Part shown: positions 1 through 64,000 of the stretch, one piece after another | Layout: every line of letters starts with the position of its first letter | How positions within the stretch are numbered: the stretch's first letter is position 1 | IMG/VR virus record: IMGVR_UViG_3300036770_004943 | Location: 64,001 to 128,000 of that record | Source: a virus | Taxonomy: Duplodnaviria > Heunggongvirae > Uroviricota > Caudoviricetes | DNA length: 64,000 nt | Direction: 5' to 3' (one strand) | Notes under the pieces: model-generated | Seen by the model: only the letters and a program-made list of their open reading frames with translations | Told to the model about the DNA's origin: nothing | Database searches by the model: none | Translations under genes and position numbers: made by a program

Positions 1-99
1 TGTAAGAAACCCAATTATTAAAGTGATTGAAGATATTTTTGACCAAATCGAAGAGGATAAAAATAATAATAATAACGGAAAAAAATTATTAAAAGATTA

Positions 100-768
100 A
101 TGAAAATAGGTGTTTCAATTAACGGGGTGTTAAGAGATTTTTTTGGTAGGATTGAAAAAATTCATACAAAATATTTTAACCCAGAAGACGGACAAGAGGT
201 CCAAGTAAAAGATTACGATTTAGAAAAATGGGTTTGGTTTCCTAAAGAAGAGATTGTTAGACAAGAAATGGAATTTAACCCTAATTTTAATGAAAAAGAA
301 TTTTTAGCGGATAATAATTCAGACAACCAATTAGTAGAAGTTAAAGACGATGAAATAACTGTTGAGGATTTTGTATATGACAAATGTTGTCTTGAAATTT
401 TTGGGTATGCGGATGAGGTACTTGACGGTGTTGTACAATCTATAAATGATTTGGAGTTACACCTTAAAATGATTGGTAAGGAGTGTGAAATTATTATTAC
501 AAGTCGTGAAGCTGGTCGTAGTGTTCCAGCAACTTTATTTTTTTTATCTAAAACCGGGTGTATGATTCAAGACATTAAATTCACAATGGGTACTACAGAT
601 TGTTGGCAATTTGCTGACATTATGATAACCGACCACCCTGAAATTATAAATTCAAAACCTGAAGGTAAAAAAGTTGTGAAAATAGAAAAACCTTTTAACC
701 AAGAAATTCCGGCTGATTATACAGTTAAAAGTGTAAAAGAATTAGTTGGTTTAGAGTTGTTTAATTAA
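100..768 (+). CDS. HAD-superfamily 5'(3')-nucleotidase-like protein, catalytic motif degenerate
   Basis: N-terminal KIGVSINGVLRD matches the xIxxDxDGVLxD HAD motif I with both Asp residues replaced; late MITDHP resembles the LIDD motif. Confidence 0.55.
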   Translation: MKIGVSINGVLRDFFGRIEKIHTKYFNPEDGQEVQVKDYDLEKWVWFPKEEIVRQEMEFNPNFNEKEFLADNNSDNQLVEVKDDEITVEDFVYDKCCLEIFGYADEVLDGVVQSINDLELHLKMIGKECEIIITSREAGRSVPATLFFLSKTGCMIQDIKFTMGTTDCWQFADIMITDHPEIINSKPEGKKVVKIEKPFNQEIPADYTVKSVKELVGLELFN

Positions 769-804
769 GGTTTACTTATAAAGTTTCTTATTTAAAATTA
801 TAAT

Positions 805-1188
805 ATGAGATACAAAAAAGAAGAACCTTCAGAATTTTTTAGTATTGCCGGTAGTCAATATTATTTTGATTTAGATGAATTAAGTCAATTCATTAGAATA
901 GAAAAAAATGAAACTGTTGACGATATCTTAGGTGAAACTAAATACGAAAAAAAAGATTCTAAAGAAAAATCTGAAGAATCTGAAGAATCGGAGGAAACCC
1001 CACTAGAGGGCCAAATAATTGATTTGACTAAATGGGAAACTATTAAAGTTATGATAGAATCCGTTTTAAGTGAAAATGGACCCGTAGATGAAGCTATGGG
1101 TAAAACCAAATTAGGGGAGCAACTATCAATACCTTTTAGATTATCCTTTAATACATTACTAAATTATAAAATAATAAAAGAACAATAA
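805..1188 (+). CDS. hypothetical protein
   Basis: Clean ORF, tightly coupled to the glycosyltransferase genes. Confidence 0.6.
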   Translation: MRYKKEEPSEFFSIAGSQYYFDLDELSQFIRIEKNETVDDILGETKYEKKDSKEKSEESEESEETPLEGQIIDLTKWETIKVMIESVLSENGPVDEAMGKTKLGEQLSIPFRLSFNTLLNYKIIKEQ

Positions 1189-1189
1189 T

Positions 1190-2263
1190 ATGGAAGATAA
1201 CATCAAAGACTTACTTAAAGACTCTATTTCTAAATTAGAGAAAAAAGAATTTAGAATATTCTTCTTTGTCATGGACACAAAGGGGAACGCAATTGCAAGT
1301 ATTGCCAATATTTATGAACATGTTAAAATTTTACGTGAATTAGGTTATGATGCACAAATTTTACACGAAAAAAACGACTACACTCCAATGGGTGCGGCTT
1401 TAGGTGATGGTTATGCAGAATTACCACACGTTTCAATTGAATCACAACAATTAAAAGTTAATACACACGATTTTATTGTGATTCCTGAAATTTTTTCCAA
1501 TGTCATGGAACAAACAGCTAAATTACCTAGTAAAAGAATTGTTTTATTACAATCTTACGATTATATATTTGAAATGTTAATACCTGGTAAAAATTGGTAT
1601 GAGTATGGAATTAAAACTGTTATTACCACTACTGAAAAACAAAAAAATTATGTAGAAAATCTGATGAGCAATAAAGTTCAAGCAGAAGTGATACCTGTAG
1701 GCATACCTGAATATTTTAAACCGTCAGATAAACCTAAAAAACCAATAATTGCTATATCAACTCGTGACCAAAGAGATTTAGTTAAACTTTATAAATCTTT
1801 TTACTTAAAATATCCTCATTTAAAATGGGTTTCTTTCAGGGATATGAAGGGTTTACCTAGAGAAGTTTTTGCCAAATCTTTAGCCGAATCATGTTTAGCA
1901 ATTTGGATGGATAGACCTTCGTCTTTTGGTACTTTTCCTATTGAGGCGATGAAATGTGATGTACCAGTATTGGGGTTAGTACCTGATATGATTCCTGAAT
2001 GGATGGGTGATAAAAACGGTTTGTGGACACAAGATCCTAACGCTATCGTAGATTTAGCAGCAAACTACTTTCAAGCTTGGTTAGAAGATGGTGAACCACA
2101 AGAACTTTACGATGAAATGTCAAAAACCAAAGAGTTATACACTTTAGAACAACAAAAAAATAAAACAATCGAGGTTTATGGAAAAATAATCCAAGAAAGA
2201 ATTGATGAATTAAAAGCCAATTTACCTTTAGAAGTTGAAAATAATATAGAAACCCAAAATTAA
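1190..2263 (+). CDS. glycosyltransferase, GT-B fold (GT4-like)
   Basis: SSFGTFPIEAMKCDVPV matches the E-x-FG-x-x-x-x-EAM-x-x-G-x-PV donor-binding motif. Confidence 0.7.
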   Translation: MEDNIKDLLKDSISKLEKKEFRIFFFVMDTKGNAIASIANIYEHVKILRELGYDAQILHEKNDYTPMGAALGDGYAELPHVSIESQQLKVNTHDFIVIPEIFSNVMEQTAKLPSKRIVLLQSYDYIFEMLIPGKNWYEYGIKTVITTTEKQKNYVENLMSNKVQAEVIPVGIPEYFKPSDKPKKPIIAISTRDQRDLVKLYKSFYLKYPHLKWVSFRDMKGLPREVFAKSLAESCLAIWMDRPSSFGTFPIEAMKCDVPVLGLVPDMIPEWMGDKNGLWTQDPNAIVDLAANYFQAWLEDGEPQELYDEMSKTKELYTLEQQKNKTIEVYGKIIQERIDELKANLPLEVENNIETQN

Positions 2264-2267
2264 TTAT

Positions 2268-3071
2268 ATGTCAGAAATTAAAACAAATATTACAGCAATA
2301 TTACCAATACATAAAATGGATGAAAATATTTCATCCTATTTAGAAAAAGCTTTGAAAAGTATTGAGTTACAAAAAGTTAAACCTGATGAGTTAATGATTG
2401 TAAAACCAAAAGATGTTATAGTTAACTTACCAGAAACTTCATTTAAAATAAATGTCATAGAAAATGACGGTGAAACTGATTTTTGTTCTCAAATTAACTT
2501 TGGTGTACAAAAAGTAGAGACAAAATATTTTAGTATTCTTGAGGTGGACGATGAATATTCTAAAATTTGGTTTGATAATGCAGTTAAGTATATAGAAGCT
2601 TATGATGAAGTTGATGTTTACTTACCTATAGTATTAGATGTTAACGTTGAAGGTAAATTTTTACACTTTACAAACGAACCTGTTTGGGCTAAAGATTTTT
2701 CTGATAAATTAGGTTTTTTAGATAATGACGCACTTTTAAACTTTCCAAACTTCCAACTTTCTGGTTCAGTAATTAAAGTTGAATCTTTTAAATCCGTTGG
2801 TGGTCTTAAACCAAGTATTAAATTACAATTTATTTATGAGTTTTTATTAAGAATGTCTTATTATGATAAAAAAATGATGACAATCCCTAAACTTGGTTAT
2901 AAGAAAACTAATATGAGACCAGATTCTTTATTTTTTAATTATTACAGTGTAGAGAATAATAGGATTGATGCTGTTGAGGCAAGATTTTGGTTTACTACCG
3001 CTAGAAAAGAATGTTATTTTAAAAACGATCGCGGAATAAAATTTGATAGAGAAAATGTGACACTTCAGTAA
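2268..3071 (+). CDS. glycosyltransferase, GT-A fold (GT2-like)
   Basis: ITAILPIH start, ALKSI..Q, INFGV..VETKYFSILEVDDEY (DxD-type motif), EFLLR. Confidence 0.65.
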   Translation: MSEIKTNITAILPIHKMDENISSYLEKALKSIELQKVKPDELMIVKPKDVIVNLPETSFKINVIENDGETDFCSQINFGVQKVETKYFSILEVDDEYSKIWFDNAVKYIEAYDEVDVYLPIVLDVNVEGKFLHFTNEPVWAKDFSDKLGFLDNDALLNFPNFQLSGSVIKVESFKSVGGLKPSIKLQFIYEFLLRMSYYDKKMMTIPKLGYKKTNMRPDSLFFNYYSVENNRIDAVEARFWFTTARKECYFKNDRGIKFDRENVTLQ

Positions 3072-3844
3072 TGTCAACCGAAAAAAAAAGAGGTAGAAAA
3101 CCACAAAAAGATCCTTATTTTGGTTTGGTGGAAGAAACTGCTGTTAAAGAGTTTTTATCATTGGGTGATTTAATTCAGGATCCTAATAGTTTGGAGGGTT
3201 TTAGATGGACAGGAACCACAAAAGAGGAATTTAGACGTAACGAAATTTATAAGTTACATCTACAAGCTCCATTAAACAAAATGATAGAAAGTATTATCAG
3301 AAGATATAAATTATACTCAAAAAATATGTCTTTTGAAGATTTACATTCTGATACACTTTCATTTTTAATGATAAAATTCCATAAATTTAAACCTTCTAAA
3401 GGTAAAAAATCTTACTCTTATTACGGTACCATTTGTAAACATTATCTTTTAGGTAAAATAATTAAAGACGATAAGAAATTAAAAACTTTAATATCTTATG
3501 AAGATGTGGCAAGTGATTTAGAAGAGAATGAAGAATATTCTTACGAAATAGATAATCATGATACAGATTTAAACTACCTTATAGAAGATGTTTGCAACTC
3601 CATTAAACAAGAATTAGAAAATAAAATTCTAACCGAAAATGAAATCAAAGTAGGAAATTCACTAATTTCGATACTAGAAAATTGGGAACGTGTTTTTGAA
3701 GGACGAGACTCAACAAATAAGTATAACAAAAATCTTATATTGTATTATATGAGAGAAATGACATCATTAAATACAAAAGATATAAGAAATGCGATGAAAC
3801 GTTATAAATCGATTTACAAATTTATAAAAGATGGTGGTTTTTAA
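3071..3844 (+). CDS. phage sigma factor (sigma70 region-2-like; probable late sigma)
   Basis: MIESIIRRY...FEDLHSDTLSFLMIKFHKFKPSKGKKSYSYYGTICKHYL parallels sigma70 regions 2.1-2.4 (KFDPxKGxKFSTYA); lies directly upstream of the late structural genes. Confidence 0.7.
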   Translation: MSTEKKRGRKPQKDPYFGLVEETAVKEFLSLGDLIQDPNSLEGFRWTGTTKEEFRRNEIYKLHLQAPLNKMIESIIRRYKLYSKNMSFEDLHSDTLSFLMIKFHKFKPSKGKKSYSYYGTICKHYLLGKIIKDDKKLKTLISYEDVASDLEENEEYSYEIDNHDTDLNYLIEDVCNSIKQELENKILTENEIKVGNSLISILENWERVFEGRDSTNKYNKNLILYYMREMTSLNTKDIRNAMKRYKSIYKFIKDGGF

Positions 3845-3876
3845 AAACCACCATTTTGATATTTATAAGTAAAAAC

Positions 3877-4269
3877 ATGGCTAGACCGAAAAAAAAAGAT
3901 ATTAGATTAACAACCGATAGTTTTTTGTCTTTAACACAAGAAGCTTATAATGAATTAGTGGAACAAAGAAGTACTTGCATTAGAACTATTAATGAAAACA
4001 AATCCAAAGTTAATGTTGAGGATATGCATGATTTAGCTAATCTAAATAAAGCTAACACAGATTTATTAAAAATAGTGGATACTACTATAGATAAAAAAAT
4101 CACTTTGGTTAAATTAATGGGTCAATTAATTTTTAAACCAGGTACGGGTGACGGTGATAGTAGTAACGGTAATATCACACCAGAAGATATGGCATTATTA
4201 AGGGATATTTTTAAATCGGAAGATAACAAAGAAAACGGTGACGATAAAAAAGAATATAAGATTAAATAA
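3877..4269 (+). CDS. late hypothetical protein (start corrected to MARPKK)
   Basis: ATG at 3877 follows the late motif GATATTTATA (3858-3867) and an A-rich spacer. Confidence 0.6.
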   Translation: MARPKKKDIRLTTDSFLSLTQEAYNELVEQRSTCIRTINENKSKVNVEDMHDLANLNKANTDLLKIVDTTIDKKITLVKLMGQLIFKPGTGDGDSSNGNITPEDMALLRDIFKSEDNKENGDDKKEYKIK

Positions 4270-5765
4270 TGGGGTTTATTGACGACAAAATACAGACAGT
4301 AAACAGTGTTGCATTATTTGAGGTTTTAAATAACTTACCTAAAAGTAGATCTACGTCTTCTTTAGAGTCTGTTATTTCTAAAAATAAAAATTTATTACCC
4401 TTTTTAATTGATTTATTGAGTGTTGTCTGTAAAGATAACACGAAAAATCCGAAAGATAGGGGTAGATGTGAGGCCACAAGAATTTTACTAGAAATATTAG
4501 TAGAATATTTTCCGGTGTTATTAAAAATACTTAAAGAAGGGTTAGCTAAAGCAATAAAGGCTGGTCTAGCCTGTGGTACCGATTTTACATTACCAACCTT
4601 TAATGTGAAATTTAAAATAAATTTAAAAAATTTAGATTTTAATAAACTTTTAAAAACAAACCCATTAAGTGAAGCTGGATCAACTTTTTACGGTAAAAAT
4701 GCTACAACGGATTTAAATTGGTTTTTAAATAATTTGATACAAAATAATGGCTCTGGTACGTGGAAAAACATAGTTGATTTTAATTATAATCAGACCAGCC
4801 AAGAAATGGAGGTTGGTATTAATCAAAGTTATGCTACAAGTGGTGGTGGAAAAACTTTTGATGGTTTTATTTTAGACTACATCAACTCAATAGAATTAAT
4901 TACTTTAGAACAATTCACCGCAAGATTAACTGATAAATTAACTGGTGTATTAATGGCTAATGTTGGATCTAGTTTGGACCAAATTTTATCTATGGAGCAG
5001 GTTAACAAATTACAGGATAGAATCAATAATAGTGATCCTTGTAAGGAAGACTATCAAATAGATGAAAGTTATTTTCAGTTTTCAAACGATGAAATGTTAG
5101 AAATGGAAAACATTGCCAACCAAAAATCTAAAGGTGTTGTCATGTTAAATCTAGGTTGTGGTATGGTAGAATCTACAGTACCATTGGAGATTGTCAAAGA
5201 AGTTTTTGATGAAATAAGAAACACACCACCATCTAAAGTTAATGTAGTTATAGAAAAATCTTTAACAACATTAAATGATAATTTAACATCGAATGTGGGT
5301 GAAGAGGATAAAAAAATAGCTAAATTATCCTTAAATACTAAATTTATAGAGTCAATACCAAAAATATTAACTGATATTGTTTTAGAACCTAAATTGGTTA
5401 TTTTATATCAGTTAGCCTCTAAATTAGTAAACGGACCTTTAAACCCATCAACACCAGCAGTCGGTTTAGGTGCTCCAGTAAATATTGATATAAGCCCTAA
5501 AATAGTAGTACCGGACGGTTTTAACTATGCAAAAGCGACCAGTGTATTTTTTGAATTTGTTGTTAGGGAATCCTTGGCAGCTTTATTAGAAATAATATTT
5601 AAACAAGTTAAAGAAGAAATTTTAAAATTAGTTTCAGATTTAGTCGTTAAAATAACTAAAGAACAGGCTAATAAAAAAATAAAAGCATTAACATTTTTAA
5701 CTGGTGGTCTTGTTGGTGGGTTATTATCTGCCGTACCAACACCAGATACGTCTAAATTCAATTAA
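4269..5765 (+). CDS. putative virion structural protein (baseplate/tail cluster)
   Basis: Long ORF in the late operon upstream of the gp5-like gene; no motif recognised. Confidence 0.45.
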   Translation: MGFIDDKIQTVNSVALFEVLNNLPKSRSTSSLESVISKNKNLLPFLIDLLSVVCKDNTKNPKDRGRCEATRILLEILVEYFPVLLKILKEGLAKAIKAGLACGTDFTLPTFNVKFKINLKNLDFNKLLKTNPLSEAGSTFYGKNATTDLNWFLNNLIQNNGSGTWKNIVDFNYNQTSQEMEVGINQSYATSGGGKTFDGFILDYINSIELITLEQFTARLTDKLTGVLMANVGSSLDQILSMEQVNKLQDRINNSDPCKEDYQIDESYFQFSNDEMLEMENIANQKSKGVVMLNLGCGMVESTVPLEIVKEVFDEIRNTPPSKVNVVIEKSLTTLNDNLTSNVGEEDKKIAKLSLNTKFIESIPKILTDIVLEPKLVILYQLASKLVNGPLNPSTPAVGLGAPVNIDISPKIVVPDGFNYAKATSVFFEFVVRESLAALLEIIFKQVKEEILKLVSDLVVKITKEQANKKIKALTFLTGGLVGGLLSAVPTPDTSKFN

Positions 5766-5767
5766 TT

Positions 5768-6199
5768 ATGTCAAAATGTAAAGAAACAAACCCTAATAAA
5801 ACTGATTTTAAAAACCCTAACTCTATTTTAAAATCACTACTTAATTTACTTAAATTAAGACCAAGTAATACCAGTACCACTATACCGGCAGAACTTTTAT
5901 TAGGTGCTAGATGTGGTAGTTTTAATTCTTCAGAAATAGCTGCAAGAATAATACAAAGACAAGCCGAAGCTGGTATACCAGTAGGACCACTACCAAGTGG
6001 TGAGATATCACCTGATGAAATTATGGAAAGAATTAGAGTTGAAGAAATGGTGGAAGCTATCAGTACAAAATTAGTTATGCAAGTCGCGATACAACCTGGT
6101 GCCGCACTACAAGGTACAGGTGGTAATGCCGGAGGACCAGTTCAAGTTGCTGGTACAGTAATCGGTATCGCTAAAGGTAAAGCTATGGTTTGTAATTAA
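5768..6199 (+). CDS. putative baseplate-associated protein
   Basis: Gly-rich C-terminus (GTGGNAGGPVQVAGTV); late operon context. Confidence 0.4.
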   Translation: MSKCKETNPNKTDFKNPNSILKSLLNLLKLRPSNTSTTIPAELLLGARCGSFNSSEIAARIIQRQAEAGIPVGPLPSGEISPDEIMERIRVEEMVEAISTKLVMQVAIQPGAALQGTGGNAGGPVQVAGTVIGIAKGKAMVCN

Positions 6200-6204
6200 A
6201 AATT

Positions 6205-6387
6205 ATGGAAAATATTAAAAATAAATCAAACACAGAGTTAACAAAAATTCAAAAAGAGTTATCTGAAGAATTTGAAAAAGTTCGTAAAGATTTAATAAAA
6301 ATTTACGATTATTGGGTGTCTTTGGAAAAAAGATATAATGAAATAACAAACGAGTTAAACGATAGATTCGGTATTAATAATAAATAA
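6205..6387 (+). CDS. small coiled-coil hypothetical protein
   Basis: Heptad-like pattern; coupled to flanking genes. Confidence 0.5.
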   Translation: MENIKNKSNTELTKIQKELSEEFEKVRKDLIKIYDYWVSLEKRYNEITNELNDRFGINNK

Positions 6388-7490
6388 TGGCTGACAATAG
6401 AAGATACGACTTAGGTTACGGTGATTTAACATCAGATAAAAAAAGTTTTGAGTTATGGCATTATGGTATTGTTGTAGATGTTAATGATCCTTTTGATGCC
6501 GGTAGAATAAAAGTTAGGATATTTCCTTTGGATAATGATGTACCGTTATTTAATAACGCCAATCCGAAATCTTTAACTTTAGAAAATGAGTTAAATGATT
6601 TACCATGGTGTGAACCATTATTACCCAAATACATAAATGTAGTACCTAAAGTAGGGGAAATGGTTAAAATCATTACCTTTGATTATCGTAATAAAAAAAT
6701 TAGGAGACAATATATAGGTCCTGTAATCGGTCAACAAACCCCTAGTGATTTATTAAATTCTAACTATAACGATGCTAAACTTAGAGTTGAAAATAAGGCA
6801 TATACTTCTAGTTGGACCCAAAATGTCGAAGCTTCTGATGGGGATTGGAAAATTTACCCTAATAAAGAAGATGTTGCCGTTCTTGGTCGTAAAAATACTG
6901 ATTTTATATTAAGAGATGCTAGTTATTATGATGAAATTTTATTAAGAACTGGGAAAATAGATCCCAATAGTTTAGGTAAAAACAATAATAATAATTTATC
7001 ACCTTTTATTTTAAACAAAAAAAACCCTGGTTATGTATCCATAAATTTTACCCAATCAAGTGCTTTAAAAAATTCAAACAACTCTGAATTAAAAAAATTA
7101 AATTTACAAAATGATAGGTCACATGTTAATATAGTCGCTGATAAAGTAAATTTAATTAGTCATGAAGGATCATCAAAAAAAGGTTTTACAAGAACTATAT
7201 TAAAAGGTGAGGATATTTTAAATCAGATAAAAACTGAAAATGAAAAACTACACCCAATAGCTTACGGTGATGTTTTATGGGAATTTTTAAATGTTTTAAG
7301 ACCGTATATAGAGGGTCATATACACAAAGCTTCTAGAAGAGAACCAGATGGTGATATATCTAAAAATAATTTAATAAAGTGGTTTAATGAAAATATGGGT
7401 ACTGAAGTTTCTAAAGTTAACCCTGACGGTACAAATTATAAAACTATAGAAGGTTGTAGATTCTTAAGTAAAGGCGTAAAAACTAACTAA
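6387..7490 (+). CDS. baseplate hub/spike protein, gp5/gpV-like N-terminal OB fold
   Basis: YGIVVDVNDPFDAGRIKVRI...LPWCEPLLP...VPKVGEMV is the typical gp5-N/gpV motif set; C-terminal HIH. Confidence 0.65.
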   Translation: MADNRRYDLGYGDLTSDKKSFELWHYGIVVDVNDPFDAGRIKVRIFPLDNDVPLFNNANPKSLTLENELNDLPWCEPLLPKYINVVPKVGEMVKIITFDYRNKKIRRQYIGPVIGQQTPSDLLNSNYNDAKLRVENKAYTSSWTQNVEASDGDWKIYPNKEDVAVLGRKNTDFILRDASYYDEILLRTGKIDPNSLGKNNNNNLSPFILNKKNPGYVSINFTQSSALKNSNNSELKKLNLQNDRSHVNIVADKVNLISHEGSSKKGFTRTILKGEDILNQIKTENEKLHPIAYGDVLWEFLNVLRPYIEGHIHKASRREPDGDISKNNLIKWFNENMGTEVSKVNPDGTNYKTIEGCRFLSKGVKTN

Positions 7491-7518
7491 TTAGATATAT
7501 TTATAGTAAAAAGAATTA

Positions 7519-9090
7519 ATGGGAATTTTACGCACATACTTTTCTAAAGACAATACAATTATTAAAAATTCTTACGTAAATACGGGTAGGAACCCTATTG
7601 TAGAATTATTTCATGGGGGCTCACTAAACCCCAACGAGGTTAAATACTCAAGGTATATATTTGATTTAAATTTTGATGGTATCTTAAATAAAATAAATAC
7701 TAAGGCAGCGTCTTTAGATAAGATGACCCATACTTTAAAAATCACCAATACTTCTACCTTTGATGAACCACAATTTTGTAAAACAGTGGACTCTTGTATT
7801 GGTGAAATTAAAAGGGCGACTTGTTTTGATTTAATACTGTTTGAAGTCCCTGAAGAGTGGTGCGAAGGTAATGGGTATGATTACACACCTGTAAAAATTG
7901 CTTGTTCAGATAGTGATAAAACATACTGTGAAGGACCTTCTAATTGGTTTCAAAGAGAAAGTGTTATTAGTTGTTGGTCAAATAGTGGTATATATTCAGA
8001 CCCAACAAATTGGTGTGGTTACTCCGGTTCTTCTAGTGGTATGACAGGTAATACTATTTGTACTGGTGGTACTAATTTAATTATAGCCACACAACACTTT
8101 GACCATGGTGATGAAAATATATGTCTTGATATCACAGAATATATTAACGGTCTTATATTAAGTGGATATACGGGTTTAACATATGGTTTAGGGTTAGCCT
8201 TTGATTATCCATTAGAAATTGCTCCATTAGAGGATGCAGAATACGTTGGTTTTTTTGGTAGGGAAACAAATACTGTTTATGAACCATTTCTTGAAACCGT
8301 GTGGGACGATACAATTAAAGATGATAGAGATAGTTTTTACTATAATAAGGAAAATAACCTTTGTTTATATGTTAACGCAGGAGGTGAAGCAACAAACGCA
8401 AATTTTAGTGGTGTAACAATATACGACCAAAACGATAATGTATATTTAACAATACCACCTTCAGGCATCACCCAAGTAACTACAGGTGTTTATTGTGTTA
8501 AAGTACAGGTTGATGAGGACCCAAATTTAGGATATTGTAATGAATTACAATTTAGAGATGTATGGAACGATGTTACTATAGGAACTAAAAATTTAGGTGA
8601 TATTGAACTTGAATTTGTGATTTTAGACGATTCGGGTTATTACAGTATTGGTGGTTCTGGTAGTGCAAAATCAAACGGTTTAGGTGTTGGTAGCTCAAAT
8701 AACATATCAATTTATGAATACGATTTTAATATCACTGGTATTAAATATAAAGAAAAAATTAAAAGAGGTGACACCAGAAGGGTTAATATAAATGTACGGG
8801 TACCTTATACTTTTGATAAAACAGCTCAATTGGATAAAGTTTATTATAGAATTTTTATTAAAGAAAGTGGGAGTTATCAAATTGATTATATTGATTGGCA
8901 AGAAATTAGTAGAACACCTGATGGTAACTTTTTTATTGTAGATACCTCTTGGTTTATACCAAACGACTATTTTGTTGAAATTAAAATTGTGTCAGGTAAT
9001 GAAGTTAAAACTTCACCAACAATAATACCTTTCACTATTGTTTCTGAAGAAGATTGGTGTAAATCTTATGGATTAGATTACTTCCCTTAA
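7519..9090 (+). CDS. Cys-rich putative virion structural protein
   Basis: Own late motif (TATTTATA 7498-7505); beta-rich, with many Cys and SG/TG motifs. Confidence 0.5.
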   Translation: MGILRTYFSKDNTIIKNSYVNTGRNPIVELFHGGSLNPNEVKYSRYIFDLNFDGILNKINTKAASLDKMTHTLKITNTSTFDEPQFCKTVDSCIGEIKRATCFDLILFEVPEEWCEGNGYDYTPVKIACSDSDKTYCEGPSNWFQRESVISCWSNSGIYSDPTNWCGYSGSSSGMTGNTICTGGTNLIIATQHFDHGDENICLDITEYINGLILSGYTGLTYGLGLAFDYPLEIAPLEDAEYVGFFGRETNTVYEPFLETVWDDTIKDDRDSFYYNKENNLCLYVNAGGEATNANFSGVTIYDQNDNVYLTIPPSGITQVTTGVYCVKVQVDEDPNLGYCNELQFRDVWNDVTIGTKNLGDIELEFVILDDSGYYSIGGSGSAKSNGLGVGSSNNISIYEYDFNITGIKYKEKIKRGDTRRVNINVRVPYTFDKTAQLDKVYYRIFIKESGSYQIDYIDWQEISRTPDGNFFIVDTSWFIPNDYFVEIKIVSGNEVKTSPTIIPFTIVSEEDWCKSYGLDYFP

Positions 9091-9094
9091 ATAA

Positions 9095-9126
9095 ATAAAC
9101 CCCGAAATTTCGGGGTTTATTTTTTT
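9095..9126. terminator. bidirectional intrinsic terminator
   Basis: ataaaccccgaa/ttcggggtttat inverted repeat between convergent genes, with A and T tracts. Confidence 0.8.
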
Positions 9127-9147
9127 ACATACATTTTCTCAAAATCC

Positions 9148-9576
9148 TTATGCGTAGTAACGACCTTCTTTACTAGCTTTCATATGATCGATATGTCTTT
9201 GTCTTTGTTTTTGTTTCATATATGACATATGGTCTTGTTTACTTTTTTGTTGAACAAAAGTACCGATAGTTTCTTTTGATTTACGAACCTTATCTTCTAA
9301 CTTTGTAAAGTCATTTACAATACCGTCAATTTCTTTAGAATAACCATCTTTACCGGTTAATTTGGAATTACATAAATCCTCAAAAGCCATTTTAGCTTGT
9401 TGAATTGCTCTAACAATCTCATCAACTGTAGATAACTCACCGTTATTGGTTTTAAGTAATACAAGTGATTTCCCTTTTGGTTCAGCTGGTTGAGCCTTCA
9501 TTTGGGTATCATCTTCACGGATAATTTTTTTAACTAAGTTTTCTATATCGTTCTCATTAAGTCTAACTACTTTCAT
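9148..9576 (-). CDS. late hypothetical protein with IRE-type leader
   Basis: MKVVRLNENDIENLVKKIIRE; late motif at 9591-9600. Confidence 0.65.
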   Translation of the reverse strand: MKVVRLNENDIENLVKKIIREDDTQMKAQPAEPKGKSLVLLKTNNGELSTVDEIVRAIQQAKMAFEDLCNSKLTGKDGYSKEIDGIVNDFTKLEDKVRKSKETIGTFVQQKSKQDHMSYMKQKQRQRHIDHMKASKEGRYYA

Positions 9577-9651
9577 AATTACATTTTCTATATAAATATC
9601 TCACAATTAAATAAAATATCAATATATGTTGACGGATTAAAACAAAAAGAT

Positions 9652-9659
9652 TATCTTTG
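9652..9659 (+). promoter_or_regulatory. Bacteroidota-type -7 promoter element (TATCTTTG)
   Basis: TAnnTTTG with a GTTG element 20 nt upstream, ahead of ORF 9694. Confidence 0.65.
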
Positions 9660-9693
9660 TATAGTTATTAATCAAAATAGATTGTTTTAAAAT

Positions 9694-10452
9694 ATGGCAA
9701 AGAAAAAAGACCTTAAAGAACAGAACCCTAAGTTTATGATAGATTTAGTTGAAATCTTAGCGGAAAATGACCCATCGGTAACAAATAAATATTTACCGTT
9801 CATGATTAAACAAGCTGAAACTTGGGTTGATTGGCTTAAAGAGGAACTTAAAACCAACACATTCAAAGAAATGTTTGATATTGTAAAAGAGTTTGAGGAT
9901 TTATCTAGTAAAAATTTATTAGATAATAAAGACATCTATTCTTACGGCTCAAATCAAGAAATTGTTGATACCATTAAATTGGCACGTGAAAAAGTAACCA
10001 AGAGTCAGGTTAAAAAATTTGAAACTATTACTTTACACGAAGACGATAGATTTTTGGTACTCCAACCATTAACTTCTCGTAGTTCAAATGTTTATGGTAA
10101 ATCAACCAAATGGTGTGTTTCTTCTGACCAAAATGATTTTAAGAAATACTTTAACCAATACACTGAGAATGGTGTTCTTGTGTTTGTGATTGACAAATCA
10201 ATCAAAGAAGAACAAACTCGTGATAACATCTTCTCTAAGGTGGCCTTCCATAACGATAAAACCAAAACAGGTCATTCAGCAACTACAATTTGGGATTCAA
10301 AAGATGTTCAAGTTTCAGCTGTAGGTATGATGGAGTTGATGGAAATTATACCACAGGATGTAATGAAAGTGGTTAACACAACTCTTAAAGGTAAGACCAA
10401 TAAGGAACTTGCCAAAGAGAGAGGCATTAAAGATGATATCTACAAAGGGTAA
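9694..10452 (+). CDS. DPS..KY/YG..T.WC family protein, early leaderless copy
   Basis: NDPSVTNKYLPFM and VYGKSTKWCVSS are shared with ORFs 29769, 50084, 58880 and 61454. Confidence 0.75.
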   Translation: MAKKKDLKEQNPKFMIDLVEILAENDPSVTNKYLPFMIKQAETWVDWLKEELKTNTFKEMFDIVKEFEDLSSKNLLDNKDIYSYGSNQEIVDTIKLAREKVTKSQVKKFETITLHEDDRFLVLQPLTSRSSNVYGKSTKWCVSSDQNDFKKYFNQYTENGVLVFVIDKSIKEEQTRDNIFSKVAFHNDKTKTGHSATTIWDSKDVQVSAVGMMELMEIIPQDVMKVVNTTLKGKTNKELAKERGIKDDIYKG

Positions 10453-10468
10453 TCTTTAATCTTGATAG

Positions 10469-10834
10469 ATGGGAAGTATTTACAAAATTACTTCCCATTT
10501 TTATTTTTACCTTGTGATTAAAAAGAAAATAAAAAAACATCATCTTACTTATACGGAGGAGAGCCATTTGTTGGATATACCACACTTTGACTTAACCGAA
10601 GGAGCCACGATTGGTTACACTATTGCCCAAAACCTCACGATAGAAAACGTGGTAAATAATTGGCGGGTTAATTTAGGTGGGGAAGAAAGACTTCATTTAG
10701 ACTCAAATGGTGATATGAGAATAACTGGTGTGATGAAAGCATTAGGTTCGGTTAGATGGAATCAAGAGTTTCAAATACTACAATTTTGGGATGGGAACTC
10801 TTGGGTAAATTTAGTCAGCCAAGGCATCGTTTAA
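10469..10834 (+). CDS. hypothetical protein
   Basis: ORF follows 9694; start position uncertain. Confidence 0.4.
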   Translation: MGSIYKITSHFYFYLVIKKKIKKHHLTYTEESHLLDIPHFDLTEGATIGYTIAQNLTIENVVNNWRVNLGGEERLHLDSNGDMRITGVMKALGSVRWNQEFQILQFWDGNSWVNLVSQGIV

Positions 10835-11134
10835 AAACTGTCTAATTGTCCTTCTAACAATTGGTTCGGGGATGTTTGAAAAATCTTCTGAAATTTCAAA
10901 ATAAATTTTATTCACCAAATACTTCTTATGGTCTTCAATAAATCTAGGTTTATCATCGACAATAATATATTTTTTGTTTGGGAAAATGTCGTGGGTTGAC
11001 GGAAATTCCCATACACGATATTCTTTGATTAAAAAATTCATCAAACCTTTACTAATACCACCCAAATATAAAGGGTCAACCCAACTATAATCTTCTTCGG
11101 ATTCTTTTAATATTTTTTTAATTAATTTTCTCAC
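10811..11134 (-). CDS. late hypothetical protein with LKE leader
   Basis: MRKLIKKILKE|SEEDYSWV; late motif at 11138-11147. Confidence 0.65.
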   Translation of the reverse strand: MRKLIKKILKESEEDYSWVDPLYLGGISKGLMNFLIKEYRVWEFPSTHDIFPNKKYIIVDDKPRFIEDHKKYLVNKIYFEISEDFSNIPEPIVRRTIRQFLNDALAD

Positions 11135-11173
11135 ATTTATAAATATCCAATAAATTATGTTTATATTTGTGTT

Positions 11174-11410
11174 ATGAAATTTAAATCTTTAAAAGAACAG
11201 TATACTGAAATGATGGGTAATAAAATATCTGTTAGTCTTGAGGATTTAACGGATAATGAAAAAACCCTTATTGAGGCCGGATTTGATTTATTTTCCGAAA
11301 AAATGGAAGATATTAAAATTCTTAACGATGAAATTAGAAGAATTTCAATTGAATTAGCTAATTTAAAATCTTTTAATGAAGATTTGTTTAAAGATAGTGA
11401 TGAAGATTAA
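11174..11410 (+). CDS. early hypothetical protein
   Basis: TATATTTG at 11162-11169 immediately upstream. Confidence 0.6.
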   Translation: MKFKSLKEQYTEMMGNKISVSLEDLTDNEKTLIEAGFDLFSEKMEDIKILNDEIRRISIELANLKSFNEDLFKDSDED

Positions 11411-12099
11411 TTGACAATATATTTACCACCTTTGGATAAATTATCCTTTTCCCATAACGGTTGAAGATTATTTAATGACCAACAATCTTGAAAGTCTTTA
11501 TCGGTTGGTTCTTTAATATTAAAAGAAACCATTGGTTTAATGTGGTCGACATGCCATTGTCCATAGTTTTCCCAAGTCATATCTTTTACGAATTTAGATT
11601 CTAAATGTTTAATTAGTTCTTCCAAAGTATAAGGCAGTAAATCAAAAGTATTTTTATACTTATCGACATTTCTTTCTTTTAAACAAGTGTAGATGGCAGT
11701 TCTGGTATAACAAGCCAGTTTATAAGCCGGGTCAGAATCTTTTTTGGTTTTTTCGTAATGTCTTTTATATTCGTTTAATAATTCACGATTTTCTTCACGC
11801 CATTTAGCATGATATTCACGTAAATGATTACGGTTTTTTTCGGACCATATTTTGTGGTATCCGGATAATTTTTCTTTATTTTTATCTCTCCATTTTTTAT
11901 CAGCAATTTCTTTACCACCAGTCCATTTACGACCAGAGGGACCTAATTTAACACCTTTATTTTTAAAATTTCTTAAAATAATTGATTTATGGAACCCAAA
12001 CCTATCGGATAATGAAGGTGTACCGACATATTCATCGTTGTACAATCTTATCATTTCATTTAACACATCTTCTGGTATTTCTATTTTTTTCTTTCCCAT
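11407..12099 (-). CDS. free-standing HNH homing endonuclease
   Basis: WHVDHIKP...CWSLNNLQPLWEKDNLSK; basic repetitive N-terminus; own late motif at 12104-12112. Confidence 0.8.
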   Translation of the reverse strand: MGKKKIEIPEDVLNEMIRLYNDEYVGTPSLSDRFGFHKSIILRNFKNKGVKLGPSGRKWTGGKEIADKKWRDKNKEKLSGYHKIWSEKNRNHLREYHAKWREENRELLNEYKRHYEKTKKDSDPAYKLACYTRTAIYTCLKERNVDKYKNTFDLLPYTLEELIKHLESKFVKDMTWENYGQWHVDHIKPMVSFNIKEPTDKDFQDCWSLNNLQPLWEKDNLSKGGKYIVN

Positions 12100-12144
12100 A
12101 TAATATAAATATACCCGTATTACATATTATTGTAAATGGATTAT

Positions 12145-12172
12145 AAAAAAAGAGGGACTTAGTCCCTCTTTT
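12145..12172 (-). terminator. intrinsic terminator after the major capsid gene
   Basis: aaaagagggac-tta-gtccctctttt hairpin with a T tract on the minus strand. Confidence 0.8.
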
Positions 12173-12192
12173 CTATTATTTAAGATTACTTA

Positions 12193-13980
12193 TTAACGTA
12201 ATTCTCTAACGTCAAAAGTTCTCAATCCGTCTACTCTGATATGGCCGTAAAAGCGGTTGTTCACCATTTTTTTGGCGTAACGAGTCATGATACCTTTTAC
12301 AGGTACGAAGTTGAACGGATTGTACATTGTAGGAGTTAACTGCATCGGTACGTATGGAGCGTAGATGTAGCCAGTGTCTAACAATGACTTACCTTTGTGT
12401 CCAATGATAATTGAGTATGCTGGAGCGTAAGGGTCACGGTATACAGTGTAACGACCACTTAATGAACCTACTCTTTCAATACCCATGTTATACTGATCTT
12501 GTTCAGGAGCCGCGTTAGATACGTGGAAGTATTCTAAATCATCAAATACTGCTGATACTTCAGAAGATACAACTACGAAGTTAGCACCACCTCTTAAAGT
12601 TGATTTGTGAATTTGAGCTGAGATTTGGTTGATAGCGGTCATCAAAGTCTGATTCCAATCTTTTTGAGTGTAAGCAGTTGATTGAGGTAAACGCTTCCAT
12701 CCGTTGTAATCCCAACGTAATTGCCATGCTGCACCTTTTCTTAAGTCGATTAGGATTTCACGGTCAATTTCAGCCGCAACTTGTTCTGATAACAATGCTG
12801 TTAATTCAGCTTCAGCATCAATGTTGTGGAATGCACTAACGTCTTGTGCTAATTCAGGAGTCCATGTTGCTCTCAATTTTCTTTCAGTAACAGATACAGT
12901 TACAGATTGAAGTTCGAAAGAAACTTCACCCATTGCTGATTCAGCTTCAAGGTCAGAATATCTTCTCCAAGTTACTAACGGAGCAGAATCACAAATTGTT
13001 GTTCCAGTGTAGTCAGCACCGATGTAACCATCGAATGTATTAGCTCCACAAGAAACACAAACTGGGTGAGTTAAATCCAATTCAATATAAAGTTTTCCGT
13101 TAGGAGAACAAATATCACTGTATTGAACCATTGCTTTACCATATTTTTGTGTTACAACACGGAAAGGAATTGAGTCACCTGTAGCGAAAATAGTTTGACC
13201 GTTTGGATCTAAAACATCAGCTTGAGCAACTACAGTTAAAGATGCTAAGAAAGTCTCAGTATCCATTTCATTACCATCTGGAGTTGATAAACGACCAGCA
13301 TCGATAGATGAGAAACCGTTTAACTCAATGATTTGATGACGTAAAGAACCATCAGAAGCTGCTGGAGCTTTACCATCCATAAATTCCATACCATTTGTAC
13401 AAGCTGTCCAAGTTACACACTTAGCTGTATCATCAACAACTAATGTAATTTCACCTTTTGATTGATCGTACATTCCGTCATTGTAGAAAGCGTCATAAAG
13501 ATTCTTTAAACAATTGCTGTAAGTTGTAGGATCACATTCACTGATACAAGTCGCGATAAGTGGTTGTCCGTGTTTAGATGTACCACCGTTAACACCGTCG
13601 TTAAAATTAGTATCGTTTATTCTTTCAGAATACTTAGGAATGAAATAAAACAATTTACCGATAGGTAAATTTAAAGCCTGTACAGAAACGATGTCGTTAG
13701 CTAATAATTTAGAGAAAACACGTCTTACGATAGGAAACACAACTGTTTCGAAAGAACCAGAAGAACTAGCTTGTGATCCAACACCACCAGCTGTAGTAGT
13801 TTCGTTAATAAGAATTGACGCTTGATTTTCATATAACAAAGCGATGTTTTCTTTAATGTGGCCTTCAAGACCCTCTAGAAATCCTAATGATTCCCATTTG
13901 TTTACGGTTGCCTCACGGATTGCTTTTTGGTGTTTTAACCCGATGTTTCCAACCTCACCTGATTTTAATAGATATCCCAT
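12193..13980 (-). CDS. major capsid protein (T4 gp23-like)
   Basis: WESLGFLEGL, FPIVRRVF, RKLRATWTPELAQD, AEIDREI, GYIYAPYVP, GIMTRYA. Confidence 0.95.
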   Translation of the reverse strand: MGYLLKSGEVGNIGLKHQKAIREATVNKWESLGFLEGLEGHIKENIALLYENQASILINETTTAGGVGSQASSSGSFETVVFPIVRRVFSKLLANDIVSVQALNLPIGKLFYFIPKYSERINDTNFNDGVNGGTSKHGQPLIATCISECDPTTYSNCLKNLYDAFYNDGMYDQSKGEITLVVDDTAKCVTWTACTNGMEFMDGKAPAASDGSLRHQIIELNGFSSIDAGRLSTPDGNEMDTETFLASLTVVAQADVLDPNGQTIFATGDSIPFRVVTQKYGKAMVQYSDICSPNGKLYIELDLTHPVCVSCGANTFDGYIGADYTGTTICDSAPLVTWRRYSDLEAESAMGEVSFELQSVTVSVTERKLRATWTPELAQDVSAFHNIDAEAELTALLSEQVAAEIDREILIDLRKGAAWQLRWDYNGWKRLPQSTAYTQKDWNQTLMTAINQISAQIHKSTLRGGANFVVVSSEVSAVFDDLEYFHVSNAAPEQDQYNMGIERVGSLSGRYTVYRDPYAPAYSIIIGHKGKSLLDTGYIYAPYVPMQLTPTMYNPFNFVPVKGIMTRYAKKMVNNRFYGHIRVDGLRTFDVRELR

Positions 13981-14010
13981 TTTTATTTGTTTTTGTTTTT
14001 TTGTTATTTA

Positions 14011-15465
14011 TTATTTTTTATATGAGTACTCCCAAAGTTTTTTCATGTTTTGTAACTCAGGGTGTACAAATACGCTTGATTCATTGATTTGTGCTCCACT
14101 TGAAGCGGTTTTATTGATTTTCTCATCGATAGATTCCTTAATAGGTGTTTTACCGTTTGAGTATTCTTTAACAAGTTGTTTATAAATTGATTGAGACTCT
14201 TTTAAATCTTTAGCGGAATCTAATCTTTTTAAAATGTCTTGTTTTTCTTCTTTAGTGGTAGAGTTTTCAGTGAACAATCTTACAGCGTAAGTAAGATTGC
14301 TATTAAATACAGCCACTTCTTGAAGTTTCTTTCTGAATTGTTTAAGAGCGTCAACCATTTTTTCTTGAGTTTCTTTTAATTCAGTATTTTCATTTTCAAT
14401 AGAAGTAAGTTTTGTATTTAAATTTGTATTTTCTTTGATGAGTTTTGTGATTTGTGGAGTTGTCGATTCACCAACGTACAAATGTCTTGGTGCCGCTTTT
14501 GGTTTATCCAACCCTTTACGACCAAATCTTCTACCTGCACCCAAAGTACGAGACATGTAAGACATTTCATCTTCATCGTCTTGTTTACCCATTGATTTTT
14601 CTATAGCCATACCTCTTTTCTTTTCATAAGAAGAGATGTCATGGTCTTTATTTAAATCAGCTTTTTCTGGGTGTTTTAAACCACTTTTTTTGTAGTTCAT
14701 GTAAGAAGACATATCATCTTCAGAATCCATATAATCCATGTGATCTTCAGAATCCATATAATCCATGTAATCCTCATCTACAACAATTTCATAGATAACT
14801 TCACCAGAATCTTCAACACCCTCTTCAATTTCACCAGCTTCAACGCTAGTAACACCTCCAGTTGGGTTCATTTCGATTCTGTATTCAGAACCAGATTTGT
14901 TATCTTTTAAAGTGACCATACCATTGTCATTAACAACTTCAATTTCATCTTCAGGTCCCATTTTCTTAAAAACGGAAATCACATCAGGTAATTTATGATT
15001 TGTAAGGTCTTGAACCTCAACATCACCAGTTGTATCCATGCCCATGTCAAAGTCTAAATCCATTTCACCTTCTTCAGATTCATCACCTAAATCAAGATCC
15101 ATGTCTTCAGATTCGTCACCTAAGTCGATATCTAAATCTTCTTCTTCACCTTCACCCTCTTCAGTGTCAAAGTCTAAATCCATTTCACCTTCTTCAGATT
15201 CATCACCTAAATCAAGATCCATGTCTTCTTCCTCTTCATCTTCTTCAGTGTCAAGGTCGAGGTCAAGGTCTTCACCTTCCTCTTCTTCCTCTTCTTCTTT
15301 CAATCTTTTCGAACCAGTTAATGATTCCTTTACCATTTCTTCAATTTCTGAACTCATTGTTTGAGTCAGTATTTCTTTTGCGTTAGATTTGAAAGCGGCG
15401 TCGATTTGTTCAGCCTCTAAAAGAGCTTCCTCAATAATTGATTTCTTTTCGTTTGCCATTTTCAT
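14011..15465 (-). CDS. prohead core/scaffolding protein, highly acidic
   Basis: Directly upstream of MCP; D/E-rich middle region and coiled-coil C-terminus (LQEVAVFNSNLTY). Confidence 0.75.
   Translation of the reverse strand: MKMANEKKSIIEEALLEAEQIDAAFKSNAKEILTQTMSSEIEEMVKESLTGSKRLKEEEEEEEGEDLDLDLDTEEDEEEEDMDLDLGDESEEGEMDLDFDTEEGEGEEEDLDIDLGDESEDMDLDLGDESEEGEMDLDFDMGMDTTGDVEVQDLTNHKLPDVISVFKKMGPEDEIEVVNDNGMVTLKDNKSGSEYRIEMNPTGGVTSVEAGEIEEGVEDSGEVIYEIVVDEDYMDYMDSEDHMDYMDSEDDMSSYMNYKKSGLKHPEKADLNKDHDISSYEKKRGMAIEKSMGKQDDEDEMSYMSRTLGAGRRFGRKGLDKPKAAPRHLYVGESTTPQITKLIKENTNLNTKLTSIENENTELKETQEKMVDALKQFRKKLQEVAVFNSNLTYAVRLFTENSTTKEEKQDILKRLDSAKDLKESQSIYKQLVKEYSNGKTPIKESIDEKINKTASSGAQINESSVFVHPELQNMKKLWEYSYKK
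15045..15228. repeat. 64-bp direct repeat (15045-15108 and 15165-15228) in the scaffold gene
   Basis: Identical copies encoding EDMDLDLGDESEEGEMDLDFD. Confidence 0.85.
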
Positions 15466-15601
15466 TTTTTTAATTTAACGAATTATAGAATCCTGCATGT
15501 GTATGCAAGATTTTTAAATAAATATGTTTGCCTACAGCAAAGTGCGAGAAGTCAAGATAAAAAATGTAAAAAATTTAATTAAAAAATTAGATATTTATTA
15601 A

Positions 15602-16081
15602 TTGATGAAAGAAAGTATTAAAAAAATACTCAGAGAATACACTGAAAAATGGTCAAATCACCATGATTTTATGAAAAAGGTTGATTATGCACAGGAAAAA
15701 GCGATAGAGGATTCAGATTTTCCTGCTGAAACAGAAAAAATTGACCACATGAAAAATAAAATTAAAAAAAGAGTAGAAAAAGCTTACAAAGAGGTTACTG
15801 GTAAGGAACCTGTGAGTGATGATAATATTATTGTTAAAGTTGATGATAATATTAAAGCCGGTAAAATAGGATCATTCAAACACCCAGAAAGTAAAAAAGA
15901 CCTCGGGATTATGAAAGTACACCCCAAGGCCTTAAATGATATTAGTTATGTTGAGGACATAATTAAACACGAGTTAATTCATGCCGCTCATGGATTAGAA
16001 GACGAAGAAGCTAGAAACCACGGAGGTGTCTTTCAACAAGTCGCCGATAAAGTGGGTTTACCCAAAAAATATCGCCGTTAA
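15602..16081 (+). CDS. SprT-like zinc metalloprotease with LRE leader
   Basis: IIKHELIHAAH (HExxH) plus downstream HGGVF; MMKESIKKILRE; late motif at 15590-15599. Confidence 0.7.
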   Translation: MMKESIKKILREYTEKWSNHHDFMKKVDYAQEKAIEDSDFPAETEKIDHMKNKIKKRVEKAYKEVTGKEPVSDDNIIVKVDDNIKAGKIGSFKHPESKKDLGIMKVHPKALNDISYVEDIIKHELIHAAHGLEDEEARNHGGVFQQVADKVGLPKKYRR

Positions 16082-16311
16082 GTTTTAACAGGAACTTCAA
16101 TTACATCTTCGATTGGACTTTTAGTTGTACTTACAATTTCATAATCCATTACAGAATCTTTTAAATAAGTACGTGTACGAGCCTCAGCCTCAGTACAAGT
16201 CATTGCATCCACAAGGTACTGTGTTTTAATTTTTTTCATCTTACCATTACTTTCGTTGATGGTTTCAAATTCTACTTTTACTAAAAAGTATTTTGCTACG
16301 TTGTTATCCAT
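16078..16311 (-). CDS. DUF4494-like protein
   Basis: YFLVKV...KKIKTQYLVDAMTCTEAEAR resembles the Bacteroidota DUF4494 family. Confidence 0.65.
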   Translation of the reverse strand: MDNNVAKYFLVKVEFETINESNGKMKKIKTQYLVDAMTCTEAEARTRTYLKDSVMDYEIVSTTKSPIEDVIEVPVKT

Positions 16312-16403
16312 TTTTAAATTATTTTAAATCGTTATATAGTAATTTTATACAAAAAAAGGGGATATGTAAACTACAATCCCCTTTCTATTAACTAATTTAA
16401 AAA

Positions 16404-16937
16404 TTATTTTATCTGAAATGTTTGAGCAACTGTTGCTTTGTAATAAAAAGGTCCCCCACCTTTAAATAATTCATTACCAAAAATGATATTATTCTTTTTG
16501 ATTAAATTCTTGAGTTCGACATGAACAGCACCGTATTTATCATCCGATAACATAATTTTATTATGACTTTTACTAAGATACCAACCATAAACTGTTTGAG
16601 TAGCACAAAAAATGTTAAAATCTTTTATAACATCTTCGTAAAATAGATTATAATATTTTTTAATAAAAATTTTATATCCATCAGTTATTAAAAAACCATT
16701 ACCATACGCAACATTTTCCGAATAGGTATAACCATGACTATGGTAGATACTATCATTCATAATCATATTATTAGAATGTTTTACACAATTTTTGTAAAGT
16801 TCATCGGACCAAACTAAACCGTTTTTACCATTTTTAATACGATATTGGTTTATATAACCAAAAGTTAAAGAGTCTAAATTCTGACTAAACAAAAATGTGT
16901 TAACAAAAACAAATATAATTGTTATAAGATTTTTCAT
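16404..16937 (-). CDS. secreted CAP/SCP-domain protein (start corrected to MKNLITII)
   Basis: Signal peptide; INQYRIKNG..L.W...HSNNM..HSH..ENVA..W..S..H..IML pattern; TATATTTG promoter on the minus strand at 16942-16949. Confidence 0.65.
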   Translation of the reverse strand: MKNLITIIFVFVNTFLFSQNLDSLTFGYINQYRIKNGKNGLVWSDELYKNCVKHSNNMIMNDSIYHSHGYTYSENVAYGNGFLITDGYKIFIKKYYNLFYEDVIKDFNIFCATQTVYGWYLSKSHNKIMLSDDKYGAVHVELKNLIKKNNIIFGNELFKGGGPFYYKATVAQTFQIK

Positions 16938-16985
16938 AAAACAAATATACAAAAAAACCACCAATAAAGGTGGTTTTATAAAAAA

Positions 16986-18500
16986 TTATTGATGACTAAA
17001 ATCTAAAAATTTTGCTATTTTTTTCTGAGAGAAACGAGGACAATCAACCTTACTACACTTCTTTTTAAATTTCTTTTTAATTAAAGGTTTGTGTTTTGGG
17101 TTTCTTTTAACTTTAACATGAGTGTGTTTAATTTTTTTATCTATGGTTTTAACCAAAGTATAAGTATTCTTCTCAATGACTTTCATTTCTGGCTCTATGG
17201 AACCAATTATAGTGTCTTGATAAGTTGCGTTAATTGTTATTTTAACGTATCTATAAGGTGCTGTTTCTTTACGTGCTAATTCTCTTTCAGATTTAGACAT
17301 TGTTTTGTTATAAAGGTTTGGTCCTTGGTCAGGTTTAACATTTACACTTACACTATCAACATCAGTAAAGTATTTAGAAACACTTTCAGCTCTTAATTCA
17401 GCTAATTTTTGATTACCCATTTTAATAGGTTCTCTATCTGTTGAAGATTCTATCATGACAGATTCTATTTGACCACCCACTTGTTCAATTGAATCTTTTA
17501 TAGCTTGGAGAGATTCAATACCTTCTGGTGATAATTGATATCCACCAGTAACAAACATACCGTCACTATTAAGACTAAAATCTAAAGATTCTGTATAAAC
17601 TATTACTGTGTCATTACCTTTTAATGTATCACTAGTTGTTTCAACACCGGTTAAAGCATAACCTTGTTTTAGTTTTGAAGCTAATTGCTTATCATCTTTA
17701 ACTTTTACTGTTGAAGTAACCCTGCCGTGTCTACCTTCTAGATTTTCTAAAGCTTTATCAGCATTTTTAAAAATTTTATCTTTTACTTCAGGTGATAAAT
17801 TTTTTGTAATCTTATTTAAAGTCGAAGTATCTTGAAGAGTTGATTCTATTTTATTTTTAACGTCTTCTTTAGATATCACATTTTTTGCTGTTTGTGCCTG
17901 ACTTTGATTCAACCCAACACCAGTTAATAAAGCAATACCTAAAAGAACGTCTTTCCACCCTTCAGTTAATAGGGTTTCGTTTAACTGTTGTTCTGTTAAA
18001 TTTACTTTAAAAAAAAAAGATTCGTCTAAATCTCTTGGGGTTGGTCTACCACCTCTAAGGTTACCTAAATTTTTCTTTTCAAAATTAATAATAACTTTTG
18101 ATAAGTTTTTCATAGGCCCTTCTACTTGGGAAAGAAAATCGTCGATACCCGTTTTTAATTCATCATCAATAACAGATTCAGAACCGATTTCATTTAAATG
18201 GTTTAAAATTTCAGATAAAGCATTGTAAGAACCTTTTAAATGACCTGCTTGACCGCCGGCATACATTGCAAACATTGAAGGATCATCGTAACCACCAACC
18301 TCATTTATAGTATTTTCTTTGATGTTTTGTTTTTTCTTAACATCTAAAACACATCTTTCGTATTTTTCTTTTTGGGATTTGGTCCAGTCACTCCTTTCGG
18401 TAGAACCTATTTTTTCACCAATACTCGCTGTACAAACGGCCCAAGGATTAACTTTTTTACCTCTCTTTTTAGCTTCCAATATTAATTTATCTATATTCAT
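16986..18500 (-). CDS. multi-module late protein with hydrophobic segment and OmpA-like C-terminal domain
   Basis: FVTGGYQLS...IESSTD...NQKLAELRAESVSKYF (OmpA_C-like); several [IL]xE junctions. Confidence 0.6.
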   Translation of the reverse strand: MNIDKLILEAKKRGKKVNPWAVCTASIGEKIGSTERSDWTKSQKEKYERCVLDVKKKQNIKENTINEVGGYDDPSMFAMYAGGQAGHLKGSYNALSEILNHLNEIGSESVIDDELKTGIDDFLSQVEGPMKNLSKVIINFEKKNLGNLRGGRPTPRDLDESFFFKVNLTEQQLNETLLTEGWKDVLLGIALLTGVGLNQSQAQTAKNVISKEDVKNKIESTLQDTSTLNKITKNLSPEVKDKIFKNADKALENLEGRHGRVTSTVKVKDDKQLASKLKQGYALTGVETTSDTLKGNDTVIVYTESLDFSLNSDGMFVTGGYQLSPEGIESLQAIKDSIEQVGGQIESVMIESSTDREPIKMGNQKLAELRAESVSKYFTDVDSVSVNVKPDQGPNLYNKTMSKSERELARKETAPYRYVKITINATYQDTIIGSIEPEMKVIEKNTYTLVKTIDKKIKHTHVKVKRNPKHKPLIKKKFKKKCSKVDCPRFSQKKIAKFLDFSHQ

Positions 18501-18559
18501 TTTTTCTGATCTTTTGCTGCTTGCTAAGCTGCTTTTGCAAAAGCGCAGCTGCGCAATTT

Positions 18560-19342
18560 TTATTTTAAAAATTTATTTAACCCGTCAATTATTTTTTGAT
18601 TTCTATTACCAGTTAAATCAACAAAGGATATTGTAGTTGGTTTTACATCTTCCATTAAATTCCATTGACAAGAATATCCATTACAACCTTGAGTAGATTC
18701 GGTAAATGTTTTTAAATCACCAGCATCTGTAGAAATCCAAGAACCCGGAGTTGATGGAGACGTTACGATATCCCAACAAATTAATTCAAAGTCATCTTGA
18801 ACTACGTTTTTACCATTTTCAACTTTAAGGGATCCAACACCACGAGATGAAATACCAACAGTCCAACCTTTTCTAATCATGTTAACCACTTTATCACCAA
18901 CCGATGAAATAATACCTAATTTGTGGTAACCTGGTGTAGTATCTAATTCCATTTCACCCATAAGAGTTTTACCTTCCCACCATGTTTTAGTAATTCTGTG
19001 GGAAACTCTGTCAGCATCAATGATAGAAGACTCGGGGTGATTTAATTCACCTAATGAAGTCCCCATTTTAATATATTCTTGATATCTAACATTTTCTCTT
19101 TCAAGAATTTCTTTTGGGTATAATCTACCATTCTTGTTTTCAATACCCCATTTTTGAAGTACTGCGTAAACAATTATTGTATCTGGTAAACTACCGTCTT
19201 TTCCTATATTTGTACCTGATTTAAATTCTCTGATTAAATCAGCATTTTTTGTACCTTTATACGTTAAATCAGGGGAAATGTATCCCGCATCGTATTCTAC
19301 TAAGATACCTCTACCTGTTTCGTTAGCTTTTAAAATTTTCAT
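18560..19342 (-). CDS. prohead core protease (T4 gp21-like)
   Basis: NKNGRLYP, GELNHP, RVSH, GISSRGVGS, WDIVTSPS; late motif at 19361-19369. Confidence 0.92.
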   Translation of the reverse strand: MKILKANETGRGILVEYDAGYISPDLTYKGTKNADLIREFKSGTNIGKDGSLPDTIIVYAVLQKWGIENKNGRLYPKEILERENVRYQEYIKMGTSLGELNHPESSIIDADRVSHRITKTWWEGKTLMGEMELDTTPGYHKLGIISSVGDKVVNMIRKGWTVGISSRGVGSLKVENGKNVVQDDFELICWDIVTSPSTPGSWISTDAGDLKTFTESTQGCNGYSCQWNLMEDVKPTTISFVDLTGNRNQKIIDGLNKFLK

Positions 19343-19395
19343 TTTGTAAAAGTTTTTCTATATAAATATGCAATAAATTCATATATTTACATTAT

Positions 19396-19815
19396 ATGAA
19401 GAACCTGATTCGAAAAATAATGAAGGAGGAGATGGTAAGAAAAAAAATACACATGGATTTACCCAATTCTGTATTGAAAATGAATCGGATTTTCAAGGAA
19501 AATGGGTATGAACTATATGTCGTTGGTGGTGCTGTGAGAGATTTGTTATACGGTAATGAACCTAAAGATTTTGATTTAACTACAAACGCTAAACCCGAAG
19601 AAATCAAATCTATGTTGAATATGTATCGTACTATCGAATTAGGTGAACAGTTCGGTATTATTAATGTGATTACAGAAGATGGTCAGTATGAAATTGCCAC
19701 TTTTAGACGTGATTTATCTTTTAAAGATAAAAGTATGAGTTCTTTTTTAGTATATTTGAAAACGTTAAATAACGGTAGTTATGAACTATTTTTAGAGAAA
19801 CTAAAAATGAAATAA
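19396..19815 (+). CDS. cca: CCA-adding enzyme (class II tRNA nucleotidyltransferase), N-terminal fragment
   Basis: YVVGGAVRD, PKDFDLTT, QFG, EIATFRRD, then 34 unrelated residues and a stop. Confidence 0.85.
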   Translation: MKNLIRKIMKEEMVRKKIHMDLPNSVLKMNRIFKENGYELYVVGGAVRDLLYGNEPKDFDLTTNAKPEEIKSMLNMYRTIELGEQFGIINVITEDGQYEIATFRRDLSFKDKSMSSFLVYLKTLNNGSYELFLEKLKMK

Positions 19816-19855
19816 CTACATTCAGAAATATCATGATATTTATAAATAAAATATC

Positions 19856-20530
19856 ATGGAAAAAGGTTACATTTACAAATTAATAGATCCAACAAATAAT
19901 GAATGTAGATATATCGGTAAAACTATACAAAAACTTAAAGTTAGATTATATCGACATTTAAATGATATTGATAAAAGTATTAGCCATAAAAATAACTGGT
20001 TAATTGGTTTAAGAGATAAGGGTTTATTAAACGATGTTAAAATAGAAATTTTAGAAGAATGTGATTTATACATTTTAAACGAACGTGAGGTGTTTTGGAT
20101 TAGTGAGTTTAAAAATAACGGACATAAATTAACTAATCTAACAATCGGTGGTGATGTAGGTTCTATGGGTCATAAACATAGTGATGAGGCTAAAAGGAAA
20201 ATATCTGAGGTTTCTAAAAAAATGGATAGGTCACATATGAGGACTAAAGAATTTAGAGATAAAATTAGTAAATCACTTATTGGTAATAATAGACATAAGG
20301 GATCTAAACATAGTGAAGAAACAAAGAAAAAAATATCTGAAAGTAAAAAAGGTACTGTGAGTTGGAATGCACAGTCAGTTTTACAATTAGATAAAGAAGG
20401 TAAGGTGATAAAAGAGTGGAGGAGTGCTAAATACGCTGCCGAACATCTTGGTTTAAGTCAAGGTAATATTTGGTCAGTAATAAATGGTAATAGAAATAAA
20501 TGTGGTGGTTATAAATGGAAATTAAAATGA
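19856..20530 (+). CDS. GIY-YIG homing endonuclease with NUMOD3-like repeats
   Basis: GYIYKL...RYIGKT...R...H; HSDEAKRKIS and HSEETKKKIS; C-terminal HTH; own late motif at 19836-19845. Confidence 0.88.
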   Translation: MEKGYIYKLIDPTNNECRYIGKTIQKLKVRLYRHLNDIDKSISHKNNWLIGLRDKGLLNDVKIEILEECDLYILNEREVFWISEFKNNGHKLTNLTIGGDVGSMGHKHSDEAKRKISEVSKKMDRSHMRTKEFRDKISKSLIGNNRHKGSKHSEETKKKISESKKGTVSWNAQSVLQLDKEGKVIKEWRSAKYAAEHLGLSQGNIWSVINGNRNKCGGYKWKLK

Positions 20531-20760
20531 ACGAAAATAAAACAACCTATATAAATAGAGATGGTGATTTAACTATTAATGGAACTTTTAACTTTGAGGG
20601 TTCGTTAATTGAATTACGTAATATAATAGATAAAACTATTGAAGAATATAGTGAAGATACAAAGTGTGAATTAGCCACTTTTGGTAGTTTCCCACATAGA
20701 TGGTCTTCACATATAATTATTAAACAAGATAAAAATGGAAAACTGGGAACAAATAGCTAA
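20515..20760 (+). CDS. hypothetical protein inside the cca-splitting insertion
   Basis: ORF overlaps both the endonuclease stop and the cca C-fragment start. Confidence 0.55.
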   Translation: MEIKMNENKTTYINRDGDLTINGTFNFEGSLIELRNIIDKTIEEYSEDTKCELATFGSFPHRWSSHIIIKQDKNGKLGTNS

Positions 20761-22015
20761 AGAATTACTACCTAAAGAGTATAGTGAATTCATGAAATTT
20801 ACTGGTTCAGGTAGAAGACCTGACTCTGTAGAATTCACCACAATCGACCAAGACGTTAAGCGTCGTGATTTAACCATTAACGCTCTTTTCTATGACATTG
20901 ATAAAGGTGAAGTGGTTGATTTAGTTGGTGGTATTGGTGATATTGAAAGTAATGTAGTTAGAACCGTTGGTTCCGCTTCGGAACGTTTTGATGAGGATAA
21001 ATTACGTGTACTTAGAGCACTTAGATTCGCAGCCCGTGTTAATTCTAACGTAGATAAAGACATTGAATCTGCGATAAAAAGGGATAAAACACCAATTAGT
21101 GGGAATGGTTTACCTGTTTCACAAGAACGTATTAGAGATGAGTTTCTTAAAGGTATTAAACAGGCCAAATCCGTTGGTTATTTTACCCAATTAATAACCA
21201 AATATAATCTTTGGGATTGGATATTTGGTCGACTTGTAGTTACAACCGAACCCTTAATTGAGGTTAAAAACCCAATCGTACTTATAGCGTCTTTACTTAG
21301 AAGTAATGAACCTACTTTGATTGAAAAGACCCTAACTAATCAATTTAAATATACTGTTGAAGAAGTAAGGGAAATTGTTTTTTTAATTAAGTTTTTACTC
21401 CTCGGAGAAGATGTTTATAAATTACGTGAGAGGTTTGATGTCATTAGAATGGACACTGAAACATTAAAAACTTTCGGTAGTTTAATGGGTGTCCCTAATA
21501 AAATTATAAATACTTTTCTAAAATATCGTATAACAACTTCAGGTGAGGATTTAATGAAACAAGGTTTTAAAGGTCGTGAAATTGGTCAAGAAAAAGAAAG
21601 AATAGAAAAAGAAAAATTTAAAAAACTTATGAAAGAGTCCACAAAGAGAGTTTCTTATTCAGGTGTAATACTAAATGAGAAATCAAGAGAAATGTTAAAA
21701 AATTATATTAAATTCCCTAAAGACTGGGAGTTTATTGGACATCACATGACAATTAACATGGGACCAATAACAGAAGAATATAAACCACTTATAGGCCAAT
21801 CAGTAGATTTGTTAATTACCCATGTTGGGTCGACAGATAAAGTTGTTGCTGTTAAAGTTGAAACTGAAATTAAAACTAAAAATAAAACACCACACATTAC
21901 TATAGCTGTAGATAGACGTAATGGTGGTAAACCAGTAATGTCTAATGAAATAACTGATTGGGCTCTTATTTACCCATTTGAGGTTGAAGGAAAAATTGAA
22001 GAAATTTCTTTTTAA
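20735..22015 (+). CDS. cca: CCA-adding enzyme C-terminal fragment fused to a 2H phosphoesterase
   Basis: GRRPD..DVKRRDLTINAL, FDEDKLRVLRALRF, SQERIRDEF; C-terminal HHMT and PHIT (two HxT motifs) after 21638. Confidence 0.85.
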   Translation: MENWEQIAKELLPKEYSEFMKFTGSGRRPDSVEFTTIDQDVKRRDLTINALFYDIDKGEVVDLVGGIGDIESNVVRTVGSASERFDEDKLRVLRALRFAARVNSNVDKDIESAIKRDKTPISGNGLPVSQERIRDEFLKGIKQAKSVGYFTQLITKYNLWDWIFGRLVVTTEPLIEVKNPIVLIASLLRSNEPTLIEKTLTNQFKYTVEEVREIVFLIKFLLLGEDVYKLRERFDVIRMDTETLKTFGSLMGVPNKIINTFLKYRITTSGEDLMKQGFKGREIGQEKERIEKEKFKKLMKESTKRVSYSGVILNEKSREMLKNYIKFPKDWEFIGHHMTINMGPITEEYKPLIGQSVDLLITHVGSTDKVVAVKVETEIKTKNKTPHITIAVDRRNGGKPVMSNEITDWALIYPFEVEGKIEEISF

Positions 22016-22041
22016 TTTTTTGCCTAAGTTAAAAATATTTC

Positions 22042-22049
22042 TATCTTTG
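22042..22049 (+). promoter_or_regulatory. Bacteroidota -33/-7 promoter
   Basis: TTTG (22019-22022), 19-nt spacer, TATCTTTG. Confidence 0.75.
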
Positions 22050-22086
22050 TATTGTTAATTAATCAATCACCTAAAACGATAAAATT

Positions 22087-22725
22087 ATGGCAACAAATCT
22101 TTTTAACAAAGCAAAGGCTAAATCAACCGATACAAAAACCCCAAAGTCGAAAGACAAATCACACGTAATACCAAAATTTGATTCAGCCGTTGAAATGGCA
22201 GAATTTCACGCCAAACTTGTAAAATTAGCAACCCTTAAAGAACAGATTGACAAACTTGAGGCTGAGATTAAAGACGCGGATAGTTATGTTCGTGACTTAG
22301 GTATGACCGAGTTTTCAAACTTGGTAGAACGTACAGGTAAACGTGAATCTTCATTCATTATGGCTTCTGAACAAGGTGCGTCTGTTATGGTTGTTGTTCA
22401 AGACAAATATAAATCCATCAATGAAGAAAGAGCTAATTACCTTAAAGAAACTTACGGTGAAGATATCGTTGATGAAGCAACAGAGTTCAAGTTTAATAAC
22501 GAAGTTCTTGAACGTAACCAAGAGGTTATATCCGAGTTAATTGAAAAATGTGATAAAATCTCTAACGACGATAAAGAAAACCTAATCGTTGGTATCACTA
22601 AATACTCGGTTAAAAAAGGGTTGATTGACAGTATATATAAAGTTTCTAAAGATAAGGGTATTAGTTTAACAACCTTGTTAGCAGAAGTGGAACCACAACT
22701 CCAACTTAAGTCCCCAAAGGCTTAA
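22087..22725 (+). CDS. early hypothetical protein
   Basis: Host-type promoter upstream, terminator downstream. Confidence 0.7.
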   Translation: MATNLFNKAKAKSTDTKTPKSKDKSHVIPKFDSAVEMAEFHAKLVKLATLKEQIDKLEAEIKDADSYVRDLGMTEFSNLVERTGKRESSFIMASEQGASVMVVVQDKYKSINEERANYLKETYGEDIVDEATEFKFNNEVLERNQEVISELIEKCDKISNDDKENLIVGITKYSVKKGLIDSIYKVSKDKGISLTTLLAEVEPQLQLKSPKA

Positions 22726-22730
22726 AAATT

Positions 22731-22757
22731 AAAAACCCCTCATAAGAGGGGTTTTTT
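22731..22757. terminator. bidirectional intrinsic terminator
   Basis: aaaaacccct-cataag-aggggttttt between convergent genes. Confidence 0.8.
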
Positions 22758-22758
22758 G

Positions 22759-23190
22759 TTATCCTTTTCTTCTAAAAAATTTAAAATCTTCATCTTTTTC
22801 AAAAACATCTGTTATTATTTTTTCAGATATTTTATTTAAAGTTGGTAATAGTTTATCGGAATTAACTGGTATTGGATTTTTTTGAAACAATGTCATTTCT
22901 ACTGACATGTAACTTCTTTTTTCATACGAAATACCTGAAGATGCCATGTTAAAATCAACAATTACTTTTGGTAGAAACTGTTCGGTGTCTAACATTTCAA
23001 ATAGTTTTCTTTTAACTCTTTTAGATTTTTGTTTAATTAACGAATCGAAATCCTCTTCGTCTTTATTCTTTGGTTTACCCCAAGCTGATATTTGTATGTA
23101 GATTGATTCTGGGTTTCTATTATCTACAGCCCCTGAAATTACATTATATTCATAAGGTAAATTTAGTTTAATTTCTTTTCCTTTTTTCAT
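22759..23190 (-). CDS. hypothetical protein
   Basis: Clean ORF. Confidence 0.65.
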   Translation of the reverse strand: MKKGKEIKLNLPYEYNVISGAVDNRNPESIYIQISAWGKPKNKDEEDFDSLIKQKSKRVKRKLFEMLDTEQFLPKVIVDFNMASSGISYEKRSYMSVEMTLFQKNPIPVNSDKLLPTLNKISEKIITDVFEKDEDFKFFRRKG

Positions 23191-23200
23191 AAAATGAGTG

Positions 23201-24337
23201 TTACGCCACTGTTATTCCAGCTTTATCGAATACAGTCTCAATCATAACATTAGAAACTTTATAAGGGTCACAATTAGCCGCCGGTCTTCTATCCTCAAAA
23301 TAACCCCTTTCATTGGTGTAAGTTTGTACTGGGATACGTATACTAGAACCTCTATCTGAATTGCCAAAACTAAATGTTTCTATGCTTGAAGTTTCGTGTT
23401 TCCCAGTTAATCTTTTGTCATTAAATTCACCATAAACTTCAATGTGTTCTTTATGTCTTTCAGATAGTTTATTACAGGCTTCTAATATTTTTTTAAGTCC
23501 ACCTTTTTCACGCATTTCTTTAGTTGAAAAATTAACGTGACACCCACTACCATTCCAATCACCGTTCACAGGTTTAGGGTGATAAGAAATCCCTAAACCT
23601 TTTTTCTCAGCAACTCGCTCAAGTATATAACGTGAAATCCATAATTGGTCTGAACCGTTTAAGGCAGTCACAGGACCGATTTGATACTCCCATTGACCTA
23701 TCAGTACTTCCGCATTAATTCCACCGATATTTAGACCTATTTCTGCACATTTAGTTAGATGTTCCTCTACTACATCCCTACCAATAACATTAAGACCACC
23801 CACACCACAATAATAATCTCCTTGTGGTCTTGGTTTTTCCGACCCTTGATTAAAACCTAATGGTAGACCACCACCCCATTTAAAATGATTTGTTTTTTCC
23901 GGTGCATGAGTAATTACATATTCTTGCTCCCACCCAAACCAAGGAACCTCTGAAAGGTTTGCATCGTATTCTTTAAATTTAAGTTCGGTTAATAATTCTC
24001 TTAAATTACCCCTTGTATTTGATTTGTGGGGTGTTTTACCATCGGGATTAAAAACTTCACAGAGAACTAATTTATGACCTTTACCTCTAAATGGGTCGTC
24101 AACTACATAGACAGGTTTTAAAACACAATCGGTACCGTCAAAACCGTATTCTGAACCACCAGCTTGTTTTGTTGAACTGCCATCAAAACTCCAAAGTGGA
24201 TATGATTCAGGATATCCTTGTTTTCCGTTACCATCTCGTTCTAAAATTTCAGTATTGTCAACAACTTTTGTTTTACTTCTTAGATTTTGGGGATTGTTAC
24301 CGTCCAACCAAATATACTCTAAAAAAACTTTACTCAT
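23201..24337 (-). CDS. glnII: glutamine synthetase type II
   Basis: WSFDGSST, QGDYYCGVG, INAEV..GQWEYQIGP, HPKP..GDWNGSGCHVNFST, RGSSIRIP, YFEDRRPAANCDPY. Confidence 0.92.
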   Translation of the reverse strand: MSKVFLEYIWLDGNNPQNLRSKTKVVDNTEILERDGNGKQGYPESYPLWSFDGSSTKQAGGSEYGFDGTDCVLKPVYVVDDPFRGKGHKLVLCEVFNPDGKTPHKSNTRGNLRELLTELKFKEYDANLSEVPWFGWEQEYVITHAPEKTNHFKWGGGLPLGFNQGSEKPRPQGDYYCGVGGLNVIGRDVVEEHLTKCAEIGLNIGGINAEVLIGQWEYQIGPVTALNGSDQLWISRYILERVAEKKGLGISYHPKPVNGDWNGSGCHVNFSTKEMREKGGLKKILEACNKLSERHKEHIEVYGEFNDKRLTGKHETSSIETFSFGNSDRGSSIRIPVQTYTNERGYFEDRRPAANCDPYKVSNVMIETVFDKAGITVA

Positions 24338-24413
24338 AATTTTGCCATTTTTAAAAATTTATTATATAATTTAATTATACTAAATTAATTCTGTTTAGAA
24401 AACAGCTATAAAC

Positions 24414-24441
24414 AAAAAACCCTCCTAAATGGAGGGTTTTT
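24414..24441 (-). terminator. intrinsic terminator
   Basis: aaaaaccctcc-taaat-ggagggttttt. Confidence 0.75.
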
Positions 24442-24444
24442 AAT

Positions 24445-24789
24445 TTAAAAAAAATTTTTTAACGAGAGAAGAATACCAATTATTATTTGAACAAATAATA
24501 AAATAGCTATTGTGGCCGTCCAACGATTTTTTTGTTTATATAACTCATCTTTAGCCTCTTTCATTTGTGTTGGAGACCAAATCTCATTTACTTTTTCTTG
24601 CCACACCTTTAAGTCTTGGACGGACCTTTCAGTGTTTTTAACATCACTAAGTTTATTATTAATGTCTTTAAATTTCTCTTCAATATTATCTCTAAGAGTT
24701 TCATAGTTGTTGTTCATCCTATCAAGCTCTTTAAGAACTAATTTAGAGTACTCAGCCCAAAGGGTTTTAAAATTATCTTCTTGTGACAT
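24445..24789 (-). CDS. coiled-coil protein with C-terminal transmembrane helix (holin-like possible)
   Basis: Coiled coil followed by WTATIAILLFVQIIIGILLSL. Confidence 0.5.
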   Translation of the reverse strand: MSQEDNFKTLWAEYSKLVLKELDRMNNNYETLRDNIEEKFKDINNKLSDVKNTERSVQDLKVWQEKVNEIWSPTQMKEAKDELYKQKNRWTATIAILLFVQIIIGILLSLKNFF

Positions 24790-25035
24790 TTAAATTAGGT
24801 GTTTTGTTCCTTCTAAAAGTGTAATTATGGAAGTGAATAAAGATTCATAAGATTTTAATTTACAGTCTTTATTTGTTTCAGAATTAATTTTCCCCATTTC
24901 AATGTGAATTAAGTCATCAATACTTTTAGTTAACCTTTCGTAATCACTGTCACTATCGAAATCAAAAATTTGATTATCAATTTCTTTTACTATTTCACGT
25001 AGCTTTTTTAGGTTTTCCGATTCGGTTTTAACCAT
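24790..25035 (-). CDS. hypothetical protein
   Basis: Coupled ORF in the head gene cluster. Confidence 0.55.
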   Translation of the reverse strand: MVKTESENLKKLREIVKEIDNQIFDFDSDSDYERLTKSIDDLIHIEMGKINSETNKDCKLKSYESLFTSIITLLEGTKHLI

Positions 25036-25045
25036 AATAATAAAA

Positions 25046-25837
25046 TTAACTTAAACTTATTTTTAAATTATAAACTTTTAATATATCCTCTTTAAAAGAT
25101 TCTTTATTATAACTTATATTATAAATCACATCTTTAGCCTCTAAAAGTTTTTCTTTAACCTCAATATTATCACTAAATTGTTTTATATTAGTGTTTAATA
25201 AAACAATAGATTCTTTAACCATGTTTTTTAATAAATTTTCTTTTTCTAAATCATCTTTGGAAAGAATTGTTTTTATAACTCTTTTTTCTTCTTCGGAAAT
25301 GTTGGAATATTTTTCATTGTACTTTTTAGTTACAATCTCTAAAAATTTATTAGCATCAACAGGTTTAGACTTTTCTTTTGACTCTACTATTTTTTTAGGT
25401 GTGGTTAACCATTTTTTTACATACTCAAAAGATTCGTGAATAGTTTCAATAGTCTCAACCTTTTTTTCTAGAATAATTAGGTTGTTTATAGCTTCATGTA
25501 ATTTTTTTTTCTCTTCATACCCATTATACGTTTGTTCAAGGACATAGTTAGAAGGTAATTTAAGAAATAGTTTTTTATTTTCTTTAATAATATTTTTTTT
25601 AGAAAATTTCTCAAAAAGAAAAATATTTTCTTTTAAATATTCCACGGCACTAACCTCCGATTCAAAATAACCGTTTTCTATGTTTTTATACACAATAAAT
25701 TGCGTCCTTAATATAGAACTTTCATAAATATTTTTAATAAATTCTTTATATTTCTTTTTATTTTGTAGTTTTGATTCATTAATGTAAGAATCAATTAAAA
25801 ATTTTGTGTATATATCTTTAACTGCACCGAAATTCAT
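25046..25837 (-). CDS. late helical protein, possible prohead core component
   Basis: Follows the portal; late motif at 25853-25861; several [IL]xE sites. Confidence 0.5.
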   Translation of the reverse strand: MNFGAVKDIYTKFLIDSYINESKLQNKKKYKEFIKNIYESSILRTQFIVYKNIENGYFESEVSAVEYLKENIFLFEKFSKKNIIKENKKLFLKLPSNYVLEQTYNGYEEKKKLHEAINNLIILEKKVETIETIHESFEYVKKWLTTPKKIVESKEKSKPVDANKFLEIVTKKYNEKYSNISEEEKRVIKTILSKDDLEKENLLKNMVKESIVLLNTNIKQFSDNIEVKEKLLEAKDVIYNISYNKESFKEDILKVYNLKISLS

Positions 25838-25863
25838 AATAGTTTTTTAATATATAAATATTA

Positions 25864-27804
25864 CTAATCTTGTAATAAATTAAATTCATTTAAATCATCA
25901 TTGTTAATATTATCTTCTTCACCGATTAAGTTTTTAATACCTTCAGTCATCATAATAATATCTTCATTTTTTTGTCTACCCTCTAATAGAAGTTTATCTA
26001 TAATATTTTTATCTTTATAACGGAAACTTTCACCGAATCCACCTCCAGTTTCTTCAGCACCTCCAGTTTCTTCAGCACCTCCAGTTTCCTCACCAGTCTC
26101 ACCTTCACCACCAAATTCTTCACCACCAACACCTAAGTCAAGACCCCCACCAAATCCTCCTCCACCAAACGATTCACCGCCACCAGCTTCACCGCCACCA
26201 GCTTCACCGCCACCAGTTTCCCCACTTTCAGTTCCGGCGGGTAAACCAATTTCACCATAAAGTTTTGTTACACGGTCAAAAAAACCAGTTTTCTTAATGT
26301 TTTCAGGTGTGTTTTCCAGTTCTTTTGATGCAGCTCTTTCCATCATTTGTTGCTCTAGGTCGGTTTTAATTTCTTCATCAGTCCAATTAAAAATATTTTT
26401 CTTAGCCCAAGTATGTGACGAAGGGGCTATACCACCATCAATTTGTGATACAAGGTCTTTGTAAAGAGTAACTTTCTCTTTCCATTGTTCAACTTTTAAC
26501 ATCTCACCTTGAGTTGATGGGTTTGTAAGATTTAAAGTAAAATTATTTAAATCATCCGTAAAACCTAAAATAAATAAATGTATAATTGCTAATTTATTTA
26601 ATTCTTGAATCATAGATTGCTGTATACGATTAATTGTTCTCGCGAAACGTATATCTAATAAGGCTAAATTTTTACCCTCACCGGCTGGCTCATCAAAACC
26701 TAAAAAAGGTTTAGGTACCCTAAGTGCTGTTAATAATTTTCTTTGAATATATTCTATATCAGCGATTTGATCTAAATTACTGGCACCAGCTAAGGTATCT
26801 ATAGGGTTTGGTGCGTTAGGATCCCTTACAGGTACGAAATAATCTTGGTCTACAGCCAATGTATTGTATCTTAGGTCAACCTGACCAGATTTTTGGTCAA
26901 CTAATTGTTGTCTTTTAAATTTATTAGCAACTTTTTGTACGTATGCATCAACATCTTTATCATCAATGTTACCCACATAAATTTTAAATACGCGTCTTTC
27001 AGGTGCTCTAACAACACGATAAACTAACATTGCGTCTTCAGCCAATAACATTTGTTTCCAAATACGTCTAGCTTTTTCTAACATTGAGGTTCCGTAAGGT
27101 AAACGTCTATCGTCACCTAATAAACGAAAATGTGCAATTTCCCAAGGATTAAAATCCATATTTTTTTCACGCCAGTGAAAAATTACTTGTTTTTTCTTTG
27201 TTTGTTGTTCAGTGTTATTACCTTCTTTTTTGGTGGGGAACATTCCTTCTTCTTTTCGCTCAATTTCAATATTGGTTAACTGTGAAGAACCTATAACCCC
27301 TTTTTTATTATCAATCTTTAAAAAAACAAAATTGTCACCATATTTACACGTATTACGAGTCCACATTGGTAAATTTGTTTGAATATCGAGGACATTATAA
27401 AACAAATCTTCTAAAACGTTTTTTACTCTTTTAGAATTTGATTGAATTGTTAAAACTTTACCTTGTTCACTTGTTGTACAAGATTCTTCAGCCATAATAT
27501 CTAAAGCCGCTGAAATTTCAGGTGTAAATTCCATAGCTTCATAATCCATGTAGGAAGCTATTCTTGAAGTTTCATAATAAACTGCTTTTTGGTATAATTC
27601 ATTATCTACTCTTTGCCACTGTGCTTCAAGATAACCTTTTTGTTGTAACTCTAATTTTTGTTTATCATATTCTTGTTTTGATTGTACGGTAATTAAATCA
27701 CCGTCACCAAAACTATATTTTGGTGTTGTTCTTTCAGGTTTTTTATTTTGACCAAAAAGGTAAAATAATTTCTGATATACTGTTAAATCTTTATTATCTG
27801 ACAT
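25864..27804 (-). CDS. portal protein (T4 gp20-like) with Gly/Glu-rich tail
   Basis: PEISAALDI, LAEDAMLVYRVVRAPERRVFKIYVGN, DYFVPVR, IDTLAG, LLTALRVPKPFL. Confidence 0.95.
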   Translation of the reverse strand: MSDNKDLTVYQKLFYLFGQNKKPERTTPKYSFGDGDLITVQSKQEYDKQKLELQQKGYLEAQWQRVDNELYQKAVYYETSRIASYMDYEAMEFTPEISAALDIMAEESCTTSEQGKVLTIQSNSKRVKNVLEDLFYNVLDIQTNLPMWTRNTCKYGDNFVFLKIDNKKGVIGSSQLTNIEIERKEEGMFPTKKEGNNTEQQTKKKQVIFHWREKNMDFNPWEIAHFRLLGDDRRLPYGTSMLEKARRIWKQMLLAEDAMLVYRVVRAPERRVFKIYVGNIDDKDVDAYVQKVANKFKRQQLVDQKSGQVDLRYNTLAVDQDYFVPVRDPNAPNPIDTLAGASNLDQIADIEYIQRKLLTALRVPKPFLGFDEPAGEGKNLALLDIRFARTINRIQQSMIQELNKLAIIHLFILGFTDDLNNFTLNLTNPSTQGEMLKVEQWKEKVTLYKDLVSQIDGGIAPSSHTWAKKNIFNWTDEEIKTDLEQQMMERAASKELENTPENIKKTGFFDRVTKLYGEIGLPAGTESGETGGGEAGGGEAGGGESFGGGGFGGGLDLGVGGEEFGGEGETGEETGGAEETGGAEETGGGFGESFRYKDKNIIDKLLLEGRQKNEDIIMMTEGIKNLIGEEDNINNDDLNEFNLLQD

Positions 27805-27892
27805 TAATTAATTTTCAAAACTTGTTATTTTATTTAAAATAAATATCCAACTTAAAAATAAACCACCATTTTTAAATGTGAAGGCACATGTG

Positions 27893-29722
27893 TTAAGTTT
27901 TTCTATTTATTATTTTCTTATTCATTTCTTTATCCTTAAAACCAGACATACCAAAAAACACCCAATTGTGTTCAGATAACGCGGACTGAATTTGTTTAGG
28001 TGTAGATTCTCTGTTTACTACTGAATTATATTCCGAAGTATTTAGTTCACTAATGGTTTCACTAGTATTAGTAGATACTACCCAAGAATCTAACATTGCT
28101 TTAGCCTGTCCTTTACTTTTTTCAAAATCTTTAAAAGATGTTTGAGAAACATAACAACACATGGCAATTGCCATAAGTAAATCATCATGATACCCTTTCA
28201 TGTGGTCAGGGCGACCATTTTTAAACACAAAAGTATCCATCTCAGCTATCGCTCTAATTGAACGTACTTTAAAAGAATCTAACCTAACAGATTCTTCTAA
28301 TTTTGTGATAATTGTATTTCTGTTTTTTTGAAAATTTAGACCTGGTAATTTACCGTCACGCATATGACGTTCTAAGTTTTTATTGTTTGTTACCGAATCA
28401 ATACCCAAAACAACATCGTAATACATTTTTTTGGACGAATAATTAAGTTCAATCATTTTTAAAACCGAAGAGACACCATAACCGCCCGTAATATCAACAA
28501 CAACAAAGGCCTCATACCTATTACCATATTCTACAGCAATTTCACCTAAAGTATCGGGTGCAACTTTACCGTGATATTCGGCAACTTGAAATCCTGTGGT
28601 AAAATCCATAACACAAATACTTGCGAAATCATCTGCAGAACCAGATGCGGCATCAACAGAAAGAATGTATTCATGTCCTAATTGAGGATCTTCCCAAACC
28701 CACATGTTACCATCCAACCATTCAGTTCTAATAGGGTCTTTTACATTATTTTTCTTTTGATATTCAACATATTTTGAGTTAATAACATTATCACCAGAAC
28801 CGTTAAAGGCACACAATAATTCTTGTGCAATTGTACGAGGGTTATTATTTAACTGACCACACATCATCTCAAACCAAGGAGCGGTTGGTTGCCAACCATC
28901 AAGTTCTAATTGTTCAAAATGACTGTAATCCATGTCAATTTTTTCTTCTATAACATCTCCCGCATCATTTTTCTTTTGCCAAACCATATTTTTGTTGTAA
29001 CGAGGGTCTTGGAACCATCTCATCTCAACAATGTTAAACGGGTTATTAGTTTTTTCTTTGGTTTTAGCTGCCATATATGTTTTATAATATAATGGGTCCA
29101 TACCGTTTGGTGTACTAATAAGGATGGCTCCACCACCTGTAGAAAGTGCTGGTTGAGCTGCCGCGTAAACTTCTTCACCACCTTCAATATAGGCCGCCTC
29201 ATCCATGACAAGTAATGTTGGTGTATAACCACGTAACGCATCTAATGATGTTGCAACAGCTTTAACCTCGGAACCGTTTTTTAATCTATAATGTTTTGCA
29301 GAGTTTTTTTCAGAATCATACCATGAATCATCATTACCAGATGACCAAACATTCATCCAAGTCGGTAACTGTGATGTAAAATCTTTAACTTTTTTAAGAA
29401 ATTCAATCGCAGTTTCTTGTTTATTTGCTAAAATAAGAACCCTTTGTGGACTATTTGGGTCGGCCAAAGCCGTCATTACCGCTATATAAGCAGCAGTTGT
29501 GGTAGAAACACCCGCCTGACGAGGTTTCATCACTATATTAAAACGGTTATCTTTATAAGCCGTTATTAATTCTTTTTGTTTGGGGAATAATTTGAATCTG
29601 ACAAAACCTTTCTGTGTTTGGTCAAAAGTTTCAAGATAGTTCTCAATGGCATATATCGGGTCTTTCATAGACTTACCGATTTCCATCAATTTTTGAGCCT
29701 TACTTTGTGGTACATTTGACAT
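27893..29722 (-). CDS. terL: terminase large subunit (T4 gp17-like)
   Basis: KPRQAGVST Walker A, LLVMDEAAY Walker B, ISTPNG, LSVDAASG, HDDLLMA. Confidence 0.95.
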   Translation of the reverse strand: MSNVPQSKAQKLMEIGKSMKDPIYAIENYLETFDQTQKGFVRFKLFPKQKELITAYKDNRFNIVMKPRQAGVSTTTAAYIAVMTALADPNSPQRVLILANKQETAIEFLKKVKDFTSQLPTWMNVWSSGNDDSWYDSEKNSAKHYRLKNGSEVKAVATSLDALRGYTPTLLVMDEAAYIEGGEEVYAAAQPALSTGGGAILISTPNGMDPLYYKTYMAAKTKEKTNNPFNIVEMRWFQDPRYNKNMVWQKKNDAGDVIEEKIDMDYSHFEQLELDGWQPTAPWFEMMCGQLNNNPRTIAQELLCAFNGSGDNVINSKYVEYQKKNNVKDPIRTEWLDGNMWVWEDPQLGHEYILSVDAASGSADDFASICVMDFTTGFQVAEYHGKVAPDTLGEIAVEYGNRYEAFVVVDITGGYGVSSVLKMIELNYSSKKMYYDVVLGIDSVTNNKNLERHMRDGKLPGLNFQKNRNTIITKLEESVRLDSFKVRSIRAIAEMDTFVFKNGRPDHMKGYHDDLLMAIAMCCYVSQTSFKDFEKSKGQAKAMLDSWVVSTNTSETISELNTSEYNSVVNRESTPKQIQSALSEHNWVFFGMSGFKDKEMNKKIINRKT

Positions 29723-29768
29723 AAATAACGTTACTTTAATATATAAATATCAAGAACGTTGTTAATGG

Positions 29769-32585
29769 TTATTCCACATTTGATAACTCTTTGTGTAAGA
29801 TGTTAGCAACTTCTTCAATAAAAGTTTCCTTATTAGGTGACCAACCACTTAAAAAGTGATCTAAATCAGTATAATCAAAAGTTAAGTAACTTTCAAATCT
29901 ACCAGAACCTTGGTCCATTAAATAAGTTATTAAATGGTAAACCGAATTAGGTAAATCATCTTCATACCAAACAAAATCATCAGCATAAGCCTGAATATCA
30001 TCCATTAAATAATCATATCTAAAAGTGTAAACTCTTTCTGTTTTTTTATTTTTTGTTACAATTTCTTTTTGTCTTACAAAATCACTACCAAAAACATCTT
30101 CTACCATAGATAAAACATTATTTATAACATCAGTTGAAGCCAAATTGTTATAAGCGTCGTTATAAGATTTAAGGATAATTTTTCTAAGTTGTTTTAATTC
30201 AGGAGAATGCTCTATCAAAGATTGTAATTGATAGTCTGACATACCTTCAATTCTTTCATCATATAAAGCAACGGTAAATTTATCTAATTCATCGTCAATA
30301 TCCTCAACCCAATTATCAAACTCATCAACCCAATCTAAATCTAATGTTACTTTTTTACCTCTAAAATGGTTAAATAAAAAATCAACAATTTCTTTTTTAA
30401 TTTCAAGATTATCTAAAAAATAATAAATGTCTTCTAAACTTCCATAATGAGTAGCATCAATGTCTAAACTTTTTAAATCACCTTCTAAAATTTTATAAAC
30501 ATCATGTTCACCGTTAAAAAATCCGGCTAACCTACCTAAGTCACTAAAAGCAACGTAATCACTTTTACCTTCAGGAAATAATAAACCACGATTTGTGTCA
30601 CCTTTTAGTAAATCGTAAGTACTGGATAAAATAGCCTCTCTTAATCCAGTTTTTTCCCCGACAGGGGCATCTTGGTAGGCTTTTATTAAAATTAACGGGG
30701 TTAAATCATATAAACTATTTCTATTATAATAATTAAGATATAATTGATAATAGTCACGCTCAAAAAAACTGTTCCATAAAATTTTTGGTGGTAGGGTGTA
30801 AGAACTCCAATCAGTTTTAAATATTTCTTTAACTAAAGAATCAAACTCCCCGATACTAGGAAAAAACTCTATAATATTTGTATTATCTTGTAATACATCC
30901 TCAATAGTATATTTTAAATCATCTTCATCGTTATATTTCATTTTTATATAACTTATAAAAGCCTTTCTTGGGTTTTTATAAAAAGAATTTAAATCGTTTA
31001 ATGTTATGTCGGTTATTAATTTTTTAGATATTAATTCATTTAAAACGTTTAAGCCATTTTCAGTTGAACCCAAGTATTCTAAAACTTTTTCGGTTGGAAA
31101 ACCGTAATTTTCTAAAGTACTTTTTAGGTAATCAATATTATTTAAAATATATTTTAAACGTTCAGGGGTAATTTTTTTGTTAGGGTCATTAGATTCCATC
31201 GGAAATTTTTCTTTTATTAGAATGTTCATACCTCTAACATCTATTTCTTGAAATAGATTAACACCAATTGATTTGGCATAACCAAAAATTAAATCAACAT
31301 CTTTAAACAATTCCATTAATTTTTGACCCGTCCTTGAACCCCACCAATCATCTGGTCTTTTACTACCATAAAAACTATTTAAAAGTCCAAAAATATTATT
31401 TTGTCCCCGTTCTTTATTTAAAAATTCTTTGAAGTTTGGGTCTGATGATGCATTTAAAAACTCATCTAAAGATATTGTGCCTTTAGAAACGGCATTTAAA
31501 AGACGGTCATAATGGTCTCCGGCAAACATTTTTACCAAAGGGTTTATACCCACCGATTTATAACCATTCCAAATTTCTTTTATTTTTTCACCCCATTCAC
31601 TATCTTTTGTAACATAAAGGTTGATTAAATCTTTAAAACTAAAATATTCGAAAATAGATATGTTTCTTTTTTTAAGATAATTAATTAAAGGTTCTAAACC
31701 TATTTTTTTAGTAAGTTCTTCTGATGATAAAGATTTTAATGGGTCCAAACCTTTAGACTCTAACCAAGCAATTAAGTCTTGACCAAAATAAAAATTATCA
31801 ACCCCTTTTAAATTATTCTTAAAAAGATATTCAATAATCACATCTTTAATCGTATCCCAATTAGAACCTAAATTTTCTGCCGCTTTTTGTATACTTGTTG
31901 GATTATCGGGAGCGTCAAAAGCTTGAGCCTCACCGTTATTTTTTATTAAAAACGCAGTTTTATACCAAGGATTAGTTTGAGGTTCTTTTTTATTAATAGT
32001 ATAAATTAGTGTACCTTCAGTGGTGTATCTTTTAAAATAATTGTCACTATCTTTAGTTGTGGTACACCATTTTGTACCTGAACCATAAAAACAAGAAGCT
32101 CGATGTGATTTAGGTATTAAAATTAAAAGATTACTATCATTATATAAAACATTAGCTTCTAACTTCTTAACATCAGACTTACTAAGTTTTTCACCAACCA
32201 TTTTAAAAATCTCTAAAGCAATACCATAATCTTTGTAGTTATTAATATCTTTAGGATTTTTATAAATGTTTTGAAAAATTTTGGCTGCAGGCGAATTATC
32301 AGTAAGTAACCAACTCCATTTTTTTTCTTCAATTAATTCATCTAAAAATTCTTTAGTTAGTTTGTTAACGTTTTTATGGAATAAATTAATAGCCTTAACG
32401 ATTCTAGCCTGAGAAACACCCAACCTACTACCATAAACCATCCAATCAAGGTATTTGTTGTTACCTGATGGGTCTAATCTTGATAACCCTTCTATAGTAT
32501 CTTTACGAACTTCAGGGTATTTTTTTATAACATCATCTAAACGACTCTCTAAAAGTAACTCTTCTAATAAAAAAGTATTTCTCAT
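29769..32585 (-). CDS. DPSGNxKY/YGxGTxWC family protein, late copy with long C-terminal extension
   Basis: LLLE|SRLDD, DPSGNNKYLDWM, ASCFYGSGTKWCTT; late motif at 32590-32599. Confidence 0.75.
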   Translation of the reverse strand: MRNTFLLEELLLESRLDDVIKKYPEVRKDTIEGLSRLDPSGNNKYLDWMVYGSRLGVSQARIVKAINLFHKNVNKLTKEFLDELIEEKKWSWLLTDNSPAAKIFQNIYKNPKDINNYKDYGIALEIFKMVGEKLSKSDVKKLEANVLYNDSNLLILIPKSHRASCFYGSGTKWCTTTKDSDNYFKRYTTEGTLIYTINKKEPQTNPWYKTAFLIKNNGEAQAFDAPDNPTSIQKAAENLGSNWDTIKDVIIEYLFKNNLKGVDNFYFGQDLIAWLESKGLDPLKSLSSEELTKKIGLEPLINYLKKRNISIFEYFSFKDLINLYVTKDSEWGEKIKEIWNGYKSVGINPLVKMFAGDHYDRLLNAVSKGTISLDEFLNASSDPNFKEFLNKERGQNNIFGLLNSFYGSKRPDDWWGSRTGQKLMELFKDVDLIFGYAKSIGVNLFQEIDVRGMNILIKEKFPMESNDPNKKITPERLKYILNNIDYLKSTLENYGFPTEKVLEYLGSTENGLNVLNELISKKLITDITLNDLNSFYKNPRKAFISYIKMKYNDEDDLKYTIEDVLQDNTNIIEFFPSIGEFDSLVKEIFKTDWSSYTLPPKILWNSFFERDYYQLYLNYYNRNSLYDLTPLILIKAYQDAPVGEKTGLREAILSSTYDLLKGDTNRGLLFPEGKSDYVAFSDLGRLAGFFNGEHDVYKILEGDLKSLDIDATHYGSLEDIYYFLDNLEIKKEIVDFLFNHFRGKKVTLDLDWVDEFDNWVEDIDDELDKFTVALYDERIEGMSDYQLQSLIEHSPELKQLRKIILKSYNDAYNNLASTDVINNVLSMVEDVFGSDFVRQKEIVTKNKKTERVYTFRYDYLMDDIQAYADDFVWYEDDLPNSVYHLITYLMDQGSGRFESYLTFDYTDLDHFLSGWSPNKETFIEEVANILHKELSNVE

Positions 32586-32625
32586 ATCAAATAAATATCT
32601 GAATTTAAATTAGAAACTAAATAAT

Positions 32626-32702
32626 AAACCCATCTGGAGCGAACAGATGGGTTTAATTTTTGAAGATTCTCATCTTCATAACTTAACGGTCCTAACGCTA
32701 AG
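32626..32702 (-). other. three consecutive hairpins in an intergenic region (terminator plus possible structured RNA)
   Basis: cttagcg/cgttaag, tgaagat-gaga-atcttca and aaacccatctg/cagatgggttt on the minus strand. Confidence 0.55.
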
Positions 32703-32705
32703 GTT

Positions 32706-34520
32706 TTAATACTTACGATCTAATATTGATTGATAGTAAGCTACCATTTTATAATCTTCATTATCTAAAGCTTCATCTCTTGCGTTTTCAAGGTCACGTT
32801 TAGACCAAGTACTAGGGTCATCAACAGGTTCTTCTTCAGTTTGTTTACCTTTTTTACCTAAAAGTCTGGCTAATAACTCATCTTCTTCTTCAGGAGCTTC
32901 TGGACCTTCAGGTGCTTCTGGTGTTTCAGTATCGTCATCATCACTATACGAATCCAACACATCATCAGCCTCTTCTTGTCTCAACTCAATTAAAGATTCC
33001 TGAGCTAATTCTTTTACCTTGTTTTGTGCCTCATTCTTATTAGAAATAAGACCCTCAATGATTTTATTAAATTCGTCGTCAGATAATTCTTGTAATTTAT
33101 GCCAAGTTAAAGATATAACTTCTTGATTGTCAACAGGCATTTGTTCAACAAATTTTTCCCATATTTTAGGTCCTAGACGAATATCGTTTGTTTCAGATTC
33201 CAAGTTATCAACCATATCAGCAACGTACTTTCTAACTTCAGGATCTTTAGATAAACCCCAAAGTGAGGTTAATTCCATGACACCTTTACCTAATTCATGT
33301 AAAAGAATTGGAAATGTCATACCTTGTGCAATAACTTTAGGTTTACCACCTGTTGATGATAGTTGTATCCTAGAGTTACCAGCGTGAATACCTTGTTCAC
33401 CTTGTGATTTAATAGTTTCATTACTCATTAAAAAATAAGAAGCGTCATTTGCCGCCATCAAATTACTATAACCCCTAACTAATTCTGGGTTTTGTTCACG
33501 AAACTCATCGTCCATCATGTGTAAATTTTGACTTTTTCTGGCTGCCCCTTGCATCATTGCGTTAGTAAGTCTACGTCTTTTAACAGCTTTCTTTAATTCG
33601 TCAGTTGATTTACCTTGAGGTGGTCTTGTATTCGCTTTCGACATTTTAAGACCTTCACGATTAATTTTACCTATTTTAAAACCTTGTTGTCTAGAAATCA
33701 TTTCAATTTCTCTAGGGGAAGCATTGTCAGGTAATCCTAACATTTGTGGGGGGATACCAGTTATAGTAGCCTCAAAATCAACAGCATCTACAGGTATATT
33801 ATATTTTTTTCTAATAAGTTCTACAGCCTTTCTTTCCAAATTTTGGATACCCATTTCGTATTCTTTTTTAGCTGTATTGATGACTGAATCACCTAAAAGT
33901 TCTTGTACATCTTGTAATGTAACCCTTTGTCTTCCAGTTTTTTCTCTGATTTTAGAGGCAATTTCTTCAAAAGATTCTCTAGCTAACCTATCAGTTAATT
34001 CTCTACCTAAAATTTCGGAATAATCGTTTTCACCACTTTCAAAACTTCTCCTAACACTGTCTTCCATATCTTCATTAACTAATCTTCTTGATATAGTTTC
34101 TATAAGTTCACTTTTGGTCATCCTAGCCGGTTCACTTGATTCCACCATACTAAGTATATCCTTTTTTGTTAATTTAGCCATTATATTTTGTTTTTTATAT
34201 ATTTTATTCTCACCTAAATCAGACTGCCTCTCAATATCATCTTTGCTTAGATTACTAATTTCTATATCTATAGCTTTAATTCTATCGTTATTGATTTTAA
34301 CCGATTGAATTTCGGCATTTTTTTTTGCTGTAAATTGTTTTTTTCTTTCTGAAGCTTCAGAACCAGAAACTGGGTCTGATGCTTGAGAACCGTAGGCTGA
34401 TGCTGTTGCTTGGTCGGCAGGTATTTGTTTTTTAGAAGCACCTATTTTTTTTATTAGGTTGTTTTTCTCATCTTCTAATTTTTTAATCTTTTCTTTATTA
34501 GAAATTTCTTTTTCTGCCAT
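32706..34520 (-). CDS. late protein with C-terminal UVR-like motif; possibly two fused units (second start MAKLTKK at 34181)
   Basis: RRLVNE| junction; ends DLENARDEALDNEDYKMVAYYQSILD. Confidence 0.6.
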   Translation of the reverse strand: MAEKEISNKEKIKKLEDEKNNLIKKIGASKKQIPADQATASAYGSQASDPVSGSEASERKKQFTAKKNAEIQSVKINNDRIKAIDIEISNLSKDDIERQSDLGENKIYKKQNIMAKLTKKDILSMVESSEPARMTKSELIETISRRLVNEDMEDSVRRSFESGENDYSEILGRELTDRLARESFEEIASKIREKTGRQRVTLQDVQELLGDSVINTAKKEYEMGIQNLERKAVELIRKKYNIPVDAVDFEATITGIPPQMLGLPDNASPREIEMISRQQGFKIGKINREGLKMSKANTRPPQGKSTDELKKAVKRRRLTNAMMQGAARKSQNLHMMDDEFREQNPELVRGYSNLMAANDASYFLMSNETIKSQGEQGIHAGNSRIQLSSTGGKPKVIAQGMTFPILLHELGKGVMELTSLWGLSKDPEVRKYVADMVDNLESETNDIRLGPKIWEKFVEQMPVDNQEVISLTWHKLQELSDDEFNKIIEGLISNKNEAQNKVKELAQESLIELRQEEADDVLDSYSDDDDTETPEAPEGPEAPEEEDELLARLLGKKGKQTEEEPVDDPSTWSKRDLENARDEALDNEDYKMVAYYQSILDRKY

Positions 34521-34939
34521 TACTTTTTAATTTTAGTATCATCATAATTTAAAACCAAATCAAGGGAATATAATTTTTCCTCAACAGATTCTTTAATCTC
34601 ACCAAATTTAAAAACTAATCTTTCTTCTGGGTAATCCTGGTCATCTTGTAATTTTTCCCATCCTAATGCAACAATACCTTCTACAGCATTATAAATTTGA
34701 AAAACCCCCGAATTCTGTATTAGTTCTAAATCTAGTTCAGATGTTTTTAAACCACCCACAAGTTTAATAAAACTTGGGTCGGGAGTCAAATCATTTTTAT
34801 CCGTAACAACAGAAGATTCATACCAAGACTCATCCCAATCCAAATTAGTTCTATCAGAAAAGAGGAACTCAAAAATGTGTTCCCCTTTAAAGTTAGTACC
34901 AATTTTATTTATGTATATTAAATACAGTTCTTTATTCAT
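34520..34939 (-). CDS. hypothetical protein
   Basis: Coupled ORF. Confidence 0.65.
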   Translation of the reverse strand: MNKELYLIYINKIGTNFKGEHIFEFLFSDRTNLDWDESWYESSVVTDKNDLTPDPSFIKLVGGLKTSELDLELIQNSGVFQIYNAVEGIVALGWEKLQDDQDYPEERLVFKFGEIKESVEEKLYSLDLVLNYDDTKIKK

Positions 34940-37463
34940 ATCTTGTACCTAATTTTTTTCTACCCGCTTTAGGTCCCGGTTCTTCACCTGGTGTAATATG
35001 TGGTGGTGGAGTAAACGGTCTCTTAGAGGGAGACGGTCTATCTGTATCAGGTCTTCCTGGTTTAACAGGTGTTTCAGGTCTTGTTTGAGGTTTTGACGGT
35101 GCTGGTGCTGGACTCATAGTTGTTTTAATTCTTTTTTCACGTAAAACTTCGTCAAAATCTGAATGAGAATCAACTGGTTCACCTTTAAAAACTTTACCTG
35201 TCATATGACCCATTTCAACATCACCCGCTGAATTAATTCTAATTTTAGCTACTGCTTTACCTTTTTTAATTAAATCTAAGTAAACAGTTTGTTCTTCAGG
35301 GTCTTTAGCTCTATCTTTATGACAAAACTCAACATCCATACCGTGTTGTCTAGCCATATCTTCAACATCTTCATACGCAACTTCTTGTTCATAAGATACC
35401 ATTTTATTGTTTATATGGTCTTCTTTAAGGGTTTTTTTATTACGTCTACTATTTTCACCCATATTAAAAGGGAAATTAAACTTCTCTTTGTATTGTAATT
35501 TATACTTCATACCTTTTGGTAACGTAGAAGATGGTTCTTCTTGATATCCCATAGGATTTGCTGAATCTATATAAGGTTCGTCTACTTCACCATCCATTTC
35601 CATTCTTGGGACTTGGCCCAAACCGGCACATGTGATACAAACTTTAGGTCTACGGCCAAAACCTATAGTACCTTGTTCATGACCTCTACCCCCACAGGCT
35701 TGACACATTTCCATATTTTCATCATCTTCCATATAACTCATACCTTCGGTTGGTCCATAATATTCATCACCATATTCATCACCATATTCGTCATCCTCCC
35801 AAGCTTTAGGTCCCGGTTCTTCACCTGGTGTAATATGTGGTGGTGGAGTAAACGGTCTCTTAGAGGGAGACGGTCTATCTGTATCAGGTCTTCCTGGTTT
35901 AACAGGTGTTTCAGGTCTTTCTTGTGGCCTTGCTGGAGCGGGTTGTGGCATCATATAAGGATCTTCCATATATGGGTCATACATATAATCCTCCCCCAAA
36001 TCACCAATAGATTTTTGTAATTTACCTAATTCTTCAAAACCAAAAGGTTTACCGAACTTAGAACCTTCTTTATGTAATATATAACCAGTCGGTTTTACTT
36101 CTACATAACCAAAAGATCCGACAACTTTATTATCGTCAATATGGACCACACTAGCACCACCTAATTTATTTTGAATTTTTTTTAAGTGACTATCTATTTC
36201 ATGTACATCCATTTTTTTACCAGGTACTGCACGTTTAACGTTTTTAGCAAATCTTGACATGAAATCAGTTTTTGGTTCTGACATCCAATCATCTTGCATA
36301 CCTGGATAGTTACCCATTTCAGTTTCATCTTCATAATAAGGTCTACTTCTATCGCCACAATATGAGCAATTATCTTCATCATCTAATATCACCTCACCCG
36401 GTTTCACATCACCATTACCAGGTCCGTACATATCATCTTCCATGAAATCTTCCATGTTCTCGACACCAGTTCCCATACACCACTCACATTCTTCACCTGT
36501 CATATCATCATGACCCATACCACCACAGTGTGAACACATATCCTCACCATCGTATTCAATTTCATCATCACTTGAATGATTTACAATTTTAGCTTTTTCT
36601 TCATCAGATAACCTACCCCAATCAACCATATCATCATTTGACATATAAGTTATAATTGGTGTTGTCATAATTTTTTCATCGTCCATAAAATCAAATTCTT
36701 CGTCAGAACCTTCGTCTTTTTTCTTCTTAATTGTACGAATCAAATCTTTTTTATCCTCAGAATCCATATCTTCTAAGCTTAAAGCGGATAAAACACTTTT
36801 AGCCACCCATTTACTTAAATCAGAAGATTTATCTTCAGTATCTCTAAGTTTTTGACCTAACTTACCAGTCATTCTTTGAATTACCTTTATAGAATCCTCA
36901 CTGTCATCTTCTAAATCTAAATCCTCATCAGTTTCTTCCGTTTCTTCCCCTTCAGTGGTGTCTTCTTCCCCATCAAAATCAAAATCTCCACTTTCTTCCC
37001 CACCTTCCTCTTCAGTACCATCCCCACCAAAATCAAAATCACTACTTTCATTATCTTCTGCACCACCAAAATCAAAATCAATAGCCTCATCATCTGTTGA
37101 TTCAGGTGTAGGATTTTCAATTTTTTTCTTTTTAGTTTTAATAACAAACTTTTTCTCTTCTATAATATCAGGTGTTAAGACATCACTATCCTCAATCATT
37201 AAATTAAGTCTTCTAACTGCCTCCTCAAAAGAATTATATTGATTTTTAGTTTTATTGGCAACACCACCTATAAAATCAAAATTGATTCCGTCGGTAGATT
37301 CTTTAATAAAATATTTTTTAATTTCTTTTACAACACCATATATTTTACCGTTAGGTGCTTTTTTCTTTAACTCGATGTTTGAAAGATTGATGTTTTCGTT
37401 AATAGATTTTTTATTACCCATTAACTCTCTCATTCTTTGTAATTCTTTATTTGTGATTTTCAT
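34932..37463 (-). CDS. acidic low-complexity late protein with four CxxCxGxG motifs and a duplicated Pro-rich segment
   Basis: CSHCGGMG, CEWCMGTG, CQACGGRG, CITCAGLG; SINE| leader. Confidence 0.65.
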   Translation of the reverse strand: MKITNKELQRMRELMGNKKSINENINLSNIELKKKAPNGKIYGVVKEIKKYFIKESTDGINFDFIGGVANKTKNQYNSFEEAVRRLNLMIEDSDVLTPDIIEEKKFVIKTKKKKIENPTPESTDDEAIDFDFGGAEDNESSDFDFGGDGTEEEGGEESGDFDFDGEEDTTEGEETEETDEDLDLEDDSEDSIKVIQRMTGKLGQKLRDTEDKSSDLSKWVAKSVLSALSLEDMDSEDKKDLIRTIKKKKDEGSDEEFDFMDDEKIMTTPIITYMSNDDMVDWGRLSDEEKAKIVNHSSDDEIEYDGEDMCSHCGGMGHDDMTGEECEWCMGTGVENMEDFMEDDMYGPGNGDVKPGEVILDDEDNCSYCGDRSRPYYEDETEMGNYPGMQDDWMSEPKTDFMSRFAKNVKRAVPGKKMDVHEIDSHLKKIQNKLGGASVVHIDDNKVVGSFGYVEVKPTGYILHKEGSKFGKPFGFEELGKLQKSIGDLGEDYMYDPYMEDPYMMPQPAPARPQERPETPVKPGRPDTDRPSPSKRPFTPPPHITPGEEPGPKAWEDDEYGDEYGDEYYGPTEGMSYMEDDENMEMCQACGGRGHEQGTIGFGRRPKVCITCAGLGQVPRMEMDGEVDEPYIDSANPMGYQEEPSSTLPKGMKYKLQYKEKFNFPFNMGENSRRNKKTLKEDHINNKMVSYEQEVAYEDVEDMARQHGMDVEFCHKDRAKDPEEQTVYLDLIKKGKAVAKIRINSAGDVEMGHMTGKVFKGEPVDSHSDFDEVLREKRIKTTMSPAPAPSKPQTRPETPVKPGRPDTDRPSPSKRPFTPPPHITPGEEPGPKAGRKKLGTRYE
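34966..35919. repeat. 117-bp perfect direct repeat (34966-35082 and 35803-35919)
   Basis: Both copies encode RPETPVKPGRPDTDRPSPSKRPFTPPPHITPGEEPGPKA. Confidence 0.9.
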
Positions 37464-37471
37464 AATATTTT

Positions 37472-37762
37472 TTATTTAATGGAGTATGATCCTTTTGCGT
37501 TACCACTATCATTAGATAATGGTGTTTCCCAAGTACCGGTGTAACCAGATGTTGCACCAAATTTTTTATTACCTATTAAAAAAATATCACCAGTTGCATC
37601 AGACTGTTTACTAATACCGATAGGTAATATTACTGTTGAATTCATGGTTGGTAACGTGGTACCGTTTATTGTTGTACTAACACCGTTTGGTATTAATATA
37701 GAATTATACCAATAATCGTTAAAATTGGAACCAGATAATGGATGTATAATTTCTCCTGTCAT
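37472..37762 (-). CDS. small putative structural protein
   Basis: Thr/Gly-rich, beta-like; in the late operon. Confidence 0.5.
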   Translation of the reverse strand: MTGEIIHPLSGSNFNDYWYNSILIPNGVSTTINGTTLPTMNSTVILPIGISKQSDATGDIFLIGNKKFGATSGYTGTWETPLSNDSGNAKGSYSIK

Positions 37763-38562
37763 TTTAATATGTTTTTAAATAAATATCTGTTATTTTCTAA
37801 TGTCACAGATTTATCGTAAGCAACAGTTTTGATGTCTGAAAGTCTATCTAACATGCCGTTTCTCCTCAAAACTTTAAAAACCAAGTTCTCAACAGAAAAC
37901 TCGCCACTTTTATCTAAACCTGCTTGACGCATTTTTTTAATTTTATCCTTAATTTTGTCAGCCTTTTCAACGACAATCTCGTAATTTTTTTCTTTTTTCA
38001 TTTCATCATATAAATCATCAATAGAATCCATTATACGATTTGCTTTTAATTTAACGTTTTTATCATCAACTGTAATACGTTTTTTTTCAGGTTTGATTAA
38101 CCATTCATTATTTAAGATAGAATAAACCCCCGTTGAAACGTGTTCTTCATTAATATCTTGAACATAAAGTTCTACGTCATAACCGTATATTTTAACATCG
38201 TGACTTTGATTCCAAGAAGTACTTTTAGATTTTAAAAAGTCTTGGATTAAAGATTCATCAACTGGTACTTCATCGTAATCAATTAAAATATGTAAATCAA
38301 CATCGGAGTATTGGGACCAATTGTAATTGGCTAAACTTCCAGTAAAAGTAACATCTTCTATATCTAAATTTTCAATACCTAAACTTTCAATATAGTCATC
38401 AGCTATTTTAAGTAAATTTTTTCTAATTTCAGGACGTAGTTTACCACCTTTATCCCATACTCTAGGGTTTAATTTATCCTGCATTTCAAAGCCGGTTAAA
38501 TCAACGTACCTATCACTTTTAGTTATTTTAGTAACTTCCTTTATTTGTACAGTATTTTTCAT
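37759..38562 (-). CDS. Pol-beta superfamily nucleotidyltransferase
   Basis: FTGSLANYNWSQYSDVDLHI (GS..DxD) plus DVELYVQD; late motif at 38569-38577. Confidence 0.8.
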   Translation of the reverse strand: MKNTVQIKEVTKITKSDRYVDLTGFEMQDKLNPRVWDKGGKLRPEIRKNLLKIADDYIESLGIENLDIEDVTFTGSLANYNWSQYSDVDLHILIDYDEVPVDESLIQDFLKSKSTSWNQSHDVKIYGYDVELYVQDINEEHVSTGVYSILNNEWLIKPEKKRITVDDKNVKLKANRIMDSIDDLYDEMKKEKNYEIVVEKADKIKDKIKKMRQAGLDKSGEFSVENLVFKVLRRNGMLDRLSDIKTVAYDKSVTLENNRYLFKNILK

Positions 38563-38598
38563 CTACATTATAAATATTCGTGATATTTATTAAAAAGA

Positions 38599-38931
38599 AT
38601 GAAAAAGAAGATTATTTTAAAAGAACATCAACTTAGAAAATTAATTGAAACTCGTATTAACGATTTTAATATTGAAGATATTGCAAAACAGTTAGAATCA
38701 ATCGAATGTACAGGAGCTGACTTAAAATATTTGGTTAGTGAGATACTTTCAAAATACGGTTATGAGGATATTAAAGTTCTTTTTTTAGGGCATGAAAAAG
38801 AAACAAAAGAACTTAGATATATTGTGCATACAGAAGGACCTGTTTTAACTTATAAAACAAAATCTGAAGTTACGGCGGATGATAGACCTTGTTTATCTAT
38901 TTACGACGTAAAAGTCTATCAACAAATTTAA
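38599..38931 (+). CDS. late hypothetical protein with LIE leader
   Basis: MKKKIILKEHQLRKLIE|; GATATTTAT at 38582-38590. Confidence 0.65.
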   Translation: MKKKIILKEHQLRKLIETRINDFNIEDIAKQLESIECTGADLKYLVSEILSKYGYEDIKVLFLGHEKETKELRYIVHTEGPVLTYKTKSEVTADDRPCLSIYDVKVYQQI

Positions 38932-39020
38932 AATTTACCCCAACCAGAATGCATCATGCATTTGATTCTTTCTTGTTCAAGGAAATCTAAAAATTTTATT
39001 ATTTTTTTTATTGTTTTCAT
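38928..39020 (-). CDS. 30-aa small ORF absent from the ORF track (MKTIKKIIKFLDFLEQERIKCMMHSGWGKF)
   Basis: ATGA overlap with the stop of 39017-39250; fills the gap exactly. Confidence 0.45.
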   Translation of the reverse strand: MKTIKKIIKFLDFLEQERIKCMMHSGWGKF

Positions 39021-39250
39021 TTTTTATGTTTATTCGATACGGAACATGAATCAAATTTACGACCCCAGTAACTAATTTCACTTTCTTTAAATTGTAGTTC
39101 ATCTTTCATAACATCTATTTCAATTTCCTGTTCTTTTAAGATAACCAATAAAGAGTCGTATTCTTTTTTATAACTTATTTCATATTGTATTGGTTGTGTA
39201 CATTTACAACTTACAAACAAAATTAAAGATAGTAATAATATTTTTTTCAT
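39017..39250 (-). CDS. putative lipoprotein with coiled coil
   Basis: MKKILLLSLILFVSC lipobox-like signal. Confidence 0.55.
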   Translation of the reverse strand: MKKILLLSLILFVSCKCTQPIQYEISYKKEYDSLLVILKEQEIEIDVMKDELQFKESEISYWGRKFDSCSVSNKHKK

Positions 39251-39251
39251 A

Positions 39252-39452
39252 CTAATGACCTATGTGTTTTAAGTATTCTTGATAATTCCTTTGAGAAGTG
39301 AGCTGAGCCAAATTTTCATGTATCATTTTAATATAATCTTCGGTGTTCATTCTTCTTTTTTTATATTGGTTTGTTAAAAACTCAATTGATTTTGTAGCTT
39401 CTTGAATTTTAGCTACATTTATTGAACCTGCTTCGTATTTTTTGTTTTCCAT
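39252..39452 (-). CDS. hypothetical protein
   Basis: Coupled ORF downstream of thyA. Confidence 0.55.
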   Translation of the reverse strand: MENKKYEAGSINVAKIQEATKSIEFLTNQYKKRRMNTEDYIKMIHENLAQLTSQRNYQEYLKHIGH

Positions 39453-39455
39453 AGT

Positions 39456-40715
39456 TTAATTTGATAAAGGTGCCTTAATTGTTGGGTGTGATTGATAATT
39501 TTCAATAACAAAATCAGTATTATCTAAATGAGTCACTAAAGATACATCTTCAGATAATGATTTATAGAAATCATCAGTTTTCATATGTTTTAATGTTGGT
39601 AATGGATATGGTTCTCTTGTTCGAGTTGGTACTTTTAAGTCATCCAAAAGTAGTGAAGAGATAACCTCTGGTTCATTTAAGTGTTGTGATAACGATGATT
39701 TTGCGTCTTTGTTTGTTTCGAATAATTTTTCTATTCTTTCTATGTGAGTTAATTCTCTACCAATCTGTTCTTTTGCTTGTTCAATATGATTACTATAAAG
39801 GTGTACATCACCGAGATTTCCAATCAATTCATCAGGAACCATATTAACTGCTTTAGCAATGATTTCTAATAACAATCCATAAGAAGCAATGTTGAATGGT
39901 AACCCTAAGAATGTATCTACTGAACGTTGATTCCACATTAAAGAGATTGCTCGTTTAGGAATGTTTAACTCATCATAATTAACTTTAAGTAATTCATCAT
40001 ATGATTTAGTTTCATTCTTTTTCATATAATGTTTTCCGTAATATTCCATTCTTTCAACAACACTCAACTCTCTTGTATAAACTTGAAATCCATAATGACA
40101 AGGTGGAAGTACCATTTGGTCTAACTCTCCAACATTCCAAGCATTCACCATTAATCGTCTTGAGTCTGGATTTGTTTTAAGGTCGTTGATTAGGTTTGCG
40201 ATTTGGTCTACGTCACCATAGTCAGGATAAGCTTTGCGTATTATATCACCATCTTCAATTCCTATTCTTCTAATGGATGGCCACTTTCTCCACTGCTTAC
40301 CATAAATTGGTCCTAATTCACCCCACTTCTTAGCAAACATATCATCTGTTTTGATTTTATTGATGAAGTATTCTTGTGTTAATTGCCTATAAGTATTTTC
40401 TTTATTTTCAACTTCTATGCTATGTGGAGCTTTTTGTTGATAATTCTTATACGCATCACCATCCCAAATATGACAATCGTTATCAACTAAGTACTTAATG
40501 TTTGTATCACCTCTTAAAAACCATAACAATTCTGTTACAATTTGTTTCCAAGCCATCTTTTTAGTTGTAAGTAAAGGAAACCCATCACTCATTTTATGAC
40601 GTATTTGTCTTCCAAATACTGAGATAGTTCCTGTTCCAGTTCGGTCACCTTTGGTATAACCATTATCCAAAATGTCTTTTAGAAGGTTTTGATAATCTAA
40701 GTCTAATTTATTCAT
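39456..40715 (-). CDS. thyA: thymidylate synthase with insertions
   Basis: GFPLLTTKK, ELLWFLRG, GPIYGKQWR, DSRR, LPPCH, QRSVD..LGLPFNIASY, GDVHLY. Confidence 0.96.
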   Translation of the reverse strand: MNKLDLDYQNLLKDILDNGYTKGDRTGTGTISVFGRQIRHKMSDGFPLLTTKKMAWKQIVTELLWFLRGDTNIKYLVDNDCHIWDGDAYKNYQQKAPHSIEVENKENTYRQLTQEYFINKIKTDDMFAKKWGELGPIYGKQWRKWPSIRRIGIEDGDIIRKAYPDYGDVDQIANLINDLKTNPDSRRLMVNAWNVGELDQMVLPPCHYGFQVYTRELSVVERMEYYGKHYMKKNETKSYDELLKVNYDELNIPKRAISLMWNQRSVDTFLGLPFNIASYGLLLEIIAKAVNMVPDELIGNLGDVHLYSNHIEQAKEQIGRELTHIERIEKLFETNKDAKSSLSQHLNEPEVISSLLLDDLKVPTRTREPYPLPTLKHMKTDDFYKSLSEDVSLVTHLDNTDFVIENYQSHPTIKAPLSN

Positions 40716-41439
40716 AATATTTCCATTTAAACTTACCAGCCGTTTCTTGTTTACCTTTACAAACCGCTGATATATTGTATATTTTTAAAAAATTTTCAGC
40801 CTCTAAAATAGAATCCCATATTTTTACTATTTTATCATCTATTGTTAATTGTACAACTTTTTTTCTAGATTTAGAAGGCCCATTAGATACCCCTTTTTTA
40901 ATTTTTGAAAGTTTTTCTGAAAAACCTTTTGGTTTTGGTTTTTTCATTTTATTTCTTGTTTCTTGGGTAATAATTTTACCTTTTTGTGCTTCTGAGATTT
41001 TTTTTCTAACTTCCTCAGTTTGAGACCAACCATTTAACATTTTTATTTTTTGATACTCAGATATTTTTTGTTTCCACTCACGATGTTTTTTATCAGCCTC
41101 TTCTTTACCATATTTTTCTAACCAAGTTTTATACCTACCTTTTTTTATAAGAGAATTGTACCCTAATTTTCTATCACCTTCTTTACTACCATCACTTATA
41201 TTATAACCTATTTTTCTATCTGTTGATTTATAATAAAGTATCCAAAAAATTTCTCTTTCATTTAACATCTCTTCACTATCACAAACCTCAATCACCTCTT
41301 TTAAAAAATTATTTTTACCATATTTTTTAACAGCTCTTTTTAATTTTTTACCGGAACCTAAATAATTTGGGTTATTATTTTTGTCTTGTCCGATATAAAT
41401 TTTATTGTTTATCAGATTTGTTGTTTTGTATATTACCAT
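40708..41439 (-). CDS. GIY-YIG homing endonuclease, free-standing upstream of thyA
   Basis: VIYKTTN..NNKIYIGQ..YLGSG..GYN; TEEVRKKIS; late motif at 41453-41460. Confidence 0.88.
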   Translation of the reverse strand: MVIYKTTNLINNKIYIGQDKNNNPNYLGSGKKLKRAVKKYGKNNFLKEVIEVCDSEEMLNEREIFWILYYKSTDRKIGYNISDGSKEGDRKLGYNSLIKKGRYKTWLEKYGKEEADKKHREWKQKISEYQKIKMLNGWSQTEEVRKKISEAQKGKIITQETRNKMKKPKPKGFSEKLSKIKKGVSNGPSKSRKKVVQLTIDDKIVKIWDSILEAENFLKIYNISAVCKGKQETAGKFKWKYYE

Positions 41440-41599
41440 CTTTTTTATTAGATAAATATGTTCTGTCTTTTTTTTGTACTACATTATTTTCTAATTTATT
41501 ACGAAGATCTATACTAAAACTACCATTTATACATTCGGTACCGAATATCATATCCATGTTATCCTCCAAATATTTTTCAATATTTTTTTCTTGTTCCAT
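41402..41599 (-). CDS. hypothetical protein, possibly truncated by the endonuclease cassette
   Basis: Its 3' end runs through the endonuclease promoter and start codon. Confidence 0.4.
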   Translation of the reverse strand: MEQEKNIEKYLEDNMDMIFGTECINGSFSIDLRNKLENNVVQKKDRTYLSNKKDGNIQNNKSDKQ

Positions 41600-41613
41600 T
41601 TTCTAATATATCT

Positions 41614-41934
41614 TTAAGAAGATTTTGATACTGTAGATCCAGCTTGTTCATTTAATATTTGTGTTACGTTGTTTAACAATTCTGTAGGGTCAATATCAGG
41701 GTTTTTAACAGTTGGGTATTTTTTAATGTACTTATTAAAAATTTGTCCCTGACTTTCCGCCATTTCAAAACGATGGTAGTCTTTATAATCTACACCAGAA
41801 TAGGTATATTGACGACCAGCGTTAAAAGTTATGGTTAATTCTTTTTTTTCTTGATTATATTTTGAGGCCAAAATATTTGACGATTTAAATAAACAAGAAA
41901 CTGTATTTCCTTCTTCTATTCTTTGAATAAACAT
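41614..41934 (-). CDS. KTSC-domain protein
   Basis: SSNILASKYN...LTITFNAGRQYTYSGV..Y..F..AESQGQIFNKYIK. Confidence 0.85.
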   Translation of the reverse strand: MFIQRIEEGNTVSCLFKSSNILASKYNQEKKELTITFNAGRQYTYSGVDYKDYHRFEMAESQGQIFNKYIKKYPTVKNPDIDPTELLNNVTQILNEQAGSTVSKSS

Positions 41935-42125
41935 TAGTTAATGTAAGTTTTCCATGTTTTTATACCATCTAAATGGTGTACTTGTGTTGTAACTTCTGTA
42001 CTATCATCATTGTGAATAGATAAGATTAGGTAATTTCCTGAAATAGTAACACTAACTCTTTCAAAGTCTGTGGCGATAACTGAACCGTTATCTTTGAACC
42101 ATATTGTAACTCTTTTATATAACAT
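41934..42125 (-). CDS. hypothetical protein
   Basis: Coupled ORF. Confidence 0.55.
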   Translation of the reverse strand: MLYKRVTIWFKDNGSVIATDFERVSVTISGNYLILSIHNDDSTEVTTQVHHLDGIKTWKTYIN

Positions 42126-42221
42126 AATTTTTATTTTAAAACTAATAATTTAAGGGTTAAAAGAAAACTTTTCTTTCGTATAATTTTAAATATATTTTAA
42201 TCAGTAAATAAATTATTAGTA

Positions 42222-44738
42222 ATGAAAAAAATGACATCTAATATGAAAACCGTTGTCAGGGAATCTTTTAAAGAAACTTTAAGATTGGGTGACAATAAAA
42301 TAAAACCAGAACATTTGATTTTAACAACTTTATTGGTTAAAAACAACGAAGTGACCCAAGTGTTAAACGAAATGGGTTCTGATGTTGATGATTTAGCAGA
42401 AAAATTAGAAAGTTATTTGAGAATTAAAGTAAAAAACCCTAATATTGTAGAACCTAAAATTATACCTTTAAATGTTTCCTCAAAAAACGCTATTAGTTCA
42501 GCGGAACTTGAGGCTGACAAATTAAAAGATGATTTTATTGGTGTCGAACATTTATTTTTATCTATTTTAAAAAATAAATCATTAGACGGCACAAAAGTTT
42601 TAGGAAATCAGGGTATTACCTATAGAACTTTTAAAGAAACTTTAGTACATTTAAAAAAACAAAAAATAATGAATATGACAGGAGATTTTGAAGAAGTAGA
42701 CGATTTGGGTAAAAGAGCTAAGAAAGCCGCCCAAGGGAAATCAACAACACCAATCCTTGATAATTTTGGTAGGGATATCACAAAATTGGCTTCAGACGGT
42801 CAAATTGACCCAATTATTGGTCGTGAAGATGAAATTGAACGTGTTTCACAAATTCTTTCAAGACGTAAAAAGAATAACCCAATTCTAATTGGTGAACCAG
42901 GTGTTGGTAAAACCGCGATTGTTGAGGGTTTGGCGCTTAAAATTGTTGAAAGAAAGTGTCCACGTATTCTTTTTGATAAAAGAGTCGTTAGTTTGGACTT
43001 GGCATCATTGGTCGCAGGAACTAAATACCGTGGTCAGTTTGAAGAAAGAATGAAAGGTATCATGCAAGAACTTGAAAAGGCGGATGATGTAATTCTTTTT
43101 ATAGATGAAATCCATACAATGGTTGGTGCGGGTAACGCTTCAGGTTCACTCGACGCATCTAACATTTTAAAACCGGCTTTAGCTCGTGGTGAGGTTCAAT
43201 GTATCGGGGCTACAACTCTTGATGAATATAGACAAAACATTGAAAAAGATGGGGCTTTGGCAAGAAGATTCCAAATGGTTATTGTTGACCCACCGTCAAA
43301 AGATGAGACTTTGGTTATTCTTAATAACATTAAAAATAAGTATGAAGACCATCACAAAGTTTCTTACACTAAAGAAGCCATTGAATCTTGTGTAAACTTA
43401 GCTGACCGTTACATTAGTGACCGTGAACAACCCGATAAAGCAATTGATATTCTTGATGAAGTTGGTGCTAGAATGCAAGTTCACATTAAACCACCACAAG
43501 AAATTGTAGATCTTGAAGAAAAAATTGCAGATGTGGGCCGTCAAAAAATAGATGTTGTTAAAGCTCAACGTTATGAAGATGCCGCTAAACTTCGTGATGA
43601 AGAAAAAACTCTTCAAGAAGAATTAGAACATTCCACAAATGAGTGGGCTAAAAATTTAGATAAATTCAGACCTACTGTTAATGAAGAAGATGTTGCGAAA
43701 GTTGTTTCAATGATTACAGGTATTCCTGTGACTAAAGTTTCCCAAACTGAAAACGAAAAACTTCGTAATATGGATAAGGAATTAAAACACAAAGTTATCG
43801 GTCAAGACGAGGCTATAGATAAAATCAGTAAAGCAATTAAACGTAATCGTGTCGGGATTAAAAACAAAAATAAACCAATCGGTTCTTTTATGTTCCTAGG
43901 TCCAACTGGTGTAGGTAAAACTTATTTAGCTAAAATGTTAGCTGAAAGTATATTCGGTTCCCAAGACGCACTTATCCGAGTTGACATGAGTGAGTATATG
44001 GAAAAACATTCAGTATCTAAATTAATCGGAGCACCTCCAGGTTATGTTGGATATGAAGATGGTGGTCAGTTAACTGAAAAAATCAGAAGAAAACCGTTTT
44101 CAGTAATTCTTTTAGATGAAGTTGAAAAGGCTCACCCTGATACTTTTAACATATTGTTACAAGTTTTAGATGATGGTCATTTAAGTGATGGTTTAGGTCG
44201 TAAAGTTGACTTCAAAAATTGTCTTATTATCATGACTTCTAACGTTGGGGCACGTAAATTACAAGAATTTGGTACTGGTGTTGGTTTTGGTACTAAATCT
44301 AAAATGGACGGTAATGACGAAGTGGCGGAAGGTGTAATCCAAGACTCACTTAAAAAGGCTTTTTCACCTGAATTTTTAAACCGTATTGATGATGTAATCG
44401 TTTTCAAGTCACTTGGTAAAGAAGAAATTAAGAAAATTGTTGATATACCACTTATCGAGGTTATTGAAAGGGTTAAAGAAATGGGTTATACACTTAAAAT
44501 TGATGACACTCTTAAAGAATACTTGGTTGAAAAAGGGTATGATGAGAAATATGGAGCTAGACCTCTTAATAGAGCAATCCAAAAGTATGTAGAAGACCCA
44601 ATATCTGAAAAAGTACTAGAAAATGAACTTAGTATTGGTGATACGGTAACAATATCTTATAACTCTAAAGTTGAAGATGTTAAAATTAGTATCAAAAAAG
44701 CTAAAAGCACTAAGAAAAAAGAAGATACTGGTGAATAA
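42222..44738 (+). CDS. clpC: ClpC-type AAA+ unfoldase
   Basis: Double Clp-N (PEHL, VEHL), GEPGVGKT, FIDEIH, UVR-like M domain (QRYEDAAKLRD), GPTGVGKT, GVGFG ClpP-docking loop, YGARPL. Confidence 0.93.
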   Translation: MKKMTSNMKTVVRESFKETLRLGDNKIKPEHLILTTLLVKNNEVTQVLNEMGSDVDDLAEKLESYLRIKVKNPNIVEPKIIPLNVSSKNAISSAELEADKLKDDFIGVEHLFLSILKNKSLDGTKVLGNQGITYRTFKETLVHLKKQKIMNMTGDFEEVDDLGKRAKKAAQGKSTTPILDNFGRDITKLASDGQIDPIIGREDEIERVSQILSRRKKNNPILIGEPGVGKTAIVEGLALKIVERKCPRILFDKRVVSLDLASLVAGTKYRGQFEERMKGIMQELEKADDVILFIDEIHTMVGAGNASGSLDASNILKPALARGEVQCIGATTLDEYRQNIEKDGALARRFQMVIVDPPSKDETLVILNNIKNKYEDHHKVSYTKEAIESCVNLADRYISDREQPDKAIDILDEVGARMQVHIKPPQEIVDLEEKIADVGRQKIDVVKAQRYEDAAKLRDEEKTLQEELEHSTNEWAKNLDKFRPTVNEEDVAKVVSMITGIPVTKVSQTENEKLRNMDKELKHKVIGQDEAIDKISKAIKRNRVGIKNKNKPIGSFMFLGPTGVGKTYLAKMLAESIFGSQDALIRVDMSEYMEKHSVSKLIGAPPGYVGYEDGGQLTEKIRRKPFSVILLDEVEKAHPDTFNILLQVLDDGHLSDGLGRKVDFKNCLIIMTSNVGARKLQEFGTGVGFGTKSKMDGNDEVAEGVIQDSLKKAFSPEFLNRIDDVIVFKSLGKEEIKKIVDIPLIEVIERVKEMGYTLKIDDTLKEYLVEKGYDEKYGARPLNRAIQKYVEDPISEKVLENELSIGDTVTISYNSKVEDVKISIKKAKSTKKKEDTGE

Positions 44739-44741
44739 TAC

Positions 44742-44769
44742 AAAAACCCCTTGAAAAAGGGGTTTTTTT
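44742..44769. terminator. bidirectional intrinsic terminator
   Basis: aaaaacccctt-gaaa-aaggggttttt. Confidence 0.85.
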
Positions 44770-44795
44770 GTTTTTTTAATAAAAAAAGGGGTTAT

Positions 44796-45083
44796 TTACC
44801 CCTTTTTCTTTTTCTGTCCATAAGGAATCGTCCTTGTTGGCATATAATCTCTAAATTTAGTATCCTTTAAATTTCCTGGGATTTTTGGAAAATCCATTCT
44901 ATCAGTGTGTAGTTTAAAAAATCTGTCAAATTCTGTTTTAAGAAGTTCCATAACTTCTGTATGAGTTAGATTTGGGTTACTTTTTTTAATGTCTATCATT
45001 GCATCGGTGAAACTAGTTTGAACATCACCAAAACCTTCTCTAAGTAATCTTTTAGTTTTATTAAAATTATCCATTTTGAACAT
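44796..45083 (-). CDS. late hypothetical protein with LRE leader
   Basis: TKRLLRE|GF; overlaps the end of the DHH gene. Confidence 0.55.
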   Translation of the reverse strand: MFKMDNFNKTKRLLREGFGDVQTSFTDAMIDIKKSNPNLTHTEVMELLKTEFDRFFKLHTDRMDFPKIPGNLKDTKFRDYMPTRTIPYGQKKKKG

Positions 45084-46509
45084 TTGTTGGGTTATTTGCT
45101 ATTATTTTTGACGTTAATTCTTTTTCGAATTCGGCTTGAAAGTCTTTTAAATAAGGCACCCCTTGTTTACCAAAATACATCAAACCTGAAATATTAGTTA
45201 TACACTTGTGTCCACCACTATTAGCCTGAATCATGTCCCACCCTGAAACCTTTAACATTTTAAGGGCTTTAATTTCATTATCATTTAAAGTTGTGTAAGG
45301 TTTATCCATTACTTTTTTAATTGCATTTCTCCATCTTTCTACAGTATAACCTTCTTTCGCACCTTGAGGTATTGAGTCTAACCCCACTACACCACCTTCT
45401 GTTTGACCGTAAATAGCGATAAGGTCGTTGTAAGTAAATCCCACAGATTCTTGACCGAAATCTTTATGTTTTTCCGCAAAATATTTGATAGTATCTACCG
45501 TGATCTCAAATTGTTCTAATTGTGGTTTAAATTTTAATAATACTTCTTGTGCAATTTCCCCTAAATTTACACCTTTAAGACTTCTTTCAGCTTTAAAAGG
45601 GTTACAACTTGCTTGTAATAAACCTAAAGGCCAAGCTATAATTAAGAAATTCGCTTCGGGAAAGTTTTTGAAAGGAACGTATCTATCATAAGAACCTGGT
45701 TTTATCATAGAACCACCACCATATTGTGAGATAATACCTGTTGTTGGGTTATACTTCACATTTTGACTAGTTTTCATAGTCTCAGCATATTGTTTAGCGT
45801 GTTGGGTCATAACTTCTGGTGATGCGTAACCTTCTTCTTTAGCCAATCTAACAATATTTTGGTAAATACTTAAAAGTGAAGCTGAAGACTCCATAACTAA
45901 ACGTTCTAGAAATCTTGGTTTGTTTTTATAGGCTAACAATAATTTATTAGTTACAAGGGACATTGCCTTTTTGTTTTGTTCTAAACTTTTTTCTTTTTCT
46001 AAAACAAAGACATAATTCATAACCTGCTCAGGTGTTATACCCATTCTTGCATAATCGGCACTATCAATAGTGGATATCATTAAAATATCTGAGTGGGGGA
46101 AAATCTCTGCCGGTGAAATAATTTGAGATATAGTCTCAACATTTGAACGGGATTGTCTAAAGGATTTAGACGTTTCTTTTTCAACACCAACCTGTTTATC
46201 ATGGTGATCGGTATGTATTACAAACATTGGTTTACCGTGGGCAAAATCAACCAAAACCGGCATGATATCACCTTTTGCCATAGGTTTTTTAATACTAAAT
46301 TCTTTATCACCGTACTGTATTACCTCAGTCTCAACCACTTTAATACCGTGCTGTTCAAGATAATTTTTCATCGCAATAGCGGTTGTTACACCGTCTAAAT
46401 CTTGGTGGAAATATATTTTCGCATTTTCATATCGTTGTGCTAATTCGTTTATACCCCTAATACCAGTTTCGGTTATTAAGAATTTTTTTTCTAACAATAA
46501 AGTTGACAT
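45067..46509 (-). CDS. DHH/DHHA1-family phosphoesterase with leader
   Basis: FHQDLDG, VLVDFA, HTDHHD, IDSAD, SGGHK; MSTLLLEKKFLITE|; late motif near 46526-46534. Confidence 0.8.
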   Translation of the reverse strand: MSTLLLEKKFLITETGIRGINELAQRYENAKIYFHQDLDGVTTAIAMKNYLEQHGIKVVETEVIQYGDKEFSIKKPMAKGDIMPVLVDFAHGKPMFVIHTDHHDKQVGVEKETSKSFRQSRSNVETISQIISPAEIFPHSDILMISTIDSADYARMGITPEQVMNYVFVLEKEKSLEQNKKAMSLVTNKLLLAYKNKPRFLERLVMESSASLLSIYQNIVRLAKEEGYASPEVMTQHAKQYAETMKTSQNVKYNPTTGIISQYGGGSMIKPGSYDRYVPFKNFPEANFLIIAWPLGLLQASCNPFKAERSLKGVNLGEIAQEVLLKFKPQLEQFEITVDTIKYFAEKHKDFGQESVGFTYNDLIAIYGQTEGGVVGLDSIPQGAKEGYTVERWRNAIKKVMDKPYTTLNDNEIKALKMLKVSGWDMIQANSGGHKCITNISGLMYFGKQGVPYLKDFQAEFEKELTSKIIANNPTNVQNG

Positions 46510-46533
46510 TAAAATTACTTTTAATAATAAATA

Positions 46534-46755
46534 TCACGAATTTTCTTTCAATTTTTCTTCTTGAATTTTTATGTATTTGTCTAAATATTGTTTAGCTTTG
46601 TAGAGGTCTTGAATACCATTTTTATGTTTCCAACGAGTCACGTATTTAACAACATTACCCTCAAAAAAATCAAGGTCGTGTTGTGCGGAATAGTCCCACA
46701 TTTCTGTCTTTCCTTGATTATAATGGGACGGATGTTCAACTTGTTCTTTACTCAT
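46534..46755 (-). CDS. DUF3310-like protein
   Basis: VEHPSHY...FFEGNVVKYVTRWKHKNGIQDLYKAKQYL. Confidence 0.85.
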   Translation of the reverse strand: MSKEQVEHPSHYNQGKTEMWDYSAQHDLDFFEGNVVKYVTRWKHKNGIQDLYKAKQYLDKYIKIQEEKLKENS

Positions 46756-46824
46756 AAATAAATTTGTTTAATTGAGTCAATTGTTATATCTTTGTAATTG
46801 TAAATAAAAACTAAAACAAACTGT

Positions 46825-47763
46825 ATGTCAAAAACTAAAGAAACGGTAAAAATTGTAAAACTAAACGATTTTAATTTCCCACCCGAAGTTTTTATACCAT
46901 TAAAAAGTGGTAAATTTATTGATAATATAATTTCTAAAAAAGGTGGTACAATGCCGGCAACTATCTCAGTTGTTGTTGGCGAACCTGGTTCAGGTAAAAC
47001 TACAATGTTAGTAGACAAAATGGCTGGTATTGAGAAAAACAACCCAGGTCGTAGATGTCTTTACATATCTTCTGAAATGAACCCGATTGATAATCGTGAG
47101 TTGGCTGAAGAATTACCACAACTTATGAATTTAAATACACTTTATTTAGCCGACTACGATAATCCTAAAGTTGCTTTAGAAGAAGCTCTTGATATGGGTT
47201 GGGACTATGTCTTGATGGATTCTTTTATGGATGTAAAAGATAAAATCAAAGATTCTCAAAATAAAATGAACGCATCAACAGTTGAAACATGGTTAATTAA
47301 CTTATTGGTTAAACACACTAAGGGTCAAAATCAAAATAATAAATTTACCGCTTTCGATGTTATCCAACACATTACTAAAGGTGGTGAGTACGCTGGTTCG
47401 ACTAAACTAAAACATAACACAACCGCAATGATGTATGTTCGTATTGATGAAGTTACAGGACAACGTTATGTTGTTTATGTTAAAAATCGTCGTGGTGATA
47501 TCCGTAAAAAACTTTACATGATTCTTGATAGGGAATCTGGTGAACTTAACTACGATGTTAAAAAATACAATGAGTTAGAAAAAGCGATTGAAATCCAAAA
47601 ACAAATGGATAACTTTCAATCAGAAAACGACCAAAAACTTTTAGAATTATTACAAAACTCCGAAACTTCAGATAAAGAAATTACCAGCAAAAATTTTTCT
47701 ACTAAAGAATCTGTTGAAGATTTGGTTACGGCAACATCAGAAGTTGAAGATTTTGAAGATTAA
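46825..47763 (+). CDS. RadA/Sms (RecA-fold) ATPase
   Basis: GEPGSGKTT, YISSEM, VLMDS, HITKGGEYAGS, VKNRRG; TATCTTTG at 46787-46794. Confidence 0.75.
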   Translation: MSKTKETVKIVKLNDFNFPPEVFIPLKSGKFIDNIISKKGGTMPATISVVVGEPGSGKTTMLVDKMAGIEKNNPGRRCLYISSEMNPIDNRELAEELPQLMNLNTLYLADYDNPKVALEEALDMGWDYVLMDSFMDVKDKIKDSQNKMNASTVETWLINLLVKHTKGQNQNNKFTAFDVIQHITKGGEYAGSTKLKHNTTAMMYVRIDEVTGQRYVVYVKNRRGDIRKKLYMILDRESGELNYDVKKYNELEKAIEIQKQMDNFQSENDQKLLELLQNSETSDKEITSKNFSTKESVEDLVTATSEVEDFED

Positions 47764-47818
47764 TAATTTAGCTTGTATTTATCTAAAAACATTATTATAT
47801 TTGTATAAAATTAAAAAC

Positions 47819-48925
47819 ATGGAAAACATAAAGTACGAAAATTTCAAAAAAGAAGTTAAAGAAAACTACCCAATACGTAAAGTGATGACACTATCTGAAC
47901 TTAATATCGATTTTGAGGATATTGAAAGTCGTAATGGTAATATTACTCTTGAAGGTGTTAAATTAAAGTTATCTTCTGGAGCTTTTAAGTCATTACTTAA
48001 AACCCTTAAAATCACTGATTCTTTTATGGGTAAATTTACTGACATATTTGGTATGAATTCTCGTAATCAGTTGGTTAAAGTCATTAAAAATAAAATGGCA
48101 ATTCAAAAAGATATGAAAGTAGGTATCTACATTTCACCATCTACTAGAAGAGTAGTTGCTGTTACAGACGCTAATAAACCATATATTTCACCTGATTTTT
48201 ATTTCGATATGGTTGAAAATGTAATCAATGACCACCAATTGGATGTTGGTAACATGTCAATTTCAGGTGACGGAAATATTCAAATTTCAACTGTTAAAAA
48301 TGGTTGGGGTTTTGATATCCCTGATTTAAAAGATGAGGCTTTTCATACAGGTGTTATTGTGACAGCTGGTCCGACAGAAGATATCGCAATTGACCCTTAT
48401 ATTCTTCGTCTTGTTTGTACAAATGGTCTTGTGGGTCCTCGTCGTCTTGAAATGGGCCCTCGTTTAATGGACAACTCAATTGAAAGTATCAATACTTTTA
48501 TGAGAGACATTAAAGGGTTATCTGAAACAAACCAAAAATTTCAAGGTGTTTTTACAGACCAAGTAAGAAAAATGAATTCAATTTCAGCTTCTTACAATGA
48601 GTTAACAAAAATTCGTGAAATGGTTGCAAACAAAGTTACCGATAAGAATGACGCTCGTGTTGAAGCTGTTCTTGATAGATTCTTCCCAATTAACGAAGCC
48701 AAATCTATGTACAAAGAAAAAGGTCATAACCTTGACACCCTAACAAATCGTCATTGGAAAAACGCGAAAACCAATATGACAACTTGGGAGTTATTAAATT
48801 CACTTACTGATGTCGCATCCCATGACTACGGTATGGGTATTGGTGACTACGCTAAGGCTGATTTAAGAAAACAAGCTGGTTTGTTTATGTTCAATAAGCA
48901 GTTTGATTGTGAATATCTACTTTAA
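47819..48925 (+). CDS. DUF932-like protein (start corrected to MENIKY)
   Basis: YILRLVCTNGL, T.WELLNSLTD.ASH; TATATTTG at 47796-47803. Confidence 0.6.
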   Translation: MENIKYENFKKEVKENYPIRKVMTLSELNIDFEDIESRNGNITLEGVKLKLSSGAFKSLLKTLKITDSFMGKFTDIFGMNSRNQLVKVIKNKMAIQKDMKVGIYISPSTRRVVAVTDANKPYISPDFYFDMVENVINDHQLDVGNMSISGDGNIQISTVKNGWGFDIPDLKDEAFHTGVIVTAGPTEDIAIDPYILRLVCTNGLVGPRRLEMGPRLMDNSIESINTFMRDIKGLSETNQKFQGVFTDQVRKMNSISASYNELTKIREMVANKVTDKNDARVEAVLDRFFPINEAKSMYKEKGHNLDTLTNRHWKNAKTNMTTWELLNSLTDVASHDYGMGIGDYAKADLRKQAGLFMFNKQFDCEYLL

Positions 48926-49615
48926 ATCACGATTTACTTTACTACAAAGAGGTTGGAGGTTGGTGTAATGATTTAATCTTAATACATCAACCTCTTTTTC
49001 TGCGGAGTATAATGGTATTATGTGGTCTATATCCCATCCGTAATTTAACTGACCGTTGTATAAACCATAATTATCCCAAGACATCCAAGGTTCAAACTTA
49101 GACTCTAAATGTTTTTTAAAATCTTCAAACGAACAACCTAAAATTTCAATAGTTTTTAAAGATTTTTTAAAACCCTTTCTTTTAATTCCTGAATTTATAT
49201 TTGCTCTAATACTTTCTTTTAACCTAAACAACGGATCCTTGTATCTTTTTTCTTTATTGTATTTTTTATGTGATAGGATGATACTTTCTTTATTTTCTTT
49301 ATAATAATTTTTATGATATTCCATCATTTTTTCCTTATTATCTAATCTCCATTTTTTTAAATATTCTTTTTGGTATGTTTTGGTTTTTTCTTTGTTTTTT
49401 TCTTTATATTTTTTTTGATAATCAGATATTATTTCTTTGTTTTTTTCTTTATATTTTTTTACTGTATCCACATACCCGTTTTTTTTATATCTTTCATTAC
49501 TACTTTTACGATTACAAGATAAGCAAACATATCCGATACCAAATTGACAATCTTTACGTTTGACAAATTCAGAAAAATCTTTTTCTTCTTTACACTTATT
49601 ACAAACTCTTTTCAT
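48917..49615 (-). CDS. free-standing HNH homing endonuclease with N-terminal Zn ribbon
   Basis: CNKC..CLSC; WDIDHIIP..LNHYTNLQPLC..N; late motif near 49622-49630. Confidence 0.8.
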   Translation of the reverse strand: MKRVCNKCKEEKDFSEFVKRKDCQFGIGYVCLSCNRKSSNERYKKNGYVDTVKKYKEKNKEIISDYQKKYKEKNKEKTKTYQKEYLKKWRLDNKEKMMEYHKNYYKENKESIILSHKKYNKEKRYKDPLFRLKESIRANINSGIKRKGFKKSLKTIEILGCSFEDFKKHLESKFEPWMSWDNYGLYNGQLNYGWDIDHIIPLYSAEKEVDVLRLNHYTNLQPLCSKVNRDLK

Positions 49616-49683
49616 ATAATAATAAATATCTGATTTTTCAAAAAATAATTTGATACAGAATTTATTTTTATTACATTTGTGAT

Positions 49684-49908
49684 ATGAAAGTCAAAATAAC
49701 ACCGTTACCACACATTGATAAAAATTTGGGTTTTGAATATTGGTTTGAACCTGTATTTAATTCGGTAGGTGAAATATCTGGTTATTATTACGGTGAAAGT
49801 GGCTGGTACGGACACCAATGTTTTATTTCTGATTTAAAAACGGGGTTAATTAGTATTATCGAAGACTTTAAACCAAAAAAAGAAATTAAAAAACTATCAT
49901 TAGTATGA
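49684..49908 (+). CDS. early hypothetical protein
   Basis: TTTG-N19-TACATTTG (49672-49679) upstream. Confidence 0.6.
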   Translation: MKVKITPLPHIDKNLGFEYWFEPVFNSVGEISGYYYGESGWYGHQCFISDLKTGLISIIEDFKPKKEIKKLSLV

Positions 49909-50087
49909 GTAGAATTAAAGAACAATTTATCGACGAAATTAATTGTGTAATTGAAGACTACGATTATCAATACACAGAATGGCTTAAACAACAAGAGGAT
50001 AAAGCTATTGTAGATTTTTACGAGGAAAATAAAGAAAGGTTTGAGGGTGAAAAAATATTTAATCTAACAAATACCTACCCTTTTTAG
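49905..50087 (+). CDS. early hypothetical protein
   Basis: ATGA-coupled to the previous ORF. Confidence 0.55.
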   Translation: MSRIKEQFIDEINCVIEDYDYQYTEWLKQQEDKAIVDFYEENKERFEGEKIFNLTNTYPF

Positions 50088-51778
50088 TCTGTTGGGAATA
50101 TGTAGTATTTATCACCATCTATTGTTACATAATCGTAACTACCAGTCCTACTAAAATATTCATAATCTAAATCATCTGCCATATCATTAATTAATTCGGT
50201 TTCGTCAATACCGACCAAACCGTTTTTAATTGCATTTTTATCTAAACCAGTTTTACTACTCCAGTAACCAAAGTCTTCCAACCAATCTAATGGGTCGTCC
50301 GTTAAACGACTAACATAATGTTCGTAATAATCGTTATAAAGTCTATCTTTAATGGATTCTAAAAGTTTATCGTTGGTTTTTTCTATAGACTCATTTTCGG
50401 CCTCCAATTCTGATAATTCTTGCTCTTCGTCTTCATCTAATTCATCATATCTACCCATCATTTCGTCGATTTCTTCTTGATTACTTTCCATGATTGATTG
50501 GTTAACTTCCCACTCTTCAACCATGACTTTAGTTTCTTTATCTAACCTTTTTCCTTCGTGTAGTATATCATCATTATCTAAATCCCCTGCATAACTTTCA
50601 GCCATATCACGTGCAACACCTCTTGGGTCATTGATGTATATATATTTTTCAGGGTTATTACCGATAGCTTCCCAAACGCCTAAATCACTAATGTAATTTT
50701 CCGCCCATTCGTGTTTAGCTCTTTCAACTTCATCCGTTGTCGCTACAGCATAATCATCACTACCGTCTACGGTATAAACACGCATACCGTAATAACCGTA
50801 ATTTCTTTGTTCAACTTCTTCAACTTCTTCTTCACTTAAAGCCAAATGTTCAACCAAAGCTTGGATGTAAGGATCCTCAACGTAAGCCATGTTGGCATAC
50901 ATTTCATCCATTTTTGTTTGCATGTATTTTAGAATAACTCCCTTAACAGATGTTGGAACCGTATCTAAATAATCATAACCAGAAGAACCTCTACTCGCAA
51001 TATTAGTGTCTTCAGCATTCCATAATTTAATTTTATCAGTATTTAAAGTCCAAACCGAGGGGTTACCTGGTGTTGAGGTGACATATTTATTTACTTTTTT
51101 GACATATGGTATTTGCCAAGCAACTTTATATTCAGGGTTATCAGAATTTTTACTTTTATTAATCACATAAATTAAAAATTTACGGTCGGTTTCACGTTTA
51201 AAATGTGAATCAGTTTCTTTTGATGTTGTACACCATTTAGTTCCGGCACCATAAACACAAGAAGCACCCCAAGTTTTAGGTCTAACCACTAACCAATTAC
51301 CATCTTCGTAAATTTTGTCAACACCTTTTTTAGCCTCTTTTTCTTCGTCTTTTCTTTGTTTTCTTTCTTTTGCTTGGGCTAAATCACTACCTAAGTAATG
51401 AATCATATCACTATCAGTAAATTTATATTGATAAAGGTCTGTAGTACCGTATTTTTCACCAGAAACTTCATCATTATAGACCATATATGGTAATAATTCG
51501 TGAAATTTTTTAACTAACGTCATTAAAAAGCCAGCAATCTCACCTGCTTCTGGTGATTTAAACTGCATTGTTTCGTCTAAAATATCTTCGACTGATTGCA
51601 TCGTTGGTTCGTGTACCATAGCCTTAACCAACCATTCTAAATATTTTTGATTACCTGATGGGTCATTTTTTACAAAATAATCCACAATTTCAGAACTAAC
51701 GTCAGGGAATTTTTTTCTAACATCATCAACCCGATTTTCTGATAAAACTTTTCTTATATTTTCTAACGTGATTTTCAT
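50084..51778 (-). CDS. DPSGNxKY/YGxGTxWC family protein, late copy with acidic C-terminal extension
   Basis: VLSE|NRVDD, DPSGNQKYLEWL, ASCVYGAGTKWCTT. Confidence 0.75.
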   Translation of the reverse strand: MKITLENIRKVLSENRVDDVRKKFPDVSSEIVDYFVKNDPSGNQKYLEWLVKAMVHEPTMQSVEDILDETMQFKSPEAGEIAGFLMTLVKKFHELLPYMVYNDEVSGEKYGTTDLYQYKFTDSDMIHYLGSDLAQAKERKQRKDEEKEAKKGVDKIYEDGNWLVVRPKTWGASCVYGAGTKWCTTSKETDSHFKRETDRKFLIYVINKSKNSDNPEYKVAWQIPYVKKVNKYVTSTPGNPSVWTLNTDKIKLWNAEDTNIASRGSSGYDYLDTVPTSVKGVILKYMQTKMDEMYANMAYVEDPYIQALVEHLALSEEEVEEVEQRNYGYYGMRVYTVDGSDDYAVATTDEVERAKHEWAENYISDLGVWEAIGNNPEKYIYINDPRGVARDMAESYAGDLDNDDILHEGKRLDKETKVMVEEWEVNQSIMESNQEEIDEMMGRYDELDEDEEQELSELEAENESIEKTNDKLLESIKDRLYNDYYEHYVSRLTDDPLDWLEDFGYWSSKTGLDKNAIKNGLVGIDETELINDMADDLDYEYFSRTGSYDYVTIDGDKYYIFPTD

Positions 51779-51795
51779 TAAAGAATTTTTTATTT

Positions 51796-51809
51796 ATATT
51801 TATAAATAT
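51796..51809. promoter_or_regulatory. palindromic bidirectional late motif ATATTTATAAATAT
   Basis: Perfect 14-bp palindrome, 17 and 15 nt from two divergent start codons. Confidence 0.65.
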
Positions 51810-51824
51810 TAAAACAAAAGTAAA

Positions 51825-52625
51825 ATGGCATATTCCGCGTTTGACAATGATTATAAAAACATAATAAATAATATAATTAGAGATCTGTATGCTGATACAG
51901 AATATTGGGGTGTTGGTGAAGGTGGCAACCAAGGTATTGTTAGACCAATAACCGAAAACGATGACCAATTGTGGTCCAATTACAACTACGTTAATACTAA
52001 TTGGATTGTTAAAAATAAAATTGTGTTCCCTTATATAGATAGAGTTAGACCAGGTTTGGTAGAAAATCTAGTTCTTAATGCAAGATATGATGAGAATGAA
52101 ATAAATGGTGAATTTTTTAAAGTTTTATGGGAAGAAAGGGAGAACATATTTGGTCTTAATTCTACTTTAAAAAATAACATTATTAATATAATTAATAAAA
52201 CCAGAAATAAAGGTGATCGTGATGAAAACTTTACTAAATTGGCTTTAGAATCTATACCAGGTTTTACTGTTAGTAAAATCGCTCAAGCAGGTGGTTCAGC
52301 CGATTTTATGGGTATTGATTTAACCATAAATTCTACCAACGGGTTACTTCCTAAAAATTCATCAACAGCCCAAGTAAAACCTTTTAATAATTTTTATCCA
52401 AATAAAAAAAATTGGTACATATACACCAAACTGATTAGAACTTATAACACTGATTTAATGATTTTTACTAAACAAAGTGGTGTTGAGGTTCACGTTGCCG
52501 TATTTTTAAATGATCCAAAAAGAATTATTATTGAACCTGAAAGGGTTATAATACCATCTGATTTAGTAAAACTTTTAATTAATTATAATTACAGAACAAA
52601 AAAGAGTAATTATAAAAGTTATTGA
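51825..52625 (+). CDS. putative PD-(D/E)xK nuclease-fold protein
   Basis: KGDRDE helix, DFMGIDL, AQVKP. Confidence 0.5.
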   Translation: MAYSAFDNDYKNIINNIIRDLYADTEYWGVGEGGNQGIVRPITENDDQLWSNYNYVNTNWIVKNKIVFPYIDRVRPGLVENLVLNARYDENEINGEFFKVLWEERENIFGLNSTLKNNIINIINKTRNKGDRDENFTKLALESIPGFTVSKIAQAGGSADFMGIDLTINSTNGLLPKNSSTAQVKPFNNFYPNKKNWYIYTKLIRTYNTDLMIFTKQSGVEVHVAVFLNDPKRIIIEPERVIIPSDLVKLLINYNYRTKKSNYKSY

Positions 52626-53839
52626 CAAAAAACTTTAGGTTTAACAGCGACATCAAGTTCTAGTGGGGTTAATTGGTTACTATGTGTTTTTGAATCGTAT
52701 GTGTAAGCCGTAACATTTGGATTTATAATTTTAAACCTAATACTTAATCTACGTTCATCACAACTTCTTTGCCCTTTGTTACTCCAATAAAATTCAATAT
52801 CTTTTTTTAATACAATTATATTTTTATCATACATGATACCATCAACGTTATCAGCTATTTTATTAATCATGAATTGACCTTTTTCTTGTACGTTTTTAAA
52901 AATACCGTCAATAATCATATTATATAATTCTTTAAAATCTTCTTCTTGAGCTATTTCAGGTATGCTACTATTTTTGTATATTGCAAAATATTCTGAAAAA
53001 TAACTATCAATTTCATAGTCAAATTTTTTAACTTCAATACTTGAACCTTGTGGGATAATAACATCTTCCCCTACCATCAAATCATTTTTTACTTTTAAAT
53101 CGGATTTATAAAGTAAGTCACTAATATCAGTATTTAGAACAGCATTAGAAACTGAATCAATAAATAAATTAACGTCAATATTTCCTTCATAAACACTTCT
53201 AACCATCTTAAAGAATGATTCAGATTTACCGGTTTCAGGATTTATTTGACCGTGATTTAGTTTACTGCCACCTCTTAATAAATCAAAATTATTACTTGAA
53301 AAAGATTCTTCGTATTTGGAGTACTCTTTAAATCTCGCTTTTTTAAGAAAATCTTCTAACTGATCCTGTGGTACTGACTCCTCATTCCTAAAATTTATAA
53401 GTGCTTTTTTAACATCATCTTTATCAAAATCAGGGTCGGTTAAGAATTTAGATATTAACCTTAATGAATTACCAGGGTTTTCATTTTTTAATATGGCTTT
53501 AATAGTTTTAATAAAAACAACCCTATTATCTTTTTTAATTGGTTTAAAAAAGTTATATAAATTATCTATAGCTTTATAAGTTTCTTCAGCTAAAGCTTGT
53601 GGTAATTCATCTAAAAGTTTTGCTAAATGACAATAAACACTATCTTTGATGTTACGAGCAATATCTTCTCCACAGAGTTGGGTTAACTTTAAAGTTTCTT
53701 TTCTATCGTCACCTTCAGAAATTAAATTTCTACGTAAAAAAGAAGTTTCATTTAAATTAGGTCTTCTTTTTAACGCTTCTTGTACGTGGTAACCTCTACG
53801 AAGTAGAGCTCTTTCTTTATGTCCTTTTATTGCCATCAA
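52619..53839 (-). CDS. late hypothetical protein with LNE/ISE leader
   Basis: Late motif at 53841-53850; RRNLISE|GD. Confidence 0.6.
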   Translation of the reverse strand: MMAIKGHKERALLRRGYHVQEALKRRPNLNETSFLRRNLISEGDDRKETLKLTQLCGEDIARNIKDSVYCHLAKLLDELPQALAEETYKAIDNLYNFFKPIKKDNRVVFIKTIKAILKNENPGNSLRLISKFLTDPDFDKDDVKKALINFRNEESVPQDQLEDFLKKARFKEYSKYEESFSSNNFDLLRGGSKLNHGQINPETGKSESFFKMVRSVYEGNIDVNLFIDSVSNAVLNTDISDLLYKSDLKVKNDLMVGEDVIIPQGSSIEVKKFDYEIDSYFSEYFAIYKNSSIPEIAQEEDFKELYNMIIDGIFKNVQEKGQFMINKIADNVDGIMYDKNIIVLKKDIEFYWSNKGQRSCDERRLSIRFKIINPNVTAYTYDSKTHSNQLTPLELDVAVKPKVFCQ

Positions 53840-53848
53840 ATATAAATA

Positions 53849-54085
53849 TCAATGTAGTGTACCATCTTCTTTTATTATTGTAGAAAAAGGTGCTCTAAAA
53901 TGGTTATCGTATGAAAAAACCTTAGTTGGATAGTTTGGGTTGTAAATTTTATAATTACTGTGGGGAAAAATATTATTAGAAGACCATTTTAATAAAGATT
54001 TTTTATCTTCTAATTCTGAAATTTTATCTAAATAACCGGTTTGGTTTGTAATACTTAATACTGAATCATATAACTCATCTATCAT
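53849..54085 (-). CDS. hypothetical protein
   Basis: Clean ORF. Confidence 0.45.
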   Translation of the reverse strand: MIDELYDSVLSITNQTGYLDKISELEDKKSLLKWSSNNIFPHSNYKIYNPNYPTKVFSYDNHFRAPFSTIIKEDGTLH

Positions 54086-54137
54086 AAATTTAAATCGTTT
54101 GTATTAACTTTAGACAATTTAAATTTGATTATAAACT

Positions 54138-54542
54138 TTAATCTAAATTAATATCGTCCTTTTCAGGTTTAAAATCACGAAGATGTTCAATCGCTTCAAT
54201 AATATTTTCTAATTGATCCACAACTTGTCCTATATAATCTTCTGAAGATGTTTCAGGCCAATCATCAGCTAAAACATCAGGTTCTTTTGTTTGAATAATC
54301 ATCAAATCTTCTACGATATCATACAAAGAACTTGCCATATCACCAAACGCTTTTAATGCTTTGTCACTGAATCCTTTAGTTTCTGGAGCGTTTTCAGGAT
54401 CTAAATCTTCTTTACGTTCTTTTAGATATTGTTTAATAGCCTTATCTATTTTAGATTCGTGTACAAAGGTCCCATCTTTCTTTAGTTTTTCACTAATAAG
54501 CTTTTTAAATTTTTCGTTATTAAATCTAACTTTCTTTTTCAT
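54138..54542 (-). CDS. late hypothetical protein with leader
   Basis: KFKKLISE...FVHE|; late motif near 54559-54566. Confidence 0.6.
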   Translation of the reverse strand: MKKKVRFNNEKFKKLISEKLKKDGTFVHESKIDKAIKQYLKERKEDLDPENAPETKGFSDKALKAFGDMASSLYDIVEDLMIIQTKEPDVLADDWPETSSEDYIGQVVDQLENIIEAIEHLRDFKPEKDDINLD

Positions 54543-54571
54543 TTTACCTTTGTTTAATAATAAATATATGT

Positions 54572-54817
54572 TTAAAGATTAAATCGCAAAGTCTCAAGGC
54601 CTTTAAAACTATCAAACTCTTCTTTTGTTATCTGTTTAATTTTAAAACCATTATCAAAAAAACCGTCTAATAAGTTAACCATATCTTCAGTATCAACAAT
54701 AAGTTTAACTTTAAAAATAACCTCATCACCATCTAAAACCTCAACATACTTAGCTTTAGACTCTCTTAAAGAATCTAAGATGACAAAAACGTTACTAATA
54801 TGTTCTTTATTTTCCAT
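54572..54817 (-). CDS. hypothetical protein
   Basis: Clean ORF. Confidence 0.55.
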   Translation of the reverse strand: MENKEHISNVFVILDSLRESKAKYVEVLDGDEVIFKVKLIVDTEDMVNLLDGFFDNGFKIKQITKEEFDSFKGLETLRFNL

Positions 54818-55007
54818 TACATATAAATATATGAGGTTTTAAACTCTTTTTAGGGCCAACTGATTTTTCTTTATAATTTAACTTACCGTCTTTAAAATAA
54901 GGTATATATAACTCCATCATTTTCATGTGAGCATCTATAAAACTAGATGATTTACTTTTGGTGTAAGCGTCAACAAAATAATTTTTCATAAGATTAATAT
55001 TGTACAA
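54807..55007 (-). CDS. hypothetical protein
   Basis: Overlaps the next gene's start. Confidence 0.45.
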   Translation of the reverse strand: MYNINLMKNYFVDAYTKSKSSSFIDAHMKMMELYIPYFKDGKLNYKEKSVGPKKSLKPHIFICNGK

Positions 55008-55034
55008 TAAAATATAAATGTGTATGTTTGTATT

Positions 55035-55931
55035 ATGAAAATTGGCTACGCTTGTATCAACATGACTTTAGGTGAGAAAAATATCACGACTAATCGTGGT
55101 ATGATTCGAAAAACTTTCGACTCCAAAGGTCTAAATTATGTTTCTGAACTTTCTCTACAAAATGTTCGAGACCTTATAGAGGTTATCAAGTGGAATGAGA
55201 AAAACAACATCAGTCTTTACCGCATGTCTTCCGATATGTTCCCATGGTCAAGTGAGTATGATTTTAATGACTTACCTGATATTGGTAAGATTCGTAATTT
55301 ACTGTCAGGTTTAGGTAATCTTGCCACCCAATACGGACATCGTTTAAGTTTTCATCCAGGTCCGTTTAATGTTTTAGCGTCACCAAACCCTGAAGTGGTT
55401 AGAAAAACAATATCAGAGTTGGACAAACATTCCGAGATTATGGATATGATAGGTTTACCCGTATCACCTTATTCTAAGATTAACATCCACGTTGGTGGTG
55501 CTTACGGTAATAAACAAGATGCTCTTAAACGTTGGGTTGACAACTTTCAACTACTGGGTGAGAACACCAAAAAACGTTTAACTATTGAAAATGATGATAA
55601 ACCAAACATGTTTACAGTCAAAGATTTGTTATACATTCACGAACATACTAAAACACCTATTGTATTTGACTATCATCATCATAACTGTCACAATGATGGT
55701 ATGAGTACCAAAGATGCCTTAAAACTTGCCGTGGCAACTTGGCCTTCTGATATAACACCTGTTGTTCATATTTCCGAACCAAGAGACGAAAAAAATTTTC
55801 GAGCCCATCATGACTATGTTCAAAATGAGGTAAACACTTATGGTTATGACTTAGATTTAATGTTCGAGTCTAAAGCAAAAGAACTTTCTGTGTTAGAATA
55901 CCGTAAAAAATTTGGTCTTTTGTTGGTTTAG
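55035..55931 (+). CDS. uvdE: UV-damage endonuclease (start corrected to MKIGYAC)
   Basis: IGYACIN, YRMSSDMFP, RLSFHPGPF, INIHVGG, LTIENDD, IVFDYHHH, VVHISEP, HHDY, MFESKAKE; TATGTTTG at 55023-55030. Confidence 0.92.
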   Translation: MKIGYACINMTLGEKNITTNRGMIRKTFDSKGLNYVSELSLQNVRDLIEVIKWNEKNNISLYRMSSDMFPWSSEYDFNDLPDIGKIRNLLSGLGNLATQYGHRLSFHPGPFNVLASPNPEVVRKTISELDKHSEIMDMIGLPVSPYSKINIHVGGAYGNKQDALKRWVDNFQLLGENTKKRLTIENDDKPNMFTVKDLLYIHEHTKTPIVFDYHHHNCHNDGMSTKDALKLAVATWPSDITPVVHISEPRDEKNFRAHHDYVQNEVNTYGYDLDLMFESKAKELSVLEYRKKFGLLLV

Positions 55932-55996
55932 ATATATTTACAAATAGGAAATAATTAATTATAATTAAAAAATAAAAATTAAAAACTTAAAAAAAA

Positions 55997-56176
55997 ATGA
56001 AAAAAGTTATTTTAGCGTTAAGCGTAATCGGTTTTATGACCGCTTGTTCATCTTCAACACCTGAAGAAGTAAAAACTACTGATAGTACAGTTGTTGCTAC
56101 AGCTGTTGATACTGTTGTTCCAACTATGGATACTGCAGCAGTTGCAACTAGCACAGTAGAGGCAGCTACAAAATAA
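55997..56176 (+). CDS. 59-aa Thr/Val/Ala-rich lipoprotein absent from the ORF track
   Basis: MKKVILALSVIGFMTAC lipobox; A-rich RBS; late-like ATATTTAC upstream; terminator directly downstream. Confidence 0.8.
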   Translation: MKKVILALSVIGFMTACSSSTPEEVKTTDSTVVATAVDTVVPTMDTAAVATSTVEAATK

Positions 56177-56193
56177 TTGTAGAATTGCACAAT

Positions 56194-56222
56194 AAAAAAA
56201 GGACCTTTTAGGTCCTTTTTTT
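56194..56222. terminator. bidirectional intrinsic terminator
   Basis: aaaaaaaggacc-tttta-ggtcctttttt. Confidence 0.85.
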
Positions 56223-56622
56223 ATTTTATCTCAATCCCAACATTAAATACTATAAATTTAAAATCCTTAAAACCAATTCTTATTAATTCAAAAGTGCCGG
56301 AACCCCAATAGTTAACAAATTTTAACTTTTTTTTAGGTTCTTCTTTTTTTTCGTTTAAAGATTCAAATATTTGTTTTTCTAATTCTTCTCGTTGTGCTTT
56401 TTGTAATAAAGAAGGTGAAATTACATGAAACTCTTCTTCACCATTTAAAATATTGTTTAATTCTTTTTGTAAACCAGCCGCAACTTCATACTCTTCCCTA
56501 TCAATAGAAGCTTCAATCCACATAGACAATAAACCTACACGTTCTACCGTATTCATTTGGTGTTTATAAAAATTATATAAACCGACAATACTTTTAACTT
56601 TGTTTTCTACCTTTTCATCCAT
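56221..56622 (-). CDS. UVR-motif-containing protein
   Basis: IEASIDREEYEVAAGLQKEL matches the UVR coiled-coil motif. Confidence 0.6.
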   Translation of the reverse strand: MDEKVENKVKSIVGLYNFYKHQMNTVERVGLLSMWIEASIDREEYEVAAGLQKELNNILNGEEEFHVISPSLLQKAQREELEKQIFESLNEKKEEPKKKLKFVNYWGSGTFELIRIGFKDFKFIVFNVGIEIK

Positions 56623-56675
56623 AAAATTAATATAATATACATTGTGTATTAAATAAATAATCGTATCTTTGTGTT

Positions 56676-57974
56676 ATGAAAAATATTTTAAATCGTCTTC
56701 AAGAACTTGTTACTAAATTACAGTCAGATTCTTCTTCAAATAAAAAAGTAGAACTTTTAAAAGAATATCTACACGATTCTGATTTAAAAAAACTTGTAAT
56801 GTATATTCATAACCCATTCTATCAATTCTATGTAACTTCAGATAATTGTAAGAAGTTAAATACGTTACTTGATTTGTCTGAATATGAATATAATATTTTT
56901 GAGTTGTTAGATGATCTTCGTAATAGAGAAATAACTGGACACAATGCCATTGGTGTTGTAAATTCGTTTATAAAATCAAATATTGAACATAAAGAATTAA
57001 TCTTCAACATTATTGATAAAGACTTGAAGTGTCGTGTTGGTGAAAGTCTTATCAACAAAGCCGTTCCTGGTACCGTCCCAACATTTGATGTTGCTTTAGC
57101 AGAAAAATTTGAACCTGAGATGGTGAATTTTGAGACTGAGGATTGGTACGTATCTCGTAAACTTGATGGTGTACGTTGTATTACTGTTGTTGACGAAAAC
57201 GGTAAAGTTACTTCTTTTTCTCGTCAAGGTAAAATATTTGATACCTTGGGTAAAGTAGAAGAAGTAATTACCAGTCTTGGTCTTCGTAACATTGTTTTTG
57301 ATGGTGAAATTTGTATGGTTGATAAAAACGGTGACGAAGATTTTCAATCCATTATGAAAGAAATTCGTAGAAAAAATCATACAATTCAAAATGTAAAATA
57401 TAAGATATTCGATTGTTTAACCTTGGAAGAGTTTTCCAATCAAAGAAGTGTTCGTAAACTTTCTGAACGTCTTAAAGTTTTAGGTGAAACTATTATTTGT
57501 AATGAAGATAATTGCACCCTTGAAGTTCTTCCGCAAGAAAAAATTAAAAATTTAAATCATTTCCAAGAGTGGATGGATGAATCTGAAAGCGGTAAATGGG
57601 AAGGTGTAATGGTACGTAAGAATGTTGGTTACAAAGGAAAACGTAGTAAAGACCTTTTAAAGGCAAAAAAATTCCATGACGCAGAATATGTTGTTAAAGG
57701 AATTAATTACGGACCTATTCGTATTGTAGTTAACGGAAAAGAAATTACAGAAACAATGACATCACAAATTGTGATTGAACATAAAGGATTTGAAGTTGGT
57801 GTGGGTAGTGGTTTTAGTATTGAACAACGTCAAGATTTTTATAAAGACCCATCTAAAATTGTGGGTAAAACCGTGACAATCCAATATTTTGAAGAAACCA
57901 AAAACCAAGAAGGTGGAGTTAGTCTTAGATTCCCTGTTTTAAAACATATTTATGAAAATGGTAGAAATGTTTAA
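56676..57974 (+). CDS. lig: ATP-dependent DNA ligase
   Basis: RKLDGVRC (motif I), FDGEI, EGVMVR, LLKAK, VGSGFS, LRFPV; TATCTTTG at 56664-56671. Confidence 0.93.
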   Translation: MKNILNRLQELVTKLQSDSSSNKKVELLKEYLHDSDLKKLVMYIHNPFYQFYVTSDNCKKLNTLLDLSEYEYNIFELLDDLRNREITGHNAIGVVNSFIKSNIEHKELIFNIIDKDLKCRVGESLINKAVPGTVPTFDVALAEKFEPEMVNFETEDWYVSRKLDGVRCITVVDENGKVTSFSRQGKIFDTLGKVEEVITSLGLRNIVFDGEICMVDKNGDEDFQSIMKEIRRKNHTIQNVKYKIFDCLTLEEFSNQRSVRKLSERLKVLGETIICNEDNCTLEVLPQEKIKNLNHFQEWMDESESGKWEGVMVRKNVGYKGKRSKDLLKAKKFHDAEYVVKGINYGPIRIVVNGKEITETMTSQIVIEHKGFEVGVGSGFSIEQRQDFYKDPSKIVGKTVTIQYFEETKNQEGGVSLRFPVLKHIYENGRNV

Positions 57975-58020
57975 ATAAATTACCTAAATTTGTGGGGTGA
58001 CAGTTATTAAAGTTTTTATA

Positions 58021-58248
58021 ATGAAGATTTGGGTTGATTATATAAAAGTTTTAAGTGTTATTGATAGTTGTAACACTACGGAACAATTAAAGTCCGCGGC
58101 TAAGTTTTTAGCTCTTTGGTATGATAAGTATTTAGATTATCCGATTTATAGAAATACATTCTCAGGTATCGAAGAAAAATTTTTTGATTTGGGGGGTGTG
58201 GATTCAAATGAATTATTTTTAACAAAAAATAAAGATGAAAACTTTTAA
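58021..58248 (+). CDS. early hypothetical protein (ATG start at 58021)
   Basis: TAAATTTG at 57985-57992 upstream. Confidence 0.55.
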   Translation: MKIWVDYIKVLSVIDSCNTTEQLKSAAKFLALWYDKYLDYPIYRNTFSGIEEKFFDLGGVDSNELFLTKNKDENF

Positions 58249-58663
58249 ACATAAAATAAAAAGGTGGCTTCAAAAATTAGCTATAAAATACCTTAAAATA
58301 TTTTCTTTAGATAAAGAATTTGAACACGGTGAATTTGAAAATGAGGGTTTATCTATTTGTAAAAATTTAATTTCAAAAGAAGAATCTAAACTTTTAATAT
58401 CACCAATATCTAAAAAACGTTATATCAAAAATGATGATAAAAAAATATTCATTATTTTTGAACCTACAAGAACTTTAACAATAGTTAACCATCTGTATAG
58501 TTACACAATTGATTTACATCCTAAGGCTTGTGAAAGATTAATCGATATTTTTGATAACGAGGTTGAGTCTAGGAGATCAGCAATGGAAATGGAAATTAAA
58601 TCAAATGTAAAACATTCATTATCTAGTATATATAAAAACTTAATCAATGAAAAAAACACTTGA
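58235..58663 (+). CDS. hypothetical protein
   Basis: Coupled ORF. Confidence 0.6.
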   Translation: MKTFKHKIKRWLQKLAIKYLKIFSLDKEFEHGEFENEGLSICKNLISKEESKLLISPISKKRYIKNDDKKIFIIFEPTRTLTIVNHLYSYTIDLHPKACERLIDIFDNEVESRRSAMEMEIKSNVKHSLSSIYKNLINEKNT

Positions 58664-58883
58664 TATTTTATTCTACACAGGTCTTTCAATGGTGGGATTC
58701 CCAACCATTATTTTATTTTTCTTTATTTTTTTACATATATCTTCAGAAAAAAAAGAAATAAATGAAGAGGTTAGAAAAGTATATGATACTGTAACCGTTA
58801 AAAAAGTGGTAAAAATTTACGATACAGTTTACGTAAAAAAAACAAAATGGATAGAAAAAGTAAAAACCGACACAATTAATTAA
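58647..58883 (+). CDS. small membrane-anchored protein
   Basis: One transmembrane helix; DTV, DTV and DTI motifs in the exposed tail. Confidence 0.55.
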   Translation: MKKTLDILFYTGLSMVGFPTIILFFFIFLHISSEKKEINEEVRKVYDTVTVKKVVKIYDTVYVKKTKWIEKVKTDTIN

Positions 58884-59857
58884 CTGTGTGTTTCATAAAA
58901 TTTACCTATCTTATCTTTATGATAATCTTCAGCCCTCATAACCCCCGACCAAAAAGCGTGAGCTGATTCTAAACCGTAAACATCTTTTACCATGTCGGAT
59001 ATATTGTGAGCATCAATTTCCCCGTCTGAGGCATCGTAAAAAACCATATCACCGTCAATGTTAATATGAAGAGCCACTTTACTCATATCAAATTCTTCGT
59101 CTAAATAATCTAAAAAATAATCAGAAATATCTTTAATTGATTTAGTTTTAGGGATAAAATAAAATAAAGAACTTGTATTACTTTGATACCTATTAAACTG
59201 AACGTCTTCTTTTGCTGTCGTACACCAACGAGTTCCGGCACCGTAAGTACAAGAAGACCTGTGTGTTGTTGGTATAATAACTAACCAATAGTCATTATCC
59301 ATTAATTTAATGGACTCTTTTTTGATATCACTTTTAGACGGCAATTGTTTAATTGCGTTAGTTATTTCAAACAATAAATAATGGTCATAATATGAATTAA
59401 TATCTTTTGGATTTTTCATTATATTTTCTAATTCAGCTATCGGGTATCTAAATTTAAAATAAGGTGATGGAGTACCATAAGAAATTGAAAATTCTTTTGG
59501 GTTAGATATTGCACTCCAAGCCACAACCTTATCGATATTTTCTTTAGTTAATTTATTTTGTAAATTATGAAAGTTAGTAATCCCTGTAATAAGGTTTTCA
59601 ATTAACATACTAGCAACGTTAAAGGGGTGGAATTTACCTGTGGCTTTTTTAATTTCTTTTAAGGCCCACATTAAATATTTTTGGTTTCCTGAAGGATCAG
59701 AATTTACCAAATCTACAAACCACTCAGGCATTTTTCTACCTTCTTTATAAGATTGTGGTATTAAATAATCTTGGAAATCTTTAATAACAAAAGATTTAGC
59801 ATCATCTAGTCTTCCTTCCGATAAAATTTGTTCCGATATAATTTTTCTAACTAACAT
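58880..59857 (-). CDS. DPSGNxKY/YGxGTxWC family protein, late copy
   Basis: ILSE|GRLDD, DPSGNQKYLMWA, SSCTYGAGTRWCTT; late motif near 59869-59877. Confidence 0.75.
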   Translation of the reverse strand: MLVRKIISEQILSEGRLDDAKSFVIKDFQDYLIPQSYKEGRKMPEWFVDLVNSDPSGNQKYLMWALKEIKKATGKFHPFNVASMLIENLITGITNFHNLQNKLTKENIDKVVAWSAISNPKEFSISYGTPSPYFKFRYPIAELENIMKNPKDINSYYDHYLLFEITNAIKQLPSKSDIKKESIKLMDNDYWLVIIPTTHRSSCTYGAGTRWCTTAKEDVQFNRYQSNTSSLFYFIPKTKSIKDISDYFLDYLDEEFDMSKVALHINIDGDMVFYDASDGEIDAHNISDMVKDVYGLESAHAFWSGVMRAEDYHKDKIGKFYETHS

Positions 59858-59911
59858 GTTTTCTAATTAATAAATATTCTATATCTTTGTAATAATAAAT
59901 AACTTACATTA

Positions 59912-60181
59912 ATGGATTTAAAAGAATTTCTAGAAAAAGTTGTCGGTTCGGGCTTAATCCATCTTTCCGAAGGGGGGTGGGAGATAAAACCTTTTGAAAT
60001 TAATACCGGAATTAGGTGTATAACCTTTAAGGGTGAAAGAATCCAAGATTATGGTAACACGGATCCGTACATACTTGAATCGATTGTGCAAGGAATGAAT
60101 TACGCTTACGGTATGGCAATAAAAGATGTTGTTGGAAGTGGTAACGTGTCACAAAGTATAAAACCCTTTAAGTTTATTTAA
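59912..60181 (+). CDS. early hypothetical protein
   Basis: TATCTTTG at 59882-59889. Confidence 0.6.
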   Translation: MDLKEFLEKVVGSGLIHLSEGGWEIKPFEINTGIRCITFKGERIQDYGNTDPYILESIVQGMNYAYGMAIKDVVGSGNVSQSIKPFKFI

Positions 60182-60186
60182 AGGGG

Positions 60187-61044
60187 TTATTCTTTTTCAA
60201 TAACAATTTTTCTTTTACCACCTTCAGAAGTATCGTAAATAACGAAATGAACTTCAGGGTACATAGTACTTAATTCATTTTCAAGAAAATCTTGTGCTGC
60301 TTTAACATTTCTTTTGTCATCATCAGAAAATCCTAAAGATATTTTTTTGTATTTACCGGCAACCATATGTTTTTTAACACCATCAAGTAATTTTTTAACA
60401 AAATTTTCAATCGCTACTTTCTTAGCGTGTTCAGGATTTGACGCTCCGCCTTTAACTTCAAGACCAAATCTTTCACCAAATTCTTCAGAAGAAACAGGAT
60501 AAAATTCCCCTCTTTCATCTAAATACAAATCTAATAATTGTGTGGCATTAAGCCCCTGAGTTAAACTACTTGGTAATTCTTTTTGAATGTTTGTAAACAT
60601 CATTCTTTTTTCGTCGTCACTTAAAACCATTTTAACAAAAAGTTTAACCCCCTTTTTTAAAGTTTCAGGACTATGACCTCTAGCCGTATTGATAGCGAAA
60701 GGGTTTGCGTGTGTTAAAGCCTCAATAAATTTTTTGTAACTTGGTGCAAAACTACCATTATGTATAGCCTTTTCAGCGTCAACCAAGAAAGATTTGTTAT
60801 CAGTAAAGTCAGCAAATGAATTTGGTGTTGTTCTATAATTAGGGTCTGACCTAAAATGAGCAAACTCTTCAGTTGAAACTTTTACGGGGACCCAACTACC
60901 GTTTTCATTTTTTTCCATGTTAACTTTAGTGGGCATTCTTAAAATATTATCATCCCAATCAAAAACATAAGACCTTAATTTATTTTCAAGTAGTGATTTT
61001 CTAAGTTTTTTATATTGTGTTTCAGTAATTAAAAATTTTTTCAT
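60187..61044 (-). CDS. HAD-superfamily phosphatase with leader
   Basis: SLLE|NKLRSYVFDWDDN (DxD), INTARGH, KK, FSDDDKRN; late motif near 61059-61068. Confidence 0.75.
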   Translation of the reverse strand: MKKFLITETQYKKLRKSLLENKLRSYVFDWDDNILRMPTKVNMEKNENGSWVPVKVSTEEFAHFRSDPNYRTTPNSFADFTDNKSFLVDAEKAIHNGSFAPSYKKFIEALTHANPFAINTARGHSPETLKKGVKLFVKMVLSDDEKRMMFTNIQKELPSSLTQGLNATQLLDLYLDERGEFYPVSSEEFGERFGLEVKGGASNPEHAKKVAIENFVKKLLDGVKKHMVAGKYKKISLGFSDDDKRNVKAAQDFLENELSTMYPEVHFVIYDTSEGGKRKIVIEKE

Positions 61045-61104
61045 CTAAATTTGTTTATTTATAAATATTACATATCTTTGTATTATAATTAAAGATTTAC
61101 ACAC

Positions 61105-61431
61105 ATGAACTATTCGGATTATACAATTAATGAAGTTTGGAAAAATGTATCAACAGAAGAAATTATTAAAATAAAAAAAGCTGCAAAAAAACTTGTTATT
61201 TTAAATAACGAATGGTTTTTATTTCATTTGTTTATGTTGGTGTTTTCACTACCGTCTTTTGTGTTAATGTTTAGTAATTTATCTTTTGGTTTTAATTGTT
61301 TTGTAATAAACCTTGTGATTTACACACCTATATGGTTTTTCTATCTTAAAATAAAACACGTTAACACAGAGTTATTGGAACAGGCGAAAAAAAGAATAGA
61401 AGAAATGGATATTGTCTTAAAGTATCGTTAA
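61105..61431 (+). CDS. early membrane protein (two TM helices)
   Basis: TATCTTTG at 61073-61080; two hydrophobic segments. Confidence 0.6.
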   Translation: MNYSDYTINEVWKNVSTEEIIKIKKAAKKLVILNNEWFLFHLFMLVFSLPSFVLMFSNLSFGFNCFVINLVIYTPIWFFYLKIKHVNTELLEQAKKRIEEMDIVLKYR

Positions 61432-61433
61432 AT

Positions 61434-61455
61434 AAAAAACCCCATAGGGGTTTTT
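61434..61455. terminator. bidirectional intrinsic terminator
   Basis: aaaaacccc-ata-ggggttttt. Confidence 0.7.
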
Positions 61456-62869
61456 ATCTTATTTTTTGTAGGAAAACACCGTTTATATTAACACCTGTGA
61501 GTGTTATGGTTTGATTACCGGTTTCAAAATCATCATCTGGACCTAAATTTAATTTAGGTAACAGTTTATCTGTTTTTTTTAAGTCGATTGTATTATAAGC
61601 TTTATAAAAATCACTAGTATAATCACGGTATTGTCTAATTCTTTTCGGTACGTAAACGGTATAGACTCCTGCATCATCTTGGGGTAATTTAGTTCCTTTG
61701 GTTCCCGATCCGAACCATGTGGCAATTACATAACCTTCGTCACCACGTATATAACCGTAACCACTAGCTAATAATTTAACTTTATCACCTTTTCTAAGAC
61801 GTACAGGGTTTTCATTTTTTTCGTAAGGTATGTCACCTTTTTTCTTTTTAGCTATTGAGACTACAACCTTTTTTTCAACAAATCTTAAAAGTTGTTGTAA
61901 TTTTTCTGGTAAATTAGACTCTTTTATAAACTCATCCCAATTAATTTCATCATCTTCAGCATTCCAATAAGTTGTTTTTGAACCACCTTTATATAAAGCA
62001 GATAAACCACCCCTAGGATTTCTAGGAAACCTTTCAGCTGGTTTATCGACATAACCATAAAATAATTTAACTTCTTTATGCCAAGGTAAATTAATATTAA
62101 CATCTTGTGGTTCCGATCCCATTGGAATTTTAGTATGTATCGCCCATTTTCGGTTTGCAGCTTTACTAATAACAAAAATCAAATACTCACCATTGTCAGT
62201 GTAATTTTTAAAATAACTATTATCACCTCTCATAGTAACACACCATTTAGTGTTAGCACCATAAGCACAAGAAGATTGATGTGTTTTAGGGGAAACAAAT
62301 AACCATTCATTATCTTCATAAATTTTGGTTACATCTTTCGCTAATTCTTTTTCTTGAGATTGTAATTTTTTATTGGATAAAGCGTCTTTTAAAGTATTAT
62401 AGTTATATCTATTAATATCTTTAATGGGTAATGCATTAACAAATCGATGAAAATATTTTACCTCTTCAATTAAAGCGTCGGCTAAGTCTTTAAGAAAATA
62501 TTTTACCTCTATATTATCAAAATTAGTTTTTTTAACTCTGCTACTAAACTCATTGGCTAAAATATTTTGACAAATTGGTGGTTTTGTTGGATCACCCTTT
62601 TCATCAGGATAATCATGATTATCCTCTAACCACTGATATATGGTTGATGTGTTTGAGGCCCATTCCATACCTGTAATCTCGTTAACCCCTTCAGAATCCC
62701 AAGCGTTTTTACACATCCATTCAAGATACTTGTTATTACCTGATGAATCTCCAGCTGATAAATAATCAATAAATTTTGGTGGGAGACAAGGGTATTTATC
62801 CTTTGCCTGTTGTATTCTATTCTCGGTTAAGAGTTGTTCTAATATAATATATTTAAAAATATTTTTCAT
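61454..62869 (-). CDS. DPSGNxKY/YGxxTxWC family protein, late copy
   Basis: LLTE|NRIQQ, DSSGNNKYLEWM, SSCAYGANTKWCVT; late motif near 62878-62886. Confidence 0.75.
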   Translation of the reverse strand: MKNIFKYIILEQLLTENRIQQAKDKYPCLPPKFIDYLSAGDSSGNNKYLEWMCKNAWDSEGVNEITGMEWASNTSTIYQWLEDNHDYPDEKGDPTKPPICQNILANEFSSRVKKTNFDNIEVKYFLKDLADALIEEVKYFHRFVNALPIKDINRYNYNTLKDALSNKKLQSQEKELAKDVTKIYEDNEWLFVSPKTHQSSCAYGANTKWCVTMRGDNSYFKNYTDNGEYLIFVISKAANRKWAIHTKIPMGSEPQDVNINLPWHKEVKLFYGYVDKPAERFPRNPRGGLSALYKGGSKTTYWNAEDDEINWDEFIKESNLPEKLQQLLRFVEKKVVVSIAKKKKGDIPYEKNENPVRLRKGDKVKLLASGYGYIRGDEGYVIATWFGSGTKGTKLPQDDAGVYTVYVPKRIRQYRDYTSDFYKAYNTIDLKKTDKLLPKLNLGPDDDFETGNQTITLTGVNINGVFLQKIR

Positions 62870-62886
62870 CCTATCAAATAAATATC

Positions 62887-63249
62887 TTAATCGTCATCAT
62901 TATTATAAATAGACGAAGAAGGTTTTTCAGATTTTTTATGTAATTCATCTGTTAATAAGTAGTTCGTAATCTCTCTAGCCTTTTCTTGGTAGGTTGAAAT
63001 GTTAGCTTCTTGCATTATTGCCCTAACCATCATGAAAACAATAGTGTAGTTTTCATAATATTTTATAATATCATTTAATGTTATATTCGATTTTTTCTTA
63101 ATCTTCTCAAAATCCTCAATAATATTGTCGTTCATTGTCCTAATAAAATGAACTAAATCTTTATCCCGCATTAAAAGGCTAAGTTTAATGACTTCATATA
63201 ATGCTCTAACACTATATGTTTCGTTTTTTGTATTACCTGTCATAACCAA
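62887..63249 (-). CDS. late hypothetical protein
   Basis: ATATTTAT motif near 63263-63270. Confidence 0.55.
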   Translation of the reverse strand: MVMTGNTKNETYSVRALYEVIKLSLLMRDKDLVHFIRTMNDNIIEDFEKIKKKSNITLNDIIKYYENYTIVFMMVRAIMQEANISTYQEKAREITNYLLTDELHKKSEKPSSSIYNNDDD

Positions 63250-63297
63250 TTTATCTATATTAGATAAATATAGTTCTTAGAAATAAAAATGATAGGG

Positions 63298-64000
63298 TTA
63301 ATCTAATTGATTGAAGATGTCTTCAGGGTTAAAAGAATCAAAGTCTTGTTTATGTTCTTTTGGAACCAATTGAAACCATATACCGTAATGCCAATCTGTT
63401 TTAGGGTCAGTACTAAATTGATGCGCGGTTTTACTGTTATTGATTATTTCTAACCTATCTCTATTTAAAACCTTTATAATAGGGTAGAATTTACCTGCTG
63501 TTGCCTCTCTAAATCCATCATCTTCCATGATAACATCTTTATAACAATAAAGGTAGTCATCAACTTTTGGTTTTGGTTCTTCTATAGACTCATTTAAATT
63601 AGAAAAAATGTTGGATGTTTTATCAAAATCGGTATCTACATCTTTGTAGTAAACCCAATTCGGGTGTTCTTTTATTTCATCTAAATTTAAATTAATATCG
63701 TCAAAACTACCATAATCTAAAAAAGGCCACGGACGATGGCCGGTTAGATAAAAATAACCCAAACCAGTACGGTAGATAAAATCGTCAAGTTCAGTAAGAA
63801 AATCTTCTTTATCGTGTTTATCGTAATCTTTATAACCCACACTAACTAAAAATTGATATACTCTTTCAATGTCTTCTCTATTAGCCGATTCATCAAACCA
63901 TATTTTTTTCCTAAATAAAAAAGGTTCTTCTTCAGTTGATTCGGACATAAATCCGGATTCATTTATTTTATTGAAAATATCATAGGTATCAGTCGGGTTA
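63298..64000 (-). CDS. modular protein with repeated IF.x.[IL]NE linkers, 5'-partial (frame open to the window edge)
   Basis: The frame upstream of ATG 63948 reads NPTDTYDIFNKINESGF without a stop. Confidence 0.65.
   Translation of the reverse strand, partial: NPTDTYDIFNKINESGFMSESTEEEPFLFRKKIWFDESANREDIERVYQFLVSVGYKDYDKHDKEDFLTELDDFIYRTGLGYFYLTGHRPWPFLDYGSFDDINLNLDEIKEHPNWVYYKDVDTDFDKTSNIFSNLNESIEEPKPKVDDYLYCYKDVIMEDDGFREATAGKFYPIIKVLNRDRLEIINNSKTAHQFSTDPKTDWHYGIWFQLVPKEHKQDFDSFNPEDIFNQLD

Follow-up and report, generated by a model that had tools for sequence, protein, structure and literature searches.

Do the unrelated late genes of this phage share an N-terminal tag that would address their products to the head, or do their proteins merely begin alike? 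The window analysed here (64,000 nt) comes from an uncultured, T4-like phage of 130 kb that, by sequence, has a gp23 capsid, a gp20 portal and an S77 protease of the gp21 type, and whose promoters point to a Bacteroidota host. An earlier note on this DNA reported at least 13 unrelated late ORFs with a short N-terminal leader ending in [ILM]xE, and proposed that these leaders send enzymes into the capsid and are removed there by the head protease.

The note had placed a gp21-like protease and a capsid protein with a gp21-type site in the window, and both assignments hold up. The predicted prohead protease (18560..19342, minus strand) matches Pfam Peptidase_S77 (PF03420, 8.6e-28, above the gathering cutoff), T4 gp21 (BLASTP, 4e-26) and PDB 5JBL (4e-19). 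Its catalytic His (in ELNHP) and Ser (in GISSRG) are present, these two segments align with the positions mutated in 5JBL, and H102, S165 and S166 are invariant across 42 relatives; the N-terminal GILVE aligns with T4 LLIE-9. The major capsid protein (12193..13980, minus strand; Pfam Gp23 PF07068, 2.2e-69) carries a predicted propeptide, residues 1-60, that ends in ILINE at the column of the T4 gp23 Glu65-Ala66 cut. This column is Glu in 79/79 relatives and is preceded by L/I at P4, I/L/M at P3 and N/T at P2.

All 13 N-terminal strings quoted in the earlier note occur where it placed them, as does the early ORF it flagged for carrying SLKE (11174), and its caution that [IL]xE is a low-information motif was well founded: [ILM]xE is present in 73/146 N-termini (50%), as compared with 28.5% of internal 25-aa windows. 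When promoter class was carried down each operon, yielding 94 late and 37 early genes, [ILM]xE was found in 52/94 late and 17/37 early genes (p = 0.44). This lack of late enrichment, which the note had itself named as evidence against its proposal, tells against the loose motif. More restrictive patterns within the first 25 residues were enriched in late genes, both for hydrophobic-hydrophobic-x-E (hhxE; 34/94 vs 3/37, p = 0.001) and for [KR]hhxE (13/94 vs 0/37, p = 0.019). Since the terminase, which is not expected to be processed, carries hhxE at its N-terminus in 25/31 relatives, the motif by itself proves nothing.

A tighter leader family was found in three related forms of 10-22 residues, all ending in hydrophobic-hydrophobic-x-Glu. 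The short one is MKxLI(K/R)KILKE. The long one, MKKVIRLTESDLxRIVKRVIxE, is composed of a strand-like MKKVIRL and a helix, TESDLxRIVKRVIxE, and the third, or Y-type, is MKKFLITESQY...LLE. The pattern [ILVM][KR]K[ILVM][ILVM][KR]E matched six times in 40,964 aa, where 0.5 matches were expected, with 6/6 at residues 5-15, and four of the six genes concerned are no more than 6 kb away from the capsid gene; across 80 related loci, 30/35 tight-motif matches were N-terminal, as compared with 3 expected. Leader HMMs trained on relatives only were scored against 1778 internal tiles as controls (maxima of 6.4 bits for the long, 6.3 for the short and 11.6 for the Y-type HMM), and nine ORFs of the window (12 genome-wide) outscored all of them. 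The tight leader was found in 0 of the 1778 tiles and 0 of the 37 early genes. Leader genes are preceded by the late promoter motif ATATTTAT, and so are the genes for the portal, terminase, protease and sheath, so that, judged by this motif, the leader genes are predicted to be expressed late along with the head genes. In the relatives, the late motif occurred within 40 nt of 21/45 leader genes, as compared with 348/1313 other genes (p = 0.006).

Could such a pattern arise with no functional tag, from a Bacteroidota phage's bias towards AT-rich codons (with many Lys, Ile, Leu and Glu residues), MKK starts that favour initiation, N-terminal helices and paralogy? The frequency of the loose motif without late specificity, its presence in the terminase, the paralogy of four listed ORFs and the A-rich starts all agree with this reading, but the absence of the tight leader from internal tiles and early genes does not. 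Further points against it are that leader codons vary among copies, indicating conservation at the protein level, that leaders also occur internally in polyproteins, and that a search of 5.8 billion sequences found the leader in >6000 clusters at E<=1. We regard this explanation as very improbable; it is largely refuted for the tight leader but still applies to the loose motif and to ORF 34932-37463 (listed as KSINE at 37463), whose leader is supported neither by profiles nor otherwise.

The nine ORFs above all controls differ widely in what follows the leader. A 142-aa protein (9148..9576, minus strand) has a long leader at residues 1-21 (nt 9514-9576, ending KKIIRE; long HMM, 32.6 bits), a late promoter directly upstream and one homolog, in locus L001, with the same leader. 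A 110-aa protein (38599..38931, plus strand; leader of long/Y-type at residues 1-17, ending RKLIE) and a 134-aa protein absent from the earlier list (54138..54542, minus strand; weak long-type leader at residues 1-18, ending KKLISE) scored 17.2 and 11.0 bits with the long HMM, and both have a late promoter. Among the short-leader proteins, one of 107 aa (10811..11134, minus strand; 7.8 bits) has its leader at residues 1-11 (KKILKE) and then an acidic-aromatic box (SEEDYSW); ATATTTATAAAT adjoins its GTG start, and its cargo has no homolog among the 80 loci. Another, of 159 aa (15602..16081, plus strand; KKILRE; 13.9 bits; phrog_6361), probably starts at the ATG at 15605 and has an HExxH SprT-like cargo region (Pfam SprT-like, 4.6e-05, below cutoff), and its orthologs in L001 and L002 likewise bear leaders. 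The third, of 139 aa (19396..19815, plus strand; RKIMKE at residues 1-11; 12.4 bits), has a ATATTTAC motif upstream and is an N-terminal fragment, the head domain of a CCA-adding/poly(A) polymerase (Pfam PolyA_pol, 3.4e-19, from residue 40); in this split enzyme only the N-terminal half is tagged, which counts against a head-loading tag.

A 285-aa HAD phosphatase (60187..61044, minus strand) carries a 20-residue leader, MKKFLITETQY...SLLE (Y-type HMM, 20.9 bits), which is conserved in 120 homologs, one of which has the canonical long leader instead. Structurally it comes closest to the T4 Pnkp 3'-phosphatase (Z 10.8), with the alignment starting at residue 21; in the AF2 model, residues 1-20 have low pLDDT and the fold begins at residue 22. 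We count the leader as modular on the strength of these boundaries, the HAD fold beginning at residue 21-22 and PolyA_pol at residue 40. In agreement, members of one family (RYMFFSNL) have the short leader or else the long one, with a variable linker, and ~25 unrelated cargo clusters in the 80 loci carry a leader near the capsid gene.

The remaining two of the nine belong to a PcfJ-like family, of which four late ORFs, all on the minus strand and all with a late promoter, are paralogous over ~240 aa. Their N-terminal extensions end in LLLE (29769..32585, 938 aa; 13 residues), KVLSE (50084..51778, 564 aa; 14 residues; short HMM, 7.7 bits), ILSE (58880..59857, 325 aa; long HMM, 8.5 bits) and LLTE (61454..62869, 471 aa; 16 residues). 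An early paralog of 252 aa (9694..10452, plus strand), preceded by a TAnnTTTG host-type promoter, is leaderless and begins at the alignment column just past the Glu of the late copies; its ortholog in L001 (L001:13631-14371) is also leaderless and has the same type of promoter. The extension is thus found in 4/4 late copies and is absent from 2/2 host-promoter copies. The early gene doubles as an internal control for the leader.

This kinship bears on the earlier count. The relative-trained HMMs and the unrelated cargos (HAD fold, PolyA_pol head domain, SprT-like region, PcfJ-like proteins and orphans) bear out a portable tag on unrelated late proteins, whereas the ORFs starting at 32585, 51778, 59857 and 62869 are related to one another, and 13 independent cases is an overcount, comprising four paralogs, one ORF without support and two ambiguous ones. 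Five listed ORFs (16986-18500, 29769-32585, 34932-37463, 45067-46509 and 61454-62869) have no individual profile support; for 29769-32585 and 61454-62869 the leader is backed by alignment to their paralogs. The ambiguous pair consists of a 504-aa fusion protein of the head operon (16986..18500, minus strand), with the N-terminus MNIDKLILE, an OmpA-like domain at 315-385 and an internal leader-like junction at ~57-67 followed by a module with homology to a short-leader protein found in L001 and L002, and of a 480-aa DHH-like protein (45067..46509, minus strand; Pfam DHH, 0.0012, below cutoff), in which KKFLITE does not adjoin the annotated Met but occupies residues 8-14, and scores 6.4 bits with the Y-type HMM, below the control maximum.

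Whether the leader is cut is a separate matter from its existence. The final residue is Glu in 141/153 long-leader copies and Asp in 1, and position 20 of the HAD family is Glu in 69/71 and Asp in 0, at a proteome E:D ratio of 1.09; in T4, Asp at the cut position blocks processing (PMC9026906). An alternative is that the tag is never cleaved and that its strand and amphipathic helix form an element for docking or oligomerisation. All carriers would then bind one late partner, which would not be the prohead core; a chaperone, a host complex or some other part of the virion could fill this role. Such an element would accommodate the invariant Glu8 inside the HAD-family leader, which suggests a structural constraint beyond a cut site, and the acidic-aromatic box that some short-leader proteins conserve beyond the proposed cut, which would not be expected if the tag were simply clipped off. 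Likewise, ~90 of the best 234 database matches have 2 or 3 internal leader copies per polypeptide, an arrangement that fits polyprotein processing and equally a repeated docking helix; in addition, the cargos are acidic, and the leader-gene arrays found by leader search have no head genes within 10 kb. Against docking, the final position shows a strict preference for Glu over Asp; the leader ends (P4 I/V/L, P3 L/I/V/M, P1 Glu) show the same P4-P1 pattern as the capsid site homologous to T4's proven cut; the early PcfJ-like paralog starts exactly past the Glu; the junction is flexible and of low confidence in the AF2 model; and no candidate partner is known. On balance we consider the docking element unlikely, though a serious contender.

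The cargos also raise the question of what becomes of them inside the head. Their net charges range from +6 to -54 and are mostly negative, unlike those of the basic T4 internal proteins IPI-III (+2 to +9), so that some may be prohead-core accessories that are degraded, and not injected enzymes. In a broader version of this idea the tag would load the prohead core, and most carriers would be scaffold accessories resembling T4 gp67 and gp68, to be broken down and cleared from the head as it matures instead of being retained for injection. Several of the tagged proteins combine small size with strong acidity (-12, -14, -25), as does T4 gp67, and four are encoded inside the head operon. The same N-terminal pattern also appears on two head-region proteins. 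The scaffold-like protein encoded upstream of the capsid gene (14011..15465, minus strand; 78 homologs in the related loci) has a conserved N-terminal IIEE/LVEE-Ala and a repeated (L/M)VKE-Ser, with hhxE in 14/17 unique complete N-termini, and a conserved 263-aa protein (25046..25837, minus strand), whose gene directly follows that of the portal, where T4 has gp67/gp68, has an N-terminal hhxE-Ser/Gly in 23/31 unique N-termini of relatives and is a candidate prohead-core protein. However, the tag also sits on clear enzymes, the HAD phosphatase resembling T4 Pnkp and the CCA-enzyme head domain, and the cargo set is hypervariable among relatives, as one would expect of host-interaction proteins more than of assembly parts. 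That most carriers are such accessories therefore seems improbable to us.

Among known systems, the closest parallel is the capsid-targeting sequence (CTS) of T4, which has been proposed as a general route by which T4-like phages load varied proteins (PMC9026906, PMC3012670). Like the CTS, the leader is a short N-terminal peptide (here 10-22 aa) common to unrelated proteins that begins with MK and ends in hydrophobic-x-Glu, in a phage whose protease is of the gp21 type and whose gp23 capsid has the homologous cut site, on late genes whose cargo set varies among relatives, here as read from sequence. In the T4 records, the gp24 propeptide ends in LLRE-S, and IPII and IPIII start with MKTYQEFIAE-A. 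Beyond MK and hydrophobic-x-E, however, the leader has no similarity to MKTYQEFIAE; there are three leader forms rather than one, each genome has about a dozen carriers where T4 has roughly four, the mostly acidic cargos include enzymes and large proteins (325-938 aa) rather than small, basic ones, and the multi-module proteins of relatives carry the leader internally too. In phiKZ-like giant phages, many head proteins are likewise cut after Glu by a gp21-related protease, and propeptides, as on the inner-body or ejection proteins phiKZ gp175, SPN3US gp245 and those of 201phi2-1 (PMC5694885, PMC7411985, PMC10052503), are thought to guide incorporation; a large, varied cargo is ejected into the host. 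Those propeptides are long, with no single shared short tag and a cut motif of S/A/G-x-E, and their packaging is proven by mass spectrometry, whereas the present leaders are known from their sequences. The T4 core proteins gp22, gp67 and gp68 also have N-terminal sites (LIAE, GLIE, LIPE) and are acidic, encoded in the head operon and degraded by gp21, but they are conserved assembly proteins rather than a variable set with unrelated enzyme domains. No cultured phage matched the leader, the nearest cultured capsid proteins being ~40% identical, and the head region of Flavobacterium phage immuto has no leaders of these types.

Taken at the sequence level, the tags exist, are N-terminal and modular, sit on unrelated folds behind late promoters and keep Glu at their end. 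The reading we favour, that they are an analogue of the T4 CTS, we judge an evenly balanced proposition. We infer that the tag would first attach the late protein, once synthesised, to the scaffolding core of the prohead; cleavage after the leader's Glu by the head protease would then release the cargo into the head's interior, and cargo retained there would enter the next host along with the DNA. The wider reading, which we put forward tentatively as possible yet somewhat doubtful, is that interchangeable address tags, each a strand and a helix ending in Glu and placed N-terminally and between polyprotein modules, may be the means by which thousands of uncultured T4-like phages fill their capsids with dozens of unrelated proteins per genome, with the head protease releasing cargo that includes late-only enzymes of the RNA-end-repair type. 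If this is true, the tag would allow the set of proteins that an uncultured phage injects to be read from its sequence.

The window spans bases 64001-128000 of a contig that is 130,210 bp long and has ~30% G+C. Its head module is of the T4 type and lies on the minus strand, where it encodes a major capsid protein (Pfam Gp23, 2.2e-69; 12193-13980), a scaffold-like protein (14011-15465), a prohead protease (Peptidase_S77, 8.6e-28; 18560-19342), a portal (25864-27804; Portal_T4, 2.3e-77) and a large terminase (27893-29722). The closest cultured capsid proteins, those of Flavobacterium phage immuto, Microcystis phage Mel-JY01 and Rhodothermus RM378, are ~40% identical, and IMG/VR contains no fewer than 598 related contigs, which are 59-76% identical. 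Two motifs resemble promoters. Directly 5' of the portal, terminase, protease and sheath genes, and of further structural genes, we found ATATTTAT, which in late genes generally ends 0-12 nt 5' of the start codon (e.g., 11134, 15602, 19396 and 38599), so that the 5' UTR of late mRNAs would be almost nil and could not accommodate a Shine-Dalgarno sequence. Several plus-strand genes are preceded by TAnnTTTG, the Bacteroidota housekeeping -7 box.

The earlier note had described at least 13 unrelated late ORFs sharing a leader that ends in [ILM]xE, and had read it as a capsid-targeting, protease-cleaved tag. The quoted N-termini are all found in the sequence (13/13); the late enrichment by which the note had proposed to judge the motif is absent (52/94 late vs 17/37 early genes, p = 0.44, with promoter class extended along each operon). 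Present within the first 25 residues of 73/146 genes, as compared with 28.5% of internal 25-residue windows, the loose motif carries little information. Nor are the ORFs all unrelated: those starting at 32585, 51778, 59857 and 62869 are paralogs over ~240 residues and belong to the same PcfJ-like family as the early ORF 9694-10452; they count as one case. Six proteins carrying a tighter version of the leader show no similarity to one another past it. ORF 34932-37463 finds no support as a leader carrier. Its 843-aa product shares a ~270-residue region with the scaffold-like protein 14011-15465 (24% identity, 5e-11), a probably coiled-coil-like resemblance that may stem from composition or from a scaffold-derived domain.

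The tight pattern [ILVM][KR]K[ILVM][ILVM][KR]E has six occurrences in the proteome (40,964 residues), in all cases at residues 5-15 (0.5 expected), and a slightly relaxed pattern was N-terminal in 30/35 occurrences among ORFs called on 80 related loci (3 expected). Alignment of the leaders yielded three related forms: short, MKxLI(K/R)KILKE; long, MKKVIRLTESDLxRIVKRVIxE; and a third, Y, MK(K/Y)(F/I)(L/I)ITESQ(Y/F), which in the HAD family of ORF 60187-61044 runs on to LLE at residue 20. One HMM per form, trained on the relatives only, was used to score the N-terminal 35 residues of each of the 152 genome ORFs, with 1778 internal 35-residue tiles as control. Twelve N-termini in the genome, nine of them in the window, scored above every internal tile (maxima of 6.4, 6.3 and 11.6 bits for the long, short and Y HMMs, respectively). 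The long HMM recovered 9148-9576 (32.6 bits), 38599-38931 (17.2), 54138-54542 (11.0; absent from the earlier list) and 58880-59857 (8.5), the Y HMM 60187-61044 (20.9), and the short HMM 15602-16081 (13.9), 19396-19815 (12.4), 10811-11134 (7.8) and 50084-51778 (7.7). Codons vary freely between copies, so the leader is conserved at the protein level and a DNA repeat is excluded. The loose motif and ORF 34932-37463 are rightly put down to chance; for the resemblance among the tight leaders, chance or composition is a highly improbable explanation. A reduced-alphabet k-mer enrichment is confounded by MKK starts.

The refined end motif is late-specific: hydrophobic-hydrophobic-x-Glu (hhxE) is found in 34/94 late vs 3/37 early genes (p = 0.001), and [KR]hhxE in 13/94 vs 0/37 (p = 0.019). 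The terminase N-terminus carries hhxE in 25/31 relatives, so that this ending by itself is no proof of processing. The scaffold N-terminus, considered as a leader mimic by comparison with T4 gp22, which resembles the T4 capsid-targeting sequence (CTS), was dropped because the HMM scores lend the idea no support.

Two further ORFs put forward as carriers are ambiguous. ORF 45067-46509 does contain KKFLITE, the string that opens 60187-61044, but it lies seven residues in from the annotated Met and its profile score is not significant. ORF 16986-18500 (504 aa, just downstream of the protease gene) has an N-terminus, MNIDKLILE, resembling MNIRKIIKE, and a degenerate internal leader; the ORF is a fusion, in which a 55-residue N-terminal module, a leader-like junction and a module homologous to a short-leader gene are followed by an OmpA-like domain (residues 315-385). 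Residues 57-137 align with both leader and cargo of a short-leader protein of a related locus, L002 (8e-10), and the homolog of the middle module is a separate short-leader gene in L001 and L002.

The PcfJ-like family serves as an internal control. Its four late-promoter copies bear 13-16-residue extensions ending in LLLE, VLSE, ILSE and LLTE, and the copy at 9694-10452 and its L001 ortholog, both with TAnnTTTG promoters, start in the column that immediately follows this Glu in the alignment. Within this one family, the leader tracks late (promoter-class) expression and is dispensable for the protein itself.

The protease in the window is gp21-like, as previously claimed: it is 35% identical to T4 gp21 and retains ELNHP and GISSRG, whose counterparts are the two mutated positions of 5JBL, an inactive crystal form of the T4 enzyme. 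Its N-terminus, GILVE-Y, aligns with LLIE-9 of T4 gp21, a suspected autocleavage site (PMC9026906). The capsid site noted earlier, ILINE-T at residue 60, is likewise borne out, falling in the column of T4 gp23 Glu65 (known cut, FLTE-A), which is Glu in 79/79 relatives with L/I at P4, I/L/M at P3 and N/T/S at P2. The leaders end in I/V/L, L/I/V/M, x and Glu; in T4, the ten-residue propeptide of gp24 ends in LLRE-S, and IPII and IPIII start with MKTYQEFIAE-A. The last leader residue is strikingly Glu-specific, with Glu in 141/153 long leaders and Asp in 1, at a proteome E:D ratio of 1.09. At position 20 of the HAD family, Glu occurs in 69/71 unique N-termini and Asp in 0, a count free of leader bias because the family was gathered by full-length homology. 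In the T4 CTS, Asp at the corresponding position blocks processing, not targeting (PMC9026906). A predicted complex of the protease and the first 45 residues of the 10811-11134 protein scored 0.00, an outcome that bears on binding in neither direction. The prohead protease gene of several relatives encodes 577-616 aa (L005:490-2340, L006:6441-8291, L012:6522-8258 and L014:6788-8521), with a ~350-residue insertion exactly at the catalytic GEL/NHP that reads GEC... and looks like an intein in the head-protease active site.

The best-supported reading, which we hold at about even confidence, is that the leader is a counterpart of the T4 CTS: the tag would dock a late protein into the prohead core, and the S77 protease would clip it after Glu. 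The CTS has been proposed as a general device of T4-like phages (PMC9026906).

The predicted cargos are diverse. ORF 60187-61044 (285 aa) gave a model of mean pLDDT 83.8, in which residues 1-20 form a low-confidence helix (pLDDT <50 over 16-20) and the fold's first strand starts at residue 22. Its best structural matches (VIA-align) were the 3'-phosphatase domain of T4 polynucleotide kinase (Z 10.8 and 10.1), followed by Pnkp1 of the Pnkp1/Rnl/Hen1 RNA-repair complex (Z 9.9), and all Pnkp-type alignments start at residue 21; a Foldseek search of the PDB with this model brought up no clear match. The protein is a HAD phosphatase resembling the T4 Pnkp phosphatase domain. Its late promoter is odd for an RNA-repair enzyme unless delivered with the virion. 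The 20-residue leader is retained among 120 homologs, one ortholog having a canonical long leader instead. ORF 19396-19815 encodes a CCA-adding/poly(A) polymerase head domain from residue 40. The enzyme is encoded in two parts (within 19396-22015), one on either side of a GIY-YIG endonuclease gene, with the leader on the N-terminal fragment only; the C-terminal fragment has an internal KKLMKE ahead of its last domain (weak leader-profile score, 1.9 bits). That one half of a split enzyme is tagged makes the CTS reading less certain. ORF 15602-16081 contains a weak SprT-like HExxH region.

In the related loci, ~25 unrelated cargo clusters, mostly singletons, carry the leader, and the RYMFFSNL family, common in relatives, has either a short or a long leader with linkers of 0-8 residues. 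The commonest cargo there is a ~155-aa family (RYMFFSNLEQMRRQCD..., DGHDWAQDHI...; e.g., L044:20258-20734, L061:7057-7563 and relatives' proteins P0020-P0042) with a basic, Cys-containing C-terminal tail, which is absent from this genome.

Among the matches listed, a search of 5.8 billion sequences with the long-leader profile reached >6000 protein clusters at E<=1. Two or three copies occur in ~90 of the best 234 matches, each ahead of another module, a list biased to multi-copy proteins because copy scores add up. Contigs reached through these proteins hold arrays of small genes, every one of which has a late-type promoter and a leader of one of the three forms, and no head gene lies within 10 kb of the arrays. 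In L085:8461-14262, L086:155-9906 and L083:12367-17149 up to ~14 small genes are consecutive, with the promoter lying within a few bases of the start codon and with several tandem paralogs (MKIVISESQY...). The internal copies are as compatible with a docking helix that is repeated as with junctions in a polyprotein, which weakens the CTS reading and fits an uncleaved docking tag, an alternative we regard as rather unlikely. In a short-leader subset (window 10811-11134; genome 6159-6638 and 6601-7077; L001:12543-13581; L022:10397-10969), moreover, an acidic-aromatic box, (E/S)x(D/E)(D/E)(F/Y)xW(V/I), is conserved after the Glu; its retention past the proposed cut, for which clipping offers no explanation, further lowers certainty.

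Most tagged cargos are acidic, unlike the basic T4 internal proteins, which again tempers the CTS reading. Some small acidic tagged proteins sit inside the head operon, and these may be core accessories like T4 gp67/gp68 rather than injected cargo; that most tagged proteins are degraded core accessories is improbable. The CTS reading also loses certainty from cultured phages: tblastn with a 30-aa leader query, probably too short, gave no match in them, and the head region of immuto has no comparable leader. PcfJ-like and RYMFFSNL-family proteins gave, by tblastn against cultured phages, only distant or uncultured matches, none of them a handle for proteomics. We found no paper on such leaders outside T-even internal proteins, and a full-text search for leader strings and CTS-like tags in metagenomic T4-like phages returned nothing relevant.

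The leader is thus a well-supported sequence pattern with a predicted function. If the tags load heads, sequence alone would mark the proteins that an uncultured phage delivers with its DNA, a hard-to-find class rich in counter-defence functions, and the tags could serve phage engineering as new packaging handles. The tagged Pnkp-like phosphatase and half CCA-adding enzyme would then be useful at the very start of infection, despite their late promoters, and the CTS would extend beyond the few internal proteins of T-even phages to become a large modular system of a distant, abundant clade.

Follow-up and report, generated by a model that had tools for sequence, protein, structure and literature searches.

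The window, a 64,000-nucleotide stretch of a Caudoviricetes virus (positions 64,001 to 128,000 of the IMG/VR record IMGVR_UViG_3300036770_004943), carries five open reading frames with related products. Paralog 1 (ORF 9694, positions 9694-10452, plus strand) encodes a leaderless protein of 252 aa. The other four are on the minus strand: paralog 2 (ORF 29769, 29769-32585, 938 aa, core at residues 1-260), paralog 3 (ORF 50084, 50084-51778, 564 aa), paralog 4 (ORF 58880, 58880-59857, 325 aa) and paralog 5 (ORF 61454, 61454-62869, 471 aa). Pairwise BLASTP is significant for 10 of 10 pairs (E-values from 6e-13 to 9e-30, 23-38% identity), with the similarity limited to the N-terminal ~220-320 aa (the core). 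The core is followed by tails of 35, 688, 290, 35 and 153 aa in paralogs 1 to 5, respectively. An earlier note on this DNA had described five paralogous ORFs with a two-part core; the ORFs and the ten BLASTP pairs bear this out, and the motifs it quoted (DPSGNxKYL, FH, KDINxY and S-C-x-Y-G-x-x-T-[KR]-W-C) are found in the five paralogs, some with variants. The five ORFs are true paralogs of an uncultured giant phage, old copies of one family. No sixth copy was found elsewhere on the 130-kb contig, and a megablast search of 5 kb against GenBank phages returned no match. A search of sequencing runs listed DNA runs from subsurface metagenomes, a possible source of the phage, and no RNA runs.

The core begins with a three-helix N-terminal module bearing the DPSGNxKYL motif (DPSVTNKY in ORF 9694, DSSGNNKY in ORF 61454), continues through a helical linker bearing KDINxY and ends in an alpha/beta domain of ~125 aa that carries the S-C-x-Y-G-x-x-T-K-W-C loop; paralog 4 has additional inserts within the helical part. 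This alpha/beta Trp-Cys domain is located at 9991-10353 on the plus strand in paralog 1 and, on the minus strand, at 31806-32189 in paralog 2 (residues 133-260, the modelled part, pLDDT 92.7 and pTM 0.85), 50939-51364 in paralog 3, 58988-59344 in paralog 4 and 61910-62362 in paralog 5. The loop occupies 32064-32096 (minus strand) in paralog 2 and 10084-10116 (plus strand) in paralog 1, where it reads SNVYGKSTKWC with Asn in place of the first Cys, in agreement with the earlier statement that only four copies carry a second Cys.

All five paralogs have a G-x-x-[TS]-x-W-C loop together with conserved P, S, Y, K and D positions. Every homologous domain (296 of 296) retains the Trp-Cys pair, so the earlier claim that it is conserved holds well beyond the window, and the lack of conservation in homologues that would have spoken against the earlier interpretation is not seen. 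Other conserved positions, counted over 299 domain instances, are G168 (292), P158 (276), Y167 (272), S164 (270), K209 (256) and D227 (247); the first loop Cys is absent from whole clades of the family. An active-site thiol at Trp-Cys, as previously suggested, is pure conjecture, and no conserved His or acidic partner, as in known thiol-enzyme active sites, is found beside the Cys.

Neither Foldseek nor VIA-align matched the core to a well-characterised structural fold. Foldseek against the PDB gave nothing at E<=0.001 for the whole core or for the alpha/beta domain alone, and searching the PDB with a sequence profile yielded nothing beyond chance matches of calmodulin type (E>0.07). With residues 5-57, a wide VIA-align search found UBA/CUE-like three-helix bundles at Z 7-8, a common fold scoring at or below the tool's background. 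For the alpha/beta domain, the best solved matches were almost all GNATs (Z 5.0-6.5, ~90-105 residues, rmsd ~4 Å), below the tool's background (typical best Z 7-8). The match does not extend into the C-terminal third of a GNAT, and motif A for CoA binding (Q/R-x-x-G-x-G/A) is not conserved in the consensus of the 73-sequence domain alignment. The ZorC EH domain gave a weak Foldseek row (probability 0.63-0.75).

The motif had also been described as loosely reminiscent of the PcfJ-like domain (PF14284), named after pcfJ of the Enterococcus faecalis plasmid pCF10. This likeness persists weakly in the wider family: nine of the 73 homologues match PF14284 (best E 6.6e-6), and Foldseek comparison of the domain model with AFDB entries named 'PcfJ-like protein' gave probabilities of 0.80-0.96 and TM-scores of 0.41-0.46. 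However, the window proteins stay under the threshold. A Pfam hmmscan of the five gave no PF14284 hit at E<=1, and the PF14284 HMM run on the genome reached 15.4 bits in a single family protein of the window (P0002, residues ~106-209), below the Pfam gathering threshold of 25 bits. No PcfJ match emerged when ten divergent homologues were scanned against Pfam, and hhalign of the family against 14 genuine Flavobacterium-type PcfJ domains, a set of low diversity, gave no signal under several settings (probability <1%).

The two groups share an alpha/beta domain of comparable size in which two strands and a helix precede an invariant Cys (x-C-[VT]). Members of either group are found on phages and mobile elements. 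Genuine PcfJ members have an invariant His-Cys (H-C-V motif), whereas in the Trp-Cys family an invariant Trp takes the position of the His. The DPSGNxKYL module and the leader at the N-terminus are particular to the Trp-Cys family, nearly all of whose members are viral. Any kinship between this family and the uncharacterised PcfJ domain is distant at best; the literature holds no functional study of PcfJ, and surveys of polyvalent proteins and of jumbo phages do not mention it.

Past the core, no tail is related to another. The tail of paralog 2 is acidic (net charge -39) and kept in orthologues of about 920-960 aa, that of paralog 3 strongly acidic (pI 4.06, net charge -51) and that of paralog 5 basic (pI 9.6). 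Complete divergence after the core, as formerly claimed, is thus correct between paralogs but not across orthologues, where tails are conserved end to end in other phages (27-60% identity). Similarly, the range given for the extensions, from almost none to roughly 600 aa, is right at its short end, but the longest is nearer 690 aa. Among relatives, the tails include repeats of the Ank, LRR, HEAT-like, WG and DUF4116 kinds as well as peptidoglycan hydrolases (M23, M15).

A constant N-terminal module with variable C-terminal tails, the M23 and M15 hydrolases included, is what would be expected if the module were a non-catalytic adaptor that merely holds the tails in the capsid, at the portal, core or DNA, with the Trp-Cys loop as a binding surface. 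Such an adaptor would be comparable to MuF, a head-protein domain found in polymorphic phage toxins. The absence of a recognisable catalytic constellation fits this explanation, as does the resemblance of the three-helix bundle to small protein-binding UBA/CUE domains, common as that fold is. Yet paralogs 1 and 4 (252 and 325 aa) are nearly tail-less, as are many relatives, so the module must act by itself. Tandem family proteins of other phages place 2-5 modules in a row with no cargo in between, and the tail of P0002 is never seen apart from the module. We consider a pure adaptor quite unlikely.

The five copies fall into five separate old clades. Same-length orthologues were found for four paralogs among the aligned rows and for all five in the search, and the clade of paralog 1, with its leaderless orthologues, has a support of 97/94. 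Old clades, same-length orthologues and conserved long tails (all three of them) indicate stable sub-functionalisation and not rapid diversification. The term 'diversified effector family' was therefore an overstatement; the paralogs are ancient and stable rather than fast-diversifying, and the role in host takeover or anti-defence proposed with that term is speculative.

Four of the five paralogs start with a leader of 13-16 aa ending in L-x-E, which ORF 9694 lacks. The predicted propeptides, each with a putative cleavage after the Glu, are on the minus strand at 32547-32585 in paralog 2 (residues 1-13, ending L-L-E before S-R), 51737-51778 in paralog 3 (residues 1-14, L-S-E before N-R), 59816-59857 in paralog 4 (residues 1-14, L-S-E before G-R) and 62822-62869 in paralog 5 (residues 1-16, L-T-E before N-R). 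Across 65 homologous N-terminal modules, P3 is Leu (49) or Ile (16), P2 is any of 11 different residues, P1 is Glu in 65 of 65 and P1' is Gly, Asn or Ser, with leader lengths of 6-25. ORF 9694 starts at the predicted mature N-terminus of the other four.

The phage encodes a T4-type prohead protease (Peptidase_S77, 18560-19342, minus strand, 97.6 bits against a cut-off of 27), predicted to be the leader-trimming enzyme, and a T4 gp23-type major capsid protein (12193-13980, minus strand) with an I-N-E site at residues 58-60. The T4 protease gp21 has the specificity L/I-X-E and the N-terminal propeptides are 7-65 residues long, while processing of the IPIII targeting sequence is governed by positions 8 and 10 (PMC9026906). 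At the sequence level, the leaders are in line with these propeptides, and their L/I-x-E matches the cleavage motif of T4-type prohead proteases, one of which this phage encodes.

The same residues may have another explanation. In the structure model, the leader sits in a confidently predicted helix 1 (residues 3-22) that crosses the putative site, so L-x-E-G-R could be a structural motif; L/I-x-E is also short and frequent in this phage's K/E/L/I-rich proteome. Internal tandem modules retain the helix but may lack the Glu, with A-G-R or A-S-R at the same position in some tandem-module proteins, and one paralog with its whole clade functions without a leader. The family would then consist of unpackaged intracellular enzymes or regulators, and the virion detection of a homologue in phage PA5oct (see below), a single proteomic observation, would reflect lineage-specific recruitment or co-purification. 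Distant PcfJ-like proteins on plasmids and chromosomes, where a capsid is absent, agree with this. However, a strict Leu or Ile at P3, a free P2, an invariant Glu at P1 and a small P1', all 6-25 residues from the Met, form the pattern of a protease site and not of a helix surface. The leaderless clade begins exactly at the P1 position, and the leader-bearing genes have a promoter-like motif in common with head genes. Exclusively intracellular proteins seem improbable to us.

Paralog 2 is placed directly upstream of the large terminase gene (27893-29722, minus strand), which is followed by the portal gene (25864-27804), within the packaging/head module. The same placement beside terminase and portal genes is found in a 318-kb relative, and the terminase adjacency is lost in other relatives. 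Paralog 2 was considered as a small terminase for its position upstream of the large subunit; this was rejected on three grounds, namely the multiple copies of the family, the occurrence of its PA5oct homologue in virions and the lack of such adjacency in other relatives.

The promoter-like motif ATATTTAT stands on the minus strand upstream of paralog 2 (32591-32598), paralog 3 (51802-51809), paralog 4 (59870-59877) and paralog 5 (62878-62885). It is also present ahead of the protease, portal and terminase genes and absent before paralog 1. With 33 sites compared to 15.3 ± 3.8 expected, ATATTTAT is a putative late promoter; the distance of only about 5-25 nt to the start codons is a point against this. 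A host-type early promoter ahead of ORF 9694 is not supported, its sigma-70-type match (9/12) being no better than in shuffles.

The Pseudomonas phage PA5oct homologue EST35_0205 (QCG76086.1), annotated as 'structural protein, ESI-MS/MS', was detected in virions by ESI-MS/MS (PMC7318152). Its 61%-identical orthologue, MIJ3 gp46, aligns to the family profile with an hhalign probability of 99.4% (E 3.6e-21). These proteins contain the DPTSNQxYL, KKDINQY and GTRWC motifs but are distant members, with a core identity to the family of about 25%, and differ in having one copy per genome, no first Cys, another N-terminus and an unrelated tail. Taken together, the L/I-x-E leader with the S77 protease, the motif common to head genes and the PA5oct virion homologue make the previous proposal of four virion-delivered members plausible.

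Presence in the head would also suit components of head assembly or of the core (scaffold or 'inner body') that build or fill the capsid or organise the DNA, with no role after injection and with residues conserved for folding or packing. Paralog 2 is in the packaging/head module by the terminase and portal genes both here and in the 318-kb relative, and the PA5oct gene, in a neighbourhood of structural proteins detected by MS, adjoins a large terminase homologue. Core proteins of the T4 kind would account for the leader and S77 protease just as well, and structural parts would be old and stable, as the paralogs are. Several observations run counter to such a role. Copy number varies from 1 to 8 across jumbo phages (8, 4, 3, 3 and 2 copies in other genomes; 7 in Salicola phage SCTP-2), the adjacency to terminase is lost in other relatives, and an assembly role hardly accommodates a paralog that has neither leader nor late motif. 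The Ank, LRR and HEAT-type repeats and peptidoglycan hydrolase tails of relatives resemble host-directed cargo, and an invariant Trp-Cys with (near-)invariant Gly, Lys and Asp exceeds the conservation usual for filler proteins. We regard head components as a minor possibility.

We tentatively favour, at a little under an even chance, head-packaged, protease-matured and injected proteins with paralog-specific tails. Since four paralogs have an N-terminal tag of the head-loading, trimmed type, their injection into the host along with the DNA is probable. The products of ORFs 29769, 50084, 58880 and 61454 would be made late as precursors, in which the leader would act like a T4 capsid-targeting sequence and take the protein into the prohead core. 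The S77 (gp21-type) prohead protease would then remove the leader, and the mature proteins, packaged together with the DNA, would pass into the next host on ejection. ORF 9694 has neither leader nor late motif and starts at the mature N-terminus, suggesting that the same module is also made directly in the infected cell. The Trp-Cys domain would most likely bind or modify a host or phage macromolecule via its invariant Cys. The tails, acidic or basic here where present and repeats or hydrolases elsewhere, would direct the individual paralogs to different targets. Paralogy, family size and distribution, residue conservation, leader statistics, the S77 protease gene and the virion detection in PA5oct are observations; targeting, cleavage, ejection and catalysis, if any, are steps that we infer.

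A more far-reaching version, to which we assign a low probability, sees the module as a new thiol-dependent enzyme. Leader-tagged copies would be preloaded in the capsid, trimmed and injected so as to act ahead of phage gene expression, and the leaderless copy without the first Cys would be made early. The paralog-specific tails, whether acidic and DNA-mimic-like, basic or made of binding repeats, would direct this chemistry to different host or defence targets, and the tandem 2-5-module proteins of other phages would be polyproteins yielding several effectors upon cleavage by the prohead protease.

The favoured reading of injected head proteins resembles the T4-type internal head proteins in the short N-terminal leader ending in L/I-x-E, in the S77 protease and Gp23 capsid protein of the genome and in the unrelated mature parts under one kind of leader. 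Internal cargo of T4 includes the anti-restriction protein IPI and the ADP-ribosyltransferase Alt (PMC9026906). Unlike these, to which they have no sequence or fold similarity, the Trp-Cys proteins share a large conserved module, reach 938 aa and are acidic to neutral rather than basic. The heads of phiKZ, 201phi2-1 and SPN3US contain many paralogous proteins that are trimmed after Glu by the prohead protease and enter the host (PMC5694885, PMC7411985, PMC10052503; PMC9026906). Those ejection and inner-body proteins belong to other families, and their cleavage logo may differ. Beyond T4 and the phiKZ group, giant-phage head cargo and its role in the first minutes of infection are largely unexplored. 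If the leader is a capsid-targeting tag removed by the protease, it would provide a sequence rule for predicting the injected proteins of uncultured T4-type jumbo phages, as well as a natural tag for packaging cargo.

Scans of the five proteins against Pfam, NCBIfam and PADLOC gave nothing meaningful, and all five match phrog_17056 (E 1e-11 to 4e-6) and three match phrog_28193, both annotated as 'unknown function'. The family is almost exclusively viral, without a Pfam or NCBIfam model or a solved structural relative. Only 12 loci, mostly on MAG contigs, were found among 185,579 cellular species, compared to at least 549 IMG/VR loci. A profile of the five paralogs retrieved 8,233 representatives of clusters at 50% identity with E<=1e-3; with the limit set to E<=1e-10, 4,085 remained. 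With more than 8,000 such clusters, the Trp-Cys family ranks among the largest uncharacterised families confined to viruses, and its cultured carriers include PA5oct, SCTP-2 and CcrBL9.

All five members of the paralog family proposed in the earlier note, ORFs 9694(+), 29769(-), 50084(-), 58880(-) and 61454(-), are present as described, and no further copy was found in the remainder of the contig. The common core is supported by BLASTP, with 10 of 10 pairwise comparisons significant (E 6e-13 to 9e-30, 23-38% identity) and matching in the N-terminal cores only. In a MAFFT alignment of the five, 23 columns are invariant, among them D-x-S...K-Y-L, F(H), D...Y, P, S, Y-G, T, W-C and I-x-K. As had been noted, a second Cys is found in four copies; ORF 9694 has Asn at this position. 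The tails that follow the core (35, 688, 290, 35 and 153 aa, in the order of the ORFs above) are indeed divergent, with no mutual similarity and no Pfam match. The 290-aa tail of ORF 50084 is strongly acidic (pI 4.06, net charge -51), the 688-aa tail of ORF 29769 is acidic (net charge -39) and the 153-aa tail of ORF 61454 is basic (pI 9.6). Among relatives, 93 of 101 tails are also without a Pfam match; among the remaining tails are LRV/HEAT, WG and ankyrin repeats and an M23 peptidase, and another relative bears an M15_4 peptidase.

The idea that the family is diversifying fast was not borne out. A maximum-likelihood tree built from 73 cores requires five separate origins for the paralogs of the window, and four of the five fall in clades with strong support (97/94 to 100/99) together with orthologues of equal total length: ORF 9694 (252 aa; orthologues 249-288 aa), ORF 29769 (938 aa; 921-961 aa), ORF 50084 (564 aa; 546-570 aa) and ORF 58880 (325 aa; 300-322 aa). 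Orthologues of ORF 61454 (471 aa) are missing from the aligned rows, and its same-length relatives (448-471 aa) were retrieved by the profile search. Orthologues keep the three long tails, of 688, 290 and 153 aa, over their whole length at 27-60% identity; leaving aside truncated fragments at contig ends, every protein found with the 688-aa tail is full-length, at about 920-950 aa. The 35-aa tails have little or no detectable similarity to those of their orthologues. Separate old clades and conserved long tails thus identify the family members as old and stable paralogs, sub-functionalised and not part of a fast-diversifying array.

To describe the core we use the residue numbering of the 938-aa paralog (ORF 29769). 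AlphaFold2 modelled its residues 1-260 from a 73-sequence alignment with a mean pLDDT of 93.9. The model comprises a three-helix bundle (residues about 3-54) containing DPSGNxKYLxW, a helical linker with FH and KDINxY, and an alpha/beta domain (residues about 133-260) arranged as strand-strand-helix-loop(W-C)-helix-strand-strand-strand-helix-helix. Folded alone, the alpha/beta domain reaches a pLDDT of 92.7 and a pTM of 0.85. Conservation was counted over 299 domain instances in 263 proteins. As the earlier note had anticipated, W173-C174 is invariant, being present in 296 of 296 ungapped instances, followed by G168 (292), P158 (276), Y167 (272), S164 (270), C165 (262), K209 (256), D227 (247) and K199 (238). 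The first Cys, C165, is missing from a leaderless clade, from proteins with tandem modules and from the PA5oct group. Since it is lost in whole clades, an obligatory Cys-Cys pair, either a disulfide or a metal site, is unlikely, leaving C174 as the sole key thiol. We regard putative thiol catalysis by the module as doubtful.

Pfam, NCBIfam and PADLOC scans of the five proteins gave no match, and PHROGs assigns them to two families labelled 'unknown function'. No known structural fold was matched by a sequence-profile search of the PDB or by Foldseek against the PDB. An exhaustive structural aligner gave background-level similarities only, with the N-module resembling UBA/CUE-like bundles (Z 7-8) and the alpha/beta domain resembling GNATs (Z 5-6.5, rmsd about 4 Å); the family has no conserved acetyl-CoA motif. 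In the AlphaFold DB and ESM Atlas the domain has good matches to uncharacterised viral proteins (Atlas TM 0.70-0.82), many bearing DUF4116, WG, LRR or ankyrin repeats. The earlier note had found the motif loosely reminiscent of PcfJ-like domains. The PcfJ family PF14284 is matched by 9 of 73 homologues (best E 6.6e-6), and Foldseek links the domain to several AFDB 'PcfJ-like' entries (probability 0.80-0.96). Against this, the PF14284 HMM scores 15.4 bits on the 938-aa paralog, under the 25-bit cut-off, 14 genuine PcfJ domains, closely related to each other, gave no signal in profile-profile comparison, and PcfJ has His-Cys where our family has Trp-Cys. The link is weak but recurrent, and PcfJ is therefore probably a distant relative of the family and not the family itself. 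The literature holds no published function for PcfJ.

A profile of the five cores matched 8,233 representatives of clusters built at 50% identity when the limit was E<=1e-3; 4,085 remained at E<=1e-10 and 259 at E<=1e-30. The best 120 matches of a search of 5.8 billion proteins are all annotated 'hypothetical protein', except for one automatic JGI label, and only one of these 120 has a Pfam domain. Two short peptide patterns are enough to retrieve at least 549 loci in IMG/VR, many of them lying on contigs 100-320 kb long. Cellular occurrence is limited to 12 loci in 185,579 species, mostly on short MAG contigs, and the family is viral. Copy number reaches eight in a 318-kb jumbo-phage contig (96% complete), four in a genome of 321 kb that has terminal repeats and two to three in partial jumbo-phage contigs. 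In cultured phages, seven copies occur in Salicola phage SCTP-2 and one each in the Pseudomonas PA5oct/MIJ3 group and Caulobacter phage CcrBL9. Six of the seven SCTP-2 copies lie within 12 kb (record positions 30-42 kb), interspersed with an RpoH-like sigma factor gene, and one copy holds two in-frame TAA stops. Some metagenomic proteins are tandem strings of two to five modules, up to 1,844 aa. The gene for this largest protein, with five Trp-Cys modules, adjoins Cas6, Cas7fv-like and DEAD-helicase genes on an 18-kb ENA metagenome contig (L104:1-17973), which may represent a phage- or element-borne CRISPR-Cas-type cluster.

The window covers bases 64,001-128,000 of an IMG/VR virus contig of 130,210 bp, whose CheckV completeness of about 40% implies a whole genome of roughly 300 kb; the GC content is about 30%. 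Its head and packaging module is T4-type, with a Gp23-family major capsid protein (12193-13980, 235 bits), a Peptidase_S77 prohead protease (18560-19342, 97.6 bits, cut-off 27), a portal gene (25864-27804) and a large terminase (27893-29722, 609 aa). The protease is of the gp21 family, and the capsid protein has I-N-E at residues 58-60. The T4 protease gp21 cleaves C-terminal to Glu after L/I-X-E and trims N-terminal propeptides of 7-65 residues off virion proteins; processing of the 10-residue capsid-targeting sequence of IPIII depends on positions 8 and 10, corresponding to P3 and P1 (PMC9026906).

In four of the paralogs the first 13-16 residues end in L-L-E, L-S-E, L-S-E and L-T-E, with [SNG]-R next. 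Across 65 homologous N-terminal modules, this predicted leader is 6-25 residues long (median 14), with L, I or V at P4 (one T), L (49) or I (16) at P3, 11 different residues at P2, E in 65 of 65 at P1, G, N or S at P1' and R or K at P2' (one V). The leader is missing from ORF 9694 and from a wide clade of relatives of about 240-410 aa. These proteins start with M-[AS]-[KR] exactly at the P1 position, and this clade also lacks the first Cys. The motif ATATTTAT is found 5-25 nt upstream of the start codon of the four leader-bearing genes, not of ORF 9694, and likewise upstream of the protease, portal and terminase genes (for example, on the minus strand, at 19362, 27839, 29743, 32591, 51802, 59870 and 62878). 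It occurs 33 times window-wide against 15.3 +/- 3.8 expected. For a -10 element these positions are very near the start codons, and the mRNAs could accordingly be leaderless or have a very short leader.

Support for a virion location is one observation on a distant family member. PA5oct EST35_0205 (482 aa), encoded directly after the terminase homologue, is annotated 'structural protein, ESI-MS/MS', in a phage for which ESI-MS/MS identified 93 virion-linked products (PMC7318152). It is 61% identical to MIJ3 gp46, which matches the family profile with an hhalign probability of 99.4% (E 3.6e-21).

In the best-supported model, the leader-bearing paralogs would be proteins of the capsid interior that the prohead protease matures and that enter the host together with the DNA, each joining a common module, with putative chemistry centred on the invariant Cys, to its own tail; the leaderless copy would be made inside the cell. 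Virion association is predicted with somewhat better than even confidence, predicted leader cleavage is evenly balanced, and the proposal as a whole is tentative, falling a little short of even. It is weakened by the following: the predicted leader lies within a helix that is modelled confidently, the leader site carries Ala, not Glu, in some proteins with tandem modules, and L/I-x-E often arises by chance in the proteome of this phage. The rival readings are a purely structural role in the head core, a non-packaged intracellular role and a role as a non-catalytic adaptor.

Two otherwise unrelated ORFs, 45067-46509(-) (480 aa) and 60187-61044(-) (285 aa), share the identical eight-residue N-terminal K-K-F-L-I-T-E-T, which includes an I-T-E site; both have ATATTTAT upstream, and the peptide could be another kind of capsid-targeting leader. 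Between the protease and capsid genes, a 504-aa ORF (16986-18500(-), N-terminus M-N-I-D-K-L-I-L-E) contains an OmpA-type peptidoglycan-binding domain (36 bits, cut-off 27), which is odd for a head-module gene. In the closest complete relative (318 kb), the large terminase gives two partial matches (residues 1-204 and 201-606) within one 1,071-aa open frame (G001:C1:126549-129704), which suggests an intein or other in-frame insertion that the 609-aa terminase of the window does not have. The thymidylate synthase ORF 39456-41439(-) (419 aa) matches its own PHROG profile in two stretches, its start overlaps a GIY-YIG/HNH-type homing endonuclease ORF, and it may be an insertion-bearing thyA. Finally, 42222-44738(+) encodes an 838-aa ClpB/Clp-type AAA+ 'ATP-dependent protease' homologue that matches phrog_4871 very strongly (E 1.6e-265).

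Follow-up and report, generated by a model that had tools for sequence, protein, structure and literature searches.

A mobile GIY-YIG endonuclease cassette splits a phage CCA-adding enzyme gene at its flexible loop and carries candidate compensating peptides

Introduction

How could a phage keep a working CCA-adding enzyme when the gene for it is cut in two, inside the catalytic head domain, by about 1.09 kb of inserted DNA? The locus that raises this question lies in the window, by which we mean the whole stretch of 64,000 nucleotides that was analysed and which comes from an uncultured T4-like jumbo phage; a search of phage GenBank records for a close relative found none. The flexible loop of class II enzymes, at which the gene is cut, switches the pocket from CTP to ATP, and its absence marks CC-adding enzymes. 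A-addition depends on this loop (PMC2910056), and with the loop opened by the cut an altered specificity of the split enzyme is conceivable. An earlier note on this DNA had proposed a splicing-free split by an endonuclease cassette, followed by reassembly of the two halves in trans. Here we describe the anatomy of the locus, the movement and distribution of the cassette and the conservation of the peptides that it adds to both halves, and weigh these data against other ways of explaining the interruption.

Anatomy of the split locus

All features lie on the plus strand. Fragment 1 (19396-19815, 139 aa) holds the N-terminal part of the CCA-adding enzyme and fragment 2 (20735-22015, 426 aa) the C-terminal part, and between them lie a free-standing GIY-YIG homing endonuclease gene (19856..20530, 224 aa) and an ORF of 81 aa (ORF81, 20515..20760) that overlaps the last part of the endonuclease gene as well as the beginning of fragment 2. 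The ORF coordinates given in the earlier note were all recovered, as were the GIY-YIG gene, the 81-aa ORF and the 22-aa head that it placed in the interval, while the tail of fragment 1, given there as 34 aa, counts 33 residues after the last native D.

Positions 1-80 of the Pfam family PolyA_pol (PF01743) are found in fragment 1 (69.9 bits) and positions 74-126 in fragment 2 (54.5 bits), with a cut-off of 23; the head domain of a class II tRNA nucleotidyltransferase is present, but spread over two ORFs. The native core of fragment 1 (19396..19713) carries motif A (GGAVRD...DFDL), with the catalytic carboxylates, and the BxA motif (R-R-D), and aligns to uninterrupted homologues as far as FR[KR]D, the D codon at 19711-19713 being its last. 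The native core of fragment 2 (20801..22015) aligns to the same homologues from G-RRP onward and comprises the remainder of the flexible loop (TGSGRRPDSVEF), motif B (RRDLTINA), the downstream motifs and the body domain. Motif A is confined to fragment 1 and motifs B to E to fragment 2, so that neither half can be catalytic by itself. At its C-terminal end (about 21629-22015), fragment 2 carries a 2H phosphoesterase-like domain, with a weak match to PF08302 and conserved HxT motifs.

Homologues without the interruption, which are 491-510 aa long, share about 80% identity and lie in the same gene neighbourhood, read ...EIATFRKD-IGKG-RRPDSVEF across the site, from which it follows that homology ends after the D codon and restarts at 20801. 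The flexible loop segment of the uninterrupted alleles (IGKGRRPDSVEFT...) is 2 residues shorter than that of 1MIV, with which the uninterrupted homologue P0013 aligns at 2.6e-35. The insertion thus lies exactly between 19713 and 20801, just past the BxA motif, and the chain of the split allele is cut at the N-terminal end of the flexible loop, between that motif (FRRD) and the loop itself. In addition, a DNA contig from another metagenome joins 19703 to 20809 through 18 nt that restore T-F-R-K-D-I-G-K-G. The break points of the earlier note (similarity stopping at 19711-19713 and resuming at 20801) agree with the syntenic uninterrupted alleles and with this bridging contig, and its placement of the site in the class II flexible loop stands, the split being at the start of the loop after the BxA motif; the comparison with uninterrupted alleles that it had proposed finds a single gene there, with the insert absent.

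In the split allele, the insert begins with a C-terminal tail for fragment 1 (19714..19815, 33 codons plus TAA) and ends with an N-terminal head for fragment 2 (20735..20800, 22 codons with an ATG of their own).

Distribution and mobility of the cassette

The split is not a single case, and this is what is new here: about 31 of the best 120 protein clusters are interrupted at the same codon and bear the same tail and head motifs, and among them are enzymes that are only about 50% identical and stand in other genomic and phage contexts. The split form is abundant, with P0033 found in 58 blocks of the collection, and at least six diverged types of cassette retain the tail and head motifs. The earlier note had not recognised tail and head as parts of the mobile cassette that are found again throughout a large family.

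Over 19699-20823 the window differs from locus L030 by 3 mismatches in 1125 nt (99.7% identity), and the flanks of the two are about 78% identical (flanking exon DNA about 75-80%), the nearest mismatches being at 19698 upstream and 20824 downstream. The unit moved between these alleles is therefore 19699..20823, in which the insert (19714-20800) is accompanied by co-converted exon sequence, 15 nt before it and 23 nt after it, and tail and head fall inside the transferred block. Between L009 and L019, the tail, the C-terminal half of the endonuclease and the head are 83-100% identical and the exons 45-72%; L004 and L009 have nearly identical second exons (dS 0.09) and different tails and heads. 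Presence/absence polymorphism at one site and short co-conversion tracts, as expected of homing endonuclease mobility, are both observed, and the cassette moves as a unit, tail and head included.

The endonuclease itself matches PF01541 (31.8 bits, cut-off 22.6), PF07460 (46 bits) and PF22083 (42.6 bits) in Pfam as well as the homing endonucleases of PHROG 314 (8.9e-26). Its GIY-YIG domain is followed by a NUMOD/HTH region, the C-terminal half consisting of NUMOD3 and an I-HmuI-like NUMOD DNA-binding region, which is the architecture of a homing endonuclease, and homologues occupy the same place in other split alleles. In two RNA-labelled runs, matches were confined to short stretches of the conserved NUMOD part (20287-20486 and similar), loose at either end, which most likely derive from other endonuclease genes; neither junction of the insert was covered.

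The split also persists when the endonuclease is lost. Two independent deletions, one in the L003 type (16 of the 24 contigs read) and one in L022, removed the endonuclease and kept tail, stop, start and head, and the tail-to-head content ranges from about 80 nt to about 920 nt between cassettes.

Tail and head are conserved as protein

The tail follows the motif F..YLK.LNNGS[YF]E.F, with a shared core of YLK-x-LNNGSYE, and has nine invariant and two nearly invariant positions among 15 split fragment-1 sequences; the head follows M..W..IA......E[FY], with M1, W4, A8 and E15 invariant among 26 split fragment-2 sequences. Both were missing from 82 of the 82 uninterrupted sequences scanned. In IMG/VR the tail occurs only on fragment 1 of CCA-adding enzymes, and motif searches of that collection for tail or head on other host genes returned only CCA genes, plus two chance partial matches. 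AlphaFold2 predicts a helix-turn-helix for the tail (helices at 114-125 and 128-138, pLDDT about 55) and two short helices for the head (4-11 and 13-21, pLDDT 64-75), in line, at modest confidence, with the amphipathic-helical extensions suggested by the earlier note.

Across split alleles down to 50% identity, the enzyme cores have dN/dS ratios of 0.06-0.32. The heads lie at 0.16-0.5 and the tails at 0.2-0.5 in all cassette pairs but one (L004 vs L016, 0.98), and between the window and L004 both tail and head stand at 0.16-0.2, as low as the cores. By these ratios, the tail, the head and both halves of the enzyme are under purifying selection.

We therefore favour, with a probability of roughly three in four, a reading in which a free-standing GIY-YIG cassette has split the CCA gene, the two fragments are translated separately and reassemble without covalent linkage, and tail and head are selected as compensating peptides. 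The main alternative, which we regard as unlikely, is that the halves come together through the native interface of the head domain only, and that tail and head are neutral, kept because they travel with the cassette or overlap regulatory sequence. The 3' end of the tail does overlap a conserved relic of the insertion site (described below), and the nucleotide conservation of the tail could in part stem from hitch-hiking with the cassette or from overlap with regulatory DNA, with relic and hairpin both located at the 3' end of the tail. In the L003 type, the last 6 tail residues are swapped for 3 others and the allele has apparently not been lost, suggesting that the last part of the tail is dispensable. 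Likewise, charge complementarity of the kind seen in phage Aeh1 holds in the window (tail +3, head -2) and fails family-wide. However, in the comparison of the window with L004 both peptides have dN/dS ratios as low as those of the cores, the invariant positions are aromatic or hydrophobic with helix-like spacing, and the motifs survive in diverged cassettes of at least six types and also where the endonuclease has been lost. A complex prediction for fragment 1 with the first 30 residues of fragment 2, run without controls, scored 0.12 and 0.11 against a mark of 0.32 and is given no weight on either side.

Decay and splicing are unlikely to account for the locus

That the gene is a pseudogene, wrecked by the endonuclease insertion and leaving non-functional fragments, might be suspected because the insertion breaks the catalytic head domain at a loop on which A-addition depends, but we consider it very improbable, as both halves remain open with dN/dS ratios of 0.06-0.32 down to 50% identity, the split form is abundant, and the split has outlived the endonuclease in two lineages.

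Slightly less probable still is an intron, either a self-splicing one of group I, one of whose loops would house the endonuclease ORF, or one of group II, that would rejoin the mRNA and yield one polypeptide. The layout is indeed like that of the T4 td intron, with about 140 nt followed by an ORF and a 3' segment, an in-frame join is conceivable (GAU before the insert, AUG at its end and AAA after it), and the 5' part of the insert is strongly structured, the fold of 19700-19870 having z = -4.26 with none of 200 shuffles as stable. This structure is, however, accounted for by a hairpin over the endonuclease start codon (19831..19859, with the ATG at 19856-19858 in its 3' arm), which has a 9-pair consensus stem in 7 cassettes, with 2 compensatory pairs, and the insert that lacks the endonuclease folds no better than its shuffles (z +0.66). 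A search of the window region and four related loci for group I or group II introns in Rfam gave no match at E<=10, only terminator-like matches near 22700, and we found neither an RF00028 core nor an intron-like fold in the ORF-less insert. The border bases that a group I intron should have, a U ahead of the 5' junction and a terminal G, are not conserved: the base before the insert is C in L009 and L019, and the last base of the insert is T or A. Moreover, the content between tail and head varies more than tenfold in length, L004 has only 69 nt from the endonuclease stop to exon 2, and the segments next to the exons evolve as protein, with stop and start conserved.

The least credible alternative, to which we attach almost no weight, is that tail and head are (degenerate) split-intein halves ligating the fragments by protein trans-splicing, an idea that can draw on metagenomic "fractured genes" with a homing endonuclease between split-intein halves (PMC2677866) and on the degenerate intein considered by Crona et al. 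as the origin of the Aeh1 tails (PMC3045599), but here the extensions amount together to only 55 residues, no Hint or intein domain was matched by Pfam in the proteins of the locus, the tail begins with L, Q, K, E or G instead of a nucleophilic Cys or Ser, no His-Asn precedes the junction and the residue after the head varies (T, L, G...). The earlier claims that the locus has no group I intron core and no intein motifs are thus borne out by these searches, and a split without splicing is favoured by purifying selection, by persistence after endonuclease loss and by the protein-level conservation of tail and head.

A model for the split enzyme

According to the favoured reading of a split enzyme with compensating peptides, a mobile cassette of about 1.09 kb would home into uninterrupted alleles. 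It would give the upstream half its 33-aa helix-turn-helix tail and a stop codon, contribute the endonuclease gene, with its start codon hidden in the hairpin, and sometimes a small ORF, and give the downstream half a start codon and a 22-aa two-helix head. With both RNA splicing and protein splicing absent, the two fragments would be translated separately off one transcript and would reassemble non-covalently into an active enzyme. Tail and head probably let the two pieces work together without splicing; we infer that they would compensate for the broken chain, probably packed as a small helical clasp at the open loop, where their helices may "zip" the halves together as the earlier note had suggested, and such compensation would leave the insertion nearly harmless to the phage. 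The split pair may well keep full CCA, and not merely CC, activity.

More tentatively, and with odds that we put somewhat below even, introns and inteins might have a third counterpart in this cassette, by which a homing endonuclease can reside inside an essential coding sequence: a peptide clasp of two parts, portable and perhaps folded as a four-helix mini-domain, would keep the cut protein together, home between alleles and be left as a permanent scar after the endonuclease decays. Since the cut lies at the lever loop for A-addition, such a clasp might also tune CC versus CCA synthesis.

Comparison with known systems

In GIY-YIG domain, NUMOD-type linker and helix-turn-helix, the endonuclease resembles I-TevI of the T4 td group I intron, which is likewise inserted in a conserved codon stretch of an enzyme gene and has its start sequestered in a hairpin; there, however, a self-splicing intron restores the mRNA, whereas here no ribozyme is found and repair would take place at the level of the protein.

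The closest precedent is nrdA-a/mobE/nrdA-b of phage Aeh1 (Friedrich et al. 2007; Crona et al. 2010, PMC3045599), in which an enzyme gene of a T4-like phage was split in its catalytic core by a free-standing homing endonuclease gene. As in Aeh1, one gene of the relatives has become two, which are separated by an endonuclease ORF and free of introns and inteins, the insertion brought new tails for the C- and N-termini, the endonuclease ORF abuts or runs into the fragment downstream of it, an RNA hairpin holds down endonuclease translation, and the fragments are translated separately, the last two points being predicted from sequence in our case. The Aeh1 precedent named in the earlier note therefore holds, and it already includes a feature which that note had missed, as in NrdA-a and NrdA-b the tails arrived with mobE and are essential for activity (PMC3045599). 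The two systems differ in that Aeh1 concerns a ribonucleotide reductase and an HNH nuclease, and the present one a CCA-adding enzyme, a monomeric polymerase, and a GIY-YIG nuclease; in that Aeh1 is one phage with a presumed one-off transposition, whereas here many diverged alleles share the split and its homologous tails, and the cassette, tails included, is seen moving between alleles; and in that tail function is proven for Aeh1 and here suggested by conservation.

In T4 topoisomerase genes 39/60, with mobA and the 50-nt bypass element (PMC3045599; bioRxiv 10.1101/2022.08.31.505936), a homing cassette also fragments an enzyme gene, extra sequence of the cassette neutralises the damage and the fragments bear tail-like extensions, although gene 60 relies on ribosomal bypassing of a coding gap, which is neither needed nor seen here. 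The "fractured genes" from environmental phage-like DNA (Dassa et al. 2009, PMC2677866) likewise consist of a gene in two parts with a homing endonuclease ORF between them and short extensions on both new termini, but there the protein is ligated by the extensions, which can be recognised as the halves of a split intein. Finally, S. pombe and some bacteria have CC-adding and A-adding enzymes that collaborate ("split CCA activity"; PMC7014341; PMC2910056). These belong to the same enzyme family, with the same flexible loop as the key to A-addition; unlike our pair, which is one chain physically cut at that loop, they are two complete paralogous enzymes with partial activities.

The present locus would thus be a second, independent system besides Aeh1, and one with natural replication: as dozens of diverged split alleles, uninterrupted sisters, several cassette types and endonuclease-less descendants are at hand, the idea is open to both comparison and bench test. 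Because a natural class II CCA-adding enzyme has here its chain open at the flexible loop, it also offers a ready-made tool for studying the mechanism of the loop, and for split-protein reassembly the two peptides, of 33 aa and 22 aa, could make a small natural pair. For annotation, the two ORFs should be treated as one two-subunit enzyme and not as a truncated gene.

Relic, promoter box and ORF81

An out-of-frame relic of the E-I-(A/T)-T-F-R codons, which stand on the exon-1 side of the insertion site, lies at 19809..19826 and is found at the same position in 9 cassettes, where it varies chiefly at wobble positions of its own frame. Its ATAA or ATAG gives fragment 1 its stop codon. I-TevI binds an operator resembling its homing site, and this likeness suggests a role for the relic, which may be an old target half-site or an operator of the endonuclease. 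When the final 150 nt of exon 1 were aligned locally with the insert, this 18-nt relic was all that matched, with no longer duplication, and an origin of the tail as a duplicate of exon 1 was rejected; as an unproven hint, NGSYE of the tail resembles the DGQYE that precedes EIATFR.

In the loop of the hairpin, TATAAATA (19841-19848) is possibly a T4-type late promoter box; the window contains 22 matches to it where 14.7 would be expected, a count attained by 4 of 100 shuffles is 22 or more, and other cassettes do not conserve the box. A scan of 19200-22200 for sigma-70 promoters and terminators gave numbers at or below chance. Downstream, near 22700, a bidirectional terminator hairpin produced the Rfam matches (rimP, Phe leader and similar) without belonging to those families.

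ORF81 contains a second possible relic (E-L-A-T-F-G) that has a 9-mer in common with exon 1, a match not judged to be beyond chance. The ORF81 product had no match in Pfam or PHROG; its family comprises 12 clusters and is missing from L004-type cassettes, as fits an optional passenger of the cassette, and ORF81 is 78% identical to ORF75 in the unrelated locus L019.

Position of the cut

As far as computation reaches, comparison with related loci supports a reading in which the interrupted CCA-adding enzyme gene of the window would yield two polypeptides without splicing. Fragment 1 (19396-19815, + strand, 139 aa) matches positions 1-80 of the PolyA_pol head domain (Pfam PF01743) and fragment 2 (20735-22015, + strand, 426 aa) positions 74-126, each far above the Pfam cut-off. 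Between them, on the same strand, lie a GIY-YIG endonuclease ORF (19856-20530, 224 aa), which also carries NUMOD3 and I-HmuI-like NUMOD DNA-binding modules, and ORF81 (20515-20760, 81 aa), which has no family. The split gene, part of a 130-kb IMG/VR virus record with a G+C content of about 30%, is flanked by a T4-type prohead protease gene and a glutamine-synthetase-like gene (23201-24337, - strand); the latter has Gln-synt_N/C domains in relatives and adjoins the CCA gene in all relatives of the phage group.

A search of 5.8 billion proteins returned many uninterrupted homologues of 491-510 aa that are about 80% identical. The three uninterrupted alleles with DNA (L012, L013 and L014) share the neighbourhood of the window. 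All have the protease upstream; downstream are the same 143-aa gene and the glutamine synthetase, together with the 212-aa gene in L012 and L013. They read ...YEIATFRKD-IGKG-RRPDSVEF... across the site. The FR-to-GRRP spacing is exactly five residues in all 82 uninterrupted sequences that could be scanned. In the window, fragment 1 diverges after ...EIATFRRD and fragment 2 realigns at TGSG-RRPDSVEF, and the insert therefore spans 19714-20800 (1087 nt). Independent support comes from a DNA contig of another metagenome, which joins 19703 to 20809 via 18 nt and restores T-F-R-K-D-I-G-K-G. On comparison with 1MIV, a solved Bacillus enzyme, the site maps directly after the basic/acidic BxA motif and ahead of motif B, at the start of the flexible loop that class II enzymes need in order to change from CTP to ATP (Hoffmeier et al. 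2010, PMC2910056). The earlier note had claimed that similarity stops at EIATFRRD, that the gap is about 1.09 kb and that it lies in this loop, and had proposed the comparison with uninterrupted alleles; the junction FRKD-IGKG-RRP of L012-L014 and the 1MIV comparison bear it out on each point. Since motif A, with the catalytic carboxylates, is found only in fragment 1 and motif B onward only in fragment 2, neither fragment alone can be an enzyme.

Alternatives to a split without splicing

If the insert were a ribozyme, that is a group I or II intron, the enzyme would be restored by splicing. Rfam gave no group I or II intron match (E<=10) for the window or the related loci L003, L004, L007 and L009, in agreement with the earlier note, which had seen no group I core and had suggested such a scan. 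In addition, shuffled versions of the endonuclease-less L003 insert fold as well as the insert itself (z +0.66), and exon 2 of L004 follows only 69 nt past the endonuclease stop. A group I intron is expected to be preceded by U and to end in G, whereas the insert is preceded by C in L009 and L019, and inserts end in T or A.

A pseudogene is argued against by both fragments being open and constrained across large divergence, and by the endonuclease-less form of L003 being the commonest arrangement (16 of the 24 contigs read that carry its fragment 2). By the Nei-Gojobori method, applied to short segments for which single values are rough and the direction is consistent, dN/dS in split alleles was 0.06-0.32 for the enzyme cores, 0.16-0.49 for the 22-aa N-terminal extension of fragment 2 (the head) and 0.19-0.52 for the 33-aa C-terminal extension of fragment 1 (the tail) in all pairs but one (L004 vs L016, 0.98). 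In the window-L004 pair, constraint on the extensions (0.20, 0.16) is at the level seen in the cores (0.14, 0.15). Every cassette retains the fragment 1 stop codon and the fragment 2 ATG. An intein is argued against, again as the earlier note had it, by the absence of a Hint domain in Pfam, by extensions of just 55 residues in total and by variable, non-nucleophilic junction residues.

A recurrent and mobile family

Judging from sequence, the two-polypeptide split is a recurrent family and not an accident. About 31 of the best 120 protein clusters for fragment 2 start with the same kind of head, 22-26 residues ahead of GRRP; 26 of these split clusters share invariant M1, W4, A8 and E15, with I7 and F16 nearly invariant. 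The tail is likewise shared by fragment-1-like proteins, with F117, L121, K122, L124, N126, G127, S128, E130 and F132 invariant (n=15). The split genes belong to two enzyme clades, mutually only about 50% identical and in quite different gene neighbourhoods, of which the first, including the window, has a C-terminal 2H-like domain and the second lacks it, its fragment 2 being about 295 aa long. The layout is tail, endonuclease, head in L004 and L016; a small ORF precedes the head in the window, L019 and L030; L009 has a truncated endonuclease without the GIY-YIG domain and an unrelated small ORF; and the endonuclease remnant amounts to the last ~25 codons in L003 and the last ~10 in L022. The distance from FRxD to the head start codon ranges from 188 to 1065 nt across cassettes. 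Outside CCA genes, an IMG/VR scan with back-translated tail and head motifs gave none except two chance partial matches.

Exon DNA of the window and L030 is only about 75-80% identical, yet there are 3 mismatches in 1125 positions over 19699-20823. The nearest mismatches outside this stretch are at 19698 (upstream) and 20824 (downstream), and thus the transferred block comprises the whole insert plus 15 nt and 23 nt of exon, a typical short co-conversion tract. Between L009 and L019, exons are 45-72% identical, tails 95-100%, endonuclease DNA-binding halves 93-97% and heads 83-100%; between L004 and L009, exon 2 is nearly the same (dS 0.09) and the tail and head types differ (dS about 0.8-1.0). 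Split and uninterrupted alleles were also found together in one sample. Taken together, these data show homing of the cassette including both peptide-coding ends, and tail and head are evidently parts of the mobile element. By run labels, the metagenomes with the sequence are from subsurface, activated sludge and lake. The comparison of metagenome contigs with the window covered one activated-sludge run and one unlabelled run.

Some relatives depart from these layouts. The uninterrupted enzyme has an additional N-terminal domain of about 130 aa in P0039 and P0044-P0048, the stop-to-stop frame holding fragment 1 runs to 527 codons in L024/L026 instead of the usual ~140 aa, and L019 (1-3979), on a 14-kb phage or bacterial contig, has a distant-clade split CCA gene beside TonB-dependent receptor, NMN transporter and NadR-like genes.

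Endonuclease, small ORF and 2H-like domain

The endonucleases of L019 (4473-5174) and the window have nearly identical DNA-binding halves and different nuclease domains, LEM-3-type GIY-YIG in L019 and I-TevI-type in the window, which suggests domain swapping inside the cassette family. L009 has no nuclease domain left. ORF81 represents a conserved small protein found between endonuclease gene and head in some cassettes (L019 5182-5409, L022 4425-4760); its 12 clusters matched no Pfam or PHROG family. At the same position, P0104 has an unrelated N-terminal stretch of about 100 aa fused in frame to the fragment 2 head. The C-terminal ~125 aa of fragment 2 (21629-22015) form a 2H-phosphoesterase-like domain. 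All close homologues conserve its two HxT motifs (HHMT, PHIT), and Pfam weakly matches it to the CPD domain of fungal tRNA ligase (E 3.8e-4). A fusion of CCA-adding enzyme and cyclic phosphodiesterase would fit tRNA 3'-end repair.

Proposed assembly of the fragments and comparison with phage Aeh1

Both extensions had been described as helical in appearance, and AlphaFold2 models agree, with tail helices 114-125 and 128-138 around an invariant NNG turn (pLDDT ~55) and head helices 4-11 and 13-21 around a frequent Pro (pLDDT 64-75). We infer that these two helix-turn-helix pieces might pack against each other, or against the head domain, next to the open loop and thereby stabilise the reassembled head domain.

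The closest system is nrdA-a/mobE/nrdA-b of phage Aeh1, in which the tails that arrived with the endonuclease are essential to activity; its authors predicted that tails of this kind could be general (PMC3045599). The parallel drawn in the earlier note holds. In both systems an endonuclease has made a splicing-free split within the catalytic core, the tails derive from inserted DNA and the endonuclease is under hairpin control. The extensions also resemble those of Aeh1 in charge, the window tail being basic (+3) and the head acidic (-2); this pattern is not family-wide, and charge therefore seems to matter less than the conserved aromatic and aliphatic positions. The window differs in enzyme and nuclease family, and its tails, unlike those of Aeh1, are conserved and recognisable and belong to a cassette that moves by homing from allele to allele and outlasts loss of the endonuclease. 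A full-text literature search found no split or interrupted phage CCA-adding enzyme, and the known 'split CCA activity' is that of two complete paralogues, not of a cut chain (PMC7014341).

Expression signals

Both fragments, the endonuclease gene and, in cassettes that have it, ORF81 would share a single transcript. Coupled translation would be possible, as fragment 2 starts 3 nt past the preceding ORF or overlaps it. A hairpin (19831-19859) holds the endonuclease start codon in its 3' arm, in a region that folds far better than shuffles (z -4.26); seven cassettes retain the stem, with two compensatory pairs. The same device limits expression of MobE and I-TevI in T-even phages; for MobE, the limitation by a hairpin is documented in PMC3045599.

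Exactly at the fragment 1 stop codon, the window holds a second, out-of-frame copy of the E-I-(A/T)-T-F-R codons (19809-19826), which is present in every cassette retaining the region (window, L004, L016, L019, L022, L023, L025, L026 and L030). Within its own reading frame the copy varies mainly at wobble positions, and fragment 1 takes its stop codon from the ATAA/ATAG of the copy. This relic may represent the exon end of the allele that was invaded first; alternatively, like the I-TevI operator, it may be a half-site bound by the endonuclease for self-repression.

Downstream, 22699-22799 gave Rfam matches to 'rimP leader' and other leaders on both strands (38 bits, below gathering). We rejected it as a rimP leader RNA; the element is a bidirectional terminator hairpin, rich in G+C, that lies between convergent genes and is kept in L003, L004, L007 and L009.
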